Below are positions 1-64,000 of a stretch of 64,000 bases of DNA, piece by piece. How positions within the stretch are numbered: the first letter of the stretch is position 1; the number at the start of each line of letters is the position of its first letter. Both the position numbers and the translations under genes were made by a program. The notes under the pieces are model-generated. The model had not been told where the DNA came from. It made no database searches and was given only the letters and a program-made list of their open reading frames with translations. Source of the DNA: a virus. Location of the stretch: IMG/VR virus record IMGVR_UViG_3300045988_124250, one strand, 5' to 3'.

Positions 1-3000
1 AATGGGATTTTATGAAAGAAAATCTCGAAACTGCTCGTAATGCTACTGGAACATTAACTGAACAATAGAAAATTTATGAAGAATCTTGGGAAGCCGCTAA
101 TAAGCGTTTACAAGCTTCATTCCAAGCTTTATACACCGATTTAATTGATGATAAATTTTTTATTAAATTTACAGATTTTTTATCTGATATGGTTGATGGC
201 GTTGATTCTTTTATTGATAAAATTGGTGGAATTAAACCTTTATTATTAGGATTTTTATCATTAATTGGTTAGACATTAAGCTCTAAAATTTAGCCGGCTT
301 TAGATAATGCAATAAATAATATTCAAATTTTAGTAGGTGGAGCAGATAAAGTTTATGCTAAAATATCTAAAGAAACTTCTGATAATATCAAATTATAGTT
401 AGAAGCAAGAACTAATTTTACTCCAGCTCAAGAGCAGGAATTAAAAAATTCTTAGGAATTATTAGGAGTAAAAAATAAATTAGCAACAGTGTCTGAAAAT
501 TTATCTGTTAGTGAAAAAAGATATTATGAAAATGAAATTCAATTTATTGAAAAACAATAGTAGGAAACAGTAAAATTAATTAAATTACGAGAACAATTAA
601 ATAAAGATACTAATCCTATTGATTTAAATGCTCCTAATCAAATCTATGATTATGGTACTAGTTATTTACAAAAATTAAAAGCTAATAAAGATAAAGCTTA
701 GTAGTCATATCGTAATAATCCATCTGAAAGTAATTAGGCAGATTTAGTCGCTGCTAGAAATGATTTAGCTTTTTTCTAGAATGATAAATTAGATATTCAG
801 GAATAGGCAGCGTCTCAATTAGCACAAACAGTTGAAAAATTAACAAATGCTTATAAAACTTTTATTGAAATTGGGCATGAAACAAATGAAACTTTATTAT
901 CAGGAAATGATTTATACTCTTTAACAATTGAAGGACTTAAAAAATTAGGGACTTAGTATACTAAATTAAATGGTGAAATTGATTTTGAAACGGTTCGAAC
1001 TTCTATTGATATGCTTATTGGTCCAGTAGATGAAGTCACAAAATCTTCAAAAGATTTTCAAAATGCTTTAGAAGCTATTGAAAGTGCATTAGATGGAGGA
1101 AAGCCAAAAGAAGTAAGTTAGGCTTTTAAACAATTAGCAGAAGTTCTAAAAAATACTACTGTTGAAGGAAAAAATGCGGCTAATGCTTTAGAACAAATGG
1201 GTCGTTCAACAAGTAAATCAATGAAATAGGCTAAAGGTGATATTTAGGCGCATGGTAAAGCATTAAAATAGTGGGGATAGGCTACTAAAGAAGCAAAAGA
1301 AGCACAAGAAGGACTCAATCAAGCAGTTATTAATTTTAAACCAATTCATAAAATACCTTTCACTTAGAGTATAATATCATTGGCCTCTGCTTGTGGTTCT
1401 GCCGCAATGGCATTACAATCATTTAATTCTATGATGCAAACATTATCTGATCCTGATATTTCTGGATGGGAAAAATTTACATCTGTTTTATTTAGTATTT
1501 CTATGATTGTTCCTGGGGTGTCTAGTGTTTTACGAGGATTAGGTACTGCTAATGCTTTTTTACAACAATAGTCCTAGAAACAATTTCTTACACTTTCTTT
1601 AGAAAATGTAGCAATAGGAGCTAATACAATAGTATTAACCCAGAATCAAAAAAAGAAAATAGATAATATATTAGCTAGTAAAAAATTAAATGATGCTTTT
1701 AAAAAGAATGCTATCCAAGCAGTTTTAGCAGCGGGAGGAGTAGTTACTGAAACTACAGCATTGCAAGCTGAAGCTATTGTAGCAGGAAAGGCGACGGTAA
1801 CAACTAATGCTTTTTCTACTGCTCTAAAAGGTCTATGGTTAAATATTGTTCCAGTTTTAGCTACTATTTGGCCTTTAATTGTAGCTTTAGGGGCTTTGGT
1901 AGCGGCTTGGGCGATATATGATAATGCTACTGGAGCCGCTGCGGAAAATGCTGAATAGAATAATAAAAATTTAGAAGAAACTAAAACAGCGTTAGATGAT
2001 GTAAATAGTAGATTAAATACATTAAATAGTACTTTATCTGGCTTAAATGATAAGCGTAAAAATATTGACAATCTTACTTATGGAACTATAGAATGGCGAG
2101 ATGCTGTTAATGAATTAAATGATGAAGTTGATGATTTAATTGAAAAATATGGTTTAATAAAGGGATAGGATTGGGATATTGATGCTCAGGGGCGTAAATA
2201 TATTACAGATACTGGCGCTGAGACTATGCGGACTTCAATGGATGAAGAACGTTCTAATTTATTATCAGCAAAAGCTGCTCAATAGAAATTTAAAGACAAA
2301 TATGAATATGATTAGAATAAAAAAGAAATTGTTTCTGATTATACTAAACGTGGATAGACTCATTATGACAATGATGTAGAATAGATTACATCTAAAGATT
2401 TGGATACTATTGTTAATGCTAAATTACGTAATCCAAGTTTAGAAATTAATCCTAATACATTAAAAGATTTAGGATTAGATCAAAGCGTTATTGATTTAAT
2501 TGATAATAATAGTGCTTTACAAGATGCTATTGAAGCATTAACTATATAGGCACAACGAATTGCTGATATAGAAACTAATGATATGTATAATAAAATGGTT
2601 TCTGAAGGCATTTTAGAAGATTTAAAAGAAGCCGGAGTTAGTGATGAATATGCTTCTGATATTGCTTATAAAATGGCTGAAGATGCAGTCCGTAATTCTA
2701 ATACTACAGATTATACCGACTAGTCTGCTACCGCTTTTAATGTTTTAAATAATTCAAATGAAAATATTCAAGAGTTTTTAAAAGAGAGAGGATATACTTA
2801 TAAAGATAATAATTTTTGGGGTAATTTATCTAAATTATAGAATGATAAAACTATTGAAGTATATATAGATGAAGATTAGAAAGAGACTAAAAATATTTCT
2901 GTTTCAGAGTTACGAGCTTGGCTGGAAAATAAATTAGCATCTGAAGATACTATAGCTAATGTTGATGATTATGTAGGGATTGAAGCTGATAGTAAAACAA

Positions 3001-6000
3001 CTTGGGAAAGCGCTTCTAAAGCGAAAGAAACTTGGGATAAAAATCAATCTACCGTTAATGAATTTTCAAAGTTAAGAGATTCTGGGGTCCCTCAAATTGA
3101 AGGATATGATGAAGAAACATTAAATAATTCTTATCAAGCTGCTTTAGAATCTAAAGCATCAGAAGTAGGAGAAGTTTTAAAGTAGAACTCTGAAGAATAT
3201 GCTAAGATGTTTGATATGACAAAAGAGGGCTTTGAAGATTGGATTAGCGATAGTGATAATATTATAGAAAATTTTGATTTAATATAGAAAGCTATTAATG
3301 GAGACGCTGAAGCAGTTAATGAATTACGAAAAAAAACTGGTTTAAATATTGGAACTATTGAAGATATTTAGGAAGCGTGGAATGATAATAGTAAAGCTTT
3401 AGATAAATATGCTGAGAAATTATCTAAAGGAGTAGAATTAACAGAATCAGAATATGATGCATTTGGAGATTTTTTAAATGCTAATTCAGATAGTTTTTCA
3501 TAGTTGGCAGGAGTAAGTGAAGAAACATTTGATAAAATTTTAGCGAAAGATAAAGATTTTATCAAAAAAGCAGGCCCATTAATTCCTAAAATGATGCAAG
3601 GAAATAAAGAAGCTTATGCTAAATTTAGAATTGAAGCTTAGAAAAAAATTATGATTGACGCTGATACTTCTCCTTATATAGCTAAATTAAGAGAGTGTGG
3701 AGAATACAATCAAGATCAAATTGATACAATGGTAGAACAATTATCTTCAGCTTTTGATACGTTAGCTAATCTTGCCGATTCTAAATAGATCGGTGTTAGG
3801 GTTGATGACAGTGAAGCTATTGCTGCCTGCCAACGCATAGTTGATGCTTTTGGATGGACAGCAGATGAAGCTGTTAAAGAAATGGGTAAAATGGGTTATA
3901 ATTTAGAGGTAGAACCTAGTGAACCTGTAGAGGAGACTACAACTGTATAGAATCCTATTTATGAGCATTATGGACCTGATGGATGTGTTTTACCTGTGCC
4001 TATTATTACTGGTTATGAAGATAAAGAAATAACTACTATGGTAGAGCCTCCTCCTACGGTACAAGCTATTACATATGATGGAGCTAAATTTGGAGGAAAA
4101 ACTGTAGGTGGTAATAAAAACAGTCCAACAAATAATAATACGAATGATAATAATCCTAGTGGAGGCGGTGGTAATTACACTCCTCCTCCTCCAAAAGAGT
4201 ATAAAGATGAAATTGAGCGCTATCATGTAATTAAACAAAAAATTGAAGATTTACAAGAGGTAATGGATCATTTAGCTAAAGCTAAAGAAAGAGCATTCGG
4301 TACTTCTAAATTAGAATTAATGGATCAAGAAATTGAGAAATATGATGAAATGATTGATTTATAGAATCAATATCTTGATGAAATTAATAAATACTGGGAA
4401 GAAGATAAGTCTTTAATCGCATCTTATGGGGCTGAGTTTGATGAAACTGGTGTTATTATTAATTATGATGAAATTATGAAGCGCCAGATTGACAAATATA
4501 ATTCATCTATTGGTAAAAATGAAGATGCTGATAAAGCGGCAGAAGAGGCTTATGATGATTTTATTGAAGCTTTAGAACAATATGAAGAAACTAATAATCT
4601 GCGCCAAGACGAATTAGAAAAATTATATGATTTACAAACTGAATTAGCTGATGTAATTTTTGAAAAAACTCAATACAAGATTGAAATTAAAATTGCCGTT
4701 AAAGATGATGAGTTGGAATATCTTGATTATTTACTTAGTAAAATTGAAGATGACGCCTATTCAGCGGCTGAAGCTATTGCATTAATTGGTGAAAAAGCAG
4801 AAAACGCTTTAGAAAAAACCAAAACTTATTCTGATGGTTTGCTGGAGTTATTAAATAATCATGGTATTAATTCTATTGAAGAATTGGATAAATTAACTGT
4901 TGATGATTTAAAAGCTAAGAATTTCACTGAAGATGAAATTGATCAAATTCGAGAATGGCGTTCTAGTATTTTAGAAGCTAATCAAGAATTGCTTGAAATG
5001 AGAGCAACTATTCAAGAAAAAGTTCTTGATAGTTTTAATCAATTTAGTGAGGATATTCAAGACCAAATTGATTTATTTGAACACTATCAAAATATTCTTG
5101 AAGGTGTTAAAGATATTACTTCCCTGTTAGGTGCTCAATTAAATGAACAATCAAAATTAGTATTGCGTAATTTAAATCGTTCATTAATGAATAATAGCAT
5201 TAATAATCTTGCAGGAGCTAAATAGCAAGTAGAGGCATTAAAACAAATGCGTGCTGACGCTCAAGAATAGTATGATAAAGCTGTTGCTAATGAAGATTCA
5301 ATTGGAATTAAACGATGGAGTGACACTTTAAAAGAAATTGATAAGCAAGTTCATGATGCTGAAGAAAATTTCTTAGATACTTGGCAAGAGACATTAGAGA
5401 GAGCTCATGATATCTTTGAAGAAGAAATGGATAATATCGTCAAAGAGTTTGAAGATGGCATATCTCCTATTTATGGTTCTATTGAGGCTTTGCAAGATGC
5501 TATTACTAGAGCTAATGAATTAAATGATTAGTATTTAAGTGATGCTGACAAGACTTATGAATTAAATAAACTAAGACGCCAAATTGAAGGCTCTATTGAT
5601 GATACTGACATTATTCCTCATAAACAAGCATTAAATAAATTACAAGATGAGTTAAATAAAAAATTAAAAGATGGCTCTAAAATTAGTGAATATGATTTAA
5701 AGATTTTACAATCTAAATATGAATTAGAGCTAGCTAGATAGAAATTGGAAGACGCCCAAAACTCTAATGAAACTGTTCGTTTAACTCGTGACAATAATGG
5801 GAATTGGGGATATGTATATAGTGCTAATGAAGATAAAATAGCTGAAGCTGAACAAGAATATGAAGATAAATTAAATGCTTATCAAAAAGCTAATGAAGAA
5901 TATTTGAAAACCTTAGAAAATAATATTATTCAATTACAATCTGATTATCAAGAAAAATTAACAGCAATAAAGTTGTCATTCACTCAAGGTGAAATTTCTC

Positions 6001-7028
6001 AAGCTGAATATGAAAAGTAGGCGGCTGATTTAGAAAAATATTATGATGAACGTATGCAGCAAATTCATTAGTAGTATGAAGAAGTATTTAAAAACAGTAA
6101 AGATGCTAATGAAAAATTTGTAGCATATTATAAAGATAGTTCTGGCGCATTAGTTGAAAATTTCAATTAGACTACTTTAGCATTAAAAACAGGATATTCT
6201 ACATTAGATGAAATGTTTAACGCATTCTGGAAAAGCCATGATAATTATGTAGCTGATTCTAATAAATTACTTGATGATTATTTAAATAAAATTAAAGAAA
6301 TTAATAGTACAGCAGGTATTGAAGGAAGTTTTGCTGATGAAGCTTCTGGATGGTCAATCAAAATTACTGGTGAATCAAATAAAGCCGTTGCAGATATGGA
6401 AAAAATTGTTAAAAATGCAACAGATTCATTTAATGATGTTATTAAAGCAGCCAGTGATTGGGAATCTATTTATGTTTCTAAAATTGATAGTGCGATTAAG
6501 CGTAATGAAGCTTTAGTAAAAACTATGAATGAAATGGTGGCTGCTTTGTCTGGAATGTAGAGTATTGATTATAGTAAATATGAAAATGCTATTGATTCTC
6601 GTTCAACAGCGACTGCCAATAATATAATTAGTACTCAACATAATTCTGAGAGTTTTAATAAATCAGCTGGAATTCCTGATTATATTTCTCAATTCTCTTA
6701 TTTAGATATGTTAGATCAATTAGATATAAATAAACAAATTGAAGGTTGGATGAATAATAATGAATTAAATATTGATACTGCTTTAATGGATAGTTTAGAT
6801 ATTTCTACTATATTACAAAATATAGGATTAAATGTTTAGACTATTGTAAGCTATTTATCTAATCTTATTCCTTCTTCTCTTGGTGTTGATAGAATTGCAC
6901 AAGAATTTATGCAACAAGTTTCTATTAATGCTGATTTCCCGAATGTGACTGATAGTAATGAAATTATGGAAGCATTTGAAATGATGGAAAATGAAGCAAG
7001 TCAATATGCTAGTCGAAAGACTATTTAA
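1..7028 (+). CDS. Tape measure protein (5' partial, more than 2340 codons) containing about 45 in-frame TAG codons, which are read as sense
   Basis: Frame-3 ORF pieces 1380, 1761, 3996, 4476, 5745 and 6213 share one frame and are joined only by TAG. No TAA or TGA occurs until the TAA at 7026-7028. The protein is coiled-coil rich and has two hydrophobic Ala/Gly-rich membrane-like segments (about 1380-1560 and 1700-1930) typical of tape measure proteins. A hairpin terminator follows. Confidence 0.75.
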
Positions 7029-7032
7029 TTTA

Positions 7033-7066
7033 AATGGCGAGGTAATTAAACCTCGCCATTTTTTTA
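7033..7066 (+). terminator. Rho-independent terminator (aatggcgagg / cctcgccatt stem plus T-run)
   Basis: Perfect 10-bp inverted repeat followed by TTTTTTATT, directly after the tape-measure stop. Confidence 0.65.
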
Positions 7067-7140
7067 TTGGCCAAATATAAATAATAAAATAAGATTTTTT
7101 CTCAAAATTTATTAGAATATGAGAAAAAGGAGAGCGAATT

Positions 7141-10032
7141 ATGTCTAATGAATTAAATGAAAAAATATTCCGATCAGTAGACACAATTGTATCTGCTCGA
7201 TTATAGAATTTACCATTTGACTAGACAATAGTTGGAGTAGTAGAAAGTGTTCCTGAAAGTATTGAAGGAGCATAGAAATATATTGTAAATTATAAAGGAG
7301 CTAAATTAACAGTTTTTGTTAATGAAAAAGATAAATCTTATGCTCTTAATGAAGAAGTTTATGTATTAATTCCACAAGGCGATTTTTCTGGTAAGAAATT
7401 GATTACTGGACGTGTAATTAGTGATTATGAAGTAATTGGTAAAGATGATTCTAAAACTTTTTATGCAGCTAATTAGCTTTTTAATTAGAGTAAAGAGATT
7501 GTGTTAATTCCTAGTTCTGAAGGTCGAGAGTCTAGTAAAACTATTATGGGTCCTCAGAGTTATATAAGTAATAATGAATTAGTAGGATATACGACTTTAC
7601 GTATTTCTTATAATTTAATGGCTGATTTATATAATGGCGCAAAAACTTTAAATAAAGGTACTTATGGTATCCGTATTATATTAAGTGGAAAAGATTAGAC
7701 AACAAAAGAATTAAAAACATTTACTCGACAGACCACAACAATATCCTCTAATAAAGATATGTTATTTTTAAGTGCATATAAAACAGGAGGTTATACTTCT
7801 CAATATTTTGATATAGATGTTACTAATTTAATTATTAATGATATCCAAATTGAATTATGGGAAAATGGCAATTTTTACGATAGTGATAATAATAAAATTG
7901 ATAGTTCAGATTCTTTTTCAATTGTTTTTAAAAATATAAATTTATATTTAGGATATTATAAAAGTAATTTTTCAGATATTACAACTGATAGTAATATTGG
8001 CGTTTATTTATATCCAAGAGGTAGCAATAGATATTAGTTCACTCCCTCTCAAGATGAAGAAAAACGTAAGGTTACAATGGGGTTTAGAGTTATAGATATG
8101 ACTTCAGGGACTTTGGCTACATTTACTGGGGCAGAAATATGGTTATATTCTTATGATAAAGATGTAACTGAAAATAGTTCAGTATTTGGTCAAGGTTGGT
8201 GGCGTTTAGGTGCAAGAGCAGATGGCAGCTATGATGAGATTCCTATTCTTGCGGGTAATACAATTTCTATCTCTCTCCGTTTAGGAGATTAGATTTTTAC
8301 TCAATCATATAGGATTTATTTTAAAGGTAAAATAGGAACAAGAGAAGTTTTAGGATATTCTTAGTCATGTTCTTATACAAATACATTATATAATCCAGAT
8401 ATTGGTTTATTAGCTGGTTTAAATTTATTTACGAATAATAATAATAATACATTTTATATATATGGACAAGATAACCAATTATTAGCTCGTTCTGATGGAG
8501 AAAAAATCCATTATATTGCGGTAGAATTTAATAGCAAAGATACTAGTAAGACTACAACATTGACAAATGGTGTTCGATTACGATATATGCTACCTTCTAA
8601 AAAAACAATGATTATTCCAGTGGAAAATGGAAAGATAAATAAGCATGATGAGTATGAGTTTGAGCATATATTAAATACTGATAAAAATACTGCTCCTATG
8701 TATGATTATTTAAATCCTACAACTAAAATATATTATATACCTTTTAGAATTAACTCTTTATACAATCCACTTTTTAGAAATAATACAATTAAATGTGAAA
8801 TTGAAATTAATAATTAGATATATACCAGTTCAATTGAATTATTATTTGGTAATAGCGGCTCTTCTGGGGCTAATTGTGTACTTCAATTATCACTACAAGA
8901 AAAAATTAAAGATTAGTATAAGGATTGTAAAGTTATTTGTCCTATTTCTCAAGATAAGGAGTATCGAATAGTTGCTAATTTATATGATTATACTTGGCAA
9001 GGACGTTCTGATATTGAATTAACTTATGAATGGTATTATAATTCTTTAAATTCTGATAAGATTTCATTAGTGGATAATATTATTAAAATTCATGAAGCAT
9101 TAACAGAATCTGATATTAATCTTTTATCAAAATTAGTGGTTAAAGTAAAAGGAACTTATAATAATAATAATTTAGAGGGATATATTAGTATTCCTACTAC
9201 ATTTAATCCAGAATATGTTTGTGCTGATGGATGCTCTATAATAACTTATGATATTACTGGTAAAAAACCGGTATATGAAAAAACTAATTATCAAATTTTT
9301 AAATATACAACTGAAATGGATGGGTTTGAAACTGTATCTGAAAATTTAAATTGGAGCTTGCAGAATAATATTAAAAATGATGAGAACAAAATTTTAGCAT
9401 AGTGGAAATTTGAAAATAATATAATTATTCCGCCTACTGTATTTTCCTCTCAAGATAATAATTCAACTTGTCTCTATGTATAGGCATAGAATAAAACAGA
9501 CAAAATAGTATGGATATAGCCTATTGTAGTGATTAAAAATAATTATCCTATTGCAATGTGGAATGATTTACAAGGGGCAGCTATTAATTTTAATGACGAA
9601 ACTTTACAATTAATTTCTACTACAGTAGGACAATTAAATAGTAATTAGACTAAAGGTGTACTAATGGGTACATTTAAAAATAATAATAATTTAGAAGAAT
9701 ATGGTTTATACGCTTTTGATAATAAAAAAAATATATTTAAAATAAACGATTAGGGAGAAGCTTGGATAAAAACTGCTACTTCAGCATAGAATTTAGCAAG
9801 TGCTGATTATAAAAGTTTATTAAATATTGGAAGCTCTGGGAACCCAGTATATTTCTTAAATGGAGTACCCGTCCAATGTAATTTATCTTCAAATTCTACT
9901 ATTAAGACTTTAATTGATAGGTGCGATAAATTAGAACAACGTATCCAAATTTTGGAAAGTAATTTCAATACATTATAGCAAACAACAATTCCAAATTTAG
10001 TAAAACGCATTCAAGCATTGGAAAATAAATAA
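7141..10032 (+). CDS. Virion tail/baseplate protein (about 963 codons, roughly 25 in-frame TAGs) in the distal-tail-protein position after the tape measure
   Basis: RBS AAAAAGGAGAG then ATG at 7141. ORF pieces 7501, 7759, 8077, 8560 and 9070 are all in the same frame and linked only by TAG. The gene ends at TAA 10030-10032. The C-terminus is a coiled coil. Confidence 0.6.
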
Positions 10033-10052
10033 TAATTATGTGGTAAAGGAGA

Positions 10053-13000
10053 ATGACTATGCCTGAAAGATTATATCCTCCTGTAATAGCAGGTACTTTA
10101 CCTGCTTTTTGTAAGAGTTATATTGAAACAGGCGACACGAAAGTATTAAAGGATGTTCAGATTACAATTCCTTTTACTGCGAGTGCCGCGGTCAATGATA
10201 AAGAATTTGTTGGATTTGTTTTACGATTAAAAACTGCTTCAACAAATACTTATTTATTTAATCCAATCGAATCAATGGATTTTAATACTGCTAATTCTAC
10301 TGTTACATTTACGATACCTCCTTCTTAGGGAGCCTTATTAAATGAAGGTTAGTATTACAAGGTACAATTAGCCTATATTTCACAATATACATAGACTGAA
10401 ACAAAAGAAGATCCTGACACGAAAGAAACTATTACAGTTAATGTTGTTAAAAAATTAACAGGATACTATTCTACTATTGGTATTATTAAATGTATTTAGG
10501 AACCTAAAATTTCAGTTAAAGGGTATTCAATTGATAGTATTAATTTATTTAATAATAATTTATTTGGTTTGTATGAATTATCTTCTGATTTTGATTAGAG
10601 TGAAAAAGTATATTCTTATAATTTTTCATTTTATACAGAAGAAGGGGAATTATATTATACCACTGGTGAATTATTACATAATAATTCTAATGATATTGAA
10701 TATGGAATATCTACTGATTCAGTTGTTTTAAGTAGTTTCATTAAAACTAGTGAAGTTTATAAATTAGTTTATACTGTTACAACTTTAAATGGATATGTGG
10801 CATCAAGCCCAATGTATAGAGTAACAGCAGAAACTTTATTAGCTCCTAGTAAAAGTATTTCAATCACAACAGACCCTCATCCAAATAGTGGATGTATTAA
10901 TGTTAATTTTCATGGTATTGAACGAGTAGTCCGTCAAGAAAATGTTATTAAGGAAATGACTCGTATTAATACTTATTATAATTATTCTAAAAATTTAATG
11001 ATAAAATTAAAACGATTCTATCAAGGGGCAAATAGTCCAGATAATCCGCAAATTAAAGAGTGGGTTGATCGAATTTAGGAATCAGGATTTGTTGTTAATA
11101 TTTTAGAAAAGTATAGAATATATTTACGAGATAATGTTTCATTATTAAATGATATGTGTGGTATTTCTACTGGTATTTTAGAGTCTTTAATTATGGAATC
11201 AAAAGAATTTGATTTATATTTAGGAGAATATTTAGGTTCTGTTATAGAAAATATCGGTAAAGAAAAAGAAGAAATAAATTATTATAATTTATTTAGTAAA
11301 TTTTTATGGAATACTACAGTATATATTGCTACTTCATTTGAAGGATATAAAAATTTAAATATTATTTTATAGAATAGAGTAAATTCTTATTTAAATTATT
11401 TATAGGATTCTATAAATGCTGATGAAACAGAGTTAGATTAGATTGTTACAGATTAGAGTTTAATTAATTTATGCCAAAATATTATTACTACGGCTAATTT
11501 ATCTACTGAATTAGCTAAAGAATATTTACATATTTTAGGATATGATTCTAATATTGAATACCAAGTAGATAAACAAGAAGATACTTATTTTGGTCAATAC
11601 ATTTTAGTAAGGGCCAGCGAAGAGGATGAATATCGTTCTTGGTTAGAATTAAAACGATTTAAACTTGAAAATATGAAACCATCATTAGTGGATTATAATG
11701 ATTATACTGTTAAACAAGGTGTTAAATATATTTATGGTATAATTCAATATAATTTGTTTGGTATTTACTCTTCTCGTATTGAAAGTGAACCCGTTTCAGT
11801 TGATTTTGAAGATATCTTTTTATATGATGGAGATAGAGTTTTAAAAGTAAAATTCAATCCTAAAGTATCTTCATTTAAAACTACAATATTAGAACAAAAA
11901 ACAAATACAATTGGCAATAAATTTCCCTTTATTTTCAGAAATGGAAAAGTTGCTTATAAAGAATTTCCTATTAGTGGATTAATTTCTTACCAAATGGATG
12001 ATGAAATTTTATTTTATGATAGAGAAATTCAAGATTATATTAGAACTTGTACTGACCATGCCGATATTAAAAATAGTACAGAATTTTTTGATCGTATGGA
12101 AAAAGTATTAGAAAATCCTTGTGATTTAATTGAAAATAATATTCATAAAGAGCGCAATTTTAAAATGGAAGTCTTAGATTGGTTAAATAATGGATAGCCT
12201 AAATTATTCCGGTCTGGACCAGAAGGGAATTTTATCGTTCGTATTATGAATATTTCTATGTCGCCAGTAGATACACTAGGACGTATGCTTCATTCTTTTA
12301 CCGGACAATGTGTTGAAATTGCGGATTTAACTTATGAAAATTTATTAAAATATGGATTTATAAAATCTGATATTGTTAGTAAATATATTTCATTATGGCG
12401 TAGTTATTATTTAAATGAATATGAGCCAGGTATGGATATTACTATAGATTTTGAATCAAATAATATTAGTCAATTTTCTGTTCAAGATTTATTACCTGGG
12501 TCTAGTATTTTCTTAACTTATGGTGATGTGTCAGAAAAAACAGAAGATGAAATTTTAATTGGAATTACTGGTTCATATACTTATAATAATTCAAGTCGAA
12601 AAATAAGTCGTATTAGAATACCTAATGATGAATATACTCATCCAGTAGGCATTTTAGAATGCCAGTATCAAGGAGTTCGATATGGAGACTTTGATGCAAT
12701 CACTGAAGTAAAATTAAAAACAATTTTAAGTCATTAGTTTGTAGGAGTTAATCCAGTATTAACTGAATTAGACACTTTAGTTACTAAATAGAAAGATTAG
12801 TCTTTAACTGAATCAGATGTTAATAAATTTAGAAATGCATTAAGCTCTTTAAATGAAAGAATTGTATTAAATAAATTAGATGCAAATTCTGCATTTGAAA
12901 AAATTTATGATACTTTAGCGGCTAAAGGATTTGAACCTGGCAATATTATGTCTTATATTAATACTCAATTCTATAACTATACTAGAGATAAATTAAAAGT

Positions 13001-16000
13001 TTTAAATTTAGAACAATTACACATAAAAGTGCGCGAATTAATACCTATTTATGCTGTACCTTATGAATATGTCACTCCTGAAGGATGGGCAAAGATAACT
13101 GCGGAAAATCCATCTGGAGTACCTTGGGCGATTAGTGATGGAAAAGCAACTCATGTATGTTTGCCTCAAGCTGATGGTAGTTATTCTAAATATGATTATG
13201 AAGAAAATTTCGGAAGTCAATATTTATTATATTCTGTTTCTCCTTTTGGAGAGCCCTATCCAATAGATGAATTAACTCCAAAAGTAAGAGAATATTTTAA
13301 TGTAAATGATGAATTTTGTGTATTTTAGATGTATGAGTATTTTCCTCATTTTGACTCTTGGATGCCAACATAGCGTACTAATATTTTTGGAGTAAAGACT
13401 GGTCAATATTATGATTGTTATTGGAAATCAGTGATTGATGATTTTGACACTTCATTTTATATCAATGAAAAATATCGTTATGAAAAATTACATGACATTC
13501 AATATGACGAAGAAGTTGGATTATATTATGTTTTAATTAAAAATAAAAAGACATATTTAAATGATGAATTAGAGTTGTATGTTGAAAAAGATGGAAAATA
13601 TAAATTAGTTAAGGATGTTTATATTATTCCTAAAGGAGCTACAGATAAATATCAAGATTATATTAATAATCAAATTAAAGCATTAAATGATTTAAGAGAA
13701 AAAAAATTACAAACTGCTATTATGTTTGACCATAAAGCTATTAATGATTTTTATGATGCTTAGATAAAATCTTTAGAAGATTTATTAAAAAACGCTACAT
13801 TCTATAAAACTATAAAAAATAATAATGAATTAATTCATGAAAAAGATTATTTATCAACAGCTATTCGTTGGTTGAATAAAGAAGATTATAATCCAGTTCC
13901 TGAGTTTTATCATACTGATTGGACTGTTGATGAAAATAGTATTGCTAAGTCAATTGTATAGCAAGATTAGATTAAAGATTTTTATATTCGTTTTGATAAT
14001 TCTGTAGAGTTAGAGTATGATGATAATAGATATTTTTCTAATTTAAGCTCTCCTGATATAATTAAGATTGGTACGGGGCTAATAGCGGAAGCAACGTTTT
14101 AGTTAGAAATTTTAGATTATTATACTGAAGTAAATGATAGTGAAACAAAACGAGCTAAAGATAATTATATATAGCAATCAGAATTTTTAAGAGCTTTATA
14201 TCGTAATTATGAACTAATAGCAGAAGCTGATAATAATTTTTAGAGATATTTAACTTTAACTCGCAGTTATAATACTTTATTAAATGGTTTATCAGAATCA
14301 AATAATATTCCTTATGAAGATTTAAATGATCATCAATCTCGTTTAGAAAGAATAATTAATTGGCAGGATCGTAATATTATTAATGAAATTTTAAATACTA
14401 TGAAACCAGCAGCATTAAAGAATTTTGATATTGTTGATTTATGGTCAAATGATATTACTGAAGAGAAGAAAGCTGAAATAAAAAAAGAAGTATTAAAAAC
14501 AATTAAGCGAATGTAGATAAATAAAGGTATGTATACTGAATTAAAATTATAGGATGAAGAAGAATAGGATTTATTAGATTTAATTTAGCAACCAACTAAA
14601 GAAGGTATTAATTCTAAATTAAATAAATTAGATTCTTTATTACAATCTCTTTATAATAATTAGAATTCTGCTATTGAAAATGCTAATTCTATTGCGAATG
14701 ATTATAGTGGTTTATTAAATCAAATTTATGAAATCGCTGATAAAAATGGTCAAACGCTTACTGATGATGGTTATAATGCAACTGTTTATAGATATAAAGC
14801 GGCATTATGGTTATATTGTTTAATTTATTAGAGTATAGCTAATCAATTAACAAATGTTACTTCTTCTAATTACAACTCAATAAAAGATAATCTTGAGCAA
14901 ATTGAGTCTTCAATTAATATTACTGAGATTTTAACTAATATAAAAAATCATTATAATAGAGTTTTAGCAGGGCTGGGCAGTACCAATACTTCTGAAGCTG
15001 AGGCTCGTCGGAATCAAATGAATTATTATATTGATGCTTGGACTTCTATTCAAGGATTATATGATACTATAATAGGGTATTTAGCTATTATAAAAGATCA
15101 AGATGACGATGATGCTTTAGATAAATTATTATATCAAAAAGTTTTGGGTGGCATACATGAAATTTTATGGTATTATGGACGTTTAAAACAATCTCGTAGA
15201 AATTTAAATAAATTATTAGGATAGACTGATAATTTAGATTCTGACACTAAAGCGTTTATTAATTTTATTGGTACTGATGATAATGATAATTTTTTATATC
15301 CTTTTAATGCTTGCGTTGATTTAATTGAGAAATTAAAAAATACTAAAATTGATTTAGATAATATGGATACTCTAAAGGATTTATTTTAGGTATCTAGTTT
15401 AATTGATATAGGAAATACTATTGCTTCTGATTATACTGCTTTAAATTTAAAATTACAAGGCGGTACTGAATAGAATGGCTTGGAAGATGAAGACAGTTCT
15501 TCTATTATTAAATTTATTTTAGCGGCAGATAAATTAGATTATGTTTGTTAGTCAGCAAAAGAATTAAATTGGCCTAATTCAATTATAAATGATAGTACTA
15601 GTTTATCATCTAAGTTAAATTATTATTTATAGAAATCTATTACATTCTCAGGGTGGTGGAGCGATAGGAAAAGAGATCTTTTATATTGTTTAGCTTTTAG
15701 AGATCGATTATTATATTCATTCTATTATTACGAGAAGAATAATCGTAAATATTCAGATTCTTATATAACTAAATTAGGTTCTTCTATACAAAGTACTATT
15801 CGATCTAGTTCTAATCGTAATATTATTTTAGACATTGAAGGAAATAATTCAGATGAAGGAGATAATTCAATTTTTAATAGTATTGAATTTGATTAGAATA
15901 CTTATGGTCTTGAAGCTACTAATATTCGTATAGTTAAAATTAATAAACTATTGTATATTATTGATAATACTTGTTTACCAGTAAAAGAGAATGGATATAA

Positions 16001-17327
16001 ATATGTTTTAGATGCTATTATTAGTTTAATCACTCCAAATACTACAAATAATTATATGAATACTGGATTCTCGCGTTTGTTAGATGCCAATACTATAATA
16101 GCTAATTATAATTCTACTATTACAAATTATCAATAGCTATTGGTTAGTAATGGTATAAATACTTCAACTTATAAATTAGTAGGAAAAATTGAAAAAAATG
16201 ATATTTTCTTAGAGTTAGGAAAATATTATTATTTAGAAAATAATTTTTATAAACAAGCTACTTTAAGTAATTATGATTCAAATGTAGACTATTATTTAAA
16301 TGAAAAAGATTATTTAATAAAAAGTTTTATTGATTATTTTAGTCAATTAGCGGTATCTGCTAACGATTAGAAGAATAATAATTATAATTTTATTGAATCT
16401 TATTTAACAGCAACTAAACTTGCTAATTTGCGATAGGGAACATTTAATTTATATTCTAATAATAAATTTGTTTCTACTATTTTAAGTGAAGAAAATCAAA
16501 GCGATAGTGAAGATATTAAAAAACATCCTGAACGTAATATTATTGATAATATTATTAATTATACTTATAAAACACGCTCTAATTTTATTTCTAATAATGT
16601 CGGTGGAGATAATGCGCTATCTGAATATGGTACATTAAAATCCATATTAGAATTATATAATTCTAATTTAGATGGATTATATACTACTTTATTAAAAACC
16701 TATAAATCTTTAGGTAATAAAATTTTCATTTAGGATAAAATAAAATCTTTAAATAATTTGTCAGGGTATAAAGTAAATATTACAAAAACAAATCCTACTG
16801 TTAATGAAGTAAGATATCAGCATTTATTAATGTTAAAAGGATTAGCAAAAATTTCAGAATTGTGTTATTGGTGTAATACTCAATTATTTAATGAATATAG
16901 AATTGATCCATTGTTAATTGAATTATTTACTAATTTACCTAAATTATCTAAACCTAATGAGAATTATTCTTCAATTACAAGTATGGGAATTTTTTATTGG
17001 TATATTGAAAATGTTTTAAATAAAGATATAAATGCTTATAAAGACGCGATTGAATAGGCAGAATTTTTAATTACTATTTATACTAATAAGCAAGAAAATT
17101 ATAAAACAAAAGCTGAATATTATTAGACTGAATATGAAAAATATCTTACTATTTTTAGAGGATTCTTATCAACGCGATTTTATGACTATTATGATGCCGA
17201 TGATACTGCATCAAAAGATAAATAGATGCGTGAATTAATTGAAGCAGTAAAAGATGCTTGGAATAAATTTATATTAACTCTTGATAGAGGGTTTACTAAA
17301 GAGATAGAGGCGGGTATGTATCAATGA
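10053..17327 (+). CDS. Giant tail/baseplate protein (about 2425 codons) in a single 7.3-kb frame interrupted only by TAG
   Basis: RBS AAAGGAGA. ORF pieces 10053, 10797, 11154, 11673, 12246, 12948, 13431, 15018, 15951, 16140 and 16758 are all in frame 3 (positions congruent to 0 mod 3). I read every codon: only TAG stops occur until TGA 17325-17327, which overlaps the next gene's start as ATGA. The start could instead be the second ATG at 10059. Confidence 0.6.
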
Positions 17328-20134
17328 AAAATAATCCTTTGTTAGATACTCATTTTTTGAAATAGTTAGATTTAGACAACCAGAAAGAAGTTTTTATTAA
17401 AATTGTAAGTTTAAATAAAGATGAAGAACCTGTCGAATCGATTGAAGGTAAAGCTTCTGGAGGATCCATCAATATTGATGGGTCCTCCGCTGTTCGTCGT
17501 TCTTGTTCAGTACAACTAGTATCTGAAGGAGTAAATATTACTGATGTATATTGGGGATTAACAACTAAATTTAATCTTTATATTGGCCTGACTAATAATA
17601 TTGATTCTGATTATGATGATTTAATTTGGTTCCCGCAAGGTATGTTTTTAATTACTGCTTTTAATACAACACTTACTTCTACTGGATGTAAAATTGCTAT
17701 TTCAGGAAAAGATAAAATGTGTTTATTAAATGGTGATATTGGAGGAAATTTTCCTAATCCAATTGATTTTGCAATAGAATTGGTTGAATATGATGAAAAA
17801 AATTTAAATATATCTGAACTAATTATAAAATATAATTTAATAAAAAATTTGCATTGGCGAATTAATAAAGACACCGAAATTCAATATTTAACTGATGAAG
17901 GTATAGCATATTTAACCGAATAGCAAAATAATGAATCAATGTTAGGTATTATTGAAGTTAAAGATAGTATTAGTGGAGAAATTAAAAAATATAAAAAAAT
18001 AAGACGTCCTATTACATATATTATTCGTGAAATGATTCATTTTTATGGAAATGAGCCTTTTCATAATATTTTAATTAAAGATGTTGATGATAAAGGTTTA
18101 GAATTATTACGATATACTGATGGTGATTTTTATGCTTTTTTAGATGATAATGGCATTTATGTTAATATTACTTTTGATACAACTTTAACAAAATATACTA
18201 CTACTGGAAAGAAAGTCCAATTAAATCAATTAACAGATAGTGAATTAACTGAAATTGGTTCAAATAATTTTAAAACTAAAATAAAAGATAATCCTAATGA
18301 TAAAATAGGATATTATGTTTCTAAAATTAGCGGTACAGGTACAGCTGGATATCGAGCAGTAGATTTATATTGGCCTGATGAAGATGGCTTGGTAGTTAAT
18401 GTAGGAGATACAATCACTTCAGTGCTTGATAAAATTTGTTCTACTTTTGGAGATTATGAATATTTTTATAATCTTAATGGACAATTTGTTTTTTAGAAAA
18501 AGCGGACTTATGTAAATTAGTCTTGGACTAGTATGATAAAAACTACAGATTCAGCTAATCCTGAAGAAGATGAAAAATTAAATTCTATTTATGAAAAGCA
18601 TGATAATTAGTATACTTATAATCAGATTTATGCAGAAGCTGCAATGTTAGCTTCAAAAAGTTCTTATAATTTTTCAGATAATGTTTTAATTTCTTCATTT
18701 TAGCATACTCCTGATTTTTCTAAAATAAAAAATAATTTTATGATTTGGGGTAAAAAGAATCCAACTACTGCAAATAGTGAAGGCGTACCCATTCATTTAC
18801 GATATGCTATTGATGAAAAACCTAAAAAATATACTACAATTGATGGAAGAGTTTATCGTTCCTATGATCCATTAAAAACTGGAGAATTTGTAAAGACACC
18901 TAATCCAAAAGATACTTTATAGGGAACTGCTCTTGATGAACAATGGTGGGATGTTAAAGACTGGGCTGAACTTTATAAATTATATTTAGGGTAGTATCCT
19001 GATAGAGAGTTAGGAGATTATTATGATGGAGAAAATGGAGGAGTAAATATAGATATTGCTTCTCTTTATGGCGAATGTCATAATGATGAATTAATGAAAA
19101 AGTTTTATGGGACTTCCTGTAGTTCAAGTTATGGTTAGTGGAATGATTGGGAAAACAGAAAATTATATGTTTTTGATTTACTGTCAGATGGTAGTATAGG
19201 ATATACTGGACATGGTTCTATGTGTACGCATCCTTGGGCAAGTTGGTTTGACCCTTTATATCAAAAAGGTGGTAAGGCTTATGTGTATTAGCCAGTAATG
19301 CCAGGTCAAGATAAAAATACATAGTATTATGTAAAATAGAATTGGCGTGAATTAATTTATCAAATGGCATTAGATTATGAGAAATATGGACATAATGATG
19401 ATTATGCAGTAAAATTAGCTCAAAATAATCCAGAATTTAAAAATGGATGTACTGGTTATGAAAGTTATTACGCTGATTTATTAGCCTATTGGAGAAAAAT
19501 ATATAATCCTACAACAATTGATTATAAAAATTATTTTGTTGGTATGCCGAATCCACAAAAACCTGAGGAGTAGATGCCATTACCAGATAATGAAAAAGAG
19601 TATTATGGATGGAATAGAAAATATATTACTGACCCTTCTACATTAGAATTTTGGATGGATTTTATAGAAGATTCAGAATGTACGATAGGTAAGTACTCTG
19701 TGAAAGCTATTGGAGATAGGCCGAAAATTGTTAATAATGATGCTATTAAATCTATTATTTATAGGGATACTCCTAATATAATTTATATTAGTCCTGAAAA
19801 ATATAGTTTATATTAGAAACAAAATTTATTATAGGATGGATATGCTTATATACCAGTACCTAAAATGTATGAAAATAAATTTGTTATTTCATCTTAGGGT
19901 AAAACAACATATGATGAATTGAATAATTTATTATATCAATATGCTTATTTGAATGAAAAAATAAATTTAAAATCTGTCCCTGTTTATTATTTAGAACCAA
20001 ATACAATTATTACAGTTGATGATAATAAAAGTGATATACATGGAGAATATATTTTAAATAAAATTACCATTTAGTTAAATCATAATGGTATGATGACTGT
20101 AGTGGCTACAAAAGCCCCTCCAAGATTGCTATAA
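17324..20134 (+). CDS. Tail/baseplate structural protein (about 936 codons) with in-frame TAGs
   Basis: ATGA overlap with the upstream stop. ORF pieces 17642, 17939, 18740, 19364 and 19574 share one frame and are linked only by TAG. Ends at TAA 20132-20134. Confidence 0.6.
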
Positions 20135-20150
20135 GAGAGGAGACGGAGTA

Positions 20151-20492
20151 ATGGCTAAAAGTGTTGTTTAGTTTCGATATTTTGGTGAATTAAATGAAAA
20201 AAATTATCCAGTAACAATAACTAAAGCTAAATTAATGTCAGGAGTAATTTTTGATGATTATACTCCTATTATAAAATTAGGAATCCAGAGTTTACCAGGT
20301 ACTAAATTTAGACTTAATGCCAATCAAGATTATATAATGATTGGCGGAGTTGGTTTGTATGAATTAGATATGACTTAGGGTTCTGGTGTAGTAACATCTA
20401 TTAATTTTGATGAAATGTCATTAACTAATATAGATGAAAATCAAGATGCTTATTTATTAATAGATATTTTATATGAAAAGGAGGGGAGTTAA
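20151..20492 (+). CDS. Small structural-module protein (113 codons, 2 TAGs)
   Basis: RBS GGAGACGGAG plus ATG at 20151. Ends at TAA 20490-20492. Confidence 0.5.
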
Positions 20493-23400
20493 TTGAGTTC
20501 ATTTTATGGTAATTTAAAAGTTAATCCACGGATTGCTTTGACATTTGATAAAACTTATACTAATCGTTATGAAATGGAACAAGCCATAGCTAAACGCGCT
20601 CCAGATGGCTCCTCTACTGGAAATATTAATGGTGATGGAGTATATAATACTCGTTATGTATTTATTAATTATGGCGAACGCCGATATAGCCCCTATATAT
20701 CTACAGAAATAAAAGCTTAGTGGCATCAAACAGCTAATGATGAAAAAGGTAATGAAGTTGAAAAATTTACGGCTAATTGTCCAGTATTATGGGTTTATAA
20801 AATTCAAGGCAGTATTTAGACTATTGGTGATATGGATCCAGAACTTACCCCATAGCGTCCTTATGGGAAGTATTTTCAAGTAAATCCTGAAACTGATTTT
20901 TATAATTCCAATTAGAGATATTATTTATTAAAAGATAGTATTACTCAAGACCCATTAAATAATTTAACGCCTGATGGAATTGATGAAAACTGTGAATATT
21001 CTATAAATAAAGAAATAGATAAAAAACATTATCAAGCTAATTATGACCATACTGTATGGCAAAAAATTTGGTGTTCAGTTAGTAGCAATACTACAATTAC
21101 TGAAAAGTATATTATGGTTGCGAGTTTAGATTCTAAAGCTCCTAAATTTGAAGCTATAGTAGACGCTCCTGATGATAATGATGAATATGAAAAAGTTAGT
21201 TTTTTATATGAAGATAATAGCCGTGTTTAGTTGTCTCCATTAAATAGTTATTATCAATTAGATGGCGAAATAATTATAGGAGAAGGAGAAACCGCTCTTA
21301 CTATTCCTAAATATAAAGAATTAGATATTAGTTATATTGTTGATAAATGGAACGCCAGCACTCCTAATGTAAAAAAATTAGAAGAATCAGTAAAAGAAAA
21401 TTTAAAAGAAATTATTGATTATGAAGAAAAAATTAATAATTCTGAAGAATATAAAGGTTTATTTACATTTGATACTAATCATGAGGCGAATGCTGATAAA
21501 ATTGGTGGATATAATGAATATAGAGCAAATTTAGTCCGTGAAAAAGCTCTTGCTCATTATGCAGGAGATGAAGTCTCTGAACAATATTATGACACTAAAA
21601 TTACAAATTTAGATGATATGTTATCTCAATATGCGTCTAAAGTTCAAGCTTGGAAACAGGCCATTGCTAATTTAAAAGAAGCTCGTAAAAAAGAATATGA
21701 GGCATTACCTATAAAAGATATTTATCGTGGTCCTTTATTTGAATATAAAAAAATTACTAGTGATATAATTATTTATGAACCATTAGAGAAAGATGTAAAT
21801 GGTAAAAAACTTGAAATTATTACAAGTCAAGAAATTCTTGATATGTATTTAGAAACTCTTGGTAATATTTATTATAGTTCAGATTATATTGTAAACAATC
21901 CGCCTCATTATGTTTCTTTATCTGTTGGGTCAAAATACTCTATTACTGATAATAATGGTATTACATTAAAATATTATCATAAAAAATTAGAAGAACCTGG
22001 ATATATTTCATTTGAATTATTTAAACGATTAGTAAAAATCCCTTAGCAATTATATTATTTTGATAATAATAAATTAATAGAAGCTACTATTGATGAATAT
22101 ATTATTACAGATGATGCTGGTAATATTTCTTATAATGAGAAAAAATACAATCAATAGAGAAGATAGTATGCCCAAAAAGTTAGAGTCCATCATAATCATG
22201 GGCCTCATATAGATACTTTTAGAAGTACTGATTTAGATTATAAATTACATTTACCTCGTAATTGGAAATTTAATACAAATACAGATTTCCATTATAATAT
22301 TGAAGGATTTAATAAACGTAGATAGCATTATATCCCTGATAGAGTAAATGAAATTTATTTAAAGAAAACTAGTTCTGGTGAATTGTATCCAGTTCATATG
22401 GATACTAAAGGATATAAATTAATTAATAATAAACTTGATGAGGGAACATTATCAAATATTAAAGAGCCATTTTCTCTTCAATTATCTGATTCAGGATTCT
22501 ATGTTAATAATGAATTAAAATATGCTAAACAAATTGACTAGCGTACATTTGATATTAATCTTCCAGAATTGGGTAATATGGCTTCATTAATGTGGGATTT
22601 AGTATATCCTCGTGGTACTTGGGTTATATATAATCCTCAAGATTATGGTGAAACTAATACTTATGTTGATTATAGTGATAAAAAGTATTTAAATGGTGAA
22701 TTATATTATCCTGACCCTAATGGTACTTATGTAAAAATTGAATTAAAAAATTAGCACGCTTTTGATGAAATTGATGAAATTTTATATATTAAAAAAAATA
22801 ATAAATATATACCTAATTAGAATAATTTTGATTCAAATTAGACATATTATATTATGGATCCAGAATAGTATATTCAAGTCGGTAAAGGAGACCAATTATA
22901 TCGTCAAGCTTATTGTATTTTTATCCCAGCAGATAAAAATACTATAGATAAAAAACGTTATTTGTTTATAGGTAATGATAGAGACCCTAATAACTCAGCA
23001 CTATATCCTAAAACTATTTCTGAATTAATCCGTTATTTATATAAATTATTGGGATTAGAAACAGATAATGATTATTATGATATGCCTTCACAAGAAACTA
23101 TTTGGGGTATGTATAATGCATTATTAAATTTATTAGGTAAATATACTGATTCATATAGTATTAATAATTTTATTCCAGTAAAAAGTGAATATGTTTGGGC
23201 AGACTTATACGATCAAAATGGCAATCCAATAGTAGACTCAAGTGGTAACATTTTAAAAGATGAACCAGCCAAAGAAATAGTATATTATGGTAAACGTGGT
23301 GAAGTTGATTTTGGTTTAAGAAATCCTAACAATCAATGGGATATTAAAACTGAAGAAACATTTTCAACTCTACATACTGGCGCTTTTGGACCATTGTATA

Positions 23401-24128
23401 TTGTTCAAGATAATTATCCGATTTGGAAAAAAGTTGAAGATTTGACTGTTAAGCCTAGTCCTGATACTGCATATTATATTGAAAATGATAATGGTGATAA
23501 AGTATATGCTGGAGACATTACTAAATTTAATGATAAAAAAATATATTACACAGCATATTTACTATATGAAAAAGCCTCTGGCTTAAAAGAAGGGGTCCAA
23601 TATTACCGTGATATAAATTCTCTGTGGGGATTATTAAGAGAATTCCAACAATGTAGAGATAAATACCAAGCGAATTGGGCTCAAGACCATCCCGGTTCAC
23701 CTTCTCATATTTAGAATCGTCCTAGTGTAATTTATAGCACTGAAAAAGCTGTTGAAATTGAATATAATAAAGAAGATTTCTATGGCGATAATAATTATGT
23801 TTTAGAAACTTCTATTAAAGATACTGCAACATTAAAATCAGTCTTTAATTCATTAACTTCTAATTAGAAATTAATGGTTTATTATTTAGATGAAACTGAA
23901 TCTCCATAGTATGTTGTTGTTCAAGCTAATGATGAATATATTCCAAATGCTGAATATTATAAATTAGACAAAAGCGGTTATTTATTAGATACCCATAATG
24001 TTGATGGATTATGGAAAAAAATTTTAATTAACCCTAGTGACAAAGAAAATTATTATGAAGATAGTGAATAGGTAATTAATATTTCTTACTATACAATGGA
24101 TGAAATTCTTTCAATTTTTTAGGAATAA
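20493..24128 (+). CDS. Large tail/baseplate protein (about 1211 codons, about 20 TAGs)
   Basis: RBS AAAGGAGGGGAG, with a TTG start immediately after the upstream TAA and in the same frame. ORF pieces 20493, 21231, 22569 and 22962 share the frame. Ends at TAA 24126-24128 and is followed by a terminator. Confidence 0.55.
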
Positions 24129-24132
24129 ATAA

Positions 24133-24173
24133 AGTTGGCCCATAAGGATTAATTATGGGCCAACTTTTTTTAT
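24133..24173 (+). terminator. Rho-independent terminator (agttggcccataa / ttatgggccaact plus T7)
   Basis: 13-bp inverted repeat followed by TTTTTTT. Confidence 0.65.
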
Positions 24174-24239
24174 ATATCAATAGTAAGGGAAAAGATTTCT
24201 TTTATAATTATAAATGATTCTAAAGGAAAGGAGATTAAT

Positions 24240-25178
24240 ATGCCAAATAATGTTAATTATGTAAAGTTTTAGCGCGGTACAATAACTGCTTATAATTCAT
24301 TAAAGGCGCGAAAACTAATAGATCCTAATACTTTATATTTTATCTATGAATCTGCGGATAAGAAAAATGGATATTTATATTTAGGAGATAAATTAATTAG
24401 TGGCTCTGGCTCGGGGACTAATATTACTAAGTTATCTGATATTAGTGATGTTTTAGAAACTGTAACTGATGCTGGTGCGTTTTTAGTTAAAAATGACAGC
24501 GGTAAATGGGAAAGTAAATCATTAGCTGATGTTGCTAGTTTAATAGCTAGTCAATTAGAGATTAATATTAATGCTAATACGTTTGAATTCAAAACTGTTG
24601 AAGGCACGAATCCTGAATTAAATCTCATTGGATTTGATACTGCAGAAAGTGGTTCTTATTTGAGAAAAGGAGCTGCTGGTAAGTTAGAATGGGAAAAGCC
24701 CGAAGAAGATTTTCATACTATTAGTACTAAAATTATTAATCTACAAAATCAAGTTGATAATTTTAATACTGTTATTAAAAATGAAATCGCAAATGCGAAT
24801 CATTTAACCTATAAACCCGTTGGCAGCTTAGAAGATATTACTTCAGCGGAAAACAATAAAGAAAATGTTGTTTACTTAGTGCCTAATAGTAGTGGAGATG
24901 ATAACAATTCTTATGATGAATATATGCTTATCAACTCAAAGCCAGAAAGATTAGGTACATTTGGTAATGCTGATTTAACTGGATATGCGAAAACTTCAGA
25001 ATTACAAGCTGTTAAAAAGAAACTTGTTGAAGAATATACTTCGCTTGAGGTATTCAATTCTACTGTTGGCTCATTAAATGATCTCGGTAAAGCATACGTA
25101 GCTGGAGATACTACTAATATTGTCAACGAAATTAATAAAGTTTATGAGAGTATTATTTGGGGTGAACTCTCAGAGTAA
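24240..25178 (+). CDS. Fibre/receptor-binding-family protein (312 codons, 1 TAG at codon 11)
   Basis: RBS AAAGGAAAGGAG plus ATG. The N-terminal motif VKF-x-RGT...YF...D.K is shared with the genes at 25207, 26995 and 39174. Ends at TAA 25176-25178. Confidence 0.6.
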
Positions 25179-25206
25179 TTTTTAAAAACAAAAAGGAGAT
25201 TTTATT

Positions 25207-26853
25207 ATGGCTGATTATACTGGTAATGCTGTAAAATTTAAACTTGGTACTCAAGCGAGTTTAAATACATTAAAAGATTCTCAAAAAGGTTGGGAAGTAG
25301 GTACATTTTATTTAACTTCTGATAGTAGCCGTTTGTATATTGGTCAAGCTGATGAACTGGCTCTTCTGAATAAGAGTGTTGAAATTTATGACGATCTAAG
25401 CGCATTAAAGGCAAAAAAGACAGTATCTACTAAAGGCGATATTGCCTATTGTGCAAAAGAAAATGTTTTAGCATATTATAATGGTACTACTTGGAATCAA
25501 ATCAATCCTGATGACGATACTATTTTGACTGCTCTAACTCAAGTTGTTTCTTCAGTTGACAAGGGGGTTAAGATTACTACTGGTGGTATTAATAGTGATG
25601 CTGGTAAAACTATTACCGCGGCTGATGTAACTATTACTGGAGCTAAGGGTGCTCAAGTAGCCATGGCTAATAATAAAGCACTCACAATTACTGGTGATAC
25701 CTATGCTCTTAATGTTCAAGAGCATGCTGATGCGACTAATGATATTGATTTAGTATTAGATAGCGCGCTACAAGATGCTAGTACCGTTCATATCAAGGGT
25801 GGTGACAATGTAACTATTACTAAAGTTGCTGATAGTAATAGTATCCAAATCGTAGCTAAAGATACTAAATTAAATGACATTAGTTTAGGATTAGGCGCTA
25901 ATGGTGAATTACAAGTAGGTGCTAGCGATACTGGTACTACAAACGTTCTAAAGAAACAAAAGTTAGGATATTTTATTGATGGTAGTTATTATGGTATCGG
26001 TAGTGATAATGAGGCTAAGCGAGTAGACCTTCCTGTTTATTCTAAAGATCAAGTCGATGCGTTAATTAAGAAACTTGATGGTATGACTTATCGTGGTACT
26101 ATTGGTACTAGTGGCACGACCTTTACCATGGATGCAAGTTTCAATGTATTAAAGGGTGGAACGGCTACTGATATTCATATTGGAGATATGTTCCTAGTCC
26201 AAGGCAGTAAATTAACTTATGCCACTGGTAAAACTGCTGGTATCGGCGATTTATTGATTGCAACTGCTAAGGATGGTAAGTCAGAGACTAATGGCGTTTT
26301 AGCTATTGGTGATGTTGAGTGGACTTATGTACCTTCTGGCGATGATGCATAGATTGATACTACTTATATCTTTAAGGCTGAGGGCGCTACTGATAGTATG
26401 ACCATTACTTCTAGTAATGGTGGCGGAGTAGTTGGTAAAATTGCCTTTGCCGAAGGTGATGGCATTGTTATTGATTCTACTGATAATGGCGGTAAGGCAC
26501 CAAATCAGTTATCTGTTACTATCAAGCATGACACTTATGATACTACACCAACTACTGATGGTAAATCATTAACTAATGGTGGTACTTTCGATGTTATCGA
26601 TTCTATTACTTATGATAATGGTCATATCATTGGTATTAATACTAAAACTATTCAGACTTTAGAATATAAGCCCGGTCCAGATAGTGCTACTCGTGATGAT
26701 GCTACTAACACTGTTACTGTAGCACATACTTTACAAGCTGGAACTAGTTTAGTATCTGATAAAAATGCAAAGATGGTATTAAAATCTGATACTTTAAAAC
26801 TAACTGCATCTGGCAGTACTGTTACTGCTGATTTAGTTTGGGGTTCATTCTAA
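25207..26853 (+). CDS. Fibre/receptor-binding-family protein (548 codons), Ala/Gly/Thr-rich, with a single in-frame TAG at 26350
   Basis: RBS AAAAAGGAGA. The 381-aa ORF continues in the same frame through TAG into ORF 26398-26853 and ends at TAA. GC content and codon usage are atypical for the window. Under the standard code this would be two genes (25207-26352 and 26398-26853). Confidence 0.55.
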
Positions 26854-26913
26854 TTTGAGGACAGTTTATAATAATTATATTCGTGGTTTTTTTAAAAATC
26901 AACGAAGGAATTT

Positions 26914-26945
26914 GGGAGAGGAAAATTCCTCTCCCATTTTTTTTA
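26914..26945 (+). terminator. Rho-independent terminator (gggagagg / cctctccc plus T-run)
   Basis: 8-bp GC-rich stem, 6-nt loop and a TTTTTTTT tail. Confidence 0.65.
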
Positions 26946-26994
26946 TATATAATTTTGTTTTATATAAAATTTAAGATAGAAAGGAGATACTTGC

Positions 26995-29900
26995 ATGAGC
27001 AATAAACGATTCATCCCTGTTCGTGGTACTGAAGCTAAATTAGATTTAATGGGTTTTAATGATGGATATGTTTATTTTGCAGTTGATACTGGTAAAATTT
27101 TCATAGACTATACTCAAGCTGATGGTACAATGGTATCACGAAAGCTTTTAGGAAGCGGTAGTGGTGGTGGCTCAGGAAGTAATTCTGGTATTTATTATGC
27201 CAATTATACTCCGACCGATGCTGAAAAACTAGAAGATGAAATCAATATTCCAATCGGAGCTATTGAAGGCGGAGAGTATCCCGAAGAAGATGATTTAATT
27301 ATCAACTTAGGTGATAATTGTTTTTATCGTGTAATAAAAGTTCAGCGAGCATTTCAAAATGTACTATGTCGTCGTTTAACTGTTGCTGGTGGAGGCGGTG
27401 GAGATGACCCTGGTTCATTAGCTTCTGATATCGAATTAGCTGTAGATTCATTACCTACTGTTAATTTAATTAATGGACGTTCTCAAGAGGTAACATTTGT
27501 TGCTACATCAGCTAAAAATAAGAAGGGTAATTCTTATGACTCTATTCTTACAATCAATTGGAAATTAGAGTATACTGATGATGGTACTAACTATAATCAG
27601 TATAATTCAGGAACATTCCAAGTACCTGATGGTGAGAAATATGCTTTTGAATTTGGTAAATTAGCTAAGGATGATGCTTCTTCAAGATTAGTGTTAGTAG
27701 CTAGCCAAACCAATCATCCAAGCACAGTTACTCGTTTGATAACATTTAAAACTTCTAAGTTAGAACTACAAGAATCAAGCAGCTTTTCTAATTTAAGTTA
27801 TTTTGAACCTAATAAATTAGTACTGCAATGTAATGTTAATGGTGCGATGGATAAAATTGTTGAATATTATTTTGACAATGAAGATGAGCCATTTTTAAGC
27901 GTACCTTTAGCTGCTAATTCGGCTACATTATAGAGTGTTAATGTTTCACAATATATATCTGTAGTTAATGGTTATCATAAAGTTTGGATTCGTTTATTCC
28001 AATCTATTAATGGTAAAAAAGGAATTGAAGTTGAGCCTTTAATTTTTGAAGTAGCTGTTTATGATGGTTTAGACCCTCAAGCTCCTCCAATTATTTGGCT
28101 GGGAGATTATAAAGACGAATATTATAGTTATGACACTATTCAAATTCCTTTCCGTGTTTTTGACCCATAGGCTGAAAACCCAATAGTGCATTTTAAACGT
28201 AATAATATTGAACTTTCTTATTCTCCTCAAACAATTACTGATTCTAAAAATTATGCAATTTTTGAAATTGCTAATCCTGAATTAGATGTAATTAATCACT
28301 ACACTATTACTTGTGGCGATGGAGCACGTGAGACTACCCGTAAGATTGAAATTCGTGTAGTAAAAGACCCAACAAGAACAGATTTTGGTATTTAGAAACA
28401 AGGTTTCTTAACTTATTTGTTAAATACAGTTGGTAGTGGTCGTTCTAATTCTGAGACATTAGCTAAACGTACTACTTTAGTAAATTCTTCTACTGCTCTA
28501 GGTGCTGAGCCTTGTGCGGCGACGTTTACTAATTTTAATTGGTATAATAATGGTTGGACTACTGACGAAGACAATAAAACTTGTTTACGTATTAGTAATG
28601 GTGCTAAATTATCTATCCCTATTGGTCGTACTGTATTTTCAAACCCCAATGGTTCTCAAGCGACTGAACAATCTCATAGTATTGAATTGATGTTTAAAGT
28701 TCGTAATGTTCAGGATTATTCAAATTTAATTCGTACTATTACTCGTTATAAAAATGATGAAAATTTATATAAAGCATTTTATAATGAAGAGACGGGTGAA
28801 TTTAATTATAAAAATTATACTAACTATGATGCATTTTTAGCTTGGTATTTAAAAACTTATGAAGTTGATTTTGTTGATAAAAATGGCGTTAAACGCAGAA
28901 TGGAATATGATGATTTAGAATTTAGTCATATTGCTAAACAAATTAATTTAAATAATGTTATAGGCAGTTATTATTCTGGTAATACTAAAGCTGTTACTGG
29001 CTTATGTCTAGGCCCACAAGATGCATTTTTCTCTAATGGTACTAATACAGTAAACGTGTCTTACGTTGAAAATAAAATTATTACTTTATCTGTTGTTTGT
29101 AAATATAGTAAAGAAAAAATCCAAAACTTAATTTACATTTATTTAAATGGTGTATTGACTAGTGTTGTTAGAAATACTCAAGAAAATGGATTTACTGTAG
29201 AAAATGATAAAATTGAATTTAACAGTGATTATTGCGATATTGATTTGTATAAAGTTCGTGTATACCGCACTGATTTAAATGTTAATGATATTGTCATGAA
29301 TTATGCTGCTGATTTTGAGAATGTAAATATTTATGATCAAAATAAATTAGCAGAAGAAAATACTGCTATTGATGAATTCCAGTTTAGTTATACTAATATG
29401 ATAAAGTATAATAATGAACATCCTGATGCTCCATTAATGCCTTATATTATTTTTGATACTACTAAATTAGAAGATAGTGAAAATAAACTTCCTTATTCTA
29501 AAAAAGTTAAATTAAATGTTGGAGTTGAATTTGTTAATACTCCACTTGAAATGTATTATAATAAAGGTAAATTGGAAGAGTTAGCCAAAGCTGATAAATT
29601 ATTTGGTGATGGTGCTACGGCGGCTGAAAAACAAAAGGCTGTTGAAACTTATTATAAATATCATTGTCCTTCATTTATTAGCGATAGCGCATCAATGAGT
29701 GTTCAAGGAACTTCATCTGAATTTTATCCTCGTCGAAATTATAAAGTTAAAACTAAAAATAATGACGCGGTTGACGGCGAAAAACGAGTTAATATTTTCT
29801 TAAATCGTGGTCCATTTAGAGAGTAGTATAATGCTGATATGTTAGGCTCTACTTAGAAGCCTTATATTTTAAGCACAACATTAGGGCCTTTAGTTGATTC

Positions 29901-32900
29901 TGCTACTGGTCAATTAAAAATTAAATATTATGAAGATGAAAAAGGTGAAAAGGAAGTTGTCTTTAGTGAAACTAATCCTTATAAACCGAATACTTTCTAT
30001 ATTAAAAATACTAATTATGTAAAACGAGGAGAAGAAAAAACTCGTCAAAAATATTGGTATTTTAATAACTATACTTGTGGAACCCATAAATTTACCATGA
30101 AGATTGACTATATGGAATCTTCTGGAACTTATAATATGGGATTTGCGAACATGGTTAAAAATGCTTATTCTAAACATCCATTAGATGATTATAATAATGC
30201 AAAAGCGTTTTAGGTAGAAGACCCTGAATAGACCAATTATATTTTAGCAACGAAATATAAAGATGGTAAGGTTTATTGGTATAAAAACCATAAAGGTAAT
30301 TGGAAATCTACTGATGGCGTAGAAGATAATTTAAATGTTACTAATGCTGAAGATTTTGCTAAAGGACCTGTTGCTCTATATCCTGAGCAATATCCAACAG
30401 CAGAAAAAAATAAGGTATTAAGTGATACTGCTAGCGAATATTATAATAAATTCTATGAAATAGAATTTGGATATAAAGATTTCAAAGTTGATAATACTGA
30501 TGATTATCGCACTTCTGTGCGTGGTTTCCGCGTACTTGCATTTCATAAAAAGAAACCTTCAGATGGTAGTTCAGAGCCTATTTATCAATTTATTGGTATA
30601 TACAATATGCTTTTAGATAAAGGTTCTGATGAAGTATATGGATTCGCACTTGACAGCACTACTGGTAAAGATCCAAAAGCTAAATTTATAGGCGATGGTA
30701 CTAAGAGTATGCCTAAAGTAGCAGAATGTTGGGAGTTTGAAAACAATAGCCGCACCTTCTGCTCATATCGTGACCCACAAGACCGCAAAGATTTGAAATT
30801 TGATGTATTTAATACTGATGGTTCTCGTGTATTAAATGCAGTTCAATCTGCCCCTGTGGTAGCCGACTCATTTGAATATCGTTATCATGATGATGCTGAT
30901 ATACTTGATTATATTATGGCTCCTGATGGAGAATGTAAGAAAGACCCAACATTAACATTCTCTAAGGATGATATTACATTAAATCAAGAAAATCGCGCTC
31001 AGCATTTATTGAAAGATTATTCTAATTGGGAACGCGCTGTAGCTTGGGTTTGGAGTACTTGTACTGAAAAGGTAGTGTCTAATGGTACTTATAAAGTTTG
31101 TGATGTTGGTGAAGAGTTATTTGATAATAGTAAACACTATATCATGACAACTAATCCATTAACTTCTGAATAGATCTATACTTTGGCTAAAGAGTATGTA
31201 GAAGGTACTACTTACTATAAAAAGAATCCTGATTATAACCCAAATCAAGAAAATAGTAGTGAATATATTGTTGCTTATATTGGAACAGTGTTATTTAGTT
31301 CTAATAAAACTAAATTATATACTGGTGAAATTGATAAAAATAATAATATTACCTATGTTCCTTGCTATAGTACTGATACATTCAATCCTGATAAACAATA
31401 TTATACTTTGGAATCTTATAGCGATGAAGAGCTAGATACAAAGGCTGATAGATTAGTTGTTTTATGTAAAGATGAAGCATTTGATGCAAGTAAAACATAT
31501 TATAATTATGATGGAAATGCTAAATGTGGTAAAGCAGTAACTAAGGCTAATGTGACTGCTGAAACTTATGAACCAAATAAATATTATATTGGAACCATTA
31601 TTACTTATGGTGATCGCTCTTATAAATATGACACGCAAGAGTATCGTGGTGATAAATTTACTTATGAATTAAGTGACCACTTCGATAAAGAATATATGGC
31701 TACATATTTTGTTATGACAGAAATTTTTGAGTGTTATGATTCTCGTGGTAAAAACTGTATGATGGCTTCTTGGGGTCCTCAAGAGAAAGGCGGAGACTAT
31801 ATTTGGTATCCAATTTTCTATGATATTGATACTCAATTAGGTATTAATAATACTGGTATTCCATCATTTGAATATAACGTTGACGCCACTGAAGATGGTA
31901 ACTATTCTACTTCTGACAGTGTTTTATGGAATAACTTCTATAAATATTTTAAAACTGGTTTAATTATTCCTAAATATAGACATTTACGTGGTATTACTAC
32001 TAGTGTATTTGGTTCTAATTTAAAACAACCTCCTTTAAAAACTGTAGATCGTATTGAGTCATATTATTTGACTGATTATAATACAACAAATAACTTGGCT
32101 GATTTAGGTACTCGCCCATTAGTAGCAGTCAATTTAGATGAATATTATAAATATATCACTATTACAAATGATGCCTCTTATTTAGATGGTACTACTGGAC
32201 ATATTAGTAGTGATACAACTGGTGTATATACTGTTGATACTAATGGTACTTATTTCTACGCCTTACAAGGAAATAGAAGTCTATCTCGTCAACAGTTCTT
32301 ATCTAACCGCTTAGAGTATATTGACTCTTGGTTAAATGAAGGTAATTATCAACGTGGTGGTGCAAACCGCATTCGTGGTCGTGTAGCTGCCAATAATAAA
32401 AACAAAACTTCAGATAAATGGATTGAAACCGCCAGTGATCCTTATTTCAAGGATGAGAGCACTTTAACCAAAAACCATTTATTTGATGCTGAATATTGGA
32501 TGACATTAACTCCGGCTCACTCTTCTTATGTTACTCTTGGTGATGATAATGAAGCCTATCCTTCTCGTAAATACGATGGTGTTCATGCGCTAAGATTTAA
32601 TATTGATTCTATTGAAAATGGTGTCCGCAAGAGTGAAAATTATCCTGAGCAATTACTATATGTTTATGGTATTAACCAAATGAAAGATCTTGGTGATATG
32701 AGTAATCTATATTGGCAAGAATTTGAAATTTCTGGTGACGCTACTAAATTGACTAGTTTGAAATTAGGATATGATGGTCTGGATGAAAATGGAGAGCGTT
32801 GGTATAATGATAATGTTAACCAATTCAGTATTCCTGCCAGCTCTTCTGATAGTAAAGGTATGCCTTTATTAAAAGAAGTAAATATGAGTAATATTCAATT

Positions 32901-35145
32901 TAATGCTGCTTCTCCTGTATTAGATTTAACTAGTTGTGAAAAATTAGAGAATTTCCGTGCTACTGGATCTAATTTAATTAACGTTCAGTTTGCTAAGGGC
33001 GTAGCATTAAATACTGTATATTTACCTACTAGTATTACAAATCTTGAATTGGTTGAAGCCAACCTATTAAAGAATATAATTACTGAAGATGAATATAAAA
33101 ATCCTACTCGTGATGATGAAGGTAATTTACAAGCTAATCCTGGTTTATATCTCCAAGGTTTCTTTGATAAGATTTCAACTGGAGATAAAGGAGATACAAT
33201 GATTGCTTCTCTAAATATCGCTGGTGGTGGTTTAGGTTATGATAGTTATAAGCTATTAAAGCAATATTATACTATTCGTAGCCAATAGACTAACACTTCT
33301 TAGATTTCTATGACTAATGTTAATTGGTGTCCATATATTTAGATGACAGTCGACGATGAGCGCAATCCATCTACTACTTATTATGTGGATAATGGACATT
33401 ACGGACTAGAACCTTATACTTATACTAATTTTGATGCATGGACTGTTAAAGTTGAAAATGGTGAAATTTATCGTAAAGATGAAACAATTCCAGAAGATAA
33501 AATAAATCAAATCACTGATTTAGTTATGTTCAAAGAATTTATTAGTGATAAGAAATGGATTAAAAACTCTAGTAAAAATATTCCTGATATTTCTGGCATT
33601 ATTTATATTAATAATACAGAAACTATTAAAGAATCTGAATTACGTAACACCATTCAAGTGGCTTATCCTAATTTAACAATTTTCTGTGCGAATGTTGAAT
33701 AGGGATATACTGCTAGATTTGTAATTATGGATGAAGATGAGGGTAACGATGGTCGCTATCAATTAATTGGTTCTATGACCTTAAAAGATGGTGAAACTTG
33801 GTTTGCAGACCCTATTGATGCATTCGGCGATATTAGTGAGAAGAAACCAAATCATGATTTCTATGGTTGGGCGTTAACTAATTCTAAAAATGCAGATATT
33901 CTTATTAATATTGATAAAAGTATTAATAAATGGAACGAGCAAACTATTGATTCTAATATTCATACTTATATATTCTATGCTATTTGTCCTATTCATGAAT
34001 GGAGCGTTAAATATTATTATAAAGATAATACATTAATTGAAGAAAAGAAAATTCCTCATGGTAATTACGCTGTAATGTCTACTATTATTCCTTGGAAAGA
34101 TGATAGTGATTTACCATTAGACCAAACTTATAAATTCTTAGGATATAGTCGTTCTATAACTGCTTCCTCTGCTATGAAATTAGAAGAGTATATGATTACT
34201 GAGGATACTACATTTTATGCAGTATTTGATAATAATCCTATTAATGTATATGAAGATATCCATCCTGAGTATTTTGCAGTTTCTGAATAGACATCTGGCC
34301 TCACTCCAGCAGATACTTATTATACCGACTGGGCGGGAGAAACAAAATGGAATATCCCAGATGGTGTAACTTTAGCCTTGACTAAAAAAGTTAAAGGTAA
34401 AATTACAGTACCCGCCTTCTTTGATGTAAATGGAGTATCTAAAAAAGTTATTGCTATTGATGCAACATTCGGTTCCCCTGGAGATATTTATGATACAGAT
34501 ATTGATGCTCCTCGTAATCCAGGATTCGAGGGAAAATCTGCTACATTAAATTCTATTACTTACGTTCCAGTTTGCTATGGTGAGAATCTAACTCATGTAT
34601 TCTTTGAAAAATATAAAGAAAATGATATTGAAAAATGCAATATTAGATTTTTCTGTGGTGCTACTTTTTCTCATTCAATGAATTTAGTATGGGTAGAATT
34701 CCCTGAAGGTTTGAGATTAATTGGAGACTATGCATTTAAAATGCCTGGTTGTCAATCTCGTGTAGTATATCCAAAATTCTCTAATGTAAGTATTGGTGGT
34801 ACAATTGCAGTCATCAATCAAAGTGCATTCCAAAATACATTTTCTGGAGATAATGATACATTAACCATTGGTTCTAATGTTTAGAAGATTGATAATGGCG
34901 GTTTCACCTTCTCTAGTTATAGTGATTTAAATAGTGATAGAACATTAGGTATTAAAAAGATTATTATTGGTACACCAGAAGAAAAATCTAAATTGCGTAT
35001 CGTATCTGGTGACCCAGCCTTTATTAACTATGCCTCTTGGTCGGCAATTACTATAGAATCAGTCGATTGGTATACTACTTTGAAACAAGATGCTGCTAAT
35101 TCACTATTCTCAGGATTTAATAAAATTAATTATATTAATTCATGA
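26995..35145 (+). CDS. Giant multi-domain receptor-binding/tail protein (about 2716 codons, about 16 TAGs) with a C-terminal BspA-like leucine-rich-repeat domain
   Basis: RBS GAAAGGAGAT. ORF pieces 26995, 28186, 28417, 30517, 31183, 33343, 33727 and 34378 are all in one frame (positions congruent to 1 mod 3). Read codon by codon, no TAA or TGA occurs for 8.1 kb, until TGA 35143-35145. There are Gly/Ser linkers near 27160 and an LRR-like stretch near 32880-33060. A BspA-type LRR (IGDYAFKMPGC...INQSAFQN) lies at about 34380-35140. Confidence 0.55.
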
Positions 35146-35159
35146 AAGGAGAAAAGAAA

Positions 35160-35357
35160 ATGACTAAAATTGTGATGTATGAGTATTTAGGTACTAATGG
35201 AACAATTCTTTCTCCCATTCATCTTGAAGATATATATTATGTTAGAAAACTTCAATTACTTGCTGATAATAATAAACGTCTTACTAAAAATGGAAAAGAC
35301 TTTGTTTAGAACGTAGTTATTCCAGAAGATGAATTAGATTAGTGGAAAGAAGTTTGA
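35160..35357 (+). CDS. Small hypothetical protein (65 codons, 2 TAGs)
   Basis: RBS AAAGGAGAAAAG plus ATG. Ends at TGA 35355-35357. Confidence 0.4.
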
Positions 35358-35469
35358 TTGGGTAGTTCCAATTATCTAATATATAACTTTTTTGAAAAAT
35401 AGAGAGAAGAGATTAATTCTCTTCTCTCTATAAGGGAAAATTATTTTAGAAAGGAAGGTTTTCTAGTCT

Positions 35470-37404
35470 ATGATTACAAAGTATAAAGACTCTGTTAAAT
35501 TAGCTTATCAAAAACTGTATGAAGATATTGACAAAGCTAGTAATGGTAAAATTCAAATTGATAACCTTGAGAGCTTTTTCGGATATATACAAGAAATTGG
35601 TGAGTTAGATAAAAAGTTTTTAAGACTTCCTTTGGATGAGCCTTTATTTGAAATTGATGCTAATAGCCGTAAAATTACAATTCCTTCTGATTTTACTGCT
35701 AATGGTTTATCAGTTCAAGGAGATCATTTAGCTGAAACTGTTTTCTTTAGTATTGATAGATATTTTGATTATATGGATTTAAACAATTGTAATATTCGTA
35801 TCAATTGGAAAATTGGTGATGCTTCTGGTCAATCTGTTAATTTCTCTAAAAGCGTTGATGCTGAACCTGGAAAAATTATTTTTGGTTGGCCTGTAGCTAA
35901 AGATTTAACTGGTAAAAGTGGTACTTTAAGTTTCGCGGTTGAATTTTATACTGAACGTGATAATGTTACTAGTTATAGTTTAAATACTTTAATTTCAACT
36001 ATTAATATTAAAGAAGGATTGGTTTTAATTAATCCTACAGTTATTAATGTTAATGATGATATTTTGAATATGCTTCAAAATAGTAGTTTTGGTGAAGGCG
36101 AAGCCAAAGTTGAAGATTTAAAATGGCTTACTAATGGTTTGGTCACTGATCCCGGAGCTACAGTAGCTTTAGAGTTTATAAATTTAGCCGGTAATGCAGT
36201 AGATGAAGGAGATTCTCAAAAATTATCTTCTGTACCTGTAACTTTATATGCTCGGGCTCAAGCAGGCGCGGCAGATATTAAATATTCTACTCCTGCTGGA
36301 AAAGATGACCCAGTAGATAAATATGTTCTAGTGAGTAAAAAGGATGATGATGATAATCGTATTCCTTTAGACCCTACTGGCACTTATTATATTAAAGAGG
36401 GTAGCGTTTATAATATTGCTTCAAGCGATGATATTAAAACTTGGAATGACCCAGAAGTTGCTATTCCAAACAAAAGTGAATTATATGCTCGTTATGCCAC
36501 TATTGAAGTAAGTGGTGTTGGTGAATATTATATCCAAGCTCAAGGAATTATTTTTGACAAAGAAAATAAGAAAATAGGTCAAGGTGTTCTTGAACATACT
36601 CCAGTGGTTATTTGTCCTGAACCAGATGCACCAGCTGAGATTACTATTATTTCTAATAATAGCGATTTAAAAGATGAAGGTTATGATATTGATTTATCTG
36701 TAGCTGATTCTGTTGCATTTTTAACTGGTAATGAAGTCACTTTAACTGCTACTGCTTCTGGATATGACAATAAAGATGCTTATGAAGCTCCCGCAGAAGG
36801 TATTGAGCCTAAAGCTTTAGTTCAATATACTTGGTATAAAGATGGAAATGAAACTCCTGTTAATACTTCAAAATGGATTCGTTCTACTAAAAACAATAGT
36901 TTTATTGTTAATGAAGAAGGTAAATATACTGTTGGAGTTAAAACATTTTTAAATAATCAAACCACTTTAGATGAAACTAAATCTAAAGAATATATTGTTT
37001 CTCCTTTAGCTTCTAAAATTGAAGAAAACAGTATTATTTTAGGTTTAAGTAAACAAGGTGGACAGTATTGGATTAATTTAAATGCATCTACTGATGGAGT
37101 TACAGATAAATATACTCAGAAATCATTTGATGTTAAATATGTTTTAACCGCTGTTAATGAAAAAATATATAGTGATAAAGTAATTTGTACTCTATATCAA
37201 TTACCTAGTGAAGAAAGTGATGATACTAATCCTATGTTTGTTTGTGAGTTAACCTCTTCTGATATTGAAGGCGGAAAACATACTACAATTACTTCTTCAA
37301 TGATTAAGAATCAAGAAGGTAATTATTTTATTCGTGTGACTAATAAATATAATGGAAGTGCTTATTCACTAAATAGTGATGCATTCTATATTAATATTAA
37401 GTGA
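35470..37404 (+). CDS. Structural protein (644 aa) with no TAG at all; its N-terminal domain is paralogous to the gene at 37434
   Basis: Intact ORF with RBS GAAAGGAAGG. The N-terminal roughly 100 aa (MIT-Y-D...IP..F...QGDH-AET-YF--DRYFD-MDL-N) matches 37434-38042. Confidence 0.7.
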   Translation: MITKYKDSVKLAYQKLYEDIDKASNGKIQIDNLESFFGYIQEIGELDKKFLRLPLDEPLFEIDANSRKITIPSDFTANGLSVQGDHLAETVFFSIDRYFDYMDLNNCNIRINWKIGDASGQSVNFSKSVDAEPGKIIFGWPVAKDLTGKSGTLSFAVEFYTERDNVTSYSLNTLISTINIKEGLVLINPTVINVNDDILNMLQNSSFGEGEAKVEDLKWLTNGLVTDPGATVALEFINLAGNAVDEGDSQKLSSVPVTLYARAQAGAADIKYSTPAGKDDPVDKYVLVSKKDDDDNRIPLDPTGTYYIKEGSVYNIASSDDIKTWNDPEVAIPNKSELYARYATIEVSGVGEYYIQAQGIIFDKENKKIGQGVLEHTPVVICPEPDAPAEITIISNNSDLKDEGYDIDLSVADSVAFLTGNEVTLTATASGYDNKDAYEAPAEGIEPKALVQYTWYKDGNETPVNTSKWIRSTKNNSFIVNEEGKYTVGVKTFLNNQTTLDETKSKEYIVSPLASKIEENSIILGLSKQGGQYWINLNASTDGVTDKYTQKSFDVKYVLTAVNEKIYSDKVICTLYQLPSEESDDTNPMFVCELTSSDIEGGKHTTITSSMIKNQEGNYFIRVTNKYNGSAYSLNSDAFYINIK

Positions 37405-37433
37405 TAAATTAGGAGAAAGGAGAATGAATAATC

Positions 37434-38042
37434 ATGATTACTAATTATCAAGATTATGAGAATAAGCTTTGGTCAATTGACAAACAGATGCGAACTTCCA
37501 AAGCCATTCTCCTTCCAACTCCACCTAAAGAAGAGTTAATCCCTATCGATTTAAATGAACGTAAAATAAAAGTGCCTAAGTCCTTCATTATCGTCTCTCA
37601 GGACCATTCGGCTGAGACTTTATACTTTACATTTGATCGATATTTTGATGGCATGGATTTATCAAATACCTGTTGTATTATTCAATTTCAAAATGCAAAA
37701 GGTGAAGCCTATTATTATGTAGTGCCTTATATGGATATTACTACTGATAATGTAAATCAAAAAATTATTATGCCATGGGTAATTCAAAATGCGGCCACTA
37801 AATATGCTGGTATTGTAAAATTTGCTATTAAATTCTTTAGTCTTAATGCTGCGGGACATTTAATGTATGAATTAAATACATTAGTTGCTGAAGCAATTGT
37901 AGAACAAGGTCAGAATTGGGATTTAGATAATATTTCTCAAGAAGAATTCGTTTTTGATAAAGCATTTATTTAGGCAATTCATGATTTAGAACAAGCACAT
38001 TAGAAAGGTACATTTGCTTTAGAGTGGATTGATAATTTTTAA
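37434..38042 (+). CDS. Paralogue of the N-terminal domain of gene 35470 (202 codons, 2 TAGs)
   Basis: RBS AGGAGAAAGGAG. ORF 37434-37973 continues through two TAGs to TAA 38040-38042. A terminator follows. Confidence 0.55.
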
Positions 38043-38054
38043 TAAAATAAAAAT

Positions 38055-38093
38055 AAAGGGAAGACTTTAAATTAGTCTTCCCTTTATTTTTTT
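38055..38093 (+). terminator. Rho-independent terminator (aaagggaagact / agtcttcccttt plus T-run)
   Basis: 12-bp inverted repeat followed by TTTTTTTT. Confidence 0.65.
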
Positions 38094-38172
38094 GGGTAAA
38101 TATAAATAATGATTTATTATAATTTTCTATAATAAATAGATATAAAATTATGAGAAAAAGGAGAATAGAAAA

Positions 38173-39039
38173 ATGAGTAATTCACCTTATGAATCTACAG
38201 TAATTTTACAAGATGATGCATTAAATAAAATGCTTGCTAACATAAAAACTTATCCAGTTGCAGGTAAAAAAACTGGTATTTTATTACGACCAAATAAAGA
38301 TGGTACAAGATTATAGATTTAGAATGCTCGAAAAGTTCGTATTGTAAAAAAAGGTAATTTAACATATTTAATTATAGAAGATTCAACTGATGATGAGAAT
38401 CCATCACAATCTTATACTATTACTGGGAAACTAAATTTCACCCCAGAAACAACAATTACTAAAGATGCTAATTTAACTCCTGGTATGTTTAATATAAAAG
38501 AAAATGATGTTTTAAAACAAACCATATTAATAAAAGGATTTGACCGGTCTCAAAATTTAGTATTAGGAAATAGGGCTACAACAAAAGGCGGAGATAATGG
38601 AGTTTTAGTTGCTAATAAAGTACGTGGAGCTGTTTGGAATGATTACGCTGAATATCGTGAATCATTAATTAAAGAAGCGGGTCGTTGTGTAGTTGAAACT
38701 GGATATGGAGATTTAGAATTATCAACTAAACGTCTTCAATTAGGCGGGAATATTATCTCAGATACATTTGGTTTTTCTATTGGTGAAACTGATAAAGCTG
38801 AAACTCCTATTGCAGTATGCGGACGAGTATTAGCCTATCCCTATGAAGATAGATATAAATTTACTGCTGGAGCAGCAGTTTGTTCTGGCCCCGATGGAAC
38901 TATATCATTAATGACTCGTAAAGAAGTTAAAGAATGGCCTGATGCTATAGTTGGTTATGTTAGTGAAATTCCTGAATATAAGGAATGGGGGCCTGATAAA
39001 ATTCAAGTTAATAATCGAATTTGGATTAAAGTAAAATAA
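38173..39039 (+). CDS. Fibre-family protein (288 codons, 2 TAGs) whose C-terminal roughly 140 aa are shared with the C-terminus of the long fibre gene 39174-44183
   Basis: Upstream leader ATGAGAAAAAGGAGA. The C-terminal motif block AVWNDYAEYRE...SDTFGFSIGETD...PIAVCGRVLAYPYE...WIKV recurs at 43760-44180. Confidence 0.6.
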
Positions 39040-39044
39040 TAATA

Positions 39045-39077
39045 TGGCAGATAGTTTTTACTATCTGCCATTTTTTT
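39045..39077 (+). terminator. Rho-independent terminator (tggcagatag / ctatctgcca plus T7)
   Basis: 10-bp inverted repeat plus T-run. The sequence after it (TTTTTTTATTGGCC...) duplicates the post-terminator sequence at 7060. Confidence 0.65.
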
Positions 39078-39173
39078 ATTGGCCTAATTAAAATAATAAT
39101 ATAATTCAAATTTTTACAAATTAATAGAAATATTTTTATAAACTTTTTTTCAGAGAAGGGAGTTTACAAATTA

Positions 39174-42100
39174 ATGGCATTGTTTAAAATAAGCAAGGGC
39201 TTGTCAAAAAATTTAATGACAAATGTGCCATATGCAAAAGAAGGTTTTGCATATTTTACATCAGATGATGGTAAATTTTACATTGATATTGATGGTGATG
39301 GCACTAATGCATCTCCAGCTGTAATTGGAGATAATCGTATTCCTCTTAGTGCTTTAAGCACTGATTGGATTAAAGCTACTAAAATTGAAGATACAGAAAC
39401 TTATCCTATTTTAGCATTCAAAGTAGCGGACAATACTAAAAATTTAATTGAATTAAAATATGGTAGTATTGGTTATAAAGATGGAACATTAGTAATTCCT
39501 AATGTTGAAACAGGAAGTAAAGATGAAGTTTTAATTGAAAATAATGATGAAGGCTCAGCTCTAATTATTGATAATAAAGGCGCCGGCATTGGCATTAAAA
39601 TTATAAACACTGGTAAAGATTCATTAGTAAATAATTAGGGTATTAATATCAATGATAATATCCGCTTAAATATGAATGGCAGCGCATCATTTGAGGGAGA
39701 TGTCGTAATAGGTGGTACTTATATTTTTAAAGGTGGAACTGCTAATATTCTTGGCGCTAATAAAACAAATACTATAATTTCTAATTAGCTTACATTATAG
39801 GAAGGAGCTGTATTTGGCGGGGATGCTCAAAATGCTGGTTTAATGACTTGTGGTATTTGTGGTGTATCAGTACCAACAGATGATGGAGCTTGCGAAAAAG
39901 ATAATTTATATATTAATTATGATGGAGATAATTCTTATAAAGCTAGCCGTCAAGTAATCTTACAAGCTGGCGACGCAGGAAAAGATTATGGAAATCATTT
40001 GTATCAATATGCCGCAGCGCGTGGTGACGCAGTACATGATTGGTCATTAAATAATTTTTATATAAAGTCAGATATTGATAATAAATTAAATAATTTATTA
40101 GCCACTAATGACGCTATGGTATTTAAAGGTACTATTGGTGGAGACGCAGCTGCTACTATTCATGAATTACCAGCTAAACATAGTGCAGGTGAAACTTATC
40201 GCGTTTATGATATTAAAGGCGGTAATGATGGTAAATATCTTGGCAATGGTGAAGTTTGTGAAATCGGCGATTTAATTATTTGTATTAAAGATGGAACTAC
40301 TCATAGTGCTGGAGATTGGACTATTGTTCAAACTAATATTGATGGAGCAGTAATTAATACAGATGGCTCTTCTACTGATGGACATATTGCTATTTTTAGC
40401 GGAAATAAAGGTAGAACTATTAAAGATAGTGGTAAATCATTTAATGATTTGGCTATAGCAAATCACACTCATACTAAATTAGTTAATGATAAATATGCAG
40501 TAGATTTTAATGGAACATCACTATCACCGATTAATAATCCTCAAAATACAATAGATTTAGGTAATACATCAAATCCATGGCAAAATTTATATTTAACATC
40601 TGATATTAAATTTAAAGATAGCTCTGGAAATTGGAAAACATTAACAGAGAAATTGACTGGTAAATCAAATGTTGGACATAAACATACAATTGCAGATACT
40701 GATGGATTACAAACTGCATTAGACAATAAATCTAACACTGGTCACACTCATACTATTTCTAATATTACAGACTTACAAGATGTATTAGATAATAAAGCTG
40801 CTAAATCTCATAAGCATGAAATTTCTGATATTACAAATTTACAAAAAACATTAGAAGGTAAATCTGATACAGGACATAAACATGGAATTGCTGATATTAA
40901 TGGGCTACAAACTGCATTAGATGGTAAATCTGATACTGGTCATACTCATTAGATTGCGGCTAATGTTGATACTTCTAATTCAGAAGAAGGCGCTGTAATT
41001 AAATTAGAAGGTACTGGTGGCCTAAATGCAGTTAGCTATAAAGCCACTCACGCCGATAAAGGCCCTTCTATGGCGGCTGACGTTTCTTCCATTACTACTG
41101 CAAGTAACGTAAAAAAATCATTAGATGGCGAATTTGGTAAAACATTAGAATTTACCATCCCTCGTATTACTGTTGATAAATAGGGGCATGTTAATAAAAC
41201 CGTTGATGATAAAGTTTCAATTGTCTTACCTTCAGCTCCTACTATTGGAGATGGTGAATTAACGATTAAAGTTGGTAATGGAACCATAAAAGCTTCTGGA
41301 GATAAAACATTTACTGCAAATTAGGCGGCGAATACAGATATTACCCTACCAGTATATACTATTACTGAAACAAATACATTATTAAGCGGTAAAGCAAATA
41401 GTAGTCATACTCATAATTATGCAGGCTCTTCTTCTGCTGGAGGCCCTGCAACAAGCGCTGATAAATTAAATACTGATAATATTGGTAGTGAAAAAGCTCC
41501 AGTCTATTTTAAAGATGGAATACCAGTTGTCACTGGACAAACATTAGATAGAGATATTAGTGGTAATGCAGAGACTGCTACTATTGCAGGAAAAGTTGAG
41601 CATGCCCTAAGTATTAGTGTAGGTGGTACTCCAAAAGGTAGTTATGATGGTTCCGCAGCTAGAACAATCGATGTTAACGCGGCGGATTTAAAAATTTCTG
41701 GCGCATTAGTATATATTGGACGTGTAGCTACAAAGCCAACCAGTTCTCAAGTGACTCTTATTGACGGAACTACTATTACTGCTGAAGCTGGTAATGTTGT
41801 TATTTGCACTGGAGATAATAAAGAATATTTATATGATACAGATGGAAATTGGGTTGATTTAGGAAGTTCTACTTCATATGCATTAAAACCTCATATTCAT
41901 GGTAATATTAGTAGTGATGGTTATTTAACAAATGAAACTGGTGTAGTACAAACTAATTCTATAGTGTACTCAGATGCAGATGGAAAAATTAGTAAAGGCC
42001 CAACATTTGATACTACTAATACAACTAAAAGATTCCTCGCTGAAAATGGTAATTGGGAGTAGAGTAGTCATCATACTTCTGGGACGTGGAATGGATTAAC

Positions 42101-44183
42101 ATATACAGCTAAACCAGTTAATGGTGCAGGAGAGTTGAAATTTACTATACCCACTGGCACTGGAGCTACTTCAGTTGCTCTTGGTAATCATAATCATGAT
42201 AAGGTATATAAAAAGATTCAAACAGCAGTATCTAGTCCTGCAGCATCCAACACAGATATTTCATTTATTGATACAGTGTCATAGGATACTTAGGGTAAAA
42301 TTACTGCAACTAAAAAGACGGTAAGAGATGCTTCAGCTAGTCAATCTGGTATTGTATCTACTAAGACTCAAACATTTGCTGGAGAAAAAACCTTAAATGA
42401 TAAAACTCATTTCTCTAAAGGTTTTGATTTAAAAACTAGTAGTGGAAGTGCTTAGTTTAACGCAAGTACTGTAAGCGTTAGTAATGGTACTGATTATGTT
42501 GATTTATATGTTTCTACTGTTGGTGGCGGAAATGGTGATAAAACTAAGCCATTAGTATTAAATGCTAATGCAAATGGCTCTGGTAATGTAGGTATTGGAA
42601 TTACTTAGCCAACAGAGAAATTAGAAGTAAATGGTAATGTTAAAGCTACTCAGTTTAAAGGTAATGCTGACACAGCTGATAAATGGAAAACACCAAGAAC
42701 ATTTACTATTGGAACAGCTAAAAAAACTGTAGATGGTAGTTCTAATGTAAGTTGGACTCTAGATGAATTAGGAATAGCAACCTCTGGCCATAATCATGAT
42801 ACTGTTTATGTAAAAAAATCTGGTGATACAATGACTGGATTATTAAAAACAAATGGTAGTATTGAAAATCAAGGAGAAGCTAAATTTACTCATCCTGATT
42901 ATTGCCCAGACATTGAAGACACAGCGGAGAATATTGGCTGTGCATTTAAAGCTAGCCGTGGTCATTTTAATCAAATGAATGTAAATGAAATTTATTTACC
43001 TGCTACTACAACTACAAATTATGAAGGAAATAAAATTTCATTTAAAACCTATTCAGGTGGGAATAATGGCGCTTATGCTAATGTATCTGAAGTTGCTCAA
43101 ATTAATACAACTGGGTTAATAGTAGGCTCTTCTAGTATTGGTACTAATGGTTATATTGAAGGCACTTGGTTAAAAACTACCAATGCTGGAAATAAAGCAG
43201 GAGATTTTGCTACTATTGATAGTTCTGGATGGATTTATAAACGTACAGCAGCACAAGTTTTATCAGACATTGGAGCCGCATCAAGTTCACATAATCATGA
43301 CACTAATTATGTGAAAAAAACCGGTGACACAATGACTGGCCAATTAGCCATTGATAAAGCTGGATATGGATTCCGAGTAAATAATGGATCAACTGGTTAT
43401 ATTGAGCTATCTCGTGATAACGGTGGTGCATAGTTATATGGATTATGGGATTGTATTGCACAAAATTGGGTTATTTAGTGTGATGGAAATATTGGTATAC
43501 TAAATGGAAAAGTTCGAGTACCTGGCTTTTCAACTAGTTGGGTAGCCGGCCGTGATTCAGCTGTGGTTAAAATTTTTAGTTATAGTGGATATAATGCTAT
43601 AACATCAATGAAAACAACTAACGGCAGTTGGGAAAATGGAGTATATACTAATGATAGAATGTACTTTAATTATGTTCCAGACTCTAATTATAACGCTGGT
43701 ACAAACCAAGCGGCTCAAATATGGTTAGGGCCAGATGCTAGTTTACATGCTTCAGCAGTTTGGGGCGCAGTATGGAATGACTATGCTGAATGCCGTGAAG
43801 CAGATACTATTGAGCCAGGTAAATGCGTAATTGAAGTTGGTGATGATACTCTTATTACATCAACTGAACGCTTAATGCCGGGTGCGAATATTACATCTGA
43901 TACATTTGGTTTTTCTATTGGTGAAACTGAATAGGCAAAGACTCCAATAGCGGTAAGTGGACGTGTTCTTGCTTATCCCTATGAATCTCGTGAAGAATTT
44001 AAAAAGAATATTGGATGTCCAGTATGTTCTGGTCCTAATGGAACAGTTTCTATTATGACTGATGAAGAATATAGAAATAAAGGTTATTGCGCGATTGGTA
44101 CTATTTCAGCAGTTCCTGATTATGAAGAATGGGGAACGGGAAAAGTTAAAGTTAATGGGCGTGTATGGATTAAAGTATTTTAA
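39174..44183 (+). CDS. Long tail fibre protein (about 1669 codons, about 14 TAGs) with a tandem 22-aa His-x-His fibre repeat and a C-terminal domain shared with gene 38173
   Basis: ORF pieces 39174, 39843, 41751, 42831 and 43563 are all in frame 3 and linked only by TAG. Ends at TAA 44181-44183. The N-terminus carries the family anchor motif. Confidence 0.65.
40660..40949 (+). repeat. About 4.4 tandem copies of a 66-nt coding repeat (KS-x-TGH-x-H-x-I-x-DI-x-x-LQ-x-x-LD-x), a phage tail-fibre repeat
   Basis: Peptide repeats KSNVGHKHTIADTDGLQTALDN, KSNTGHTHTISNITDLQDVLDN, KAAKSHKHEISDITNLQKTLEG, KSDTGHKHGIADINGLQTALDG, KSDTGHTH. Confidence 0.8.
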
Positions 44184-44198
44184 TCTATAAATAAAAAA

Positions 44199-44245
44199 AT
44201 GGCGATTAAGAAAAACATTACAAGTTTTCTTAATCGCCATTTTTT
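44199..44245. terminator. Bidirectional rho-independent terminator between convergent genes
   Basis: 16-bp perfect inverted repeat atggcgattaagaaaa / ttttcttaatcgccat, flanked by an A-run and a T-run. Confidence 0.7.
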
Positions 44246-44271
44246 GTTTGCTCCATTGCATTATTTACATA

Positions 44272-44604
44272 CTATTGAATAACTTTATAACCATATTCAT
44301 CAATTTTTTTATTAGAAAAATAAGTAATTGGTTTACCCAATTTTCTAGCATAACAAATTTCTTGATAACCAGTTTGTCCAATATATTCATTTTCACCGGT
44401 AATAAAATAAACGGCATCAGCCATGTTAATTTTATTTTTACTAGAGTTTAATAATCTGGTTTCTGTGTCTGATGGTAATACAATATTATCTGCATGAGCA
44501 AATACTTTAGGAGATAAAACAATATGTCCTTCGAGAGACAGGATTGCTCCTAATTTCTCGAAGGACTCTTTAAACCTAGTGCTTCCGCACAAACAAATAA
44601 TCAA
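44272..44604 (-). CDS. Hypothetical Rossmann-like protein (110 aa, TAG-free), possibly nucleoside-2-deoxyribosyltransferase-like
   Basis: Intact ORF with a TTG start and RBS GAGGG. The N-terminal motif MIICLCGSTRF is the only basis for the functional guess. Confidence 0.4.
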   Translation of the reverse strand: MIICLCGSTRFKESFEKLGAILSLEGHIVLSPKVFAHADNIVLPSDTETRLLNSSKNKINMADAVYFITGENEYIGQTGYQEICYARKLGKPITYFSNKKIDEYGYKVIQ

Positions 44605-45018
44605 TTAACCCTCAGTCTTTTTAGGTTGAGCTTTATTTATATTGACCTCAGATTCAATTTTAGTAGTAATATATCCACTTAAATCACCGAGTGCTTCATT
44701 AAGATACTCTTTGGCATCTTCAGTTAAAATGCCCATTACAGCATCATAAGTTTTCTTGAATGCTTCCAATTGAGCATTTTTATCGAATGCATTTTGACCT
44801 TTCAAACTTTCAACATATGTTTGATTTGTTGCTAATACACAATCAGTAATTGTTTTATTGAGCATGTCCATATATTTTTGAAGAGTTTCATCATTAGTTT
44901 TAGCCTTTAACTCATTAGTTTTAGATTGAATAAAACGAACCAAGAATAGAGAAACAGCTGTTAATACTGGGACAATAAGAATATTGAAAATTTGTTGTAG
45001 CATTTCTAGCCAATCCAT
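44605..45018 (-). CDS. Membrane-anchored protein (137 aa, TAG-free) with an N-terminal TM helix and a charged/coiled C-terminus; possibly holin-like or superinfection-related
   Basis: Start MDWLEMLQQIF with RBS GGAGGAAAAC. Preceded by a near-consensus TTGACT-17-TATAAT promoter. Confidence 0.5.
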   Translation of the reverse strand: MDWLEMLQQIFNILIVPVLTAVSLFLVRFIQSKTNELKAKTNDETLQKYMDMLNKTITDCVLATNQTYVESLKGQNAFDKNAQLEAFKKTYDAVMGILTEDAKEYLNEALGDLSGYITTKIESEVNINKAQPKKTEG

Positions 45019-45043
45019 AAGTTTTCCTCCTCTTCCATTTTTC

Positions 45044-45076
45044 TGTATTATAAAATAAATTTTTGGAAAAGTCAAT
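45044..45076 (-). promoter_or_regulatory. Sigma-A-type promoter for the minus-strand gene 44605-45018 (TTGACT, 17-bp spacer, TATAAT)
   Basis: Reverse complement reads TTGACTtttccaaaaatttatttTATAAT. The -35 is at 45070-45075 and the -10 at 45047-45052. Confidence 0.55.
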
Positions 45077-45150
45077 AAATAACAATTCCTATTTAATATA
45101 AAAAATATTTTAGATAGATTTACTGAAAATAACCAGGCAAAAATCGTTAG

Positions 45151-45243
45151 TTGGTCCATCTCAATTTACATTATATAATGGAGGAGCCCAGTAAAATTTT
45201 TTACACCACTGTAAAATTTTTTACTTCGCTGTAAAAAATTTGG
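45151..45243 (+). promoter_or_regulatory. Plus-strand promoter (TTGGTC, 16-bp spacer, TATAAT) followed by two identical palindromic operators GTAAAA-TT-TTTTAC 20 bp apart, plus a third degenerate copy
   Basis: -35 at 45151-45156 and -10 at 45173-45178. Operator copies at 45191-45204 and 45211-45224, with a third copy gtaaaaaattt at 45231. Confidence 0.5.
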
Positions 45244-45265
45244 AAAGCGAGGTATTTTCTAGAAA

Positions 45266-45706
45266 ATGTATCCAAACAGTTATAACTATTATCCTCAATC
45301 TCAAAATCCCTACCTGAATCGTTATATGCCTACTAACCAATATACTCAACAACTTCAAGGATTAAAAGGTCGGCCGGTCTCTAGTCTTGAAGAAGTTCGA
45401 GCAACAGGTATTGATTTTGACGGGTCGGTTTTCTATTTTCCAGACTTAGCAAACCGACGTATCTACACAAAACAAATTAATTTAGATGGAACAGCTTCAT
45501 TAAATATGTATGAATTAAAAGCTACTCCTCCTCCAACAGCATAGCCAGAAGCAACACCATCTGACGCTTCTTATGTAAGCAAAGAAGAATTTGAAAAAAC
45601 AGTCACAATTCTAGTTAATGAAATTAATAAACTGAAAGGAGCTAACGCAGATGAATCCAAACCAAATGATGAATCCAATGGCGATGCTACAGAATTTAAA
45701 TTCTAA
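45266..45706 (+). CDS. Hypothetical Tyr/Gln/Pro-rich protein (146 codons, 1 TAG)
   Basis: ORF 45266-45544 continues in frame through TAG to TAA at about 45704-45706. Confidence 0.4.
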
Positions 45707-45855
45707 TCCCTTATTCCAATAGGCACAAAGAATGGCTCAAGGAAAATCCGAAGCAGAGATTATTCAAATCGCACGCAATATCTGCAAGGAAAAGGGAATC
45801 AATTTTGATGAAGCTTATTCTATCTTCCAATCTCAATATAATTAGAAAGGAATGT
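45651..45855 (+). CDS. Small hypothetical protein (about 67 codons, 2 TAGs) overlapping the 3' end of gene 45266 in another frame
   Basis: RBS AAAGGAG with a 9-nt spacer and ATG at 45651. Protein MNPNQMMNPMAMLQNL...KEKGINFDEAYSIF. Ends at TAA 45853-45855 just before the next gene's RBS. Confidence 0.35.
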
Positions 45856-45862
45856 AAAAATT

Positions 45863-46543
45863 ATGGCTTTAACTGAAAACGGATTATCTCCTGCTGATAT
45901 CATGGCAATGACTCAGGGCGACCGCAACGATAATGGTTTTGGCGGCACTTGGACTTGGGTATTCTTCTTATTCTTCCTCCTGGCTTGGGGCGGTGGTGGA
46001 CTATTTGGTGGCGGTTCTGCTACTCAGGGCGCTTTAACTCGCGCTGAATTAGCCGATGGTCTAGGCCGTCAAGATATGTTCCGCAACCAAGATATGATTC
46101 TCACCGAAGTGAGTGCATTTGAGCGTGATGCAGCTAATCGCTGGGGTAATATTCAATATGAAGTAATGAAAGGGTTAAACGATAATCGTTTCGCCCAGCA
46201 AGAATGTTGTTGCACAACTAATCGCAATATTGACGCTGTGAGATATGAGAATGCTAAAAATACTTGTGATATTGTAAATACCAACAACTTAAATACTCGT
46301 GATATTTTAACTAATCAAAATGCTGGTGTTCAGCGCATTCTTGATTATTTAACTGCCGATAAAATTGAGAGTCTACGTACTGAATTACAGTCTGCCAACT
46401 TAACAATTCAGAATATGAATCAGACTACTGATTTACTAAACACTTTACGTCCTTATCCTACTCCTGCATATATTACTTGCAGTCCTTACACCGCAAATAG
46501 TATGTATAATGCATTTAGTGGATGCAGCGCCTGCGGTAATTAA
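45863..46543 (+). CDS. Membrane/Cys-rich hypothetical protein (226 aa, TAG-free, higher GC)
   Basis: RBS GAAAGGAATG. Has a Gly-rich TM segment (TWTWVFFLFFLLAWGGGG), a CCC motif and a C-terminal CSAC. Ends at TAA. Confidence 0.6.
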   Translation: MALTENGLSPADIMAMTQGDRNDNGFGGTWTWVFFLFFLLAWGGGGLFGGGSATQGALTRAELADGLGRQDMFRNQDMILTEVSAFERDAANRWGNIQYEVMKGLNDNRFAQQECCCTTNRNIDAVRYENAKNTCDIVNTNNLNTRDILTNQNAGVQRILDYLTADKIESLRTELQSANLTIQNMNQTTDLLNTLRPYPTPAYITCSPYTANSMYNAFSGCSACGN

Positions 46544-46600
46544 TCTATTGAGGGAGGAAATATCCTCCCTCTATTCTAACTAAGAAAGGAGTTCATACGA

Positions 46601-47023
46601 ATGAGTACTTGTTCAAATTGCTCTAATCCAATTTTAAAGACTACCTCTACAACTAGCTAGACTCTTGCTACGGGTAATCCTATTCCACTCCAGAATAATA
46701 TATTCCAAAGTGGTTGTGGTATTTCTCATATTGCAGGTAGTACTGCGATTAGTTTAACTCGAACCGGCACCTATTTAGTTGCGGTGACTGCAACTGGTAA
46801 TGCCGGCTCTGGCAACACATTTTCAGTCCAGGCTTATAACAATGGAACTGCCATTCCTGCTGCTATAGCCAGTTTAGTGGACCAAGGCACAGTTCATTTT
46901 ACTACATTAGTAAAAGTATTACCATCTTGCCGTTCTATAAATAACAATGCCAATTTGACATTTGTTAACACTGGTGCGATAACCTATTCAACTGTTGAAG
47001 TCGATATTGTAAAGGTTGGGTGA
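46601..47023 (+). CDS. Small Gly/Thr/Ala-rich protein (140 codons, 1 TAG); C-terminal domain reminiscent of BclA/C1q-like exosporium proteins
   Basis: RBS AAAGGAG. Sequence ...GTYLVAVTATGNAGSGNTFSVQAYNNGTAIP... Ends at TGA 47021-47023. Confidence 0.5.
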
Positions 47024-47028
47024 GTTGA

Positions 47029-47550
47029 ATGGATTGTCAAGAATATATGATTTCTATAATTAAACGTCAAACAGAGGGAGTAGTTTATCATGAAAATATG
47101 ACTGATTACTATCGTTTTTTATGTTTAGACAGTTTAAAAGAAATCCATTGTCATCAATCTTAGGAAGAATTAGAAACTCTTCAATGTACTAAAGATTGTT
47201 ATGCGAAAATATATTTTTCAATTCCACAGTTTGAAATGGAAAACACAACATTAATCCCAGCAGAATGGTATAGTAAAACATCTATGGATGTCACCAAAGG
47301 AGCTATTAAATCATTAAGTAAAGAGAGTCTCTACCACTGGCTCGATTGGGAGAAGGAGACATTGAGCATCTATAAGGAAGCTGCAATGCACTTCAAAGAA
47401 AATATGGCGTTTCATCAATTAAAAATAGCTAAGAAATTAATTAAATGTATTTCCGCAGAAATTTGTGAAATTGAAGGATTGATTACAGAAGGGTTAGCCT
47501 ACGATTTTAGCCCTGAATTTTTAAAATACTATTATAAAATAGACGAATAA
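47029..47550 (+). CDS. Hypothetical protein (173 codons, 1 TAG)
   Basis: ATG at 47029. ORF 47236-47550 is the C-terminal part of the same frame. Ends at TAA. A terminator follows. Confidence 0.45.
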
Positions 47551-47560
47551 ATTATTATAA

Positions 47561-47600
47561 GCCGAGAATTAAGTTTTATTTAATTCTCGGCTATTTTTTA
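47561..47600. terminator. Bidirectional rho-independent terminator (gccgagaattaa / ttaattctcggc)
   Basis: 12-bp inverted repeat flanked by T/A runs, placed between convergent transcription units. Confidence 0.7.
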
Positions 47601-48092
47601 TTCTTTATAATTAGATAAGCTATTTCTAAATTTCTATTCTACCATTTGGAATAGTTTATCTCCAGTGTGGTTCCCACCCATTTTATTATAGGTTTCATGG
47701 TCACTCTCAATTTCTTCAAACTCATCGAGAGTAATTTCATGGTCTGGTTTTAATAATTTACGACAATCATCTTTAAATTGTTTACCCTAAATAGATAAAA
47801 CGCCACCACTCACAACATCTATTTTACCATTTATATTATAAATTTCTTGTTTTAAACTATCGGTTTCTTGTTTAGATAAATCTCGCTCGGTTTGCAATAA
47901 ACTAGCTGTGGTTTTATGCTCATCACTAATTTTGCTTTTTAATTCTTTAATAATTTTTTCATGAGCTTCATCTTCTAAACGCTATTTTTCTTTTTTATAT
48001 AAATTATAAAAATATTTAGCTAAACCCGTAAGTCCTAATGCGATTATACCAAATAAAAACTCAAGCCAATATTTGGCGATAAAATCAAGCAT
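47598..48092 (-). CDS. Membrane-anchored coiled-coil protein (164 codons, 3 TAGs)
   Basis: RBS AAAGGAG plus ATG at 48092. N-terminal TM helix MLDFIAKYWLEFLFGIIALGL, then a coiled coil. All in-frame stops are TAG until TAA at 47598-47600. Confidence 0.5.
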
Positions 48093-48170
48093 TTAAAAAA
48101 CTCCTTTCCGTAAGAATCTCTATCCATTTGTTCTTACAAATAAGGAGTTATTTTTTTTTGTATTTTGGCC

Positions 48171-48680
48171 TCATTCCCAATTATACTCTTCTTGAGGTTT
48201 AGTGAAATATGCAGTATACAAACATATAGCATCGCATACATCATCATTAGCCACTATACCATATTTATTTTTTACAAACTCAATATCTGCTTGTTTAAGA
48301 GCAACTCGTTTTACTTTTGGGCCGAGCTTCATTCCAAGTAATTTTCGCCATGATGATGAATTCATAAATTCAATAAAATCATAATCAATGTTAGTATCAA
48401 CACTATGAGCACCTAGGGCCACAGACCCTTGAAGCCACATCAAAACACGTTCAGTATGAGACTTGTTTCCATATGCTTCTGGATGCACATCTTCTGCAAC
48501 TATTTTACCAATATTATTTTCTTTTATTAAATCTACAATTTTATCAGTCATTTGTTTAATACGTTCAAGAGTATTATCTCCTGAAATAGGAATTAATCCC
48601 CATTTGAGCATTTCCCCTTTTTCAGAAGATAAACACCATCCAGTAGATTTAGATGATAAATCTAAAAATAATATATTCAT
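48171..48680 (-). CDS. RuvC-like Holliday junction resolvase (169 aa, TAG-free)
   Basis: RuvC-fold motifs ILFLDLSSKSTGW and DDVCDAICL. Confidence 0.7.
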   Translation of the reverse strand: MNILFLDLSSKSTGWCLSSEKGEMLKWGLIPISGDNTLERIKQMTDKIVDLIKENNIGKIVAEDVHPEAYGNKSHTERVLMWLQGSVALGAHSVDTNIDYDFIEFMNSSSWRKLLGMKLGPKVKRVALKQADIEFVKNKYGIVANDDVCDAICLYTAYFTKPQEEYNWE

Positions 48681-49237
48681 TAAGTTAGACTAGCTTGATT
48701 AGCTTCTGGACTACTTGTAGTAGAACCAAACCCACCAAGCCGCTGACCAAAAGCATTATCATCATCTGTTGTTAGATAAGGTTTAATAATGCCTTGGCCA
48801 ATCTTATCTCCCTTTTTAAGTTGAATATCAAATGTAGTAAGATTAATTACTTGAAAATAAATATGTCCTTCATTATCAGGATTATTATAATAATCAGCAT
48901 CAATAATTCCTACTCCATTAGCAAGAATAATCCAATGCTTTAGTGGGGTGGAGCTACGCACTGATAATTCAAGATATGTATCAGCATCAAGACAGCATTT
49001 AATTCCAGTGGGAACAAGAGTAGGTTTTATTTTTAATTCTTTAGTAAAACTAGCCATTTCGGTTAGAGTATAAATATGGCCTGTTCTACCCCATCGAACC
49101 ATTTCACTCATTTGGTTAGAATAAGATGGAATTATAATATCTTCAACCACAGTAAAATCATATCCTGCGGAATTAACTGTACTACGAGTGGGAATTACTG
49201 CATCAGGGTATTTAGAAACTCTTTCAAATTTAATCAT
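48680..49237 (-). CDS. dut: dUTP diphosphatase (185 aa, TAG-free)
   Basis: dUTPase motifs AGYDF, GIIDADYYN and RLGGFGSTT. Confidence 0.85.
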   Translation of the reverse strand: MIKFERVSKYPDAVIPTRSTVNSAGYDFTVVEDIIIPSYSNQMSEMVRWGRTGHIYTLTEMASFTKELKIKPTLVPTGIKCCLDADTYLELSVRSSTPLKHWIILANGVGIIDADYYNNPDNEGHIYFQVINLTTFDIQLKKGDKIGQGIIKPYLTTDDDNAFGQRLGGFGSTTSSPEANQASLT

Positions 49238-49488
49238 TAGAAATCAATTTGCTCCCCATATTTAATATTAACAACAGAAATAGGGTCTTTTTCATCATTA
49301 AATTTCTTAGTTAATGAAACTTGATACCATTCATCAATGATTTCGCCCTTCTGTTTCTTTTCCTTTTTTACAGAACTATACTTAGCCAGTTCATACATAT
49401 TATCATGCTTAGCTTTCTCAATTAAAGAAGTGGCACTGGCTTCATTATCAACTCTATATACTTCAGTTGTACTTACTAGGTATTCCAT
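49237..49488 (-). CDS. Hypothetical protein (83 aa, TAG-free)
   Basis: The start MEYLVST with RBS GGAGAAG is preferred over the upstream ATG of ORF 49237-49506. Confidence 0.4.
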   Translation of the reverse strand: MEYLVSTTEVYRVDNEASATSLIEKAKHDNMYELAKYSSVKKEKKQKGEIIDEWYQVSLTKKFNDEKDPISVVNIKYGEQIDF

Positions 49489-49766
49489 TATTTTTCTTCT
49501 CCACAATCAATAGTTAGATTTAAATTTTCATATGCATAATTAGTTTTACAAAATTCCATCATTCTTTGTTTCATTTCAAATGTGTAATCAGTAATACCTA
49601 ACAAATGAATTACATTAATATTATTATTTTTGCAATAGGATGGAATGGCTTCAACCATATCATCGAAGGTACAACTAAATGTATCTACGATATTGCCATT
49701 ATTATCTACTGCATAAATTTGTTGAACCATATCAAATGGCTGTAAACTACAAAACAAACGATTCAC
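49488..49766 (-). CDS. Hypothetical protein (92 aa, TAG-free)
   Basis: Intact ORF with a GTG start and RBS GGTGG. Confidence 0.4.
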   Translation of the reverse strand: MNRLFCSLQPFDMVQQIYAVDNNGNIVDTFSCTFDDMVEAIPSYCKNNNINVIHLLGITDYTFEMKQRMMEFCKTNYAYENLNLTIDCGEEK

Positions 49767-50308
49767 GAAAAATCCACCACCCCTGCATCATATCCAAATA
49801 AATAGAACATATAAATATTATCACTGATAGACATCCAAATTTCAATGGCGCCCTGTTCTTCATTCCAGTCTAATGTTTTAATCTTACCAACATCAGCTAG
49901 GCAATCTAATATAGATTTACCAAATGAATCAGCAATAATTGTTGGTTCATAATGAAATACAGTATAATAATTATAATCTCTACATAACATAAGATAATAA
50001 TTATTATTCATCTTTCGATGATAACTATTAATTTTTTGTTGATAATCTCCTAATGTATCTGTATCGGGGTCTGGTAATGAACGTACTAGAGATTTATTCA
50101 AATCATATAAATTTAAGTTTAAGTTAGCTTTAGTATCATCAACTTTATCAATAGTACCATAATTTGATACTTCTTCCCATTTACCATCCATATAACAATA
50201 TACTTTTTTATCTTCAGTATATGCTACTGCACCATTTTCAAATACTTGAGGAGAATATTTTAATTCATCAATGGTTTTTACACCAATACATTTTAATCCA
50301 TTAGTCAT
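49763..50308 (-). CDS. Hypothetical protein (181 aa, TAG-free)
   Basis: Intact ORF with RBS GGAGGG and a TGA stop. Confidence 0.5.
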   Translation of the reverse strand: MTNGLKCIGVKTIDELKYSPQVFENGAVAYTEDKKVYCYMDGKWEEVSNYGTIDKVDDTKANLNLNLYDLNKSLVRSLPDPDTDTLGDYQQKINSYHRKMNNNYYLMLCRDYNYYTVFHYEPTIIADSFGKSILDCLADVGKIKTLDWNEEQGAIEIWMSISDNIYMFYLFGYDAGVVDFS

Positions 50309-50335
50309 TTATTACCCTCCATTTTCTATATTATA

Positions 50336-50830
50336 TCACATTTTTTCCCATAAGTCAAATGGAGCGTAATAAACTTTTTGATTGTGTGAGCCACGCATAG
50401 GTAAGGTAATATCTCGTTGTTCAATCTTAAATGGACCGTCAATAATACAATCAATATTATCAACAATATTTTTTAGATGTGGCTCTCTGCACATAGCCAA
50501 TTCATCCATTGTATATCCAGTCCATAAAAAAATTTTTGTTTTAGGAAGAGCTTCTTTAATATGTTCAATAATTAAATCTACAAGGAATAGATTTTCTGGC
50601 GCAAGGGGCTCTCCTCCCATAATACAAAAATCACGATGTATACCATTAGCAGTAAGAGCATTTACTATATCATCTAATGTATTAGTAGTAAATTCTTTTC
50701 CGCCATTAAAATCCCAAGTTTCTGGATTCTAACAACCCTCGCAATGTCTGGCGCATCCTTGAGTGAAAAATGAGACACACACTCCAGGAGCTCCAGCAAT
50801 ATCATTTTTAATTATACCAGCGTATCTCAT
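50336..50830 (-). CDS. nrdG: Anaerobic ribonucleotide reductase activating protein (164 codons, 1 in-frame TAG directly after the radical-SAM Cys motif)
   Basis: Motif GCARHCEGC-TAG-NPETW, with the TAG codon at 50729-50731. ORF 50336-50620 is the C-terminal part. The start overlaps the nrdD stop as ATGA. Confidence 0.75.
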
Positions 50831-53097
50831 TCCATCACTCCTACATGTTTGACTCGATGTTCAACTTCATCTTGCTTTCCTAAATTAAATGCAGTTTTAT
50901 AATTACCAGTTAAATAACCAGTTACACGACGAAGTTGCTGGATTTCTTTACTACCGCATTCTGGACATTTATCATTAAATTCGCCAGTATATCCGCACTT
51001 TAGACAAGTATCATTAGGAACATTTACAGCAAAATAAGGAATATCTTTATCCATAGCATAATTTACAATTTGCTCAAGAGCAGTTAAGTTATTAGATACA
51101 GTAGAATCTAACTCAACATAAGTAATACAACCGGCATTACTATATCCAGTTAATTGACTCTCAATATCAATTTTATCAAATGGGCTCATTTCTTTCCATA
51201 CAGGAACATGAATTGAATTAGTAAAAAATTCTTTATCACTTACATTAGGAATTTCGCCGTATTTAGCTTTAAATTTCTTCATTGCGGTATAACAGAGATT
51301 TTCCGCGGGAGTATAATAAACACCAAAGTTTAATTTATACTGTTCTTTAAATTCCGCACAACGCTGTTTAAATAAGGATTCAATTTTTTTTGCTAATTCC
51401 ATTCCTTCTGGAGTTGTATGGTCAGTACCAATAAGAATTTGTAGAGTTTCTGCCAGTCCTAACTAACCTAAAGCTAATGTTCCATGTTTAAGGGCACTTC
51501 TAATTCCTTCTTCTGGAATATAACCAGCCATTAGGCTATTTTCATACATAAACTTAGCAGAAGCAGGGCTTTGAGAACAAATCCAGTCAAAACGTTCAAT
51601 TAATTGATCCTTAGCCTCAGCAATTTTTTCATCAAGCAAATTCATAAATACTCTAATGCATTCATTAATTTTTACTTCATTATCTTCATCCAATACCTTA
51701 AAACTAAGAAGATTATTTACTCTAGTTTTTGCAATCATCGCCAAGGTAGGCATAATGATGGTTACTGGGCAAATATTTCCACGGCCATCTTTCAACTAAC
51801 CGAAACCGTTAATATCGTATCCATTGGCAGTTCGGCATCCCATTGTACTAAAATAGGTACGTGGGTCATTGATATCATATCCAGCATTCCCGGACCAATC
51901 AACATTCGCGTAGTTGGGGTATAATCTTTTGGCGGTGGATTGTAATGCGAGTTTAAACAAATCATAATTTGGGTCACCTGGTTCACGATTGACACCTTTC
52001 ATACATTGGAAAATCCCGCAAGGGAAAATAGAAGTTTTATGTAGCTTACCCAATCCCTCAAGAGATACTTCTAATAGAGCTTTTGTAATCATTCTTCCTT
52101 CTGGGAGAGTACAAGTTCCATAGTTAATAGAAGTAAATGGAAGTTGATTACCACTACGACTTTGAAGAGTATTTAAATTATGATACATACCTTCAACTGC
52201 TTGATGAATTTCTTTTTCTGTCTATTTTAGAGCATAATTATAAGCATTTTGATGACCAAATTGACTTTGTAATTCTTTATTAGAAATTTCAATAGGTTCA
52301 CAATCCTTCATAATTTGTAGAGCCATACCTTCACTGTAATCATCAACATCAGTTAAATATGCTTTAAAATGTTTTCTAAAACTCTTTTTAACATAAGGAA
52401 CCATAGTCCAATCAAGATGAGTAGCACTTACTCCACCAAACTATTGAAGAGATTGTAATTGGAAAATAACAGCAACCAATTGGAATGCTGTATTTACTGA
52501 ACCTGCTGGACGCACATCTGTTTGACGAGTATTAAATCCATTAGCAAGCAAATCATCAAATGGAATTGATAAACAGTTATGGTCGCCCACAGCATAATGG
52601 TCAAGGTCATGAGTATAAATCATATTCTCTTCATGATTACGCTTTGTCCGAGGGGAAACAATATAATCAAGAGCATATTGCTTCATTAAGAGACTATTGG
52701 CCTCGCCCATGCGTCCACCAAATGATGCTTCATCAACATTAGCATTTTGATTCTAAATATTAGCACCACGAATTTTTTCACCAATTGCCGTAATAAATTC
52801 AGTTGAATGAGTACGAGCGACTTCTTTTTTATATCTGTAACGAATATAAGCACGAGCAATATCAGGACGCTCTGATGTCATTAATACTTCTTCAATCCAA
52901 TTTTGAATATCTTCAACATTAACACTTCCATCAGGGAAATGGCTAGCTCTATATTCTACTTCATCAGCGATGCTATTAATACTATCTGATTCAAAAATAT
53001 TTTCATCGACAGCGATAAATGCTTTAGTAATAGCATCAATAATCTTTTGTTTGTTAAATGGCATTACATCGCCATTACGTTTAATTATATAAAACAT
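50827..53097 (-). CDS. nrdD: Anaerobic ribonucleoside-triphosphate reductase (about 756 codons, 5 in-frame TAGs)
   Basis: N-terminal ATP-cone and a C-terminal glycyl-radical motif RRVTGYLTG. ORF pieces 52753, 52441, 52222, 51796, 51463 and 50827 share one frame. Every junction stop is TAG: cta at 52753, 52441, 52222, 51796 and 51463. Confidence 0.8.
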
Positions 53098-53108
53098 TTA
53101 TAACCTCC

Positions 53109-53155
53109 GCACTAAATATAGTGGAAAAAATTAGGATATCCACTATATTTAGTGT
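53109..53155 (-). promoter_or_regulatory. Two tandem NrdR-box-like 16-bp palindromes 31 bp apart (centre to centre) in the nrdDG leader
   Basis: gCACTAaATATAGTGg at 53109-53124 and cCACTATATtTAGTGt at 53140-53155. Each matches the NrdR consensus acaCwAtATaTwGtgt at 13-14 of 16 positions. Together they form a hairpin directly upstream of the nrdD RBS. Confidence 0.6.
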
Positions 53156-53169
53156 TTGTTGTAAATAGA

Positions 53170-53766
53170 TTAATAAGTTGTGTCCAGATGCTCCGGCCAC
53201 CGAGACAGGAACAATGCTAAATCTTTATATATATATTCTAATTCCGCAGGAGTATTATTTACATATAACCAATTACATAAATCATCAGCATCTTCAAAAT
53301 CGAGTTTATCTGTTTTATATCGACGAATAATTTCATCAATATCCGGGTTAGCCTCTCGATTTAACTATCTAATTAATCGAATCTTATCATCTGCGTGGAT
53401 ATAAACGATAATTAAATTTACTCGTTTATCATGTAATAGAATCTCTGCGCCTTCTGGATTAAATACTCCTACATTGATAGCGCCCTCTTTGACTGATTCA
53501 ATTCCTGTGCCATAGCACCATTCATTAAAAACAGTAGCTTCAAACATTTGATTCTATAAAATCATTTCAGCAAATTTTTCTGCTGAAATAAAATGGTAGT
53601 TAATACCATCCACTTCTTTTTCTCTTGGAGGTCTTGAAGTATAACTTATAATTTCATGTAGAGGTAATTTACCATTATAATAATGCTTTGTATCATCAAT
53701 TAGTTTACGGAGAATGGTATCCTTACCACTCCCCGCTTCACCAATTAATGCTAATATATTATACAT
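53170..53766 (-). CDS. Guanylate-kinase-like nucleoside monophosphate kinase (about 198 codons, 2 TAGs)
   Basis: P-loop GEAGSGKDT and a GMP-kinase-like FISAEKFAEMI...YGT block. Junction stops at 53554 and 53365 are both TAG. Ends at TAA 53170-53172. Confidence 0.65.
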
Positions 53767-56700
53767 TAATTAGCTCCTCCATTATATCTCTCATCTTTTA
53801 ATTCAATATCGCCATTATCTAAAATTTTATCAATTTTATATAATTGATGACCGCCAGAGCTGGCATATTTCTTCGCTATAAAATTATCACCTTGACGAAT
53901 ACCTTGAACAGCAATCATATTACCACGATTAAACCAGCTTTTTTCCATTACTTTTTTAGTACCATCAGCTTGTTTTTCTGAAATTTGTTTATCAAATAAT
54001 GAGAAATATTCTTTTCTAAATTTAACTTCAACAACTCCAGAAGTAGTGAGTAATGTAACTGTTGACTTAGTTTTATTTTTAGCAATACAAGTCCCACAAA
54101 TCTTGTGTAATTTATACATAGTAATCGTTTTATTACCCTTAGAAAAAACTTTATCAACAATTGGTTCTTCTGGTAGATGGAAGAAATCGACAAATCCATA
54201 TTTACTATTATTTACATGGGCTAACTCATGCTCATGATAATAGAAACACAAGACTTCCATCTCCCACGCAGAAATAGATTTAGATGCATATTTATCCCAA
54301 TCATCTTTAAATATTTTATTATTTAATTTATTTAAAATAACATCTTTATTTTCTGTAATCCAAGCCCGGAATGTATCCATATATTTTTGATATACTTTAT
54401 CCCAAGCTTTAGAGTCTAAGAGACAACAACTACCAATTAAATCATCACAACCAATTTCAGTTAGGAAATTAATTGCTCGTTCATCAACTTTATACACATT
54501 ACCATCTTTACAAACGGCTTTTAAATATCTATTAAATTCATAAACTCGTCTTGCCATCACATATTCATCTTTATCTTCTGGCAATAAATTATAACGAATT
54601 AGAGTTGCTAAATTTTGTAATGTTAAACGAGATTTTTTATCGCAAGTTTCCCAAATATACCAAATCATTAAATCTTTGCGGTCCATCATTTCATCAAATG
54701 CGCCACTTTTAATTAATGAAATCATTGCTTGTTTACTAGGTTTAATACGATAATAAAAATCTTTTACTGATATATATGGACGATTTGCAATAATATTATT
54801 AATCAAATCATCCCCAACATTCAATAATCCTTTTAAACCAAATAGAATTTGATTATTTTCAACATCAGGCGCAAACCCAAATTTAGCTTTATTAATATCA
54901 GCTAAACTGACTTTAATACCAGCAGACTGAATATCTCCAATCGCTTTTGCAATTTTACCATAATCAGTACTAGCCACTTTTTTATTTTTTGGTTTATTCT
55001 CCATTACATCTTCTGGAGAAACACCACAATATTCTTCGCCAGAATAATCATAATCTTCATCGCTCATTTCTTCTGGCTCATTTTCTAATGCTCCACTATT
55101 TACAATCAAACAAGCACAATTCCAATAAATAGGATTGAAATTAATTGCCAAATAAATCATTTGAATTGCAACAAATGAGTAAGGAAGAGAATGATTTAAA
55201 CTAAATGCATATCCCAATTGAGGAGCGATTGCATTTTCCCAAAAATATTCAGCATTATGTTCATTAGTAAACTTGCTAAATACTTGTTCTTTTAGTTGAG
55301 GAATTTTTGCCATTTGTTTTTTGGCAACGACTTTACGTGCGCTATTTGCTTCGCCTAATGTAAATCCAGCGACATCCATAAGAATTTCCATCATTTGCTC
55401 TTGAAGCGGACAGCATCCATAATATCTATCACAATGCTTGTGCATTTTTTCAATCATTTCTTCTGGTAAATGATTATCTTTCATCTCTTTATCAAAAACT
55501 TCAATGCCTGCTTTTTGAATTCGATAATATCTATCTTGCTGACTTTCTTTGCCCTTTTCACTCATTAGACGCATCATAGCATTTGCCGCTGTCATTTCCA
55601 TAGGGTCTTTTGGCTTCAATTTTTTAGCAATAGCTAAACCTACACCAGTAGAAAACTGGAATACATCAAGAATGTCTCCGGCTGCCAGATGTTCCCAAAT
55701 GCGCTTGTCAGAAGTATCTATTACTTCTGGATGAAGATATTTATTATAAAAATCACGTAGACCAATATCAGGAATTTGATTATCCTCTTTTAATAAATTA
55801 TAACATTGAATAATCTTATCGCAAGCTTCTGTTACCAAGAAGTCATATTTAGTATCTCCAGCGGCTTCAGCTTTATGCAAATCCCAACAAGTAATTAAAT
55901 CACCACTGGGGGTTTTCATAAATGATGCAGTTTCAAATGGGTCTTCTCCATATAGAATAACGCCAGAAGCATGAGAAGAACGTTTATTAACGATACCCTC
56001 AATGTATACAATAATATCCAATAGACCAGGATACTGATTTACTTTTTGAATAAATGTGGTAACTGGTTTTCTGTCTTTATCAGGATTACCATTTACTACA
56101 TCTTTCATCGGCCATAGAAATCCACGTTCTTGCGGGATTAATGAAGACATAAATTGCGCTTCATCTACATCAATGCCATTTGGATAATCATCACTTCTAT
56201 AACCACGACAAGCAGTTAAAATCGCTTGCTTTGTTCCTTCAGTTCCAAACGTTGCAACTTGAATTAAACCTAATGTTCCGCGCTCTTTACGAATAGCACT
56301 AAAAATTGCAGGGCGTTTACTTGGTGCTAGGTCAATATCAATATCAGGTAATTCAGCGCGCTCTAAGTTCAAGAAACGCCAATATGGTAATCCCCAACGA
56401 ATTGGATCTAGCTGAGTAATTCCCAGTAAATAATTAGATAAGAAACCAGTTGCTGAGCCTCGACCGGGGCCAACAATACTTCCGCACTCCCAGAACAAAT
56501 CAATATAATGTTTAAATGTATTAAAATAAGCAAACAAACAATCTTCAAGTTTTTCGCCAATATTTTTAATTACATTAGCTTCAGTTTCAAGCCGAGCAAT
56601 ATATGTTTCATTTTCATATAATTGTTTTTCTTGTAATGCTTTAATACATTCATTTATCCAATATCGTTCTTGAATATCATCACTATTAATCAGTGAACAA

Positions 56701-57737
56701 ATAACAGGATATTTTTCATACCAATCTTTTGGAATAAATCCCTTTTTATAGTCTAATACTTCTACTCTTGGAATTTGTTGTTTGCGCTCAAGAGAATAGA
56801 ATTTTATTTTCTTTTGAATTTCTAATGTATTATCAAAAATCCAATTCATAATTTCTTGAGGAGTTTTATTTTTATCCCAAGTATCCATATATGGTAGCAT
56901 TAATTCTTCTACTTCATCGCTATTCATTACATAAGCAAATTCATAGAATGAATCAACTTCACGCTCGCCATCTTTAGAATTTAAATAGGCTTTATGAATT
57001 GGTCTATCTTTCTTTGTTAAATAATGAGCGTCAGTTCCAACTACCATTTTTAAATCATATGCTTTTGCTACTTGATAAATTTTTTGATTTACTACAAGTT
57101 GGTCTTTCATGGTAGACGGAGCGCACTCTAAATAAAAATCATCTTTACCAAAAACATTTATACAAAATTCAATAAATTTAACAATATTATTATAATAAAT
57201 GCTTTTAGTTTGTGTATCGCCTACAACTTCGGCTTCATACATTGGATACAAATTAGAACCTAATTCACCACCAATACAAGCTGTTGTTGCGATTACATGC
57301 CCTTTATATTGTACCATTACATTTTTCAATTCAGATTTTAATGTTGGCACTCGTTCCATTTTTCTATCAATATAAGAATTAATCCAAGCAATTGAACTTA
57401 ATTCTTTTAATGCTTTATATCCAATTTCATCTTTTGCCAATAAAATAAAATGATAATACTTTTGACCGCAATCTCTTGTATCAGTCAAATAAATTTCATT
57501 GCCTAATGCGATAGTAAAATCAGGATGCTCTTTTAAAAAATCTTTTGCAAATTGATTAACTTCCATATGAGCAGATAAACATTCGTGATCAGTAATTGCT
57601 ATACCACTTAATCCTAATTTTTCTGCTGTTTTAATCAACTCTTCTGGTCTATTAATAGAATCTAATAAACGCAGATTTGAATAGTGAGTATGGTTGTGTA
57701 CGCCAAAATATGGTCGCATAATCCACCTCTTTCTCAT
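53766..57737 (-). CDS. dnaE: DNA polymerase III alpha subunit, DnaE-type with N-terminal PHP domain (1323 aa, no TAG)
   Basis: Uninterrupted 1323-aa ORF. PHP motif GVHNHTHYS...ITDHE, a polymerase core and a C-terminal OB fold. RBS AGAGGTGGA. Confidence 0.85.
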   Translation of the reverse strand: MRKRWIMRPYFGVHNHTHYSNLRLLDSINRPEELIKTAEKLGLSGIAITDHECLSAHMEVNQFAKDFLKEHPDFTIALGNEIYLTDTRDCGQKYYHFILLAKDEIGYKALKELSSIAWINSYIDRKMERVPTLKSELKNVMVQYKGHVIATTACIGGELGSNLYPMYEAEVVGDTQTKSIYYNNIVKFIEFCINVFGKDDFYLECAPSTMKDQLVVNQKIYQVAKAYDLKMVVGTDAHYLTKKDRPIHKAYLNSKDGEREVDSFYEFAYVMNSDEVEELMLPYMDTWDKNKTPQEIMNWIFDNTLEIQKKIKFYSLERKQQIPRVEVLDYKKGFIPKDWYEKYPVICSLINSDDIQERYWINECIKALQEKQLYENETYIARLETEANVIKNIGEKLEDCLFAYFNTFKHYIDLFWECGSIVGPGRGSATGFLSNYLLGITQLDPIRWGLPYWRFLNLERAELPDIDIDLAPSKRPAIFSAIRKERGTLGLIQVATFGTEGTKQAILTACRGYRSDDYPNGIDVDEAQFMSSLIPQERGFLWPMKDVVNGNPDKDRKPVTTFIQKVNQYPGLLDIIVYIEGIVNKRSSHASGVILYGEDPFETASFMKTPSGDLITCWDLHKAEAAGDTKYDFLVTEACDKIIQCYNLLKEDNQIPDIGLRDFYNKYLHPEVIDTSDKRIWEHLAAGDILDVFQFSTGVGLAIAKKLKPKDPMEMTAANAMMRLMSEKGKESQQDRYYRIQKAGIEVFDKEMKDNHLPEEMIEKMHKHCDRYYGCCPLQEQMMEILMDVAGFTLGEANSARKVVAKKQMAKIPQLKEQVFSKFTNEHNAEYFWENAIAPQLGYAFSLNHSLPYSFVAIQMIYLAINFNPIYWNCACLIVNSGALENEPEEMSDEDYDYSGEEYCGVSPEDVMENKPKNKKVASTDYGKIAKAIGDIQSAGIKVSLADINKAKFGFAPDVENNQILFGLKGLLNVGDDLINNIIANRPYISVKDFYYRIKPSKQAMISLIKSGAFDEMMDRKDLMIWYIWETCDKKSRLTLQNLATLIRYNLLPEDKDEYVMARRVYEFNRYLKAVCKDGNVYKVDERAINFLTEIGCDDLIGSCCLLDSKAWDKVYQKYMDTFRAWITENKDVILNKLNNKIFKDDWDKYASKSISAWEMEVLCFYYHEHELAHVNNSKYGFVDFFHLPEEPIVDKVFSKGNKTITMYKLHKICGTCIAKNKTKSTVTLLTTSGVVEVKFRKEYFSLFDKQISEKQADGTKKVMEKSWFNRGNMIAVQGIRQGDNFIAKKYASSGGHQLYKIDKILDNGDIELKDERYNGGAN

Positions 57738-57781
57738 TTATTTTATTTATAATAATATTATATCAAATAATTTATTATAAA

Positions 57782-58387
57782 TCAATCATCTACGGTAAAT
57801 GTTGTATTATAAATCCGATTTAACATATCAATCCAACAATTATATAAAGGTCTATACCGAGGCGGCACCCACGGCGGAGAGAGACAAATAATTATAATAT
57901 CATAATCTTCCATTGTTAAATCAAAATTTTCAATGCTATCTTGTCTGGTTAAATAATTATTTTTATCCAGATGACACTAAATAGAATTATCATTATGAAT
58001 CCAATTATATTGACTAACCGCATAACCATGTTCATAAGCATATTTTACCCAATTACCACAATTCAATTCATCTTCTGGTTCAACTTCATTATATTGAATA
58101 TCATGATGATGGTCTATATTAGTTATTTCAATAAGATCATTTAATGGGAGATATTTAATTACTCGATGATGTGAAGTTATAAAATGCACATTTTCTTTTT
58201 TAATATGTTTTGTTTGTCGAAGAATCATTTGAGTCAAACGATTATATAATTCCCCATCAAATTGTGTATAATTTAGTAAATCAAAATTAGCTATTAGAGT
58301 TTTCCAATCCTATTGTACTAAATTATTATATAACGGTAATGATTCCCACATTAATATATCAAAATCAATAGTTAATACTTTTGTCAT
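57782..58387 (-). CDS. Hypothetical protein (about 201 codons, 2 TAGs)
   Basis: ATGA overlap with the upstream helicase stop. ORF 57977-58237 is internal to it. Ends at TGA 57782-57784. Confidence 0.45.
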
Positions 58388-59580
58388 TTTCTAATTAATA
58401 CCAACCTCTCTTTAGCTCTTGTGGCTAAGGTATAGAGATATTTTTTATGAGTTTCTCTATCATAAGGCGGAGCCTCTTCAAACCCTAATACTTTATTATA
58501 TTCACTACCTTGAGCTTTCCAGCAAGTAATGGCATAGGCATATGAAAAATCAAATGGAGGGTCAGGGCAATTTTTATTCTTTTTAATTTGATAAATTTGT
58601 TTTCCTTCAAATGTTTTTTTACCAGTTAACAGTTGGTTATAATCAATAGGAACTCCACAAAATGTATCATCATCGTCAAGTCTTAATTGAGCATACATAA
58701 ATGGTACAGGGTTTTTATAAATCCAATAGGGAAACCGTATATCTTCAACGTAGAAATCTTCTAATGTCCCAATGGTCCCATTAGTTAATGCCCATGTATG
58801 ACTAGAAGACATAAACTCCCATTGATTATGTAGTCCGATTAATTTATCTCCAAGGCAAGGTCTATCAGGATCATATCCTTTTTGAGTTCGAACTATACGA
58901 TTAATATCATTTCGTTTTTCATTTGTTGAGCAAATAATTTGGTCTGCCCAATTATACATCTAAGGCAGCATTTCATCCCATTTAAACCGAATTAAAACTT
59001 GTTCTTCAGTACCTTTATAGGAAGAAATTGGTTTGTTATCACGAATCCACATTGAGAATCTAATAATTTCACTATCTTGCGCTTGACGCATAATTTCATC
59101 AAGGAAAACGTGGGGATTGTCGAGAACATGATTATTATCTTCATCGACTATTGGTGGTAATTGGCCGGGGTCGCCGGTTGCCAAAATATAAATACCATGA
59201 GATAGAAGTAATTCCCACATGGCTTTAGGAAGCATTGAAACTTCATCTACTACAATTACTTTGTATTGTACTATTTCCTCTCTTGGTCTTGGAAAAAATT
59301 TATATGTTCCATTAGGTGTAATCCGCGCTTTATATAATAACTAATGAGCAGTAGTCGCATTCGGACAACCTTTAGTCTAGAGAACTGTAGCCGCTTTACC
59401 AGTAAATGCTACATAACAAACTTCTTCTTCTGGATTTACTCCCAAGGCAGAAATAATAAATTTAATTAAAGTTGATTTACCACTTCCAGCATAACCTGCT
59501 ATTACTGTATATCGTTCTTTATTTTTATATCGTTCTACTGCTATTTTTAATCCTTGTTCTTGTTTATTTGTTAAAATCAT
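58384..59580 (-). CDS. Dda/RecD-like SF1 DNA helicase (about 398 codons, 3 TAGs)
   Basis: Walker A AGYAGSGKST, Walker B VIVVDEVSML, ILATGDPGQLPPI and ITCWKAQGSEY. ORF pieces 59377, 58960 and 58384 share one frame and are joined by TAG at 59377, 59341 and 58960. Confidence 0.75.
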
Positions 59581-59608
59581 TTATATCACCATTTTGGTAT
59601 AAAAATTT

Positions 59609-59812
59609 TTAAATCACTTTTTCATTTTGGATTTCGGTTCTCAGAGCCATAAACGACTGAGCGAAATCTTCTGGCGTTGTAAGGAATGTCTCTGCGAAAA
59701 TTTTACTAATTTCAAATACTTCATTGTATATCTCATTATCAGATTTTTCTGTATTATATAGTAAATTATGTAAGTCTTGAGCAATATCCCAAGCTGATTT
59801 AAATTCTGTCAT
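59609..59812 (-). CDS. Small hypothetical protein (67 aa, TAG-free)
   Basis: Start MTEFKSAWD with RBS GGAGATAAT, internal to ORF 59609-59896. Confidence 0.4.
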   Translation of the reverse strand: MTEFKSAWDIAQDLHNLLYNTEKSDNEIYNEVFEISKIFAETFLTTPEDFAQSFMALRTEIQNEKVI

Positions 59813-59876
59813 ATTATCTCCATAAATGAAAATAAGGGTTATATGGAGAAATACCTCTCCATATAACCATATATAA

Positions 59877-60707
59877 TTAAGATGCAAAATATTCAAAAGC
59901 GATTAAAGCATTTGATTGTCTCACATCATAAGAACCTGATCCACAGCGCTCATAACATTTAGCAAATGCTAATGCAATTTCTTCAATATCAGTCATTTCA
60001 ATAAAATCATCATAATCAAATCCTGATTTATATTCACTACCAAATGAATTAAATTCATTTTCAATAGTTTCAACTAAATATTGACATTGTTCAGATAAAT
60101 CCATACCTTTAGTATTACTATATTTTAAGCTCCATTGGCATATGCCATAATATCCTGGATGGGTATTGGTAGTATGCTCAATATCTAAAGTATGCCCACC
60201 AACCTCAGCCATTATATTACCAAGGATACCGGCACATATTTCATCGCTATATCCTTGATCGCTTAAATATAACCAAATACTAGAAGCAGTTGGGTATTTC
60301 TCAATTCGAATTTCCCAACGTTTTTGTTCTAACCGATTTTCATAAATTGTAATCAATTTATTTAATTGTTCAATTTCAGCAGTCGTTGTTTTAACTACTG
60401 GATGTTTATCGGTATATCCTAAATTATCAGCCAATACTAGCATTTGTTCAGCGGATTCTTTTAATGTTTTACACTCTTGGATTAGTGTTCTTAATTCTTG
60501 TGTATCTTCTGTTTTAGATATATTTCTAATTTGTTTATACTCAATCGTAGTAGTAAGATCTACCACAGAAGACATTTCAGAAGGGATGTAAGCTTCCGAA
60601 AGTGCATTTCGAGTAATAACTGATGCTTCAACAGTTTTAATGCTGCATCCAATAATTAGTACACAGCTTAATGCAATCAGCCATTTATTCAAAATAGTAT
60701 TTTTCAT
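59877..60707 (-). CDS. Lipoprotein (276 aa, TAG-free) with a lysozyme/transglycosylase-like C-terminal domain
   Basis: Signal peptide with lipobox LIIGC|S and RBS AGGAGG. C-terminal motif GILGNIMAEVGG...GYYGICQWS. Confidence 0.6.
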   Translation of the reverse strand: MKNTILNKWLIALSCVLIIGCSIKTVEASVITRNALSEAYIPSEMSSVVDLTTTIEYKQIRNISKTEDTQELRTLIQECKTLKESAEQMLVLADNLGYTDKHPVVKTTTAEIEQLNKLITIYENRLEQKRWEIRIEKYPTASSIWLYLSDQGYSDEICAGILGNIMAEVGGHTLDIEHTTNTHPGYYGICQWSLKYSNTKGMDLSEQCQYLVETIENEFNSFGSEYKSGFDYDDFIEMTDIEEIALAFAKCYERCGSGSYDVRQSNALIAFEYFAS

Positions 60708-60760
60708 AATTGTAATTCCTCCTAATAGGTTTTTGGTCTATTAGTCGTAAGTGTCAATTA

Positions 60761-62506
60761 TTAAAAATAATAATTTGCCCTATCTACAATTTCGTAATCT
60801 TTAATCATAACTTGAGGACTAATTTTATTATTCCAAATATTTCGTTCGCATTCACCAACGATATTAATTGTCACATAACCTAATTCAGAATATAGTTTAT
60901 CATATTCCTCTTCAGACGACCTAAACTTCATAAAATTGATGCCGTTAGGCAACATTATCTTTAGAGTAGGATTTTTATCTGGCGATAGAATACGTATATT
61001 GTCTTTATGGACTTTAATACCTTCTACTGCAATTTCAGCTTCTTCTACTCCTTGGCCCCATAAGCTTTTCATTCCTGCGATATCAATAACTTCATCAGGA
61101 GTCAGCTCATCTGATTTGTAGATAAAATCTACATTATAGATTGGGGTGAAATCAAAACCGTCTAGAGCAGAATTTGTAGATGCAATAAATGCGCTAATAT
61201 CTTCATCTTTAATACCAACACCAAATGCATTTGCATGGCCTTCGGCGTACATAACATATTTATTATTTTCTAAAAATCCTCTAAAATCTTTCAATCGAGA
61301 TTTGTCGTATCCTCTACCAGACCCTTCCCAAGTTATTGTACCATCTTCATTTTCAATTCTATTTAAGATTAAAACAGGTCTTTGATATTCACTCATTAAT
61401 TGATTTGCTATTAATCCAGTTAGGTTGCGGTCAGTAATCAAATCATCTAATTGAACGATTAAGATTTTATTACTCAATAAGTTTTGATTTACGATTATCT
61501 ATTCAATTTTTTCCAAGCTATTGTCTCGAATTTTGGTTTGCCTACTTTTAATATTGGTACAATTTCGACAAGCTTGTTCTACTCTCGTCTCTGCTTGACC
61601 TTTACATCCACGTTTCGTTGATGGGACAAGTTCGTATCCCCGAAAATCAAGCATTGATTCGAATAGCATGAGCTTTTCTTCTTGCGTTCCGACGCGAGTT
61701 GTCGCGTTAATTAATGGAGCAATATAAAAAGCTACTCCAATAGGTGTAATCTCATTTGTAAAATGAAATTGGTCTTTATCAATCGCACCTCTGAAGTAAG
61801 GATTGCGGATTTGTTGAAGTCCTTTATCTATTAATCTTCTTGTTTCAAAATCTCGCACATCCATCATGTCGGCCACCAATCCAAGAGCTACTAAATCTAA
61901 AAACTTCTACGCATGGTTAGTTTTTAATAACATATCAATGTAGCAACAAAATTTCCAGACCATCGCTACACCAGATAATGATTTAGTAGGATAATCACAT
62001 AACTAATTATTAATTACACAAGCATATTTAGAAATGTGATCAGCTTCATGGTGGTCTATTACCAGCACGTCAACTCCACTTAGATTTAAATATTCATGAG
62101 CTTCATAATCATTTGAACTTGAATCTGGAGCGATTACTAATTTAACATCTTCTGGAATTGTATCTGGAATGATACCGTGCTGTTTTCCCATATGGACACG
62201 ATAAGAAATGTTATTATTCACAAAACTGGGAAATAGACAATATAGATAATTCATAAGTAATGCGGCAGAAGTATATCCATCACAATCACTATCTACCTAT
62301 ATCAGAACTTTGTCATTTTGTGAAATATGTTTAATAAGCATTTTAGCACCTTCATCCAAGTGCGGTATTAACCGAGGGTCTAAAATGTCATTATCAGTAG
62401 TGTTTAAATAATGATTAATCTAATCGTAGGGTATTCCACGATTTACTAGCACTTGTTCTACCGGTGTATATATCGGGAACTCGGGTGCTCTTAGGCGGTA
62501 TTCCAT
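60761..62506 (-). CDS. RecJ-like DHH/DHHA1 single-strand DNA exonuclease (about 581 codons, 4 TAGs)
   Basis: DHH motif I VDSDCDGYTSAALL, motif III VLVIDHHEA, and DHHA1 AEGHANAFG. ORF pieces 62003, 61499 and 60761 share one frame and are linked by TAG. RBS AAAGGAGGG plus ATG at 62506. Confidence 0.7.
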
Positions 62507-62577
62507 AGAATAGTCACCCTCCTTTCATTAAACCACTACCCATATATTTTAATTTTTTTATTAAATTTATTATTTAT

Positions 62578-62890
62578 ATCAGTCCTTCTCTGGATAATAA
62601 TATTCAAACCCATGATATGGAAAACAAGTAGTACAAGGTTTAATAATAGTATCGACAATATCATCAGCAATTTCACGGTCAATATAAGAAATATTACACC
62701 TGTATCCTCGGCTATTAGTATTACCTCGTAGAGCTCGCCAATTATCTCCATTTTCATAAGTAATTGTATATTCAGTTTTAGTTTTAACTATTTGGACAGG
62801 ATTAATATGAAGCTATTCATATTTTGTCGCTATTCGATCTAATTGTTTTACTGCTGAAATCCAACGATTACCCCAAACGATACCATTCAT
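62578..62890 (-). CDS. Hypothetical protein (about 104 codons, 1 TAG)
   Basis: Protein-like composition (MNGIVWGNRWISAVKQLDRIATKYE...CTTCFPYHGFEYYYPEKD) in a frame different from the Ile/Leu-only ORF 62536-62757. Confidence 0.35.
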
Positions 62891-63045
62891 ATTGTGTTCC
62901 TTTCTTTATTATTTTTCCACAATTGGGACACTTATCATATTCTTCTTTAAAACTTTTATAACATAATGGACATTGATATCTTATATCTGGGAATGGGTCT
63001 AAATCTGCGGCTGCATTATATTTATTCCAATGTAATTCGCTCATT
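62868..63045 (-). CDS. Small zinc-ribbon protein (58 aa; CPLC...CPNC)
   Basis: MSELHWNKYNAAADLDPFPDIRYQCPLCYKSFKEEYDKCPNCGK. The start overlaps the primase stop. Confidence 0.45.
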
Positions 63046-64000
63046 ATATTATAATCCTTTCTTTAAATAATTTCAAGAAAATATCTTTTCCATCATCAAT
63101 TGGTGAATCTTTATATCCAAGTAATCCGGTTTTATCAAACATAAATGATATTGTGGCATAATTTTTAAATTTACTTCTTGCTTTTAATAAATTTAATTTA
63201 AGATGTTTAAATTCATCATCACCAAGCTCTTTAAATTGTCTATCAAATGCAATAATAATTTCTTCAACTCCACAATCTAATAATAACTGAACTTGATGGC
63301 TGGATAAATTACTGCCACAACACGCAACAGATATATCATTATTAAGACCAAAATAAGTTTTATATTTTAAAACAGATTTTTCTCCTTCAAATACTATTGC
63401 TTTTTTAAATGTTTTTATAGCATTTTTACTTAAATTTAAATTATATAAATTCATACCAAGAGGATGGCTATACCATTGATTATTTAAATGAATGGGTCGA
63501 TATTTCCCATATAATTCACATTCTTCTTTACATAATGACCGCCCACGTAAACCAATAAATCGCCCATCAATATCATAATGTGGAATTGTTATTTGGTCGC
63601 CTCCTGGATAAAAACCAATTTTAGCAGCATTTAATGCTTCTTGTGAGATACCTTCATCTAACCAAGGTGTTAATTGAACTTTATAATTAAATCTTGTTAA
63701 AATTTTTTCATCATAAGTTTTTAGTGTTATTTGATTAGTTTTCTTCTCAATACTTTGAATACGACTATATTCATTAAAAATTTTCCAATCTTCAAGAGTT
63801 TTGGCTTCATCTAATTCTTGAATTGTTCCGCCTAAACCAAAACGATGAGCTACCCATAAAACTGCTGAGTTTAAATCAAATTCTCGCTCATGTTGAATAC
63901 GCATTACTTTCGTGCATAATTCAAATATATCAAACGTAGCATCGCATCCGGTATAACATTTAAACAATCCAGTATTTTCATAATAGTAGAGTTTTTTACT
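63044..64000 (-). CDS. dnaG: DnaG-like DNA primase (5' partial at the window edge, TAG-free)
   Basis: TOPRIM motifs VFEGEKSVL and DCGVEEIIIAFDRQ. Part of the zinc-binding N-terminus lies beyond position 64000. Confidence 0.65.
   Translation of the reverse strand, partial: SKKLYYYENTGLFKCYTGCDATFDIFELCTKVMRIQHEREFDLNSAVLWVAHRFGLGGTIQELDEAKTLEDWKIFNEYSRIQSIEKKTNQITLKTYDEKILTRFNYKVQLTPWLDEGISQEALNAAKIGFYPGGDQITIPHYDIDGRFIGLRGRSLCKEECELYGKYRPIHLNNQWYSHPLGMNLYNLNLSKNAIKTFKKAIVFEGEKSVLKYKTYFGLNNDISVACCGSNLSSHQVQLLLDCGVEEIIIAFDRQFKELGDDEFKHLKLNLLKARSKFKNYATISFMFDKTGLLGYKDSPIDDGKDIFLKLFKERIII

What the first reader, a model, noticed from the sequence alone, without database searches (positions are those of the whole stretch)
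1..64000. Amber (TAG) codon is a sense codon across this phage region
In nearly every gene the six-frame ORFs are broken only by TAG. Adjacent ORF pieces always share the same frame, and translating through TAG never meets TAA or TGA until a gene end that is marked by an RBS-preceded neighbouring start, an ATGA overlap or a terminator. Examples: tape measure 1-7028 (about 45 TAGs), 10053-17327 (7.3 kb), 26995-35145 (8.1 kb), 39174-44183, nrdD (5 TAGs), the helicase (3) and RecJ (4). In about 30% GC DNA a random 7-8 kb frame free of TAA and TGA is essentially impossible. All genes terminate at TAA or TGA, none at TAG. Contexts such as LQQ-TAG-S-TAG-KQF and MKQAKGDI-TAG-AHGKALK-TAG-WG in coiled coils favour Gln (code-15-like). 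Conserved-site alignments (NrdG GC-TAG-N, NrdD LG-TAG-LG, RecJ motif I) would also admit Tyr or another aromatic residue, so the identity needs a tRNA.
Basis: seen in the sequence. Interest (0 to 1): 0.95.

Follow-up and report, generated by a model that had tools for sequence, protein, structure and literature searches.

The report
Phage that reads TAG as glutamine
This 64-kb stretch of a roughly 200-kb gut phage reads the amber stop codon TAG as glutamine, and close relatives carry a matching suppressor tRNA; this is a real but already described kind of phage genetic-code change.

Summary
Treating TAG as sense raises the sequence lying in open frames of at least 600 nt from 24 kb to 56 kb, and coding density reaches 95%. 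The 33 genes hold 206 in-frame TAG and no internal TAA or TGA. A 2,716-codon frame free of TAA/TGA has a chance probability of about 1e-126.

The amino acid is glutamine:
- In relatives 89-95% identical in DNA, TAG exchanges with CAA or CAG in 30 of 34 changes, and never with TAT or TAC.
- Three NrdD TAG sites are Gln in 55-63 of 67 mostly standard-code homologues.
- An empirical likelihood test ranks Gln first.

The window has no tRNA. In a 92-96% identical relative, a tRNA array about 40-50 kb past the position matching the window's right end holds a conserved tRNA(CUA). Eight related contigs carry this tRNA.

TAG makes up 33% of Gln codons in the virion genes but 11% in the replication genes. 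DnaE has none.

No release factor was found in the roughly 150 kb sampled.

Public gene calls for this genome already read TAG as Gln. TAG-recoded gut phages of about 200 kb have been described (Borges et al.).

The parts
1..64000 (.). Region in which TAG is a sense (Gln) codon: 33 genes, 206 in-frame TAG, no internal TAA/TGA, 95.4% coding.
3..7028 (+). 3' part of a giant ORF (2341 codons here, 49 TAG; TAG is 35% of Gln codons). Tape-measure-like by size and position only.
   Evidence: No PHROG hit for the first 450 aa.
7141..10032 (+). Virion-module gene: 963 codons, 19 TAG (43% of Gln codons).
10053..17327 (+). Giant virion-module gene: 2424 codons, 41 TAG. It is 95% identical to a gene on the IMG/VR contig from which locus L004 was taken, with TAG positions conserved.
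17324..20134 (+). Tail protein (weak PHROG 'tail' hit): 936 codons, 17 TAG (50% of Gln codons).
20493..24128 (+). Virion-module gene: 1211 codons, 19 TAG. The last TAG lies 2 codons before the TAA stop.
26995..35145 (+). Giant gene: 2716 codons, 14 TAG. The public gene call on the identical ENA contig is also 2716 aa.
35470..37404 (+). TAG-free gene (0 of 18 Gln codons) inside the virion module. The exact protein is on the 201,374-bp ENA contig.
39174..44183 (+). Phage tail repeat (PF12789) protein: 1669 codons, 14 TAG.
50336..50830 (-). NrdG activase, 1 TAG (CEGC-TAG-NPETW).
50827..53097 (-). NrdD anaerobic ribonucleotide reductase, 5 TAG. Sites 219, 434 and 545 are near-invariant Gln in homologues.
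53170..53766 (-). Guanylate-kinase-like nucleotide kinase, 2 TAG. Site 135 is Gln in 17 relatives.
53766..57737 (-). DnaE-type DNA polymerase III alpha subunit: 0 TAG among 44 Gln codons.
58384..59580 (-). SF1 (UvrD/PIF1-like) helicase, 3 TAG.
60761..62506 (-). RecJ-like DHH exonuclease, 5 TAG. Site 174 is Gln in 44 relatives.
63044..64000 (-). Primase (Toprim) fragment, 0 TAG. Used as the anchor for the genome walk.

Best explanation
The window is part of a roughly 200-kb tailed gut phage in which UAG has been reassigned from stop to glutamine (translation table 15).

**Proposed mechanism.** The phage family carries its own tRNA with anticodon CUA. It sits in a large tRNA array in a nearly TAG-free part of the genome. 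In a 92-96% identical relative the array lies about 40-50 kb beyond the position matching the window's right end. Once this tRNA is made and charged with Gln, probably by host enzymes, ribosomes read through UAG. Termination is left to UAA and UGA.

**Codon usage.** UAG has largely taken the place of CAG as the second Gln codon (206 TAG against 55 CAG). This fits C-to-T drift in AT-rich DNA. UAG is concentrated in tail and other virion genes and is rare or absent in DnaE, primase and the genes around the tRNA array. Full-length virion proteins can therefore only be made after the suppressor is active.

**What is shown.** TAG is sense. It aligns with and exchanges with Gln codons. A conserved tRNA(CUA) is present in close relatives. 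TAG is unevenly distributed between gene classes.

**What is inferred.** The window's own genome carries the same tRNA. The tRNA is charged with Gln by host enzymes. RF1 is outcompeted or neutralised. The uneven usage acts as a timing device.
For: **TAG is sense.**
- ORF statistics.
- Pfam domains run uninterrupted across TAG codons.
- 212 of 236 TAG sites are conserved in close relatives.

**The amino acid is Gln.**
- TAG exchanges with CAA 18 times and CAG 12 times. The other four changes are AAT, GAG, ATG and TGG. There are no TAT or TAC. CAA needs two base changes, so this frequency indicates synonymy.
- NrdD sites 219, 434 and 545 are Q in 63, 55 and 59 of the genome-collection homologues.
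- Standard-code phage TR-TP1 has Q, E, M and Q at four NrdD sites.
- RecJ site 174 is Q in 44 relatives and kinase site 135 is Q in 17.
- In the empirical substitution likelihood, Q beats K by 22 lnL units and E by 25. Y and W are not among the top eight.

**The suppressor tRNA.**
- tRNA(CUA) at L145:7804-7877. ARAGORN finds it and it scores 55 bits against Rfam tRNA, whose threshold is 29.
- It is identical or nearly identical in 8 related contigs.
- It has a U1-U72 mismatch, G73 and an encoded CCA. By established E. coli work (supE, su7, GlnRS identity; recalled from memory), these features together with U35 favour glutaminylation.

**Usage bias.**
- TAG is 33% of Gln codons in 3-44183 and 11% in 44230-64000, Fisher p = 4e-11.
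- In relative 160359, the region next to the tRNA array is nearly TAG-free.

**Other support.**
- More distant family members use the standard code.
- Many of the closest bacterial NrdD homologues come from Erysipelotrichaceae MAGs, and most of the 67 loci show no in-frame TAG. This points to a standard-code host.
- Literature: the same phenomenon, the same Gln assignment and the same late-gene bias are described in 10.1101/2021.08.26.457843. There is proteomic proof of TAG = Gln for crAss-like phages in PMC9523058 (abstract).
Against: - The tRNA(CUA) was found in relatives 92-96% identical in DNA, not in the genome the window comes from. That genome's tRNA region could not be retrieved.
- No peptide evidence exists.
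- The suppressor is not a close copy of the phage's own tRNA-Gln(UUG). At 65-69% identity to several isoacceptors it has no clear parent, so its charging with Gln rests on codon and alignment data, not on tRNA identity.
- No release factor (GGQ motif) turned up in 2.9 Mb of fetched family DNA, and no synthetase was noticed among the proteins that were scanned. About 48 kb of the genome was not sampled.
- How RF1 is beaten is therefore unknown. An ORF with 49 TAG needs at least about 95% read-through per codon to yield even 10% full-length product.
- One conserved site (NrdG) aligns with Phe in its only standard-code comparator.
- TAG also occurs in replication genes, and the relative L001 has 3 TAG in DnaE. 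The early/late split is a tendency, not a rule. The major-capsid-like and sheath-like genes are TAG-free.
Confidence: 0.9

Rival explanations
1. TAG is a sense codon but encodes tyrosine or another aromatic residue (or Lys/Glu) rather than glutamine.
For: - Distant solved NrdD structures have F/Y at the LG-x-LG site.
- TR-TP1 NrdG has F at the GC-x-N site.
- K and E are common at less conserved TAG sites.
Against: - There are no TAG-TAT or TAG-TAC exchanges among 34 codon changes, and 30 of them go to CAA/CAG.
- Closer NrdD homologues have Gln at LG-x-LG in 59 of 63 cases.
- The likelihood test puts Q 22-25 lnL units above K and E. Y and W are not among the top eight.
- K and E are the ordinary substitution partners of Q.
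Confidence: 0.03
2. TAG encodes pyrrolysine. ARAGORN labels the CUA tRNA 'tRNA-Pyl'.
For: Only the ARAGORN label. ARAGORN gives that label to any CUA anticodon.
Against: - TAG alternates with Gln codons and sits at invariant Gln positions.
- At 206 TAG per 20,318 codons, usage is far above anything known for Pyl.
- No pylS or pylBCD genes were noticed in the sampled DNA, but no dedicated search was run.
Confidence: 0.005
3. The host bacterium itself reads TAG as Gln, and the phage simply shares the host's code. There is no phage-driven switch.
For: - TAG occurs in replication genes as well as virion genes.
- No RF2 or anti-RF1 gene was found.
- The host is not identified.
Against: - The phage family carries its own tRNA(CUA).
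- Key genes (DnaE, primase, genes around the tRNA array) are TAG-free, and the usage bias is strong.
- More distant family members use the standard code.
- Most of the bacterial NrdD homologues fetched, many of them from Erysipelotrichaceae MAGs, have no in-frame TAG.
- To my knowledge no bacterium with UAG = Gln is known.
Confidence: 0.04
4. The TAG codons are real stops: the region consists of pseudogenes, assembly errors or fragmented genes.
For: None beyond the fragmented appearance under table 11.
Against: - No TAA or TGA occurs in frames of up to 2,716 codons, with P about 1e-126.
- TAG positions are conserved across independent assemblies.
- Enzyme domains are intact across TAG codons.
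- The window is 100% identical to an independent ENA contig over 25470-47404.
Confidence: 0.005

Closest known systems
TAG-to-Gln recoded (code 15) gut phages: Lak, crAss-like and the Jade/Sapphire/Agate/Garnet/Amethyst/Topaz clades (Borges et al., bioRxiv 10.1101/2021.08.26.457843; proteomic validation in PMC9523058)
   Same: - In-frame TAG aligns with Gln.
- A phage-encoded tRNA(CUA) is present.
- TAG is concentrated in structural genes and used variably in replication genes.
- More distant family members use the standard code.
- A standard-code Firmicutes host is predicted.
- The ENA record name (OBRE15, SAMN03283272) suggests that the window's source sample belongs to the same human-gut data set as their Sapphire and Topaz examples (SRR17470xx). 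This is my inference and was not checked.
   Different: - Clade membership (terminase phylogeny) was not tested.
- In this window 23 of 33 genes carry TAG, far above the 26% genome-wide mean quoted for Sapphire. The window is mostly virion genes, and the region near the tRNA array is nearly TAG-free.
- No RF2 was found, whereas some Lak and Agate phages have one.
E. coli amber suppressors supE (tRNA-Gln CUA) and su7 (tRNA-Trp CCA to CUA, charged with Gln); from memory of the classical literature
   Same: - CUA anticodon with U35.
- G73 discriminator.
- A weak or absent 1:72 pair, the features GlnRS uses.
- The anticodon loop CUCUAAA equals the usual tRNA-Trp loop CUCCAAA with C35 changed to U.
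   Different: - It is phage-encoded and used genome-wide, not as a leaky suppressor.
- It has no clear parent isoacceptor: 65-69% identity to Thr, Met, Lys, Cys, Trp and Gly tRNAs.
- If the host is a Firmicute without GlnRS, charging would have to go through GluRS plus GatCAB. That was not examined.
phAss-1 group of TAG-recoded gut phages (PMC10607447)
   Same: A human-gut phage with in-frame TAG in many ORFs. It also encodes NrdD.
   Different: Its genome is 136 kb, and its NrdD is only 40.7% identical. It is a different lineage.
Thomasclavelia phages TR-TP1 and TR-TP2 (PQ571309, PQ571310)
   Same: They have the closest annotated phage NrdD (69.5% identity). They are low-GC phages of Erysipelotrichales hosts.
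   Different: Their genomes are 90-101 kb and use the standard code. Their NrdD is split by an HNH-containing insert. They served here as a standard-code comparator.

Membership tests
TAG-to-Gln recoded (code 15) phages | Many in-frame TAG in otherwise intact genes, with TAA/TGA absent from those frames | tested here: met
   206 TAG and 0 TAA/TGA in 20,318 codons. P about 1e-126 for the longest frame.
TAG-to-Gln recoded (code 15) phages | TAG positions align with Gln in homologues that use the standard code | tested here: met
   NrdD sites are Q in 55-63 of 67 homologues. TR-TP1 comparison. Likelihood test. Codon exchange with CAA/CAG in 30 of 34 changes.
TAG-to-Gln recoded (code 15) phages | Phage-encoded suppressor tRNA with anticodon CUA | tested here: met
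   Absent from the window. Present in 8 related contigs; those that could be compared with the window are 92-96% identical in DNA. Rfam tRNA score 55 bits. Not retrieved from the window's own genome.
TAG-to-Gln recoded (code 15) phages | Recoded codon enriched in structural/late genes and depleted in some early genes | tested here: met
   33% against 11% of Gln codons, p = 4e-11. DnaE and primase have 0 TAG. The region next to the tRNA array is nearly TAG-free. Exceptions: the capsid-like and sheath-like genes are TAG-free.
TAG-to-Gln recoded (code 15) phages | Phage-encoded RF2 or another factor that removes RF1 competition (present only in some members) | tested here: inconclusive
   No GGQxVN motif in 2.9 Mb of fetched family DNA, but about 48 kb of the genome was not sampled.
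TAG-to-Gln recoded (code 15) phages | Peptides with Gln at TAG positions | not testable with these tools
   Needs (meta)proteomics. This has been done for crAss-like phages in PMC9523058.
Sapphire or Jade clade of Borges et al. | Placement in the clade by large-terminase phylogeny (at least 95% bootstrap) | not tested
Pyrrolysine decoding | pylT/pylS/pylBCD genes and sparse UAG use at specific sites | tested here: not met
   UAG is dense (1% of codons) and interchanges with Gln codons. No dedicated search for pyl genes was run.

The most novel reading that the evidence does not exclude
The code change might run on an unusual tRNA pair.
- The suppressor is not a mutated tRNA-Gln. It is a scaffold of unclear parentage with a U1-U72 mismatch, G73 and a tRNA-Trp-like anticodon loop.
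- About 900 nt upstream, the phage's ordinary tRNA-Gln(UUG) gene is interrupted in its anticodon loop. The insert is conserved and structured, 72-122 nt long, and matches no Rfam intron family. It is absent in at least one relative.

If processing of that insert controls the supply of the CAA/CAG decoder relative to the UAG decoder, or if the phage achieves near-complete UAG read-through with no release-factor gene at all, the switch mechanism would differ from what has been described.
Probability: 0.1. Interest if true: 0.6.

Novelty: new member of a known kind. Interest (0 to 1): 0.3.

Why it matters
**Practical.** Under table 11 this genome falls into fragments (24 kb instead of 56 kb in long ORFs) and its 7-8 kb virion genes disappear. 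Any annotation, host prediction or protein clustering must use TAG = Gln.

**Biological.** It adds a well-documented example to a known pattern, in which large Firmicutes-associated gut phages reassign UAG to Gln using their own tRNA and load the codon onto virion genes. The example comes with codon-exchange statistics, standard-code relatives and a conserved suppressor tRNA.

**What it does not do.** It opens no new question. The open points are the ones already recognised for this class of phage: how RF1 is overcome and who charges the tRNA.

Tried and rejected
- **Megablast of 44000-64000 against 50,697 phage records.** No relative found.
- **PHROGs on ten virion-module proteins.** Almost no annotation, and 'tape measure' was not confirmed.
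- **Tally of relatives' protein sequences at TAG sites.** Set aside as circular, because the public gene calls already translate TAG as Q. Replaced by codon-level and standard-code comparisons.
- **Genome walk for the tRNA.** Seven of the eight viral-collection scans found none within about 40 kb on either side of the window. The array edge appeared and the suppressor, through the metagenome scan.
- **Release-factor motif scan.** Nothing found.
- **Exact-pattern search for the suppressor's D-arm and anticodon stem in 185,579 genomes.** No hits, so no parent tRNA or host clue.
- **Similarity of the suppressor to 172 phage tRNAs.** No clear parent isoacceptor.
- **Retrieving the tRNA region from the window's own 201-kb contig.** Attempts through two protein searches and cluster look-ups failed.
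- **An 871-codon 'ORF' near the tRNA array.** Rejected as the antisense strand of a real MVP-like gene.
- **The noTAA column.** Not used, because removing the commonest stop in AT-rich DNA inflates ORFs spuriously.
Full report
**1. The observation**

The window is 30.3% GC. Under the standard bacterial code the longest + strand ORFs are 2.1, 1.9 and 1.4 kb, and 24.0 kb of sequence lies in ORFs of at least 600 nt. If TAG alone is removed from the stop set, the longest ORFs become 8178, 7281, 7026 and 5079 nt and the total becomes 56.1 kb. Removing TGA changes almost nothing, and removing TAA has only the small effect expected in AT-rich DNA.

I built 33 gene models from the TAA/TGA-delimited frames. 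They cover 95.4% of the window. They hold 206 in-frame TAG and no internal TAA or TGA in 20,318 codons. In the other two frames of the same genes, TAA+TGA make up 10.1% of codons. The chance of a clean frame is therefore about 1e-126 (2716 codons), 1e-112, 1e-108 and 1e-77 for the four giant genes. In 20 shuffles of the window the longest TAA/TGA-free frame was 531 nt.

Most of the refined starts are preceded by an AGGAG-type ribosome-binding site. Pfam domains of NrdD, NrdG, an SF1 helicase, RecJ, a guanylate-kinase-like enzyme and others align straight through the TAG positions.

The label 'tape measure' could not be confirmed (no PHROG hit).

**2. Not an artefact, and already read this way in public data**

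The window is 100% identical over 25470-47404 to a 201,374-bp ENA contig, ERZ28619677 OBRE15-1_SAMN03283272_METAG-scaffold_15. It is 89-95% identical to other contigs of about 197-199 kb.

In relatives at least 90% identical in protein, 212 of 236 aligned TAG sites keep TAG and the other 24 have Gln.

The public gene calls on these contigs have the same lengths as my TAG-as-sense models (2716, 644, 202, 288 and 1669 aa). They do not translate under table 11. An automated pipeline has therefore already applied TAG = Gln to this genome.

**3. Which amino acid**

A first tally of relatives' protein sequences gave Q at the NrdD sites. I set it aside as circular for the reason just given. Four independent lines replace it.

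(a) Codon exchange. Against two relatives aligned at the DNA level, TAG is replaced by, or replaces, CAA 18 times and CAG 12 times. AAT, GAG, ATG and TGG each appear once. TAT and TAC never appear. CAA is two mutations from TAG, so its frequency indicates synonymy rather than mutational proximity.

(b) Standard-code homologues of NrdD.
- The Thomasclavelia phage TR-TP1 enzyme (69.5% identical, annotated under the standard code) has Q, E, M and Q at four of the five sites.
- 67 loci from the bacterial and archaeal genome collection, most without in-frame stops, were compared. Site 219 is Q in 63, site 434 in 55 and site 545 in 59.
- Site 545 is the LG-TAG-LG position. In this subfamily the residue is Gln.

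(c) Other enzymes. RecJ site 174 is Q in 44 relatives, RecJ site 76 in 18, and the kinase site 135 in 17.

(d) Likelihood. Substitution profiles were taken from the same alignments. The residues seen opposite TAG fit the profile of Gln best, by 22 lnL units over Lys and 25 over Glu. Tyr and Trp are not among the top eight.

The only dissenting site is NrdG GC-TAG-N, whose single standard-code comparator has Phe.

**4. The decoder**

The window has no tRNA. I walked outward along related IMG/VR contigs. Nothing was found within about 40 kb on either side. The edge of a tRNA array then appeared.

A metagenome scan with a small ORF inside the array returned the whole array from ULOZ01046417.1 (197,566 bp) and others. 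ARAGORN finds 17 tRNAs there, including one with anticodon CUA at L145:7804-7877. This tRNA scores 55 bits against the Rfam tRNA model, whose threshold is 29. The same tRNA, identical or differing by one base, is present in eight related contigs.

Features of the tRNA:
- a U1-U72 mismatch at the top of the acceptor stem;
- discriminator G73;
- an encoded CCA;
- anticodon loop CUCUAAA.

From the classical E. coli work on supE, su7 and GlnRS identity (recalled from memory, not tested here), U35, G73 and a weak 1:72 pair are what GlnRS reads. The loop equals a tRNA-Trp loop with C35 changed to U, as in su7, which inserts Gln.

The tRNA has no clear parent among 172 phage tRNAs (65-69% identity to several isoacceptors). 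No match to its D-arm and anticodon stem was found in 185,579 genomes.

**5. What else the switch might need**

No class I release factor motif (GGQxVN) occurs in 2.9 Mb of fetched family DNA, which covers roughly 150 kb of the genome. About 48 kb remains unsampled.

An ORF with 49 TAG needs at least about 95% read-through per codon to give 10% full-length product. RF1 must therefore be strongly outcompeted or disabled. How this happens is unknown.

TAG is followed by A in 44% of cases, against 31% for CAA. This is a mild context bias and I did not pursue it.

**6. Distribution of TAG**

TAG is 33% of Gln codons in the virion module (3-44183) and 11% in the rest, with Fisher p = 4e-11. It reaches 35-50% in the first six genes. 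It is 0 in DnaE (44 Gln codons), the primase fragment, the tail lysozyme and gene 35470-37404.

In the related contig 160359, the 20 kb next to the tRNA array is nearly TAG-free, the replication block has low TAG usage, and the head and tail block has high usage. Inside that head and tail block, however, the major-capsid-like and sheath-like genes have none.

This fits the published idea that recoding delays or gates late proteins. The split is a tendency only. NrdD, RecJ and the helicase need suppression too, and a relative has 3 TAG in DnaE.

TAG (206) far outnumbers CAG (55). This fits CAG-to-TAG drift under AT pressure once TAG became readable.

**7. Family and host**

- Primase-linked loci show that close relatives (72-100% identical in protein) are TAG-recoded, while more distant ones (47-66%) look standard-code.
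- Many of the nearest bacterial NrdD homologues come from Erysipelotrichaceae or Erysipelotrichia MAGs.
- The nearest annotated phage NrdD belongs to Thomasclavelia phages.
- Together these suggest, weakly, a standard-code Erysipelotrichales host.

**8. Comparison with what is known**

Borges et al. (10.1101/2021.08.26.457843) describe TAG-to-Gln and TGA-to-Trp recoding in eight gut phage clades. These include large Firmicutes-associated clades of about 150-210 kb. [quoted passage not shown] They also report preferential recoding of structural and lysis genes and variable recoding of replication genes. Peters et al. (PMC9523058, abstract) showed TAG = Gln by metaproteomics in crAss-like phages.

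Everything found here matches that description. Membership in a named clade needs a terminase tree, which I could not build.

**9. Verdict**

This is a new, well-supported member of a known kind. It is of practical importance for annotation and of modest scientific novelty.

Noticed in passing
L145:6695-6888 (relative ULOZ01046417.1); also L146, L148, L150, L151; shorter in L147; absent in L245:816-891: The phage's ordinary tRNA-Gln(UUG) gene is split in the anticodon loop (CAGGA CUUU | insert | GAC UCCUG). The insert is conserved and structured, 122 nt long (72 nt in one relative), and is closed by a CGAGAA/UUCUCG stem. ARAGORN misses the gene, Rfam tRNA scores it at 43 bits, and no Rfam intron family matches. 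The insert is too short for a typical group I intron. The gene lies about 900 nt upstream of the amber suppressor.
   Followed up: partly
L135:2722-4251 and L135:4422-6911 (relative IMGVR_UViG_3300045988_160359): A DUF2828/DUF7788 protein and a major-vault-protein-like protein (MVP_shoulder, Vault_3) sit next to the tRNA array. Both are TAG-free. Both have antisense frames of 500-870 codons free of TAA/TGA, which suggests a codon usage unlike the rest of the phage. In other relatives, three radical-SAM genes, methylases or GIY-YIG genes are inserted between them, so this is a hypervariable spot.
   Followed up: partly
L131:3493-7383: An RNA ligase-like protein, an AAA_33 (polynucleotide-kinase-like) protein and metallophosphatases lie close together. 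This looks like a tRNA-repair set, near the tRNA array.
   Followed up: partly
L079:577-1719 and 5801-6907 (upstream of the window's start in a relative): The major-capsid-like and sheath-like genes contain no TAG, although they sit among genes where TAG is 30-60% of Gln codons. The most abundant virion proteins seem to avoid the recoded codon.
   Followed up: partly
window 20493-24128: The last TAG lies two codons before the TAA stop (...SIF-TAG-E-TAA). It cannot be told whether this TAG ever acts as a stop.
   Followed up: no
window 1-4157 compared with L077/L079 and L080: The family is mosaic. The first 3.6 kb of the giant first ORF is about 92% identical in DNA to contigs 147738 and 160359. 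Its first 185 aa are only 62% identical in protein to contig 140174, which is otherwise 95% identical in DNA from 4161 onward.
   Followed up: no
L170/L171 (CAMELE010000001.1, 'uncultured Mollicutes bacterium' MAG, 164-kb contig): This contig carries an NrdD 74% identical to the window's, with 5-7 in-frame TAG. It is very probably a contig of a related recoded phage binned as a bacterial genome. Several other MAGs (L180, L181, L209, L216, L218, L219, L222, L229) also show in-frame TAG in NrdD.
   Followed up: partly
L003:19995-23118 (Thomasclavelia phage TR-TP1): The NrdD of this standard-code phage is annotated as two CDS separated by an HNH endonuclease gene. This looks like an intron or intein-like interruption.
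   Followed up: no
window, all genes: TAG is followed by A in 44% of cases, against 31% for CAA. TAG (206) is almost four times as frequent as CAG (55).
   Followed up: no

What the first reader, a model, noticed from the sequence alone, without database searches (positions are those of the whole stretch)
10053..35145. Giant virion proteins of 2.4 to 2.7 thousand residues that exist only under the recoded reading
Besides the tape measure (more than 2340 aa in this window), two further single frames of 2425 codons (10053-17327) and 2716 codons (26995-35145) are continuous when TAG is sense. In each, the 7 to 11 ORF fragments all fall in one frame. If they were independent genes, about one third of the fragments would be expected in each frame. 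These would be exceptionally large tail, baseplate and receptor-binding proteins.
Basis: seen in the sequence. Interest (0 to 1): 0.6.

Follow-up and report, generated by a model that had tools for sequence, protein, structure and literature searches.

The report
Two giant tail genes, TAG-recoded phage
Two genes of about 2,400 and 2,700 codons in the tail region of a gut phage are real single genes that can only be read if the stop codon TAG means glutamine, which is a known trick of gut phages, so the finding is correct but mostly ordinary.

Summary
Frame 10053-17327 (pA) has 41 in-frame TAG and frame 26995-35145 (pB) has 14. Neither has a TAA or TGA before its final TGA.

Both are single genes, not strings of cistrons:
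- Chance openness is about 10^-81 and 10^-75.
- No TAG is followed by a ribosome-binding site plus start codon.
- TAG positions drift freely among relatives and swap mainly with CAA/CAG (Gln).
- dN/dS is 0.03-0.13 along most of both genes (0.35 in the pB tail).

pB belongs to a large unannotated family (132 clusters, about 2,000-2,900 aa). Of 78 related loci, 29 are standard-code phages with one uninterrupted ORF of 2,470-2,676 aa, 43 are TAG-recoded and 6 TGA-recoded. So its size does not depend on recoding. It looks like a multidomain tail fibre or adhesin, with a BspA-type LRR end and a CotH-like middle.

pA is an expanded member of a very large family of unknown function (phrog_30026), whose members are typically 800-1,100 aa. 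It carries a roughly 1,500-aa extension seen only in TAG-recoded relatives.

The phage is a distant relative of the published code-15 Phassvirus group. I rate it a new member of a known kind, of moderate interest.

The parts
3..7028 (+). C-terminal part (over 2,341 aa) of the tape measure gene, with 49 in-frame TAG. Context for the finding.
   Evidence: The TAG-sense ORF is. It is 47-80% identical to the first ORF of related loci. In relatives L005 and L116-L121 that gene carries Pfam PF10145 PhageMin_Tail.
7141..10032 (+). p970, a variable tail-module protein between the tape measure gene and pA, with 19 TAG.
   Evidence: Only its first ~100 aa are conserved, and its size ranges from 170 to 2,742 aa in relatives. 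It has no PHROG hit.
10059..17327 (+). pA, a single gene of 2,422 codons (2,424 if counted from ATG 10053) with 41 in-frame TAG read as Gln. The stop is TGA at 17325-17327.
10053..10922 (+). pA residues 1-290, a conserved N-terminal region modelled as tandem FN3/Ig-like beta-sandwiches.
10923..11567 (+). pA residues 291-505, a lineage-specific insertion predicted helical at low confidence.
   Evidence: It is absent from the 860-1,300-aa relatives. The AF2 model shows helices at pLDDT below 50. Its HMM finds nothing in other loci.
11568..12752 (+). pA residues 506-900, the conserved core shared with phrog_30026 and with the 617-aa protein of Enterococcus phage VRE9_2/EF1.
   Evidence: The exhaustive profile search finds 4,168 representatives.
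12753..17324 (+). pA residues 901-2424, a C-terminal extension rich in Leu, Asn, Ile, Tyr and Lys. Its last ~115 aa (ending GMYQ) are conserved among giant homologues.
   Evidence: It was found only in TAG-recoded relatives. dN/dS against L007 is 0.055-0.114, so it is translated.
17324..20134 (+). p945, the conserved partner gene (phrog_32343). Its ATG overlaps the pA stop as ATGA.
26995..35145 (+). pB, a single gene of 2,716 codons with 14 in-frame TAG read as Gln. The stop is TGA at 35143-35145.
27811..28746 (+). pB residues 273-584, a region matching phrog_24896 (unknown function).
31630..32409 (+). pB residues 1546-1805, the most conserved block. It matches phrog_14959, Hankyphage p00 and Bacillus phage G gp353. 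Residues ~1547-1650 align to the stretch that scores as Pfam CotH in family member P0180.
34663..34932 (+). pB residues 2557-2646, a BspA-type leucine-rich repeat (LRR_5) at the fast-evolving C-terminal end.
   Evidence: pB itself scores 23.9 bits in Pfam, below the 27.7 cut-off. Most family members pass it. The family profile hits solved LRR_5 proteins 4fs7 and 4gt6 at E 1e-25. dN/dS is 0.35 for codons 2099-2716.

Best explanation
The window comes from a large low-GC gut phage; its closest relatives are contigs of 130-250 kb. Its late genes are written in genetic code 15, in which TAG is read as glutamine.

Under that code, pA (10059-17327, 2,422 aa) and pB (26995-35145, 2,716 aa) are each one cistron translated end to end.

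pB is a giant multidomain tail fibre or adhesin. It has a conserved N-terminal part that would anchor it to the tail, a CotH-like central block, and a rapidly evolving C-terminal end with a BspA-type LRR that would bind the host surface.

pA is an expanded member of a very common but uncharacterised tail-tip protein family (phrog_30026). That family always sits just upstream of a phrog_32343 protein. pA adds a roughly 215-aa insertion and a roughly 1,500-aa extension to the usual ~900-aa body.

Shown here: continuity of both frames, sense decoding of TAG, purifying selection, orthology and gene order. Inferred: Gln as the exact residue (strong), virion location, receptor binding, and the source of the suppressor tRNA.
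For: 1. Open frames are far beyond chance.
2. All 27 TAG-sense ORFs in the window end in TAA or TGA, never TAG. TAG makes up 35-50% of Gln-type codons in the genes from the tape measure to p1212, but 0% in the DNA polymerase.
3. None of the 41 pA TAGs and none of the 14 pB TAGs is followed within 30 codons by a start codon with a Shine-Dalgarno match of 5 bases or more.
4. TAG columns are not conserved. There are 225 distinct columns among 9 pA homologues and 201 among 10 pB homologues, and none is universal.
5. Codons opposite TAG are mainly CAA/CAG. The count is 24 of 41 in close pB relatives, and CAA is the top class in the pA family even though it lies two mutations from TAG. At TAG columns, standard-code homologues have Q 3.5 times above background.
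6. Full-length homologues of pA exist (2,262-2,429 aa, 41-92% identity, 100% coverage) with invariant residues to the very last positions.
7. pB orthologues are single uninterrupted ORFs of 2,470-2,676 aa in 29 standard-code loci, and equally long in 6 TGA-recoded loci.
8. dN/dS is 0.055-0.13 in every pA segment and 0.025-0.06 in pB codons 1-2098.
9. The pA stop overlaps the next gene's start as ATGA.
10. Gene order is conserved in all relatives examined: tape measure, p970-like, pA-like, p945-like, p1212-like, two further small genes, then pB-like.
11. pB matches the Hankyphage DGR-target protein and a 1,673-aa protein that follows the tape measure, Dit and three further annotated genes in phage NatCom_3357.
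12. The published relative phAss-1 uses TAG for Gln and carries three tRNA-Sup-CTA genes (PMC10607447). Its pA homologue is a 1,885-aa ORF with 25 TAG.
Against: - No tRNA of any kind lies in the window or in any held related locus, so the decoding agent is not shown for this genome.
- No peptide or ribosome-profiling data exist.
- The pA core has no recognisable fold beyond FN3 domains and no annotated relative. Its structural role therefore rests on position alone.
- pB itself does not reach the Pfam thresholds for CotH or LRR_5.
- The AF2 model of pB residues 1394-2098 finds no solved fold at E below 0.2.
- With 41 TAGs, full-length pA needs very efficient suppression. By arithmetic, 0.95^41 = 12% and 0.99^41 = 66%. 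That efficiency is unproven.
Confidence: 0.85

Rival explanations
1. The frames are strings of separate small genes that each end at TAG and restart downstream. In this view the single frame is coincidental or reflects translational coupling.
For: Under the standard code, the first fragment of each frame begins with a good Shine-Dalgarno site and ATG. Standard-code relatives encode the pA core as a shorter 858-916-aa protein.
Against: - There is no TAA or TGA in 2,424 and 2,716 codons, with chance probabilities of 10^-81 and 10^-75.
- None of the 55 TAGs is followed by an SD plus start.
- TAG positions are not conserved among relatives.
- TAG interchanges with CAA/CAG.
- pB is one ORF in 29 standard-code genomes.
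- No gene in the window ends in TAG.
Confidence: 0.02
2. TAG has two meanings in time. Early in infection it terminates, so only short N-terminal stubs of pA and pB are made. Late in infection it is suppressed, so the many TAGs work as a translational gate on the giant late proteins. This is the Borges et al. model, and it would add to the main explanation rather than replace it.
For: TAG is absent from the DNA polymerase, the primase fragment and the dUTPase-like gene, but dense in tail genes. The same early/late bias is described for other recoded phage clades (bioRxiv 10.1101/2021.08.26.457843).
Against: Several minus-strand replication-module ORFs also contain 1-5 TAGs, so the split is not clean. 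No expression data exist. Nothing in the sequence distinguishes gating from a simple mutational drift of Gln codons to TAG once suppression exists.
Confidence: 0.35
3. TAG is a sense codon but encodes a residue other than glutamine, for example Lys, Tyr, Glu or Trp.
For: At pB TAG columns, standard-code homologues most often have Lys (35 of 114 non-gap cells), with Gln at 15. AAA is the second commonest codon opposite TAG in the pA family, at 12%.
Against: - CAA/CAG are the commonest partners (59% in close pB relatives, 25% in the pA family), and CAA needs two substitutions from TAG.
- Lys is simply abundant at variable surface positions in these AT-rich genomes.
- Published relatives carry tRNA-Sup-CTA predicted to be charged with Gln (PMC10607447).
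- Gln at TAG has been confirmed by mass spectrometry in other gut phages (PMC9523058, abstract only).
Confidence: 0.05
4. The giant frames are decaying pseudogenes or assembly chimeras and are not expressed.
For: None specific. The many stop codons under the standard code are what one would see in a pseudogene.
Against: dN/dS is 0.03-0.13 over nearly the whole length. The same genes, at the same length, occur in dozens of independent assemblies from different samples. Only TAG is enriched in frame, never TAA or TGA.
Confidence: 0.01

Closest known systems
[quoted passage not shown] 2023, PMC10607447)
   Same: - TAG is in frame in the tape measure, tail fibre and other late genes.
- The tape measure is very long (3,149-3,209 aa there, over 2,341 aa here).
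- A replication module lies beside the structural module.
- A pA-core homologue is followed by a p945 homologue. In phAss-1 these are 1,885 aa with 25 TAG and 746 aa.
   Different: - The relationship is distant: 27-35% identity in short stretches and no nucleotide match.
- Relatives of this window are about 130-250 kb rather than 136 kb.
- The pA extension (ending GMYQ) is not shared with phAss-1.
- No pB homologue lies in the phAss-1 stretch examined, and the pB search of the phage collection listed no phAss-1 hit among the 25 of its 27 records that were shown.
- The suppressor tRNAs seen in phAss-1 could not be looked for here beyond the 64-kb window.
Stop-codon-recoded gut phage clades of Borges et al. 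(Lak, crAss-like, Jade, Sapphire, Agate and others; bioRxiv 10.1101/2021.08.26.457843)
   Same: - Recoding is concentrated in structural and lysis genes.
- Replication genes are largely compatible with the standard code.
- A single clade mixes standard, TAG and TGA codes. Here the pB orthologues split 29 standard, 43 TAG and 6 TGA.
   Different: I could not test whether this phage belongs to any named clade. That work does not single out giant tail proteins in the passages read.
Hankyphage (Bacteroides phage p00) 2,245-aa DGR-target protein, and the 'CotH kinase domain fused to hypervariable C-type lectin' phage proteins noted as unstudied by Benler et al. 2021 (PMC8008677)
   Same: Each is a giant single ORF just after the tail genes. 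The central block is homologous (pB 1540-1800, 25% identity, E 1e-10). CotH-family similarity is present in family members.
   Different: pB ends in a BspA-type LRR, not a C-type lectin. No reverse transcriptase or template/variable repeat pair lies nearby. The host phylum probably differs.
BspA-type LRR (Pfam LRR_5) cell-surface proteins of gut bacteria (PDB 4fs7, 4gt6, PcpA 4cp6)
   Same: The pB family's C-terminal ~250 aa match these by profile at E 1e-25 to 1e-18.
   Different: Those are bacterial surface proteins of 380-450 aa. Here the module is the tip of a 2,700-aa phage protein.
Enterococcus phage VRE9_2/EF1 gene pair phrog_30026 (617 aa) and phrog_32343 (921 aa)
   Same: The pA core (residues 530-775) and the p945 protein are homologous to this pair, and the two genes stand in the same order.
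   Different: Those phages use the standard code. The pA counterpart is a quarter of the size and lacks the FN3 N-terminal region, the insertion and the extension. Both genes are annotated only as hypothetical proteins.

Membership tests
Genetic code 15 phage (TAG read as Gln) | Conserved genes are interrupted only by in-frame TAG and become full length when TAG is read as sense. | tested here: met
   Homologues cover 100% of pA and pB across all TAG positions.
Genetic code 15 phage (TAG read as Gln) | TAG positions correspond to Gln in homologues. | tested here: met
   CAA/CAG account for 59% of non-TAG partners in close pB relatives and are the top class in the pA family. Q is enriched 3.5-fold at TAG columns against standard-code homologues, although Lys is numerically commoner there.
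Genetic code 15 phage (TAG read as Gln) | TAG is not used as a terminator. | tested here: met
   All 27 TAG-sense ORFs of at least 150 aa end in TAA (17) or TGA (10).
Genetic code 15 phage (TAG read as Gln) | The phage encodes a suppressor tRNA with anticodon CTA. | tested here: inconclusive
   No tRNA was found in the 64-kb window or in 21 related loci, all of which are structural modules. The rest of the ~200-kb genome is not available. Published relatives carry 2-3 copies.
Genetic code 15 phage (TAG read as Gln) | Recoding is biased to late (structural and lysis) genes. | tested here: met
   The TAG share of Gln-type codons is 0.19-0.50 in the large tail genes. It is 0 in the DNA polymerase, primase fragment, dUTPase-like gene and holin-like gene.
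pB family (phrog_14959, giant tail proteins) | Significant match to the family profile and full-length collinear homologues. | tested here: met
   phrog_14959 matches at E 7.8e-43 against a 2,494-position profile. There are 132 clusters of about 2,000-2,900 aa, many at 96-100% coverage.
CotH protein kinase family (Pfam PF08757) | Score above the Pfam gathering threshold, or a CotH-like fold. | tested here: inconclusive
   pB and its 93%-identical relative P0074 have no CotH hit. Family members P0180 (28.9 bits against a 23.8 cut-off) and P0193 (47.7 bits) pass, and P0180's hit maps to pB ~1547-1650. The Foldseek search of the model of pB 1394-2098 returned no significant match to any solved structure, and the family profile lists no CotH entry among its PDB matches. 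Catalytic residues were not mapped.
BspA-type LRR (Pfam LRR_5, PF13306) | Score above the gathering threshold, or a profile match to solved LRR_5 proteins. | tested here: met
   pB alone scores 23.9 bits, below the 27.7 cut-off. Most family members carry PF13306. The family profile hits 4fs7 and 4gt6 at E 1e-25 in the C-terminal region.
DGR (diversity-generating retroelement) target protein, as in Hankyphage | A nearby reverse transcriptase and a template/variable repeat pair at the 3' end of the gene. | tested here: not met
   There is no repeat pair involving the pB 3' end within 26-47 kb. No reverse-transcriptase-like gene was recognised in the window; the ORF map and PHROG scans covered only part of the ORFs.
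pA-core family (phrog_30026) | Significant match to the family and conserved position upstream of phrog_32343. | tested here: met
   pA itself gave no PHROG hit. However, 25 of 26 homologues match phrog_30026, pA 530-775 aligns to the phrog_30026 protein of VRE9_2, and the next gene matches phrog_32343.
Siphovirus distal tail protein (Dit) or tail-associated lysin (Tal) | Sequence or fold similarity to Dit or Tal. | tested here: not met

The most novel reading that the evidence does not exclude
Two readings remain open.

(a) The ~1,500-aa extension of pA arose and persists only in TAG-recoded lineages. The reason would be that dozens of in-frame TAGs act as a built-in timer and dosage gate: the giant protein is made only once suppression is near-complete. 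Code change would then be mechanistically coupled to the evolution of very large late proteins.

(b) pB carries an active CotH-type kinase on the virion tail, which modifies host-surface or phage proteins during adsorption.

Neither reading is excluded, and neither is supported beyond correlation. All 13 giant pA-type genes whose DNA I examined are TAG-recoded, but they probably form one clade. For (b), the family has invariant Asp and Asn residues in the CotH-like block.
Probability: 0.1. Interest if true: 0.7.

Novelty: new member of a known kind. Interest (0 to 1): 0.4.

Why it matters
The finding shows concretely that standard-code gene calling destroys the largest and most informative genes of such phages. 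Here, 42 and 15 fragments replace two proteins.

It also brings out two very widespread protein families with no annotation in any source checked:
- the roughly 2,500-aa pB family of tail proteins with a CotH-like block and a BspA-type LRR;
- the pA-core family, with more than 4,000 representatives at 50% identity.

Because pB orthologues exist in standard, TAG-recoded and TGA-recoded relatives, the family is a ready natural experiment on how sense-codon usage drifts after a code change. It is also a good target for mass-spectrometric proof of decoding.

None of this overturns current understanding. Code-15 phages with recoded late genes and very long tail proteins have already been described.

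Tried and rejected
- **Nucleotide search:** pA against 50,697 phage records gave no match.
- **pA against libraries:** PHROGs and Pfam gave nothing significant. The family profile found nothing in PDB sequences.
- **Dit/Tal idea for the pA core:** hhalign probability was below 1%, and Pfam and NCBIfam on 26 members gave nothing.
- **Names for pA-core relatives:** only 'hypothetical protein'.
- **pA extension as a separate or relocated gene in standard or TGA-recoded relatives:** HMMs of four extension segments found it only in TAG-recoded giants L116 and L118.
- **CotH fold for pB 1394-2098:** the model is decent (pLDDT 77), but Foldseek found nothing at E below 0.2. A PDB sequence search with CotH-positive P0193 hit only T4-type fibre repeats in its N-terminus.
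- **DGR near pB:** none found.
- **TAG-free 704-codon stretch of pB as a special constrained or recently imported segment:** rejected, because other relatives carry TAGs throughout that region.
- **Suppressor tRNA:** none in the window or in the held loci.


Full report
**Observation**

The window is 30% GC. Frame 10053-17327 holds 41 TAG, no TAA and a single terminal TGA. Frame 26995-35145 holds 14 TAG, no TAA and a single terminal TGA. From base composition, the chance of staying free of TAA and TGA over 2,424 and 2,716 codons is about 10^-81 and 10^-75. The other five frames of the same DNA carry TAA+TGA at 4-17% of codons.

Reading TAG as sense nearly doubles the ORF content of the window, from 11,206 to 20,433 aa in ORFs of at least 150 aa. 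It also turns the + strand from 3 to 44183 into a nearly gap-free row of long genes. TGA-as-sense gives no comparable gain, and TAA-as-sense gives 78 shorter ORFs rather than such a row. The true counts are 42 and 15.

**One gene or many**

Several independent tests agree that each frame is one cistron.
- None of the 55 in-frame TAGs is followed within 30 codons by a start codon with a Shine-Dalgarno match of 5 bases or more. The real starts of pA, pB and most neighbouring genes have such matches of 4-7 bases.
- All 27 TAG-sense ORFs in the window end in TAA or TGA, never TAG.
- TAG positions behave like ordinary sense codons in evolution. Among 9 pA homologues there are 225 distinct TAG columns, none universal. 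Among 10 pB homologues there are 201, none universal. The 97%-identical relative shares 39 of 41 TAG columns, while relatives at about 50% identity share only 8-13.
- Where one sequence has TAG and another does not, the partner is most often CAA or CAG. The count is 24 of 41 in close pB relatives. In the pA family CAA is 22% and the top class, even though it is two substitutions away from TAG. Against standard-code homologues, Q is enriched 3.5-fold at pB TAG columns.
- dN/dS against close relatives is 0.055-0.13 in every segment of pA, including the long extension. It is 0.025-0.06 over pB codons 1-2098.
- The pA stop (TGA 17325-17327) overlaps the ATG of the next gene as ATGA.
- The likely pA start is ATG 10059 rather than 10053.

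**pB**

A database search found 132 protein clusters, almost all of 2,000-2,900 aa. Many cover 96-100% of pB at 35-93% identity.

I fetched 78 related loci from IMG/VR and scanned the frame under each code.
- 29 loci are standard-code genomes in which the orthologue is one uninterrupted ORF of 2,470-2,676 aa, where the contig holds the whole gene.
- 43 loci are TAG-recoded, with 1-46 in-frame TAG.
- 6 loci are TGA-recoded.

This is the strongest single result. The giant protein is real, and its size has nothing to do with recoding.

Domain evidence for pB is as follows.
- It matches phrog_14959 (profile length 2,494) and phrog_24896, both of unknown function.
- The family has a C-terminal BspA-type LRR. 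It is just below threshold in pB itself and present in most members. The family profile hits solved LRR_5 surface proteins at E 1e-25.
- One member has a LamG-type lectin hit just below the Pfam cut-off, and another a Listeria-Bacteroides repeat hit well below it.
- The central, most conserved block (residues 1546-1805) is homologous to the 2,245-aa DGR-target protein of Hankyphage. It also matches a 1,673-aa protein that lies downstream of the tape measure and Dit genes, three genes further on, in phage NatCom_3357, and Bacillus phage G gp353.
- Two distant members pass the Pfam CotH threshold, and the hit in P0180 maps to pB ~1547-1650. Benler et al. note that CotH-family kinase domains fused to hypervariable lectins occur in phages and are unstudied (PMC8008677).
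- pB itself does not reach the CotH threshold. An AF2 model of residues 1394-2098 (pLDDT 77) finds no solved fold at E below 0.2. I therefore call the block CotH-like, not CotH.
- The C-terminal 600 residues evolve fast (dN/dS 0.35), while the rest is strongly conserved. That is the usual pattern of receptor-binding proteins.
- No reverse transcriptase or template/variable repeat pair was found, so pB is not a DGR target.

**pA**

Full-length homologues (2,262-2,429 aa, 41-92% identity, 100% coverage) share invariant residues to the last positions, ending GMYQ.

Of the pA-related loci whose DNA I examined, all 13 giant forms (1,898-2,935 aa) are TAG-recoded: L005-L011, L031, L116-L118, L120 and L121. 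The seven standard-code relatives encode 858-916 aa, and the six TGA-recoded ones 1,000-1,321 aa. These shorter proteins correspond to pA residues 1-290 plus 505-900. They are followed directly by the homologue of the next gene, p945.

An exhaustive profile search shows the pA core to be a very large family. It has 4,168 representatives at E up to 1e-3, typically 800-1,100 aa. The ten clusters whose names I looked up carry only 'hypothetical protein' or no name.

The core matches phrog_30026, and p945 matches phrog_32343. The same pair, in the same order, occurs in standard-code Enterococcus phage VRE9_2/EF1 as proteins of 617 and 921 aa.

HMMs of the pA insertion and extension find counterparts only in other TAG-recoded giants. 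They find none among the ORFs of standard or TGA-recoded relatives. Giants share homology to about residue 1150 and again at 1310-1470. The last ~115 residues define a GMYQ subgroup, and other giants end differently.

The giants probably form one clade, so the link with TAG recoding may be purely phylogenetic.

**The phage**

The minus-strand half of the window encodes several replication genes.
- A DnaE-type DNA polymerase is 40% identical to SPbeta YorL and has no TAG.
- A primase fragment and a dUTPase-like gene also match PHROG families.
- A holin-like gene lies next to them.

Relatives are contigs of 130-250 kb, some of them labelled as human gut or Hadza samples, with tape measure genes of 2,600-4,400 aa.

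The published phAss-1/Phassvirus group is a distant relative. It uses TAG for Gln, has three tRNA-Sup-CTA genes and a 3,149-aa tape measure, and is related to Enterococcus phage EF1 (PMC10607447). Mixed genetic codes within one clade and recoding of late genes were described by Borges et al..

No tRNA lies in the window or in any held locus. The decoding agent for this genome is assumed, not shown.

**Verdict**

The phrase 'exist only under the recoded reading' is true of this genome. It is misleading for pB, whose orthologues are just as large in standard-code phages. pA is the real outlier.

The phenomenon belongs to a known kind, code-15 gut phages. The specific families are unannotated and could repay study. 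One point follows by arithmetic only: with 41-49 TAGs per gene, per-codon suppression must be about 98-99% efficient to give useful yields of full-length protein.

Noticed in passing
window 26995-38042, compared with L008/L038, L009/L047 and L011/L040: Conservation is mosaic. In contigs where pA, p1212 and p556 are only 35-53% identical to the window, pB is 88-92% identical and p205 is 93-99.5% identical. In the closest relative (L007), most tail genes are 92-98% identical but the tape measure is only 55%. This suggests module exchange among these phages.
   Followed up: partly
window 26995-35145: pB has a lower TAG share of Gln-type codons (0.19) and a higher GC (0.313) than the neighbouring tail genes (0.35-0.50 and 0.25-0.28). 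Other lineages carry 20-46 TAGs in the same gene. This is consistent with a pB allele that has spent less time in a TAG-sense background.
   Followed up: partly
related loci L038-L115 (pB orthologues) and L012-L037 (pA-core orthologues): One orthologous gene set occurs in three genetic-code states among related phages: standard, TAG-sense and TGA-sense. The counts are 29/43/6 for pB and 7/20/6 for pA-core loci.
   Followed up: yes
related loci L012-L031, L116-L121: The size of the gene before pA (p970-like, 170-2,742 aa) tends to vary inversely with the size of the pA-like gene (858-2,935 aa). Examples are 170+2,935, 225+2,720, 2,742+895 and 1,877+860. It looks as if large appendages attach to one or the other protein of the tail tip.
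   Followed up: no
L116 and L121 (also L118, L120): Tape measure genes in relatives reach 4,179 and 4,378 codons. At the usual ~1.5 angstrom per residue (a rule of thumb, not tested here), that implies tails of roughly 0.6 micrometre.
   Followed up: no
window 38743-39040 and 43881-44184: The 3' ends of two consecutive tail-fibre-like genes, 38146-39039 and 39105-44183, share about 300 nt at 70-77% identity. This is a shared C-terminal module.
   Followed up: no
window 40659-40949: Four tandem 66-nt (22-aa) repeats encode Gly-His-x-His motifs inside the 1,693-aa fibre-like gene 39105-44183. That gene also matches tail-fibre PHROGs.
   Followed up: no
window 35722-35781 and 37602-37661: The genes at 35434-37404 and 37428-38042 share a 60-nt stretch at 77% identity near their 5' parts, which suggests paralogous N-terminal modules.
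   Followed up: no
window about 44000-44600: Gene orientation switches from + (structural) to - (replication) here. Cumulative GC skew peaks in the same place, at 42-44 kb.
   Followed up: no
window 45842-46543: This + strand ORF (234 aa, phrog_16490, unknown function) has 40.5% GC against about 30% around it. It uses CAG more than CAA (7 against 5), unlike every other gene in the window, and may be a recent import.
   Followed up: no
window 7141-7440: By eye, the N-terminal ~100 aa of p970, the only part conserved in all relatives, resembles the OB-fold motif of gp5/gpV-type spike proteins (...VYVLIPQGDFSGKKLITG). This is a recollection, not a test.
   Followed up: no

What the first reader, a model, noticed from the sequence alone, without database searches (positions are those of the whole stretch)
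24240..39700. Four fibre or receptor-binding genes share one N-terminal anchor motif and carry unrelated C-termini
The N-termini of 24240 (MPNNVNYVKF-x-RGTITAYNSL...TLYFIYESADKKNGYLYLG), 25207 (NAVKFKLGTQASLNTL...GTFYLTSDSSRLYIG), 26995 (IPVRGTEAKLDL...GYVYFAVDTGKIFID) and 39174 (FKISKGLSKNL...GFAYFTSDDGKFYID) share the pattern [VI]-[KR]-x-x-[RK]-G-[TL]...L......G..YF..D.gk.YI. Their C-terminal parts are unrelated. This points to modular RBP exchange on a common baseplate-docking domain, meaning multiple receptor specificities on one virion.
Basis: seen in the sequence. Interest (0 to 1): 0.55.

Follow-up and report, generated by a model that had tools for sequence, protein, structure and literature searches.

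The report
Shared Mtd_N-like anchor on four fibres
Four tail-fibre-like proteins of an uncultivated phage that reads TAG as glutamine begin with diverged copies of one small, already known N-terminal module (Mtd_N-like), an ordinary way for phages to mount several fibres on one tail.

Summary
The motif is real, but the gene models behind it were wrong. Read through TAG, the four genes are F1 24240-25178 (312 aa), F2 25207-26853 (548 aa), F3 26995-35145 (2716 aa) and F4 39174-44183 (1669 aa).

Single sequences match only weakly. Family profiles built from about 35 related jumbo phages match well: F2-F3 94%, F4-F3 97%, F4-F2 93% and F1-F2 85% hhalign probability, all far above shuffled controls. 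F1 connects only through F2.

The roughly 45-residue module is a diverged Mtd_N domain (Pfam PF18454). The F2 profile matches genuine Mtd_N sequences at 95% probability. The AlphaFold model is strand-helix-three strands and resembles Mtd, phage tailspikes and collagen trimerisation units only weakly.

Outside the module the four proteins are unrelated. The trio F1-F2-F3 occurs once each, in order, in all 36 loci, so these are conserved paralogous parts, not swapped cassettes. Only F4 is strongly mosaic.

Bacillus phage Mater has three tail proteins that also start with Mtd_N. I rate this a new member of a known kind, of modest interest. The anchoring role is inferred.

The parts
24240..25178 (+). 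F1: 312-aa fibre-like protein with an N-terminal module, a coiled-coil middle and a small C-terminal part. It has one in-frame TAG.
   Evidence: ORF read through TAG. 614 homologs were found. The AlphaFold model has mean pLDDT 72 and a helical middle.
24255..24389 (+). F1 N-terminal module, aa 6-50 (NYVKFQRGT...LYLGD), of the PF24243 type.
   Evidence: Homologs match PF24243 at residues about 8-32 with 25-43 bits. The window copy reaches only 12-17 bits. hhalign to the F2 family gives 85%. The model is strand-helix-three strands.
24270..24272 (+). In-frame TAG codon, read as Gln.
   Evidence: L006 has CAA at this position; L001, L005 and L007 have TAG.
25207..26853 (+). F2: 548-aa fibre-like protein that evolves fast (41-44% identity in close relatives).
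25225..25344 (+). F2 N-terminal module, aa 7-46 (NAVKFKLGT...RLYIGQ). Of the four it is the closest to canonical Mtd_N.
   Evidence: hhalign of the F2 family against genuine Mtd_N sequences gives 94.8%, P 5e-8. Orthologs score 13-19 bits on PF18454, in register.
26995..35145 (+). F3: 2716-aa giant protein with 14 in-frame TAG codons. It is highly conserved (88-92% identity in close relatives).
27007..27150 (+). F3 N-terminal module, aa 5-52 (RFIPVRGT...VSRKLL), followed by a Gly/Ser linker.
   Evidence: AlphaFold model of aa 1-57 has pLDDT 86 and is strand-helix-three strands. hhalign gives 94% to F2 and 97% to F4.
34663..34932 (+). BspA-type leucine-rich repeat region near the C-terminus of F3 (aa 2557-2646).
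   Evidence: Pfam LRR_5 scores 23.9 bits, E 4e-5, below the cut-off of 27.7. The same family is on record for the orthologs in L005 and L007.
39174..44183 (+). F4: 1669-aa mosaic tail fibre with 14 in-frame TAG codons.
   Evidence: Pfam PTR (phage tail repeat) scores 132.7 bits. Mosaic relationship to relatives shown.
39174..39347 (+). F4 N-terminal module, aa 1-58 (MALFKISKGL...NRIPL).
   Evidence: hhalign gives 97% to F3 and 93% to F2. The same module sits in front of many different downstream sequences.
43728..44180 (+). F4 C-terminal 150-aa domain, also present in the neighbouring small protein.
   Evidence: 56% identity to the C-terminus of the 38173-39039 product. It is 92% conserved in L046 and L047. 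No match in the PDB sequences or PHROGs.
38173..39039 (+). Small protein that carries the F4-type C-terminal domain. The start is uncertain: ATG at 38173 with two in-frame TAG codons, or ATG at 38485.
35470..38042 (+). Two genes between F3 and F4 (35470-37404 and 37434-38042) that share a different N-terminal domain. They do not carry the module.
   Evidence: 35% identity over 134 aa. No hit with the A3 module profile.

Best explanation
Four tail-module proteins of a TAG-recoded jumbo phage each begin with a diverged copy of one roughly 45-residue domain. The domain consists of a strand, a short helix and three strands, and belongs to the Mtd_N superfamily. F2, F3 and F4 clearly share it. F1 carries the related PF24243-type version.

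The most likely function is that the domain nucleates the trimer and fixes the N-terminal end of each fibre to the tail tip or to another fibre. The rest of each protein then projects outward: a coiled coil in F1, a 2700-aa body ending in leucine-rich repeats in F3, and a repeat-rich mosaic fibre in F4.

Each protein family keeps its own version of the domain. The four proteins therefore probably occupy four different, specific sites rather than competing for one site.

Shown here: the homology, the N-terminal position, the predicted fold, the conserved F1-F2-F3 trio and the mosaicism of F4.
Inferred: trimer formation, attachment to the virion, and receptor binding.
For: Homology:
- Profile-profile matches are F2-F3 94%, F4-F3 97%, F4-F2 93% and F1-F2 85%.
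- Real scores of 28.8-48.9 compare with shuffle maxima of 15.1-23.9.

Link to Mtd_N:
- Mtd_N is the top Pfam family among the 61 orthologous modules. It hits 12 of 61, best E 0.001, covering profile positions 3-35 of 37 in register.
- The F2 family matches genuine Mtd_N sequences at 94.8%, P 5e-8. The merged F2+F3+F4 profile matches at 93.8%.

Fold:
- AlphaFold gives pLDDT 86 for the F3 module. F1 shows the same order of secondary-structure elements.
- Foldseek on viral models returns tail fibre, tailspike, head fibre and Mtd_N-annotated proteins.

Position and spread:
- The match starts within the first 38 residues, mostly at residues 1-20, in 149 of the best 150 of 2477 protein clusters. Their lengths range from 68 to 2573 aa.

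Context:
- The genes lie in a tail module. g17324 matches PHROG 1887, 'tail protein'. F4 has phage tail repeats.
- The trio F1-F2-F3 is conserved in all 36 loci.
- The module is the best conserved part of F2 (48% against 31-37%) and of F3 (55% against 40-44%).

Precedent and literature:
- Bacillus phage Mater tail proteins gp154 and gp151 start with Mtd_N above threshold, and gp153 scores 20.7 bits.
- PMC10743442 states that the N-terminal beta-prism of Mtd presumably attaches the trimer to the tail fibre.
Against: - None of the four window sequences reaches a Pfam threshold.
- On their own, the F3 and F4 profiles match Mtd_N only weakly (22% and 6%), and F1 does not match (2%).
- F1 is tied to the group only through F2. 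The F1-F2 score against a reversed profile was already 19.8.
- No solved structure matches by sequence.
- Nothing here shows oligomeric state, location in the virion or a binding partner.
Confidence: 0.6

Rival explanations
1. The module is only a trimerisation nucleus that starts the folding of each fibre. Attachment to the tail is made by other parts of the proteins or by adaptor proteins.
Against: The module always sits at the extreme N-terminus, the end by which phage fibres are usually attached (general knowledge of tail fibres). Each family conserves its own version more strongly than the rest of the protein. A trimer nucleus alone would not need that. The Mtd beta-prism is thought to attach Mtd to the fibre (PMC10743442).
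Confidence: 0.22
2. One reading: one common docking site on the baseplate, on which receptor-binding proteins with interchangeable C-termini are freely exchanged.
For: F4 is mosaic and keeps its N-terminus while the rest is exchanged. Some distant F2 relatives share only the first 100 or so residues.
Against: F1, F2 and F3 are each present once, in fixed order, in all 36 loci. They are orthologous along most of their length. F3 is one of the most conserved tail proteins. The four modules are only about 20-30% identical to each other.
Confidence: 0.13
3. The resemblance is chance or compositional. The second half is a generic beta-hairpin pattern (G-x-Y-F-x-x-D-x-G-x-x-Y) in an AT-rich genome.
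For: Single-sequence E-values are weak. The hairpin half also matches beta-propeller blades in the PDB at non-significant E-values. F1-F3 and F1-F4 are no better than shuffles.
Against: The F2-F3, F4-F3, F4-F2 and F1-F2 profile scores lie well above every one of 100 column shuffles and above reversed profiles. The alignments cover the first strand, the R/K-G turn and the helix as well as the hairpin. The module profile hits only these N-termini in the window.
Confidence: 0.05

Closest known systems
Mtd_N, the N-terminal beta-prism domain of the major tropism determinant of Bordetella phage BPP-1 (Pfam PF18454, PDB 1yu0)
   Different: The window sequences and their orthologs score below Pfam's threshold: 0-19 bits against 26.3. 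F3 and F4 have replaced the G-E...T-D-T...G-D-G signature with G-Y-x-Y-F-x-x-D-T-G-K-I-Y-x-D. No C-type lectin domain or diversity-generating retroelement was detected (not specifically searched for).
Bacillus phage Mater (Herelleviridae) tail proteins gp154, gp153 and gp151
   Same: Several tail or tailspike proteins are encoded next to each other just after the baseplate genes. All start with Mtd_N (35.4, 20.7 and 32.9 bits). They carry unrelated C-terminal parts: an SGNH esterase, a pectin-lyase fold and an endosialidase. This is the same design as in the window.
   Different: Mater is a cultured phage using the standard code, and its Mtd_N copies are canonical. Its proteins are enzymatic tailspikes of 800-1000 aa. 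It has nothing like the 2716-aa LRR protein or the coiled-coil F1.
Anchor-and-branch receptor-binding complexes of Klebsiella phages, Alcyoneusvirus and Ackermannviridae (PMC6872550, PMC10253068, bioRxiv 10.1101/2024.03.21.586117)
   Same: Several receptor-binding proteins sit on one virion. Conserved N-terminal attachment parts are combined with variable C-terminal parts.
   Different: Those systems use other attachment domains (T7 gp17-like anchors, T4 gp10-like branching domains, short docking peptides; from those papers and general knowledge). No such domain was found here by Pfam.
Pfam PF24243 (Phage_tail_C, 'phage tail tip domain')
   Same: Homologs of F1 match this 26-position profile at residues about 8-32, which is the first half of the motif.
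   Different: The window F1 matches only the last nine positions and scores below threshold. F2, F3 and F4 do not match it.
Collagen XV and XVIII trimerisation domains (PDB 3n3f, 9bnb)
   Different: There is no meaningful sequence similarity (6-16% identity) and the biological context is unrelated. This is a resemblance of fold only.

Membership tests
Mtd_N (Pfam PF18454) | Score at or above Pfam's gathering threshold (26.3 bits) | tested here: not met
   The four window N-termini give no Mtd_N hit at E<=10. Orthologs of F2 and F4 reach 12.8-19.4 bits, and 12 of 61 modules hit at E<=10. Positive controls pass: Mater gp154 35.4, Mater gp151 32.9 and S-B05 37.6 bits.
Mtd_N (Pfam PF18454) | Profile-profile similarity to genuine members | tested here: met
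   F2 family 94.8% (P 5e-8, score 37.1 against a shuffle maximum of 16.1). Merged F2+F3+F4 profile 93.8%. Taken alone, F3 gives 22%, F4 6% and F1 2%. The test is therefore met for F2, met through F2 for F3 and F4, and not met for F1. The Mtd_N side of the comparison was only four sequences.
Mtd_N (Pfam PF18454) | Position at the extreme N-terminus of a phage fibre or spike protein | tested here: met
   All four modules start within residues 1-7. In 149 of the best 150 related clusters the match starts within the first 38 residues, mostly 1-20.
Mtd_N (Pfam PF18454) | Fold like the N-terminal domain of Mtd (1yu0) | tested here: inconclusive
Mtd_N (Pfam PF18454) | Forms a trimeric beta-prism | not testable with these tools
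   Only monomer prediction was available.
PF24243 (Phage_tail_C) | Score at or above the gathering threshold (23.7 bits), for F1 | tested here: not met
   The window F1 scores 12.2-16.7 bits and matches only profile positions 18-26. Its homologs pass: P0061 43.0, P0046 28.0, P0049 28.1 bits.
PTR, phage tail repeat (PF12789) | Score at or above the gathering threshold (27 bits), for F4 | tested here: met
   132.7 bits in three stretches, the best at aa 541-596.
LRR_5, BspA-type leucine-rich repeats (PF13306) | Score at or above the gathering threshold (27.7 bits), for F3 | tested here: not met
   23.9 bits, E 4e-5, at aa 2557-2646. The family is on record without a weak mark for the orthologs in L005 and L007, so it is probably a diverged member.
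Anchor-and-branch RBP systems (T7 gp17-like anchor, T4 gp10-like branching domain) | Presence of those specific attachment domains | tested here: not met
   Pfam scans of F1-F4 and the neighbouring proteins found none. The window may work like these systems but is not a member.
TAG-to-Gln recoded phages (genetic code 15) | In-frame TAG in long conserved genes, aligned with Gln codons in relatives | tested here: met
   There are 14 in-frame TAG codons in F3 and 14 in F4. In close orthologs, TAG aligns with Gln in 25 of the 40 positions where the partner is not TAG. No suppressor tRNA lies in this window.

The most novel reading that the evidence does not exclude
The F3/F4-type module (G-Y-x-Y-F-x-x-D-T-G-K-I-Y-x-D) may be a distinct, uncatalogued branch of the Mtd_N superfamily. 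At least 2477 protein clusters carry it, and no Pfam or PHROG model captures it. In this clade of recoded jumbo phages, four paralogous versions may build a fixed, hierarchical fibre complex, which would include a 2700-aa LRR protein held by a 45-residue anchor. If so, the module could serve as a sequence tag for finding host-recognition proteins in uncultivated recoded gut phages.
Probability: 0.3. Interest if true: 0.45.

Novelty: new member of a known kind. Interest (0 to 1): 0.3.

Why it matters
Host-recognition proteins of uncultivated gut phages are hard to find, and harder still when TAG is recoded and genes are split by standard gene callers. A short N-terminal module that marks fibre proteins would help annotate them. 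It matched 2477 protein clusters at 50% identity, almost always at the N-terminus. The window also shows that correct gene models (TAG read as Gln) change the picture: two of the four 'small' genes are in fact 1669 and 2716 residues long. The design principle itself, several fibres with a shared N-terminal attachment domain, is already well known.

Tried and rejected
- Single-sequence comparisons were too weak to decide. Pairwise phmmer gave E 0.002-0.3. A profile of the F1 family alone gave E about 0.08-0.2 for F2 and nothing for F3 or F4.
- Pfam on the four window N-termini gave only a partial PF24243 hit on F1.
- PHROGs gave no functional names for F1-F4.
- GenBank phages hold no close relative. 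A megablast query gave no match, and tblastn with F1 gave one weak hit.
- A PDB sequence search with the module profile returned only non-significant beta-propeller hairpins.
- The F4 C-terminal domain has no match in the PDB sequences or PHROGs.
- The third homolog search, run with the module alignment, returned only short F3-type and F2-type fragments cut at TAG. It gave no Pfam annotation.
The 95%-identical protein P0001 was used instead.
- I considered a diversity-generating retroelement because of the Mtd link. No C-type lectin domain was found, and I did not search for a reverse transcriptase or template repeat.
Full report
**Gene models**

The window has about 30% G+C. Its long reading frames are interrupted only by TAG. 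With TAA and TGA as the only stops, the region resolves into large genes:
- F1: 24240-25178, 312 aa, one TAG.
- F2: 25207-26853, 548 aa.
- F3: 26995-35145, 2716 aa, 14 TAG.
- 35470-37404, 644 aa.
- 37434-38042, 202 aa.
- 38173 or 38485 to 39039.
- F4: 39174-44183, 1669 aa, 14 TAG.

Several results show that TAG means Gln.
- The ortholog in L006 has CAA at that position. Homologs read KFQRG.
- In close orthologs of F3, positions where one genome has TAG and the other does not are Gln in 25 of 40 cases.

This is the recoding described for gut phages (bioRxiv 10.1101/2021.08.26.457843; PMC9523058). The minus-strand half of the window carries replication genes, named by reading the translations and not tested with any tool.

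**Is the motif real?**

With single sequences the similarity is marginal. I therefore collected relatives:
- 614 homologs of F1.
- Syntenic loci from related contigs of 110-400 kb.
- F4-type proteins and loci.

The family consensus sequences make the pattern obvious:
- F1: NYVKFQRGslaaYn.L..kD.nTLYFIYd....GsLYLGd
- F2: MANVxFKRGLQaxL....DGtFYLTTDThRLYvG
- F3: xKFRPVRGxExxI.....GyvYFAtDTGkIYlD
- F4: MALFKIsKGLaaNL...a.EGyaYFTtDDGKFYIDi

Profile-profile comparison gave these results:

| Pair | hhalign probability | P |
|---|---|---|
| F2-F3 | 94% | 1.7e-7 |
| F4-F3 | 97% | 1e-10 |
| F4-F2 | 93% | 4e-7 |
| F1-F2 | 85% | 6e-6 |
| F1-F3 | 12% | 0.0024 |
| F1-F4 | below 1% | about 0.3 |

In 100 column shuffles of the target profile the best scores were 15-24. 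The real scores were 29-49. The homology of F2, F3 and F4 is therefore solid, and F1 joins only through F2. A profile of the merged F2, F3 and F4 modules (alignment A3) hits only these three N-termini in the six-frame translation of the window.

**What the module is**

- Scanning the 61 orthologous modules against Pfam puts Mtd_N (PF18454) on top. It hits 12 of 61, with 13-19 bits against a threshold of 26.3. The alignments span profile positions 3-35 of 37 in register.
- A tblastn search with the F2 consensus against GenBank phages gave weak hits. They fall at the N-termini of annotated tail fibre and tail spike genes.
- Three of the four control N-termini tested are genuine Mtd_N by Pfam's own threshold, at 32.9-37.6 bits; Mater gp153 reaches only 20.7.
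- Against these four sequences the F2 family scores 94.8% (P 5e-8) and the merged profile 93.8%. F3, F4 and F1 alone score 22%, 6% and 2%.
- Homologs of F1 instead match PF24243, a 26-position 'phage tail tip domain' profile, over the first half of the motif.
- AlphaFold2 on F3 residues 1-57 gives a confident model: pLDDT 86, strand 7-11, helix 13-18, strands 25-29, 35-40 and 46-51. The F1 model has the same order of elements at residues 7-55.
- Foldseek on viral models returns tail fibre, tailspike, head fibre and Mtd_N-annotated proteins.
- All of these structural scores are low, as expected for 57 residues. They are suggestive only.

**How widespread it is**

A profile search of 1.84 billion representative proteins found 2477 clusters at E<=0.001 and 677 at E<=1e-10. 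In 149 of the best 150 the match starts within the first 38 residues, mostly at residues 1-20. Protein lengths run from fragments to 2573 aa.

**Are the C-termini swapped?**

- Outside the module the four window proteins are unrelated by BLASTP. The exception is a weak stretch between F2 and F4.
- F1, F2 and F3 occur once each, in this order, in all 36 non-redundant loci.
- F2 and F3 are mostly orthologous along their whole length.
- Identity to close relatives is very uneven: F3 88-92%, g20151 86-88%, g17324 66-68%, F1 55-80%, F2 41-44%, g10053 38-42% and g20574 35-44%.
- F3 therefore behaves as a conserved core component, and F2 as a fast-evolving one.
- Only F4 is clearly mosaic. In the same close relatives it is 675-2207 aa long. 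Its first 145 aa are about 60% identical, its last 140 aa are 92% identical in two of them, and internal blocks are rearranged. Distant relatives share only the first 38-91 residues.

**Mechanism**

- The module is the best conserved part of F2 (48% against 31-37%) and of F3 (55% against 40-44%).
- The four versions differ strongly from one another.
- In F1 and F3 a Gly/Ser linker follows the module.
- The genes sit in a tail module. g17324 matches a PHROG 'tail protein' family, and F4 carries phage tail repeats.
- Literature on Mtd holds that its N-terminal beta-prism presumably attaches the trimer to the tail fibre (PMC10743442).
- From this I infer that the module nucleates trimers and fixes each fibre to its own site. 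No tool here could test oligomeric state or contacts.

**Comparison with what is known, and verdict**

Several receptor-binding proteins with related N-terminal attachment parts on one virion is a well described design (PMC6872550, PMC10253068, bioRxiv 10.1101/2024.03.21.586117). Bacillus phage Mater shows the same design with canonical Mtd_N.

The finding is therefore a diverged new member of a known kind. It comes from an uncultivated clade whose members use the TAG, TGA or standard code. Its interest is modest. Its practical value is as a marker for fibre genes in recoded phages.

Noticed in passing
whole window; loci L001-L062: The phage reads TAG as Gln in nearly all long genes on both strands. 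Relatives in the same syntenic clade use TAG, TGA (L017, L036) or the standard code (L015, L016, L042, L043). No tRNA gene lies in the window.
   Followed up: partly
window 35470-37404 and 37434-38042: Two adjacent genes between F3 and F4 share a different N-terminal domain of about 134 aa at 35% identity. It includes the motif DH-x-AET-x-YF-x-x-DRYFD-x-MDL. This may be a second pair of proteins with a common attachment part.
   Followed up: no
window 38173/38485-39039 and 43728-44180: A small protein encoded just upstream of F4 ends in a 150-aa domain that is 56% identical to the C-terminal domain of F4. The domain has no match in the PDB sequences or PHROGs. It could be a fibre tip or an assembly-chaperone-like domain.
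   Followed up: partly
window 10053-35145 compared with L001, L009, L012: Tail-module genes differ very unevenly between close relatives. The 2716-aa F3 is 88-92% identical, while g10053, g20574 and F2 are only 35-44% identical. This points either to recombination or to very different selection within one module.
   Followed up: partly
L064 (Bacillus phage Mater NC_027366, 84817-108927): Three tail proteins just after the baseplate genes all begin with Mtd_N (35.4, 20.7 and 32.9 bits). They are gp154 (SGNH esterase), gp153 (pectin-lyase fold) and gp151 (endosialidase).
   Followed up: yes
window 39174-44183 (F4 aa about 200-300) and proteins P0136-P0176: An internal block of F4 (GLxTxGICGVSxPxxxGxCxKxNLYINYD...LYQYAAARGDAV) recurs in many proteins that have quite different N-termini. 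It appears to be a separately mobile fibre module.
   Followed up: no
window 12-24128: Upstream of F1 lie very large genes: 12-7028 (2338 aa, which looks like a tape-measure protein by size and position only and was not tested), 7141-10032, 10053-17327 (2424 aa), 17324-20134 and 20574-24128. Only g17324 received a functional label, PHROG 'tail protein'.
   Followed up: partly
BFVD entries A0A8S5URQ4, A0A8S5URD8, A0A8S5URD4 (Siphoviridae sp. ctg6c78): The three best structural matches to the module come from one uncultivated virus record and are short proteins of 85, 271 and 95 aa. They are probably fragments of fibre genes cut at recoded stop codons by standard gene calling.
   Followed up: no

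What the first reader, a model, noticed from the sequence alone, without database searches (positions are those of the whole stretch)
45021..47560. Accessory island between two bidirectional terminators, controlled by a promoter with twin palindromic operators
This + strand cassette is embedded between - strand units and flanked by terminators at 44199-44245 and 47561-47600. A TTGGTC-16-TATAAT promoter is followed immediately by two identical GTAAAA-TT-TTTTAC palindromes spaced 20 bp apart (45191-45204 and 45211-45224) plus a third degenerate copy, a classic repressor roadblock. Genes include a TAG-free, GC-richer membrane/Cys-rich protein (45863-46543) and a BclA/C1q-like Gly/Thr-rich protein (46601-47023). 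A divergent strong TTGACT-17-TATAAT promoter drives two TAG-free - strand genes. The cassette resembles a moron or lysogeny-associated switch region whose products may act on the host cell surface.
Basis: partly seen in the sequence, partly recalled or inferred. Interest (0 to 1): 0.6.

Follow-up and report, generated by a model that had tools for sequence, protein, structure and literature searches.

The report
Widespread phage cassette with operator-like repeats
A five-gene operon bounded by terminators in a large gut phage that reads TAG as an amino acid is one copy of a very widespread, uncharacterised phage gene module, and its twin palindromes fit a pattern of evenly spaced repeat sites found in front of this module in many phages.

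Summary
Both terminators, the divergent near-consensus promoter, a TTGGTC-17-TATAAT promoter-like site (spacer 17, not 16), two identical GTAAAATTTTTTAC palindromes 20 bp apart, a third partial copy and the GC-richer TAG-free gene are all present.

The twin 14-mers are the only such pair in 64 kb and are invariant in 10 lineage variants.

This is not a lysogeny switch or a recent insertion. The operon keeps the same position in all relatives down to 63% identity.

Its genes form a module, A-B-C-(D or Y)-E, conserved in order in more than 100 diverse phage loci; 489 IMG/VR loci encode a C relative.
- C is a membrane-anchored 135-residue helix with conserved cysteines.
- D is a BclA/C1q-like head.
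- E is ferritin-like.
- A and B are novel.

In about 40% of loci a small sigma-region-4-like regulator gene lies just upstream. The region upstream of gene A is enriched for direct repeats spaced 11 or 20-22 bp apart.

I read the twin palindromes as this lineage's binding sites for such a regulator. An RNA stem-loop is the main rival. The module's function is unknown; my best guess is a disulfide-linked, envelope-anchored stalk-and-head fibre.

The parts
44194..44245 (.). Bidirectional intrinsic terminator. It ends the + strand tail-fibre gene (39174-44183) and the - strand holin unit.
   Evidence: Folds at -25 kcal/mol on both strands, z -8.0 and -6.4, flanked by an A-run and a T-run; sequence.
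44272..44604 (-). TAG-free gene for a DUF4406 / nucleoside 2-deoxyribosyltransferase-like protein (110 aa).
   Evidence: Pfam DUF4406 E 2e-4, exactly at the cutoff; phrog_355 E 1.5e-4. In close relatives a 62-64 aa gene takes its place.
44605..45018 (-). Holin (137 aa), TAG-free.
   Evidence: phrog_13712 holin, E 9e-33.
45047..45075 (-). Near-consensus sigma-70-type promoter TTGACT-17-TATAAT for the holin unit.
   Evidence: 11 of 12 matches in the scan; invariant in close relatives.
45151..45179 (+). Promoter-like site TTGGTC-17-TATAAT for the cassette.
   Evidence: Coordinates and spacer. TATAATGGAGG is also present in the 80%-identity relative L021. The -35 is weak (3 of 6) and was not listed by the scan.
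45191..45204 (.). Palindrome copy 1, GTAAAA-TT-TTTTAC.
   Evidence: invariant in 10 unique lineage sequences.
45211..45224 (.). Palindrome copy 2, identical to copy 1, 20 bp start to start.
45231..45241 (.). Third, partial copy in the opposite orientation (GTAAAAAATTT), again 20 bp on.
   Evidence: the repeat finder pair I4: 11 nt, 100% complementary to 45214-45224. The relative L021 has a single similar GTAAAAAATTAC.
45266..45706 (+). Gene A (146 aa, one in-frame TAG). It has a Tyr/Asn/Gln/Pro-rich disordered N-terminus, a conserved core of about 50 residues (one helix plus three strands), and a C-terminal helix.
   Evidence: phrog_21718, function unknown. At least 5803 homologues, all unnamed. 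AF2 core pLDDT 70-89 with no PDB fold match.
45651..45857 (+). Gene B (68 aa, two TAG codons). It has a Met/Asn/Pro/Gln-rich N-terminus and a small helical domain, and it overlaps the end of A in another frame.
   Evidence: Conserved next to A in CPD1, bajarodcaudo virus 2 and many other loci. Called in the same position in relatives.
45863..46543 (+). Gene C (226 aa, TAG-free, GC 41%). It has an N-terminal Gly-flanked hydrophobic anchor, a single helix of about 135 residues carrying a conserved CCC..C cluster, and a Pro/Cys-rich tail.
   Evidence: phrog_16490, function unknown. 4279 homologues and 1011 clusters at 50% identity. AF2 model. Conserved Cys columns. GC values.
46550..46567 (+). 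GC-rich hairpin between C and D with no T-run. It may be an intra-operon attenuator or an RNA stabiliser.
   Evidence: Listed as terminator-like in the scan; sequence. Not followed up.
46601..47023 (+). Gene D (140 aa, one TAG at a conserved Gln position). It is a BclA C-terminal-domain / C1q-TNF-like jelly roll with a short N-terminal CxxC peptide.
   Evidence: phmmer to 9H38 (F-BclA-CTD), E 3e-4 over the full length. Family profile: 9H38 6.7e-9, B. anthracis BclA 1.5e-4, C1q-related factor 8e-3. Identity of 9H38 from PMC12357932.
47029..47550 (+). Gene E (173 aa, one TAG), a ferritin-like four-helix-bundle protein.
   Evidence: The family profile (A6) matches prokaryotic ferritins, E 2.6e-6, across nearly the whole bundle. 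Same family as CPD1 gp043.
47560..47592 (+). Intrinsic terminator of the cassette. The same hairpin faces the converging - strand gene 47598-48092.
   Evidence: 15-bp stem plus ATTTTTT. -19.8 kcal/mol, z -6.7 on the + strand; -17.7 kcal/mol on the - strand with no T-run.

Best explanation
The region is a terminator-bounded late operon. It carries one copy of a widespread, uncharacterised phage gene module, A-B-C-(D or Y)-E.

**Shown**
- The module's gene order is conserved in more than 100 diverse phage and prophage loci.
- C is an N-terminally anchored protein with one very long helix and conserved cysteines.
- D belongs to the BclA-CTD/C1q family.
- E is ferritin-like.
- In roughly 40% of loci the gene just upstream of A encodes a 60-100 aa sigma-70-region-4-like helix-turn-helix protein.
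- The DNA in front of gene A is enriched for direct repeats spaced one or two helical turns apart.

**Inferred**
- The two identical palindromes and the third partial copy, all in 20-bp register, are this lineage's binding sites for a dimeric DNA-binding regulator of the module.
- They lie at about +5 to +65, between the -10 and the ribosome-binding site. Occupancy would therefore block or pause RNA polymerase, holding the operon off until the right stage.
- The regulator would be encoded outside the 64-kb window.
- In-frame TAG codons in A, B, D and E add a translational gate that restricts full-length products to the stage when TAG is decoded.

**Most speculative**
- The products would assemble a cysteine-linked stalk-and-head fibre. 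A C coiled coil anchored in the cell membrane would carry a trimeric BclA-like D head at its Cys-rich tip.
- A, B and E would act as accessory or assembly factors.
- The fibre would alter the infected cell's envelope.
For: **Synteny and spread**
- same position in all jumbo relatives.
- the order A-B-C-(D|Y)-E recurs in genome and IMG/VR loci.
- thousands of homologues, and 489 IMG/VR loci encoding a C relative.

**Proteins**
- C: AF2 model; conserved Cys columns.
- D.
- Y family: invariant Cys3.
- E.

**Regulator linkage**
- 30 of 150 upstream-neighbour ORFs match phrog_36, and 17-19 match sigma-factor PHROGs.
- Sequences and gaps are; individual confirmations.

**Phased repeats**
- 30% of 70 non-redundant regions upstream of A have z>2, against 10% of 144 other intergenic regions from the same loci (Fisher P 7e-4).
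- Periods peak at 11 and 20-22 bp; examples are.
- L140 has twin palindromes ATACTTTTAGTAT 22 bp apart.
- Lineages with related regulators share ATACTT-type repeats.

**The window's sites**
- They are a unique pair and invariant, while the spacers between them vary.
- The two spacers (ACCACT and TTCGCT) differ at 4 of 6 positions although the 14-mers are identical. This argues for selection on the 14-mer rather than a fresh duplication.

**Late timing**
- A, B, D and E carry in-frame TAG codons.
- The TAG in D sits on the family's conserved Gln.
Against: - No helix-turn-helix or sigma-region-4-like gene was detected in the window.
- No other copy of the palindrome occurs in the window.
- In other lineages the repeats lie upstream of the -10, which is activator geometry. 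Here they lie downstream of it.
- The sites are absent from relatives at 63-76% identity, and only one partial copy exists at 80%.
- The same bases can form RNA hairpins. Relatives carry unrelated hairpins, some with G.U pairs, right after a -10-like element.
- The transcription start is not mapped, and the -35 is weak.
- The fibre model rests on domain identities and conserved cysteines only. No complex was modelled.
- The one fusion of a C-like domain to a tail-fibre-like protein (P0197) comes from a single 2.9-kb contig.
Confidence: 0.4

Rival explanations
1. The palindromes act at the RNA level. Copies 1 and 2 pair into one interrupted 14-bp 5'-UTR stem-loop, or copy 2 pairs with copy 3 in an alternative perfect 11-bp hairpin. 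This stem-loop would protect the mRNA 5' end or modulate access to the ribosome-binding site.
For: - Predicted fold -19.3 kcal/mol, z -2.2.
- A perfect 11-bp alternative hairpin (pair I4).
- Relatives L011, L022, L024 and L136 have unrelated hairpins immediately after a -10-like element in the same place. Two of these include G.T positions that pair only as G.U in RNA.
- A similar 'TATATAAC plus hairpin' lies upstream of gene 35470 in the window.
Against: - The stems are almost pure A-U.
- The z-score is modest, and 8 of 200 shuffles fold as well.
- Exact identity of two self-complementary 14-mers and the 20-bp register are not needed for a hairpin.
- The module-wide 11/22-bp phasing points to DNA binding.
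- One natural spacer variant would break the proposed anti-SD pairing without compensation.
- No Rfam family matches.
Confidence: 0.25
2. The module is a lysis or egress accessory. C would act like a spanin or fusogen (membrane anchor plus long coiled coil) working with the adjacent holin.
For: - The holin gene is divergently adjacent in the window.
- In crAss-like phage cr1_1 the C homologue sits between a putative holin and a transpeptidase-domain gene.
- In Dulem virus 36 the module follows the receptor-binding protein, where lysis cassettes usually lie.
- C has an anchor plus a 135-residue helix.
Against: - In C. perfringens phages the module lies about 3 kb beyond the amidase-holin pair, among early-type genes.
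- C. perfringens has no outer membrane to fuse.
- No lipoprotein partner was seen.
- This reading explains neither the BclA-like head nor the ferritin-like protein.
Confidence: 0.12
3. The products are virion parts, such as head or tail fibres with a BclA-like tip, rather than cell-envelope structures.
For: - The genes carry TAG codons like the late genes, and the cassette lies next to the tail-fibre genes.
- The module lies between portal and capsid genes in bajarodcaudo virus 2.
- P0197 fuses a tail-fibre-like coiled coil to a C-like C-terminal domain.
- GC3 of B and C is raised in about 80% of loci. I read this as a sign of high expression, which is inference.
Against: - C has a conserved hydrophobic anchor, which is unusual for a tailed-phage virion protein.
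- The module has its own regulator and occupies non-structural positions in many phages.
- P0197 is a single short contig.
Confidence: 0.13
4. The repeats have no function. They are a neutral tandem duplication in AT-rich DNA, or iterons of a replication origin at the point where gene orientation switches.
For: - The sites are lineage-specific.
- AT-rich direct repeats lie nearby (family D1).
- Cumulative GC skew turns at about 44.2 kb.
Against: - The 14-mers are identical although their spacers have diverged, and they show 0 of 28 variable positions.
- Chance expectation is about 0.025 such pairs per 64 kb.
- Phased repeats are specifically enriched in front of this module in unrelated phages.
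- The skew turn is explained by the flip in gene orientation.
Confidence: 0.1

Closest known systems
BclA / F-BclA C-terminal domain (C1q-TNF-like trimeric head of Bacillus exosporium and endospore-appendage fibres; PDB 1WCK, 9H38; Sleutel et al. 2025, PMC12357932)
   Same: The D family profile matches F-BclA-CTD (6.7e-9), BclA (1.5e-4) and C1q-related factor (8e-3) over the jelly-roll domain. D also has a short Cys-containing N-terminal peptide, and cysteine-bearing connector peptides are described for several endospore-appendage components in that paper.
   Different: D has no collagen-like GXX stalk and no exosporium leader. It is phage-encoded and always follows a separate coiled-coil gene (C). 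In about half of the loci an unrelated-looking Cys-rich beta protein (Y) with no PDB match takes its place.
Phage operator sites bound cooperatively by dimeric repressors (lambda-type operators; my own knowledge)
   Same: Identical inverted-repeat sites in helical register, next to a promoter in a divergent control region.
   Different: No repressor gene is adjacent or anywhere in the window. The sites lie wholly downstream of the -10. The cassette is a late operon, not an immunity region.
Small phage late-gene activators with a sigma-region-4-type helix-turn-helix (RinA/ArpU-like; PHROGs 36, 248, 1740, 3512)
   Same: 60-100 aa proteins of this type sit immediately upstream of the module in about 40% of loci. 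They are followed by a terminator and a 90-150 bp gap carrying phased repeats and a -10-like element.
   Different: Here they precede a five-gene accessory module rather than the terminase and structural operon. None is present in the window.
Morons (autonomous promoter-gene-terminator units in phage genomes; my own knowledge)
   Same: Own promoter-like site and terminator, distinct composition, and different genomic contexts in different phages.
   Different: The cassette has five co-conserved genes, is vertically conserved in this phage clade, and carries late-type TAG codons. There is no evidence of expression from a prophage.
i-spanin Rz (N-terminal membrane anchor plus periplasmic coiled coil with intermolecular disulfides; my own knowledge)
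   Same: C has an anchor, a long helix and conserved cysteines, and it lies next to holin genes in two phages.
   Different: No sequence similarity was found and no outer-membrane lipoprotein partner is present. The module also occurs in phages of C. perfringens, which has a single membrane.
Prokaryotic ferritins (e.g. PDB 5LS9, 1S3Q)
   Same: The E family profile aligns across nearly the whole four-helix bundle (E 2.6e-6).
   Different: Only part of the ferroxidase-site pattern is conserved in the alignment (H21, E108 and E144 are nearly invariant). The protein is not recognised by Pfam or NCBIfam.

Membership tests
Repressor-operator control region | Two or more similar inverted-repeat sites at or next to a promoter | tested here: met
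   Two identical 6-2-6 palindromes plus a partial third, 11 nt downstream of TATAAT.
Repressor-operator control region | A cognate DNA-binding regulator encoded by the element | tested here: not met
   No match in the 64-kb window to a profile of the module-linked sigma-region-4-like regulators. The cassette and flanking proteins have no HTH family hits. About two thirds of the ~198-kb genome lies outside the window and was not searched.
Repressor-operator control region | Sites conserved under selection | tested here: met
   0 of 28 variable positions against 39 of 227 in the rest of the intergenic region, among 10 unique sequences. However, the sites are lineage-specific.
Repressor-operator control region | Protein binding and repression demonstrated | not testable with these tools
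   Needs EMSA, footprinting or reporter assays.
Moron / recently acquired island | Own promoter and terminator between conserved phage genes | tested here: met
Moron / recently acquired island | Presence/absence polymorphism among otherwise syntenic relatives | tested here: not met
   The cassette is present at the same position in all relatives from 94% down to 63% identity. Only the D slot varies: it is absent in L011 and Y-type in L022.
Moron / recently acquired island | Atypical composition caused by recent transfer | tested here: inconclusive
   GC3 is 0.32 against 0.12-0.20 in most other genes, and GC skew is about 0. However, B and C have raised GC3 in about 80% of 52 and 113 loci respectively, so the bias is intrinsic to those families.
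BclA-CTD / C1q-TNF-like domain (gene D) | Sequence-profile match across the jelly-roll domain | tested here: met
   9H38 6.7e-9, BclA 1.5e-4, C1q-related factor 8e-3; single sequence 3e-4.
BclA-CTD / C1q-TNF-like domain (gene D) | Collagen-like GXX repeat stalk as in full-length BclA | tested here: not met
   D is 140 aa, made of a 20-residue N-terminal peptide plus the domain, with no GXX repeats.
BclA-CTD / C1q-TNF-like domain (gene D) | Trimeric jelly-roll structure | not tested
   No structure prediction was run for D; both prediction jobs went to C and A.
Ferritin-like superfamily (gene E) | Profile match over the four-helix bundle | tested here: met
   E 2.6e-6 to 5LS9 and many other ferritins.
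Ferritin-like superfamily (gene E) | Complete ferroxidase-centre residues | tested here: inconclusive
   H21, E108 and E144 are nearly invariant, but the ExxH histidine is not conserved in the alignment.
Spanin (gene C) | N-terminal membrane anchor plus coiled-coil ectodomain | tested here: met
   AF2 model: helix 31-41, then helix 61-195 with pLDDT up to 96.
Spanin (gene C) | Partner outer-membrane lipoprotein gene embedded in or adjacent to it, and a host with an outer membrane | tested here: not met
   The neighbours are A, B, D/Y and E, none of which was seen to carry a lipoprotein signal. The family occurs in C. perfringens phages.
Known RNA families (5' UTR) | Match to an Rfam covariance model | tested here: not met
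   Only a chance miRNA-model hit, on the terminator.
Known anti-phage defence systems | Match to PADLOC models | tested here: not met
   No meaningful hit for A to E or Y.

The most novel reading that the evidence does not exclude
The A-B-C-(D/Y)-E module is a previously unrecognised, very widespread phage system. Under a dedicated mini sigma-like regulator, it would build a membrane-anchored, cysteine-cross-linked 'split BclA' fibre (coiled-coil stalk C plus C1q-like head D or Y, with a ferritin-like partner) on infected cells or virions. This would be a phage counterpart of exosporium and endospore-appendage tip fibres. Lineage-specific, helically phased operator arrays such as the twin palindromes here would control it.
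Probability: 0.2. Interest if true: 0.75.

Novelty: new variant of a known kind. Interest (0 to 1): 0.5.

Why it matters
The control region itself is an ordinary kind of feature. It does point to something larger.

The gene set behind it is a five-to-six-gene module with thousands of homologues in gut phages and prophages. It has no Pfam, NCBIfam or PADLOC match for A, B, C or Y (D and E have only below-threshold hits there) and no function assigned in PHROGs.

The carriers range from 30-50-kb phages to ~200-kb TAG-recoded phages, and they include culturable Clostridium perfringens phages.

If the module builds a surface fibre or alters the envelope, it would be a common and overlooked way for phages to change their hosts' surfaces.

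The link between a mini sigma-like regulator and phased repeats gives a testable regulatory code. The TAG codons add a case where stop-codon recoding may gate an accessory operon.

Tried and rejected
- **Small contigs as mini-genomes.** The 4-7-kb 'Bacteriophage sp.' records carrying C are unverified linear scaffold fragments, so this idea was dropped.
- **Spore-coat or exosporium cargo.** Tyr-rich A, BclA-like D and ferritin-like E suggested it. But relatives of C lie on a 2.5-Mb Dialister contig and a 546-kb Phascolarctobacterium contig (Negativicutes), and on contigs binned with Treponema and Gastranaerophilales, so a spore-specific role is unlikely. Binning of phage contigs is unreliable, so this is only weakly rejected.
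- **E as an Erv-type sulfhydryl oxidase.** There is no conserved CxxC, and the family matches ferritins instead.
- **The GC-rich gene as a mark of recent transfer.** The raised GC3 is intrinsic to the B and C families.
- **A regulator in the window.** None was found.
- **Other genomic copies of the twin site.** A scan of IMG/VR found only the same locus in 5 contigs of the same phage lineage.
- **Fold search for A.** It gave no PDB match below E 0.2 and only uncharacterised viral homologues.
- **Fold search for C.** Not run, because a single long helix would give meaningless matches.
- **Homologue search for E.** It returned only 8 close relatives, so E was analysed with an alignment built from the fetched loci instead.
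- **P0197 context.** The contig is too short to be informative.
- **Literature search for the two PHROG numbers.** It found nothing.


Full report
**Context**

The window is 30% GC, and TAG is read as a sense codon in it. The giant + strand genes from 12 to 44183 carry up to 49 in-frame TAGs each, whereas TAG-free ORFs such as the DNA polymerase III alpha gene lie on the - strand. No tRNA gene is present.

The polymerase is 40% identical over 99% of its length to YorL of SPbeta-like Bacillus phages. A Firmicutes host is therefore likely.

Contigs of the same phage in IMG/VR reach ~198 kb.

The finding sits where gene orientation switches, between the late + strand block and the - strand replication block.

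**Checking the observation**

- **Left terminator.** 44194-44245 is a 20-bp-class hairpin with an A-run before it and a T-run after it. It folds at -25 kcal/mol on either strand.
- **Right terminator.** 47560-47592 has a 15-bp stem followed by ATTTTTT on the + strand.
- **Divergent promoter.** TTGACT-17-TATAAT matches the consensus at 11 of 12 positions. It drives a holin (phrog_13712, E 9e-33) and a borderline DUF4406-like gene.
- **Cassette promoter-like site.** TTGGTC lies at 45151-45156 and TATAAT at 45174-45179, with a spacer of 17 rather than 16. Its -35 is weak.
- **Palindromes.** GTAAAATTTTTTAC occurs at 45191 and 45211 and nowhere else in the window with up to one mismatch. A third element, GTAAAAAATTT at 45231, is the exact reverse complement of part of the unit and keeps the 20-bp register.
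- **Chance.** This is the only pair of identical 14-mers 14-30 bp apart in the window. Only 2% of simulated 64-kb sequences have any such pair.
- **Conservation.** Among 10 unique sequences of the lineage, none of the 28 palindrome positions varies, against 39 of 227 positions elsewhere in the intergenic region. The two spacers differ from each other and vary between genomes.

**The genes**

Reading TAG as Gln gives five genes. The TAG in D falls on the family's conserved Gln.

| Gene | Coordinates | Length |
|---|---|---|
| A | 45266-45706 | 146 aa |
| C | 45863-46543 | 226 aa |
| D | 46601-47023 | 140 aa |
| E | 47029-47550 | 173 aa |

- **Family searches.** None has a match above threshold in Pfam or NCBIfam. 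PHROGs lists A and C as families of unknown function.
- **C.** It has more than 4000 homologues and 1011 clusters at 50% identity. Its AF2 model shows a short hydrophobic helix (31-41) flanked by Gly runs, one continuous helix from 61 to 195 (pLDDT up to 96), and a Pro/Cys-rich tail. The CCC..C cluster and a C-terminal Cys are nearly invariant.
- **D.** It matches the F-BclA C-terminal domain (PDB 9H38, identified through PMC12357932). As a family profile it also matches B. anthracis BclA and C1q-related factor.
- **E.** As a family profile it matches prokaryotic ferritins across the bundle (E 2.6e-6).
- **A.** It has a disordered Tyr/Asn/Gln/Pro-rich N-terminus and a conserved core of a helix plus three strands. 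The core has no PDB fold match. At least 5803 homologues exist, all unnamed.

**Not a local island but a conserved module**

The cassette sits at the same position in close relatives (94% identity in C) and in relatives at 80, 76 and 63%. In each it lies between the tail-fibre/holin genes and the replication genes.

Only the D slot changes. It is missing in L011 and holds a different Cys-rich protein in L022.

Beyond this clade, the order A-B-C-(D or Y)-[small ORF]-E recurs in many places:
- Clostridium perfringens phages (CPD1, PMQ04, HMD-PC1);
- Dulem virus 36, directly after the receptor-binding protein;
- bajarodcaudo virus 2, between the portal and capsid genes;
- many of the 73 genome-collection loci and 80 IMG/VR loci fetched.

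A homologue of C alone sits in a crAss-like phage, three genes downstream of a putative holin.

In total, 489 IMG/VR loci encode a C relative.

E and CPD1 gp043 belong to one family. The Y proteins share an invariant Cys at position 3.

Downstream neighbours are heterogeneous. PADLOC has no match.

**Composition**

C has GC 41% and GC3 0.32, against GC3 of 0.12-0.20 in most other genes (0.25 in one). B, D and E are also raised.

The cassette's GC skew is near zero, unlike the flanking late genes.

However, C and B exceed their neighbours' GC3 in 82% of 113 loci and 81% of 52 loci respectively. The bias therefore belongs to the gene families. My inference is codon selection for high expression. 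It does not date an insertion here.

**Regulation**

This is the most informative comparative result.

- **Upstream regulator.** The gene just upstream of A is, in roughly 40% of loci, a 60-100 aa protein matching the region-4 end of sigma-factor/transcription-regulator PHROGs. A terminator and a 90-150 bp gap follow it.
- **Enrichment for repeats.** Regions upstream of A are enriched for short direct repeats relative to other intergenic regions of the same loci: 30% against 10% with z>2 (P 7e-4), and 17% against 4% with z>4.
- **Spacing.** The repeat periods pile up at 11 and 20-22 bp, which is one or two turns of the DNA helix.
- **Examples.** L037 has five TCCAAAAT units at 11 bp. L136 and L122 have three GTATAC units. 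L140 has twin palindromes ATACTTTTAGTAT 22 bp apart.
- **Shared motifs.** Lineages with related regulators share related motifs.

Helical phasing is a property of protein-DNA recognition. I therefore read the window's three sites in 20-bp register as the same kind of element.

Two things differ here. No such regulator gene is in the window. The sites also lie between the -10 and the ribosome-binding site, which suggests repression or pausing rather than activation.

**The RNA alternative**

The same bases can fold. Copies 1 and 2 form an interrupted 14-bp stem (-19.3 kcal/mol, z -2.2). Copy 2 and the third element form a perfect 11-bp hairpin.

Relatives carry unrelated hairpins directly after a -10-like element, two of them with G.U positions.

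A 'TATATAAC plus hairpin' also precedes gene 35470.

No Rfam family matches.

I cannot exclude a 5'-UTR stem-loop. I rank it second because the stems are almost pure A-U and because neither the exact duplication nor the 20-bp register is needed for a hairpin.

**Function**

The function is not established.

The conserved cysteines stand out: at the tail of C and in its CCC cluster, and at the N-termini of D and Y. Together with a 135-residue helix behind a membrane anchor and a trimer-type BclA/C1q head, they suggest a stalk-and-head fibre joined through cysteines. A, B and the ferritin-like E would be accessory factors.

One protein, P0197, fuses a tail-fibre-like coiled coil to a C-like C-terminal domain. 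It comes from one 2.9-kb contig.

Lysis-accessory and virion-fibre readings remain open.

TAG codons in A, B, D and E imply that full-length products appear only once TAG is decoded, which means late in infection. The general idea comes from published work on recoded phages, cited here from my own knowledge.

**Verdict**

The control region is a new example of a familiar kind of element.

The module behind it is widespread and uncharacterised, and it deserves experimental work in the culturable C. perfringens phages that carry it.

Noticed in passing
window 1-64000: TAG is used as a sense codon throughout the late genes (for example 49 in-frame TAGs in gene 12-7028). Several - strand genes are TAG-free. 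No suppressor tRNA or any other tRNA lies in the window.
   Followed up: partly
window 53766-57737 (-): The TAG-free DNA polymerase III alpha gene is 40% identical over 99% of its length to YorL of SPbeta-like Bacillus phages. This hints at a distant SPbeta-like replication module and a Firmicutes host.
   Followed up: partly
window 7029-7140 and 39040-39173: Two late intergenic regions share the pattern 'terminator hairpin, T7, ATTGGCC(A/T)AAT...'. The cassette's -35-like TTGGTC resembles this TTGGCC. It may be a phage-specific promoter element.
   Followed up: no
window 35390-35450: TATATAAC followed by a 12-13-bp hairpin (AGAGAGAAGAGA / TCTCTTCTCTCT) lies upstream of gene 35470. Relatives L011 and L022 have the same layout upstream of their cassettes.
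   Followed up: partly
window 46550-46567: A GC-rich hairpin (GAGGGAGGA..CCTCCCTC) without a T-run lies between genes C and D. It could lower D-E expression relative to A-B-C, or stabilise the upstream RNA.
   Followed up: no
window 47598-48092 (-): The converging gene encodes a membrane anchor plus coiled coil with three in-frame TAGs and a weak Rz-like spanin PHROG hit (E 0.007). It could be part of a split lysis system together with the holin at 44605-45018.
   Followed up: no
window 44605-45075 (-): The holin gene is TAG-free and has a near-consensus sigma-70 promoter. This is unexpected if recoding is meant to delay lysis functions.
   Followed up: no
113 loci with C and 52 with B, drawn from L001-L180: C and B genes have higher third-position GC than their neighbours in about 80% of loci (mean +0.066). 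D and Y are slightly lower than their neighbours.
   Followed up: yes
L020 9048-10796: In a 76%-identity relative, a GIY-YIG homing-endonuclease gene sits next to the anaerobic ribonucleotide reductase gene nrdD. In L014 the nrdD region is also disrupted.
   Followed up: no
window 62507-63043: My simple ORF list has a 537-bp stretch with no called gene on the - strand block. It probably holds small or TAG-containing genes.
   Followed up: no
L063, L046, L082 (upstream of gene A): In some lineages the phased repeats lie before the regulator gene's terminator hairpin, so a terminator stands between the repeats and gene A. This layout would suit antitermination control.
   Followed up: no

What the first reader, a model, noticed from the sequence alone, without database searches (positions are those of the whole stretch)
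47598..64000. Two gene classes: TAG-free replication-initiation genes versus TAG-dependent genes
Several genes have zero TAG: Pol III alpha (1323 codons), primase (more than 307), RuvC-like (169), dUTPase (185), the lipoprotein (276), three small ORFs at 49237-50308, the genes at 44272-45018, gene 45863-46543 and the structural-module gene 35470-37404 (644 codons). Neighbouring genes need 2-5 suppressions each: nrdD, nrdG, the kinase, the helicase, RecJ, 57782-58387 and 47598-48092. At the roughly 1-2% TAG codon frequency seen elsewhere, a TAG-free 1323-codon gene is wildly improbable by chance. This suggests a translational code switch used as a timing gate: the polymerase, primase and host-interaction genes are translatable under the host's standard code, and everything else only after a suppressor is active. 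Alternatively the TAG-free genes were acquired recently.
Basis: partly seen in the sequence, partly recalled or inferred. Interest (0 to 1): 0.85.

Follow-up and report, generated by a model that had tools for sequence, protein, structure and literature searches.

The report
Uneven amber-codon use in recoded phage
This gut phage reads the stop codon TAG as glutamine yet keeps it out of its core DNA-replication genes while loading it into accessory and tail genes; the pattern is real and conserved, and it is a new example of a code-switch strategy already proposed for other phages.

Summary
The window comes from a roughly 197-kb phage that reads TAG as glutamine: coding density is 0.51 under the standard code and 0.95 with TAG as sense.

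The statistics were overstated. At the replication module's own TAG rate (0.55% of codons), only DnaE is individually significant (P about 7e-4). Each small TAG-free ORF has P(0) of 0.15-0.73.

Relatives supply the power. In 19-27 recoded genomes, TAG per Gln codon is 4/1122 in DnaE, 2/262 in the primase and 0/209 in a lysozyme-lipoprotein. RecJ, NrdG and 47598 run at 22-32%. The RuvC-like gene, listed as TAG-free, reaches 36% in sister clades.

Two-class models beat one-class models, by delta-BIC 6 here and 47 in the related complete phage phAss-1.

TAG-free replication genes sit behind conserved host-type promoters. A phage tRNA(CUA) with the same promoter type lies about 48 kb upstream in a near-identical genome.

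TAG-free is not the same as early, however. Four candidate major virion proteins (identity inferred from gene order and size) are also TAG-free. Recent acquisition is rejected.

Verdict: a real pattern, consistent with the published code-switch model (Borges et al.), and a new member of a known kind.

The parts
53766..57719 (-). DnaE-type DNA polymerase III alpha (homolog of SPbeta YorL), 0 TAG among 44 Gln codons. The start is revised from 57737 to the ATG at 57719.
   Evidence: Pfam PHP, DNA_pol3_alpha, finger and HHH_6 domains. 40% identity to SPbeta YorL. The AGAGGTGG Shine-Dalgarno sequence and the alignment of relatives support 57719; the upstream ATG is ATA in relative L018. TAG/Gln is 4/1122 across 24 recoded genomes, all singletons.
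57757..57785 (-). Sigma-A-type promoter with extended -10 (TTGATT-17-TGATATAAT) directly upstream of DnaE
   Evidence: The -35, TG and -10 elements are conserved in the clades aligned, down to 47% protein identity, while the flanks diverge; clade B has a TATTAT -10 variant and L018 lacks the TG (alignment A1).
63044..64000 (-). Toprim DNA primase, cut by the window end (367 aa in relatives), 0 TAG
   Evidence: PHROG 47 DNA primase. Full length in L018:3591-4694, Toprim domain. TAG/Gln 2/262 in recoded relatives. DnaB-like helicase and an AAA_24 ATPase just upstream in relatives are also TAG-free.
62868..63044 (-). Small Cys-rich (CxxC...CxxC) ORF, 0 TAG
   Evidence: Too short to test (2 Gln codons).
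62579..62890 (-). Small ORF, 1 TAG. Preferred over the overlapping low-complexity ORF 62491-62820.
   Evidence: The same ORF is present in L018 and L010 at 4848-5159.
60761..62506 (-). RecJ-like ssDNA exonuclease, 5 TAG of 21 Gln-type codons
   Evidence: PHROG 2484, E 4e-154. 5-9 TAGs in clades A, B and E (TAG/Gln 0.22), with two TAG columns shared by clades A and B. 4/22 in phAss-1.
59877..60707 (-). Lipoprotein (signal peptide and lipobox ...IIGC) with a phage tail lysozyme domain, 0 TAG
   Evidence: Pfam PF18013. 0/209 Gln codons as TAG in 19 recoded genomes, although only 45% identical between clades.
59837..59868 (-). Terminator-like hairpin (14-bp stem) just after the lipoprotein gene
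   Evidence: A consensus scan only.
59609..59812 (-). Small ORF, 0 TAG
   Evidence: Not testable (3 Gln codons).
58384..59580 (-). SF1 (RecD/Pif1-like) helicase, 3 TAG
   Evidence: Pfam AAA_30 and UvrD_C_2. TAG/Gln 0.09 across relatives.
57782..58387 (-). ORF of unknown function, 2 TAG; its start overlaps the helicase stop by 4 nt
   Evidence: no family match.
53170..53766 (-). Guanylate-kinase-like protein, 2 TAG of 3 Gln-type codons; its start abuts the DnaE stop
   Evidence: Pfam PF00625.
50827..53097 (-). NrdD anaerobic ribonucleotide reductase, 5 TAG. Three are absent from all five 97-99% relatives, and two more are each present in only one or two of them.
   Evidence: Pfam NRDD, ATP-cone and Gly_radical. 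Relatives have CAG or CAA at the same columns.
50336..50830 (-). NrdG activase, 1 TAG (at the same column in all five close relatives)
   Evidence: Pfam Fer4_12 and Radical_SAM.
50330..50358 (-). Second extended -10 promoter (TTGACT-17-TGATATAAT), upstream of the TAG-free run 49763-48171
   Evidence: Present in clades A and B, in L016, L017, L036, L037 and L044.
48171..50308 (-). Run of five TAG-free genes: 49763-50308, 49488-49730, 49237-49488, dUTPase 48680-49237, and RuvC-like/DUF3882 48171-48680
   Evidence: Across relatives: 49763 3/154 and dUTPase 5/116, but RuvC-like 71/197 (0.36), so its TAG-free state is specific to the window's clade.
47598..48092 (-). Last gene of the strand: N-terminal hydrophobic segment, 3 TAG of 8 Gln-type codons
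   Evidence: TAG/Gln 0.32 across relatives.
47560..47592 (.). Strong hairpin (15-bp stem) between the convergent late and early gene blocks; terminator-like
12..24128 (+). Tape-measure protein and tail/baseplate genes. 147 TAG, which is 40% of Gln-type codons and 1.85% of all codons; homogeneous across its 6 genes.
   Evidence: G test p = 0.64; PHROG tape measure and tail protein.
24240..44183 (+). Further tail/fibre-like genes with lower, heterogeneous TAG use (TAG/Gln 0.19). Includes the TAG-free 35470-37404 (0 of 18).
   Evidence: At this block's own rate P(0) for 35470-37404 is about 0.02. Only one relative has an ortholog, so conservation cannot be tested.

Best explanation
The window is about one third of a roughly 197-kb tailed phage. 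Its promoter and ribosome-binding signals look Firmicutes-like, its replication module resembles that of SPbeta (YorL-type DnaE), and its virion module is related to phage phAss-1. It decodes TAG as glutamine using its own tRNA(CUA).

TAG load is set gene by gene:
- Essentially zero in the core replisome and topology genes (DnaE, DnaB, primase, AAA_24 ATPase, topoisomerase subunits). These sit immediately behind strong host-type sigma-A promoters.
- 7-36% of Gln codons in accessory DNA-metabolism genes (NrdD/G, SF1 helicase, Gmk-like, RecJ, and RuvC-like in sister clades), in a membrane protein and in intron or free-standing endonuclease genes.
- About 40-60% in probably low-copy virion parts (tape measure, baseplate, connectors, portal).
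- Zero again in four candidate high-copy virion proteins.

Proposed mechanism. The suppressor tRNA is transcribed by host RNA polymerase from the same promoter class as the early genes. Suppression efficiency s therefore rises gradually in competition with release factor 1. The full-length yield of a gene with n TAGs scales roughly as s to the power n.
- Genes with n = 0 are translatable at once (replisome) or at full yield (major virion proteins).
- Genes with n = 1-5 are delayed or attenuated.
- Genes with n = 17-63 need near-complete suppression.

Shown: the recoding, TAG = Gln, the gene-specific and conserved TAG loads, the conserved promoters, and the tRNA(CUA) gene. Inferred: the time course, competition with RF1, the s^n relation, the copy numbers and identities of the virion proteins, and the host.
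For: - Recoding and TAG = Gln.
- Gene-specific TAG load over 19-27 recoded genomes, with DnaE TAGs arising only as unfixed singletons at CAA/CAG columns.
- Not explained by protein divergence or by GC and codon usage.
- In conserved-Gln columns DnaE shows 15 CAA/CAG polymorphic columns but only 3 TAG columns, against 21 and 19 in the other genes (Fisher p = 0.04).
- Upstream replisome genes are TAG-free.
- Mixture models. Clustering and the promoter-distance gradient.
- Conserved promoters before DnaE and the 49763 block. None found within 200 nt upstream of RecJ, SF1 helicase, NrdD or 47598 in clades A-D, apart from one non-extended match in L009 before RecJ.
- 7 promoters on the early strand, 1 on the opposite strand and none in the late block of a 96.5-kb composite.
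- Independent replication in phAss-1, including two tRNA-Sup genes inside a replication operon behind TAG-free TopoB and TopoA.
- tRNA(CUA) with a consensus TTGACA-17-TATAAT promoter in a genome 97% identical in DnaE.
- Late-gene split across 34 recoded loci.
- TAG-rich endonuclease ORFs beside TAG-free replication genes.
- The published model and partial proteomic support.
Against: - No expression data exist; timing is wholly inferred.
- The suppressor shares its promoter class with the TAG-free genes, so there is no evidence for a discrete switch.
- TAG-free status of the replisome is not absolute: DnaB has 2 TAGs in every clade-B genome sampled and 9 in L082/L083, and the primase has 1-3 in several lineages. 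Replication can therefore tolerate dependence on suppression.
- TAG codons are not significantly concentrated at the 5' ends of genes.
- The +4 context signal is weak (p = 0.02 against a NAG control) and absent in phAss-1.
- Within this window alone the evidence rests largely on DnaE.
- The identities of the four TAG-free late proteins as major capsid, scaffold and tail tube are inferred from order, size and conservation. Only one has a 'virion structural protein' label.
- The relatives are phylogenetically non-independent and many come from one metagenome collection.
- The suppressor was found in a near-identical relative, not in the window itself.
Confidence: 0.6

Rival explanations
1. Pure translational-efficiency selection with no temporal role. 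TAG is simply the slowest or least reliable Gln codon, because the suppressor tRNA is limiting or RF1 competes. It is purged from genes whose full-length yield matters most and drifts upward elsewhere.
For: Four late genes, candidate abundant virion proteins, are as TAG-free as DnaE, while probably low-copy virion parts are 30-58% TAG. The suppressor has the same promoter class as the early genes. TAG shows no 5' bias within genes. DnaB and primase tolerate TAG in some lineages.
Against: Replisome proteins are not expected to be needed in larger amounts than NrdD or dUTPase-type enzymes, yet they are the cleanest class. TAG-free genes are promoter-proximal and clustered. Potentially harmful products such as the membrane protein, the endonucleases, the resolvase-like gene in sister clades and the lysis-like pair are preferentially TAG-loaded inside otherwise TAG-free regions. 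That pattern fits delayed expression better than low demand.
Confidence: 0.25
2. Toxic-truncation avoidance. TAG is excluded from genes whose prematurely terminated products would be dominant-negative, such as fragments of polymerase, helicase, primase or capsid that poison assemblies. Timing and abundance play no part.
For: The TAG-free set is enriched for subunits of multimeric machines or lattices: replisome, topoisomerase, candidate capsid, candidate tail tube. DnaE TAGs arise but never spread.
Against: The portal, tape-measure and baseplate proteins also assemble into multimers and are heavily TAG-loaded. The fast-evolving lipoprotein and ORF 49763 are TAG-free without any obvious assembly role.
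Confidence: 0.08
3. Chance combined with gene length and composition. The TAG-free genes are merely the zero tail of one homogeneous TAG rate.
For: Each small TAG-free ORF is compatible with chance (P(0) 0.15-0.73). The window's replication module without DnaE is only marginally heterogeneous (p = 0.09).
Against: DnaE P(0) = 7e-4. Mixture models prefer two or more classes. Runs test P = 3e-4. The same genes are TAG-free in 19-34 recoded genomes and in phAss-1. GC and codon usage barely differ between the classes.
Confidence: 0.03
4. Recent horizontal acquisition of the TAG-free genes from standard-code phages or hosts.
For: Standard-code sister lineages with the same gene order exist (clade D), so donors are available. 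The tail gene 35470-37404 has an ortholog in only one relative, and tail-fibre genes are commonly exchanged between phages (general knowledge), so acquisition cannot be excluded for that one gene.
Against: DnaE, primase, DnaB and AAA_24 are syntenic in all clades down to 39-47% identity, and their divergence parallels that of neighbouring TAG-bearing genes (DnaE 76.5%, RecJ 74.7%, NrdD 72.8% between clades A and B). GC is 0.31 against 0.32 in neighbours, and codon usage is nearly the same.
Confidence: 0.03

Closest known systems
Partially recoded (code 15, TAG to Gln) gut phages with standard-code early genes: the code-switch model of Borges et al. 2021/2022, building on earlier reports cited there (crAss-like and Lak phages; refs 17-21 of that paper) and supported by Peters et al. 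2022
   Same: - TAG read as Gln.
- Low GC, with TAG almost unused as a stop in standard-code relatives.
- Structural and lysis-like genes heavily recoded.
- Replication genes mostly compatible with the standard code, with 'variable' use of the alternative code in the replication machinery.
- A phage suppressor tRNA.
- Closely related standard-code and recoded lineages.
- A homing-endonuclease ORF inside an early gene that is preferentially recoded.
(Searches compared.)
   Different: This is a different phage lineage, with a DnaE/YorL-type polymerase and about 197 kb. TAG has spread into accessory replication genes while the core replisome stays clean. The candidate major virion proteins are TAG-free, so late genes are themselves split into two classes. 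The suppressor lies in a tRNA array behind the same host-type promoter class as the early genes. I did not see these points stated in the passages of those papers that I read, and I did not read them exhaustively.
Phage phAss-1 and the proposed Phassvirus group (Int J Mol Sci 2023, PMC10607447; GenBank OQ749652)
   Same: - Same overall layout: a late block on one strand, and a long early/replication strand with Pol III alpha, NrdD/G, RecJ, topoisomerase, AAA_24 and primase.
- TAG = Gln, with tRNA-Sup(CTA) genes and a large tRNA array.
- The paper states that TerL and the tape measure contain TAG, while listing MCP and Pol III alpha without it.
- My census shows the same ranking: DnaE 0/59, primase 0/16, capsid candidate 0/15, RecJ 4/22, membrane protein 8/24, tape measure 110/249.
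- The same stereotyped promoter type.

   Different: Only 25-50% protein identity (DnaE 39%). GC is 44.5% against 30%. The genome is 136 kb against about 197 kb. In phAss-1, NrdD and the SF1-like helicase are TAG-free, and two suppressor tRNAs sit inside the replication module next to nrdD. Here the one suppressor found lies about 48 kb upstream of DnaE. The paper did not analyse TAG classes or promoters.
SPbeta-like Bacillus phages and Enterococcus phages EF1/EF5/VRE9 (standard code)
   Same: YorL-type DnaE at 39-40% identity over its full length. Shared virion proteins at about 40% identity. DnaE interrupted by homing-endonuclease insertions in EF5, as in several relatives here.
   Different: According to the phAss-1 paper, no stop-codon recoding was found in EF1. 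These phages serve as outgroups rather than analogues of the finding.

Membership tests
Stop-codon-recoded phage, TAG to Gln (genetic code 15), with partial recoding | Coding density rises markedly when TAG is read as sense | tested here: met
   0.51 under code 11 against 0.95 with TAG as sense. ORFs of 2338-2716 codons carry 14-49 in-frame TAGs.
Stop-codon-recoded phage, TAG to Gln (genetic code 15), with partial recoding | In-frame TAG aligns with glutamine in homologs | tested here: met
   At the window's TAG columns, TAG-less clades carry Gln codons in 90 of 248 cells, by far the commonest residue. Four of five NrdD TAG columns are CAA/CAG in nearly all clades, and all four DnaE TAGs in relatives lie in columns where other genomes carry CAA or CAG, three of them Gln-majority.
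Stop-codon-recoded phage, TAG to Gln (genetic code 15), with partial recoding | Phage-encoded suppressor tRNA with anticodon CUA | tested here: met
   Absent from the window. Present at L315:2982-3055 in contig ULOZ01046417.1. That contig is 100% identical over 2 kb to the IMG/VR genome whose DnaE is 97% identical to the window's. So the feature is met for the clade but not shown for the window's own molecule.
Stop-codon-recoded phage, TAG to Gln (genetic code 15), with partial recoding | Host uses the standard code, so a switch is required | not testable with these tools
   The host is unknown. Consensus sigma-A promoters, strong AGGAGG-type ribosome-binding sites and relatives infecting Bacillus, Enterococcus and Enterocloster suggest a Firmicutes host.
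Stop-codon-recoded phage, TAG to Gln (genetic code 15), with partial recoding | Early genes compatible with the standard code, late structural and lysis genes recoded | tested here: inconclusive
   The trend holds: TAG/Gln is 0.08-0.12 on the early strand and 0.28-0.33 in late blocks. But 22 of 58 early-strand genes carry TAG, and four late genes are TAG-free. The temporal classes are inferred from promoters and gene functions only.
Stop-codon-recoded phage, TAG to Gln (genetic code 15), with partial recoding | Temporal separation of TAG-free and TAG-containing gene expression | not testable with these tools
   Needs time-resolved transcriptomics, Ribo-seq or proteomics in the unknown host.
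Phassvirus (phAss-1 genus) and its wider monophyletic group | Genus-level nucleotide similarity and synteny with phAss-1 (members share 80-86% nucleotide identity) | tested here: not met
   No blastn hit to phAss-1 was listed for DnaE. Proteins are 25-50% identical and GC is 30% against 44.5%.
Phassvirus (phAss-1 genus) and its wider monophyletic group | Monophyly of signature proteins (TerL, MCP, tape measure, Pol III alpha) with the group | not tested
   No phylogeny was built, and TerL is not in the sequence held. Shared layout and best hits of two virion proteins to phAss-1 (50-55% identity) make membership of the wider group plausible.
SPbeta-like phages | YorL-type DnaE replication polymerase | tested here: met
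   40% identity over 99% of its length to SPbeta YorL.
SPbeta-like phages | Other SPbeta hallmarks (temperate lifestyle, YonO RNA polymerase, genome-wide similarity) | not tested
   None was searched for. DNA similarity is limited to short stretches.

The most novel reading that the evidence does not exclude
The number of TAG codons in a gene may work as a built-in exponent that sets both when and how much protein is made, with yield roughly equal to suppression efficiency raised to the number of TAGs.

On this reading one suppressor tRNA, made from an ordinary host-type promoter, would program three tiers:
- Immediate, full-yield genes: the replisome and the major virion proteins.
- Delayed or attenuated genes: accessory DNA metabolism, endonucleases and a membrane protein.
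- Strongly gated, low-copy genes: tape measure, baseplate and connectors.

The same gene-by-gene ranking recurs in lineages separated by standard-code relatives. That would mean it was reached convergently and is maintained by selection, making it a dosage and timing rheostat rather than a simple early/late switch.
Probability: 0.3. Interest if true: 0.6.

Novelty: new member of a known kind. Interest (0 to 1): 0.35.

Why it matters
Stop-codon recoding in phages is thought to act as a translational timer, but the evidence so far is mostly the contrast between early and late gene modules.

This lineage offers a finer and testable picture. TAG has already entered the replication module, yet it is kept out of the core replisome in dozens of genomes. 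The late module is itself split into TAG-free and TAG-rich genes. Standard-code, incipient and fully recoded relatives with the same gene order are all available.

That makes it a good system for three purposes:
- separating timing from dosage as explanations for recoding;
- ordering the steps by which a stop codon invades a genome;
- correct annotation, since under the standard code half of this window would be miscalled.

It does not change the current paradigm.

Tried and rejected
- **Suppressor tRNA in or near the window.** ARAGORN on the window and 236 related loci (4.3 Mb) found none (the positive control worked). Rfam over 130 kb also found nothing. The tRNA was reached only after walking about 40 kb upstream and running one anchored metagenome scan.
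- **Tail-protein query for distant late modules.** It returned only 3 loci. A conserved TAG-free virion protein worked instead.
- **Slow evolution as the cause of TAG-free genes.** Rejected: there is no correlation with divergence.
- **GC or codon-usage difference.** Small: p = 0.02-0.06 between the classes, against 1e-31 between the tail and replication modules.
- **5' enrichment of TAG within genes.** Not significant.
- **+4 nucleotide context of sense TAG.** The apparent A enrichment shrinks to p = 0.02 with a NAG-codon control and is absent in phAss-1. Left as inconclusive.
- **Generic promoter scan.** No more sites than in shuffled sequence, 98 against 115. Only the stricter extended -10 pattern combined with conservation was informative.
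- **Identity of the four TAG-free late proteins.** Pfam, PDB-sequence and PHROG searches gave only 'virion structural protein' for one of them.
- **GenBank annotation of phAss-1.** It is fragmented at TAG, so I re-called its ORFs myself.
- **A search pattern for suppressor tRNAs.** Judged too unspecific, because the three phAss-1 suppressors differ greatly from one another.

Full report
**1. What the window is**

The 64-kb window has 30% GC and no tRNA gene. Read with the standard code it is 51% coding. Read with TAG as a sense codon it is 95% coding, with ORFs of up to 2716 codons carrying 14-49 in-frame TAGs.

At the window's TAG positions, relatives that lack TAG mostly carry CAA or CAG. 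Four of the five NrdD TAG columns are Gln in nearly every clade. So TAG = Gln (genetic code 15).

The + strand from 12 to 44183 encodes a tape-measure protein and tail or baseplate proteins. The - strand from 47598 to the window end encodes a replication and nucleotide-metabolism module:
- Toprim primase
- RecJ-like exonuclease
- a lipoprotein with a phage-lysozyme domain
- SF1 helicase
- DnaE-type Pol III alpha
- a guanylate-kinase-like protein
- NrdD and NrdG
- dUTPase
- a RuvC-like/DUF3882 protein

. The DnaE is 40% identical over its full length to YorL of Bacillus phage SPbeta.

**2. Checking the observation**

The statistical claim used the wrong background. The 1-2% TAG frequency is that of the tail block 12-24128, where TAG is 1.85% of codons and 40% of Gln-type codons. 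The replication module runs at 0.41% of codons, or 0.55% with DnaE excluded. At that local rate:

| Gene(s) | P(0 TAG) |
|---|---|
| DnaE | 7e-4 (Poisson), 9e-4 (per Gln codon) |
| Each small TAG-free ORF | 0.15-0.73 |
| 35470-37404 | 0.057 at the replication rate, about 0.02 at its own block's rate |

Without DnaE the module is only marginally heterogeneous (p = 0.09). From the window alone, then, the 'two classes' rest mainly on one gene.

**3. Comparative census**

A search with DnaE returned 46 related IMG/VR loci at 47-99% identity, many from contigs of 160-197 kb. Counting TAG in orthologs gives gene-specific loads over 19-27 recoded genomes:

| Gene | TAG / Gln-type codons |
|---|---|
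| DnaE | 4/1122 |
| primase | 2/262 |
| lysozyme-lipoprotein | 0/209 |
| ORF 49763 | 3/154 |
| dUTPase | 5/116 |
| NrdD | 0.07 |
| SF1 helicase | 0.09 |
| Gmk-like | 0.11 |
| ORF 57782 | 0.14 |
| RecJ | 0.22 |
| NrdG | 0.24 |
| ORF 47598 | 0.32 |
| RuvC-like | 0.36 |

The four DnaE TAGs are each unique to one genome. All four lie in columns where other genomes carry CAA or CAG, and in three of them Gln is the majority residue. Such mutations therefore arise but do not spread, whereas 33 TAG columns are fixed in a clade in the other genes (Fisher p = 0.0017).

TAG load does not track protein divergence (Spearman rho -0.25, p = 0.38). RecJ and DnaE are equally conserved between clades (75-77%) yet differ about 50-fold in TAG use, while two fast-evolving genes are TAG-free. 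In conserved-Gln columns, DnaE shows ordinary CAA/CAG turnover (15 columns) but only 3 TAG columns, against 21 and 19 in the other genes (p = 0.04).

GC and synonymous codon usage barely differ between the classes (p = 0.02-0.06, against 1e-31 between the tail and replication modules). Together with conserved synteny, this rejects recent acquisition.

**4. Beyond the window**

I walked along the contigs of 97-100% identical relatives.

The genes just upstream of the primase are TAG-free:
- a DnaB-like helicase (510 aa)
- an AAA_24 ATPase (336 aa)
- a 312-aa protein
- topoisomerase B, plus topoisomerase A with a single TAG at codon 3 of the ORF as called

Several genes in this region do carry TAG:
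- A membrane protein embedded among them (L061:6577-7545) carries 3-9 TAGs in most recoded lineages.
- A lysis-like pair further upstream carries 3 and 2 TAGs. Its function is inferred from the sequences only: a 612-aa peptidase-like ORF and a 123-aa membrane ORF.
- In L010, a 231-aa Cys-rich ORF with 6 TAGs is inserted between DnaB and the primase.

The rule is not absolute. DnaB has 2 TAGs in every clade-B genome sampled and 9 in L082/L083, and the primase has 1-3 in several lineages.

On a composite of about 105 kb (window plus flanks; junction verified), binomial mixtures gave these results:

| Gene set | Best model | TAG/Gln per class | BIC |
|---|---|---|---|
| 58 early-strand genes | two classes | 0.008, 0.157 | 132.3 vs 138.1 for one class |
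| all 87 genes | three classes | 0.009, 0.147, 0.389 | 283.8 vs 290.3 (two) and 387.3 (one) |

TAG-free and TAG-bearing genes form runs along the strand (16 against 28.3 expected, P = 0.0003).

**5. Promoters**

Upstream of DnaE lies TTGATT-17-TGATATAAT (57785-57757). The -35, extended TG and -10 elements are conserved in the clades aligned, down to 47% protein identity, while the flanks diverge. Clade B has a TATTAT variant of the -10 and one close relative (L018) lacks the TG. The alignment also moves the DnaE start to the ATG at 57719, behind an AGAGGTGG ribosome-binding site.

The strict pattern occurs only three times in the window (0.75 expected). The second site on the gene strand, 50358-50330, precedes the run of five TAG-free genes 49763-48171.

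In the relatives' flanks the same A/T-tract promoter precedes a nucleotidyltransferase gene, TopoB, a small ORF, the s119a-p312-AAA_24 group and the s119b-DnaB-primase group. Within 200 nt upstream of RecJ, the SF1 helicase, NrdD or 47598, no such promoter is found in clades A-D, apart from one non-extended match in L009 before RecJ.

Seven sites lie on the early strand of the 96.5-kb composite, one on the opposite strand and none in the late block. TAG/Gln rises from 0.04 for genes starting within 1 kb of a promoter to 0.10-0.15 further away. The first cistron after each of the seven promoters is TAG-free (0 of 81 Gln codons; 0 of 37 without DnaE, P about 0.03; my arithmetic). This points to transcription by host RNA polymerase, with TAG-free genes promoter-proximal.

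**6. Late genes are also split**

Upstream of the tape measure, in close relatives, four ORFs are TAG-free: 311, 368, 195 and 359 aa (0 of 37 Gln codons). The portal-like, connector and tape-measure genes around them use TAG for 15-60% of Gln codons. At the late-block rate of about 0.33, P(0 of 37) is about 4e-7 (my arithmetic).

Across 34 recoded late-region loci from many lineages, these four run at 0.010-0.028 and all their neighbours at 0.12-0.58.

One of the four matches a PHROG 'virion structural protein'. The 368-aa protein is the most conserved of the module. Their assignment as scaffold, major capsid and tail tube is inferred from order and size only.

**7. Evolutionary context**

Clade D (55-60% DnaE identity, same gene order) uses the standard code. 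Its tape-measure gene has 163-186 Gln codons and no TAG, TAG ends a gene where clade A has a gene boundary, and coding density is equal under both codes.

Nineteen of 54 late-region loci are standard-code. One locus, L262, is incipiently recoded (4.9%), with TAG mainly in the ortholog of the 242-aa gene that is the most TAG-rich everywhere.

Within the window's own clade, three of NrdD's five TAGs are absent from all five 97-99% relatives, and two more are each present in only one or two of them. TAG load is therefore still changing.

**8. Independent replication in a complete genome**

Two virion proteins hit phage phAss-1 (OQ749652, 136 kb) at 50-55% identity. Its paper reports TAG = Gln, 36 tRNAs including three tRNA-Sup(CTA), and TAG in TerL and the tape measure, while listing MCP and Pol III alpha without it.

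My re-annotation gives TAG per Gln-type codons as follows:

| TAG-free in phAss-1 | TAG-bearing in phAss-1 |
|---|---|
| DnaE 0/59 | RecJ 4/22 |
| primase 0/16 | membrane-protein ortholog 8/24 |
| AAA_24 0/17 | tape measure 110/249 |
| TopoA + TopoB 0/41 | connector orthologs 7/22 and 6/13 |
| capsid candidate 0/15 | |
| tube candidate 0/14 | |

On its early strand two classes (0.021 and 0.295) beat one by delta-BIC 47. Of 43 extended -10 promoter matches, 39 lie on the early strand and none inside the late block (4.4-46 kb). About 21 of them share a near-identical A/T-tract spacer.

One such promoter drives, in order: TopoB, TopoA, the TAG-rich membrane protein, tRNA-Leu, two tRNA-Sup genes, and NrdD.

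**9. The suppressor in the window's clade**

A last walking step reached the edge of a tRNA array. An exact anchor in the metagenome collection recovered contig ULOZ01046417.1 (197,566 bp). It is 100% identical over 2 kb to the IMG/VR genome whose DnaE is 97% identical to the window's.

That contig carries a 74-nt tRNA with anticodon CUA at L315:2982-3055. About 80 nt upstream lies a perfect TTGACA-17-TATAAT promoter with the same A/T-tract spacer (read).

The tRNA lies about 48 kb upstream of DnaE on the same strand, at a window-equivalent coordinate of about 106 kb, which is outside the window. It is shown for the clade, not for the window's own molecule.

**10. Interpretation**

The data fit the published code-switch model (Borges et al.; partial proteomic support in Peters et al.), with two refinements.
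- The suppressor shares its promoter class with the TAG-free early genes. Any gate is therefore probably kinetic, depending on tRNA accumulation against RF1, rather than a separate transcriptional stage.
- TAG avoidance in the candidate major virion proteins indicates that TAG also costs yield.

A simple reading is that full-length yield scales as suppression efficiency to the power of the number of TAGs. The 17-63 TAGs in the tail genes then imply near-complete suppression late in infection. These steps are inference.

Weak or negative results: TAG shows no 5' bias within genes, and the +4 context effect is weak and unreplicated.

The main rival is pure efficiency selection without a timing role. 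It cannot be excluded without expression data.

**11. Verdict**

- Observation: partly confirmed. It is real and more than chance for the core replisome, not demonstrable for the small ORFs, and wrong for the RuvC-like gene.
- Interpretation: partly supported, and already in the literature.
- Novelty: a new member of a known kind, with some fine-scale features that may be worth following up (the bimodal late module, promoter-proximal TAG-free cistrons, and the convergent gene ranking).

Noticed in passing
L030:12533-13763, L025:12428-13575, L027:11369-12505, L032:12149-13210, L037:11798-13038 (all inside DnaE orthologs): DnaE is interrupted at four or more different sites in relatives by insertions of 1.06-1.24 kb. 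Each encodes a free-standing GIY-YIG homing endonuclease, and in three cases the frame shifts between the flanking DnaE pieces, so these are intron-like rather than inteins. In the recoded relative L025 the endonuclease ORF has 5 TAGs while the DnaE exons have 0; in standard-code relatives it has 0-1. The window's own DnaE is uninterrupted.
   Followed up: partly
L010:2720-3415: A 231-aa Cys-rich ORF with 6 in-frame TAGs is inserted between the TAG-free DnaB and primase genes in one 98-99% relative and is absent from another (L018). It looks like a mobile endonuclease-type gene, but no family search was run.
   Followed up: no
L061:6577-7545 (ortholog in phAss-1, OQ749652:63005-63985): A 322-aa protein with an N-terminal transmembrane segment and a coiled-coil-like sequence sits among TAG-free replication genes. 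It carries 3-9 TAGs in most recoded lineages (0 in standard-code ones). In phAss-1 it lies immediately upstream of the two tRNA-Sup genes. Function unknown.
   Followed up: partly
L251, L250 and 17 other late-region loci; L262: The family contains fully standard-code lineages with the same gene order (tape measure with 163-186 Gln codons and no TAG, and TAG used as a true stop). It also contains one incipiently recoded genome, L262 (TAG/Gln 4.9%), where TAG is concentrated in the ortholog of the 242-aa gene that is the most TAG-rich everywhere. This forms a natural series for ordering the steps of recoding.
   Followed up: partly
window 50827-53097 (NrdD): Three of the window's five NrdD TAGs are absent from all five 97-99% identical relatives, which have CAG or CAA there; two more are each present in only one or two relatives. 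One change (codon 434, CAA to TAG) needs two substitutions. TAG load is changing on a very short timescale, or this gene segment has a different history.
   Followed up: no
OQ749652 (L291-L293): 55-126 kb and 127-135 kb, minus strand; window 57757-57785 and 50330-50358; L315:2872-2900: Two promoter classes are visible in phAss-1. About 21 copies are near-identical (TTGACwTAAAAAAATTTTTrTGnTATAAT). About 15 more, clustered at one genome end (127.7-135.4 kb), have GC-rich spacers and may be immediate-early. The window's clade uses the A/T-tract type, including in front of individual tRNAs of the array.
   Followed up: partly
window 45863-47023 (+ strand): Two small genes at the junction of the convergent blocks have GC of 0.40-0.41, against about 0.30 elsewhere. 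Both are Cys-rich, one has a hydrophobic Gly-rich segment, and neither matched a Pfam family. Their origin may differ from the rest of the window.
   Followed up: no
window, all genes: True stop codons (TAA or TGA) are followed by T in 24 of 36 genes. Sense TAG is followed by A in 44% of cases, against 34% after other NAG codons (p = 0.02). The effect is not seen in phAss-1. This could reflect selection on termination against readthrough context, but the evidence is weak.
   Followed up: partly
L315:2982-3055; L314:729-820: The clade's tRNA(CUA) has an apparent U1-U72 mismatch at the top of the acceptor stem and an encoded CCA end. A second contig carries a 92-nt CUA tRNA with a long variable arm, resembling one of the phAss-1 suppressors. 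The array's composition differs between 97-100% identical genomes (L294 against L297).
   Followed up: no
L309:16160-16514: A distant relative carries 22 tRNAs and a tmRNA-like gene in its array, according to ARAGORN.
   Followed up: no
L108:6206-8418: A probable lysis pair lies on the early strand upstream of the topoisomerase genes in the closest relative: a 612-aa peptidase/CHAP-like ORF with 3 TAGs and a 123-aa membrane ORF with 2 TAGs of 6 Gln-type codons. No family search was run on either.
   Followed up: no
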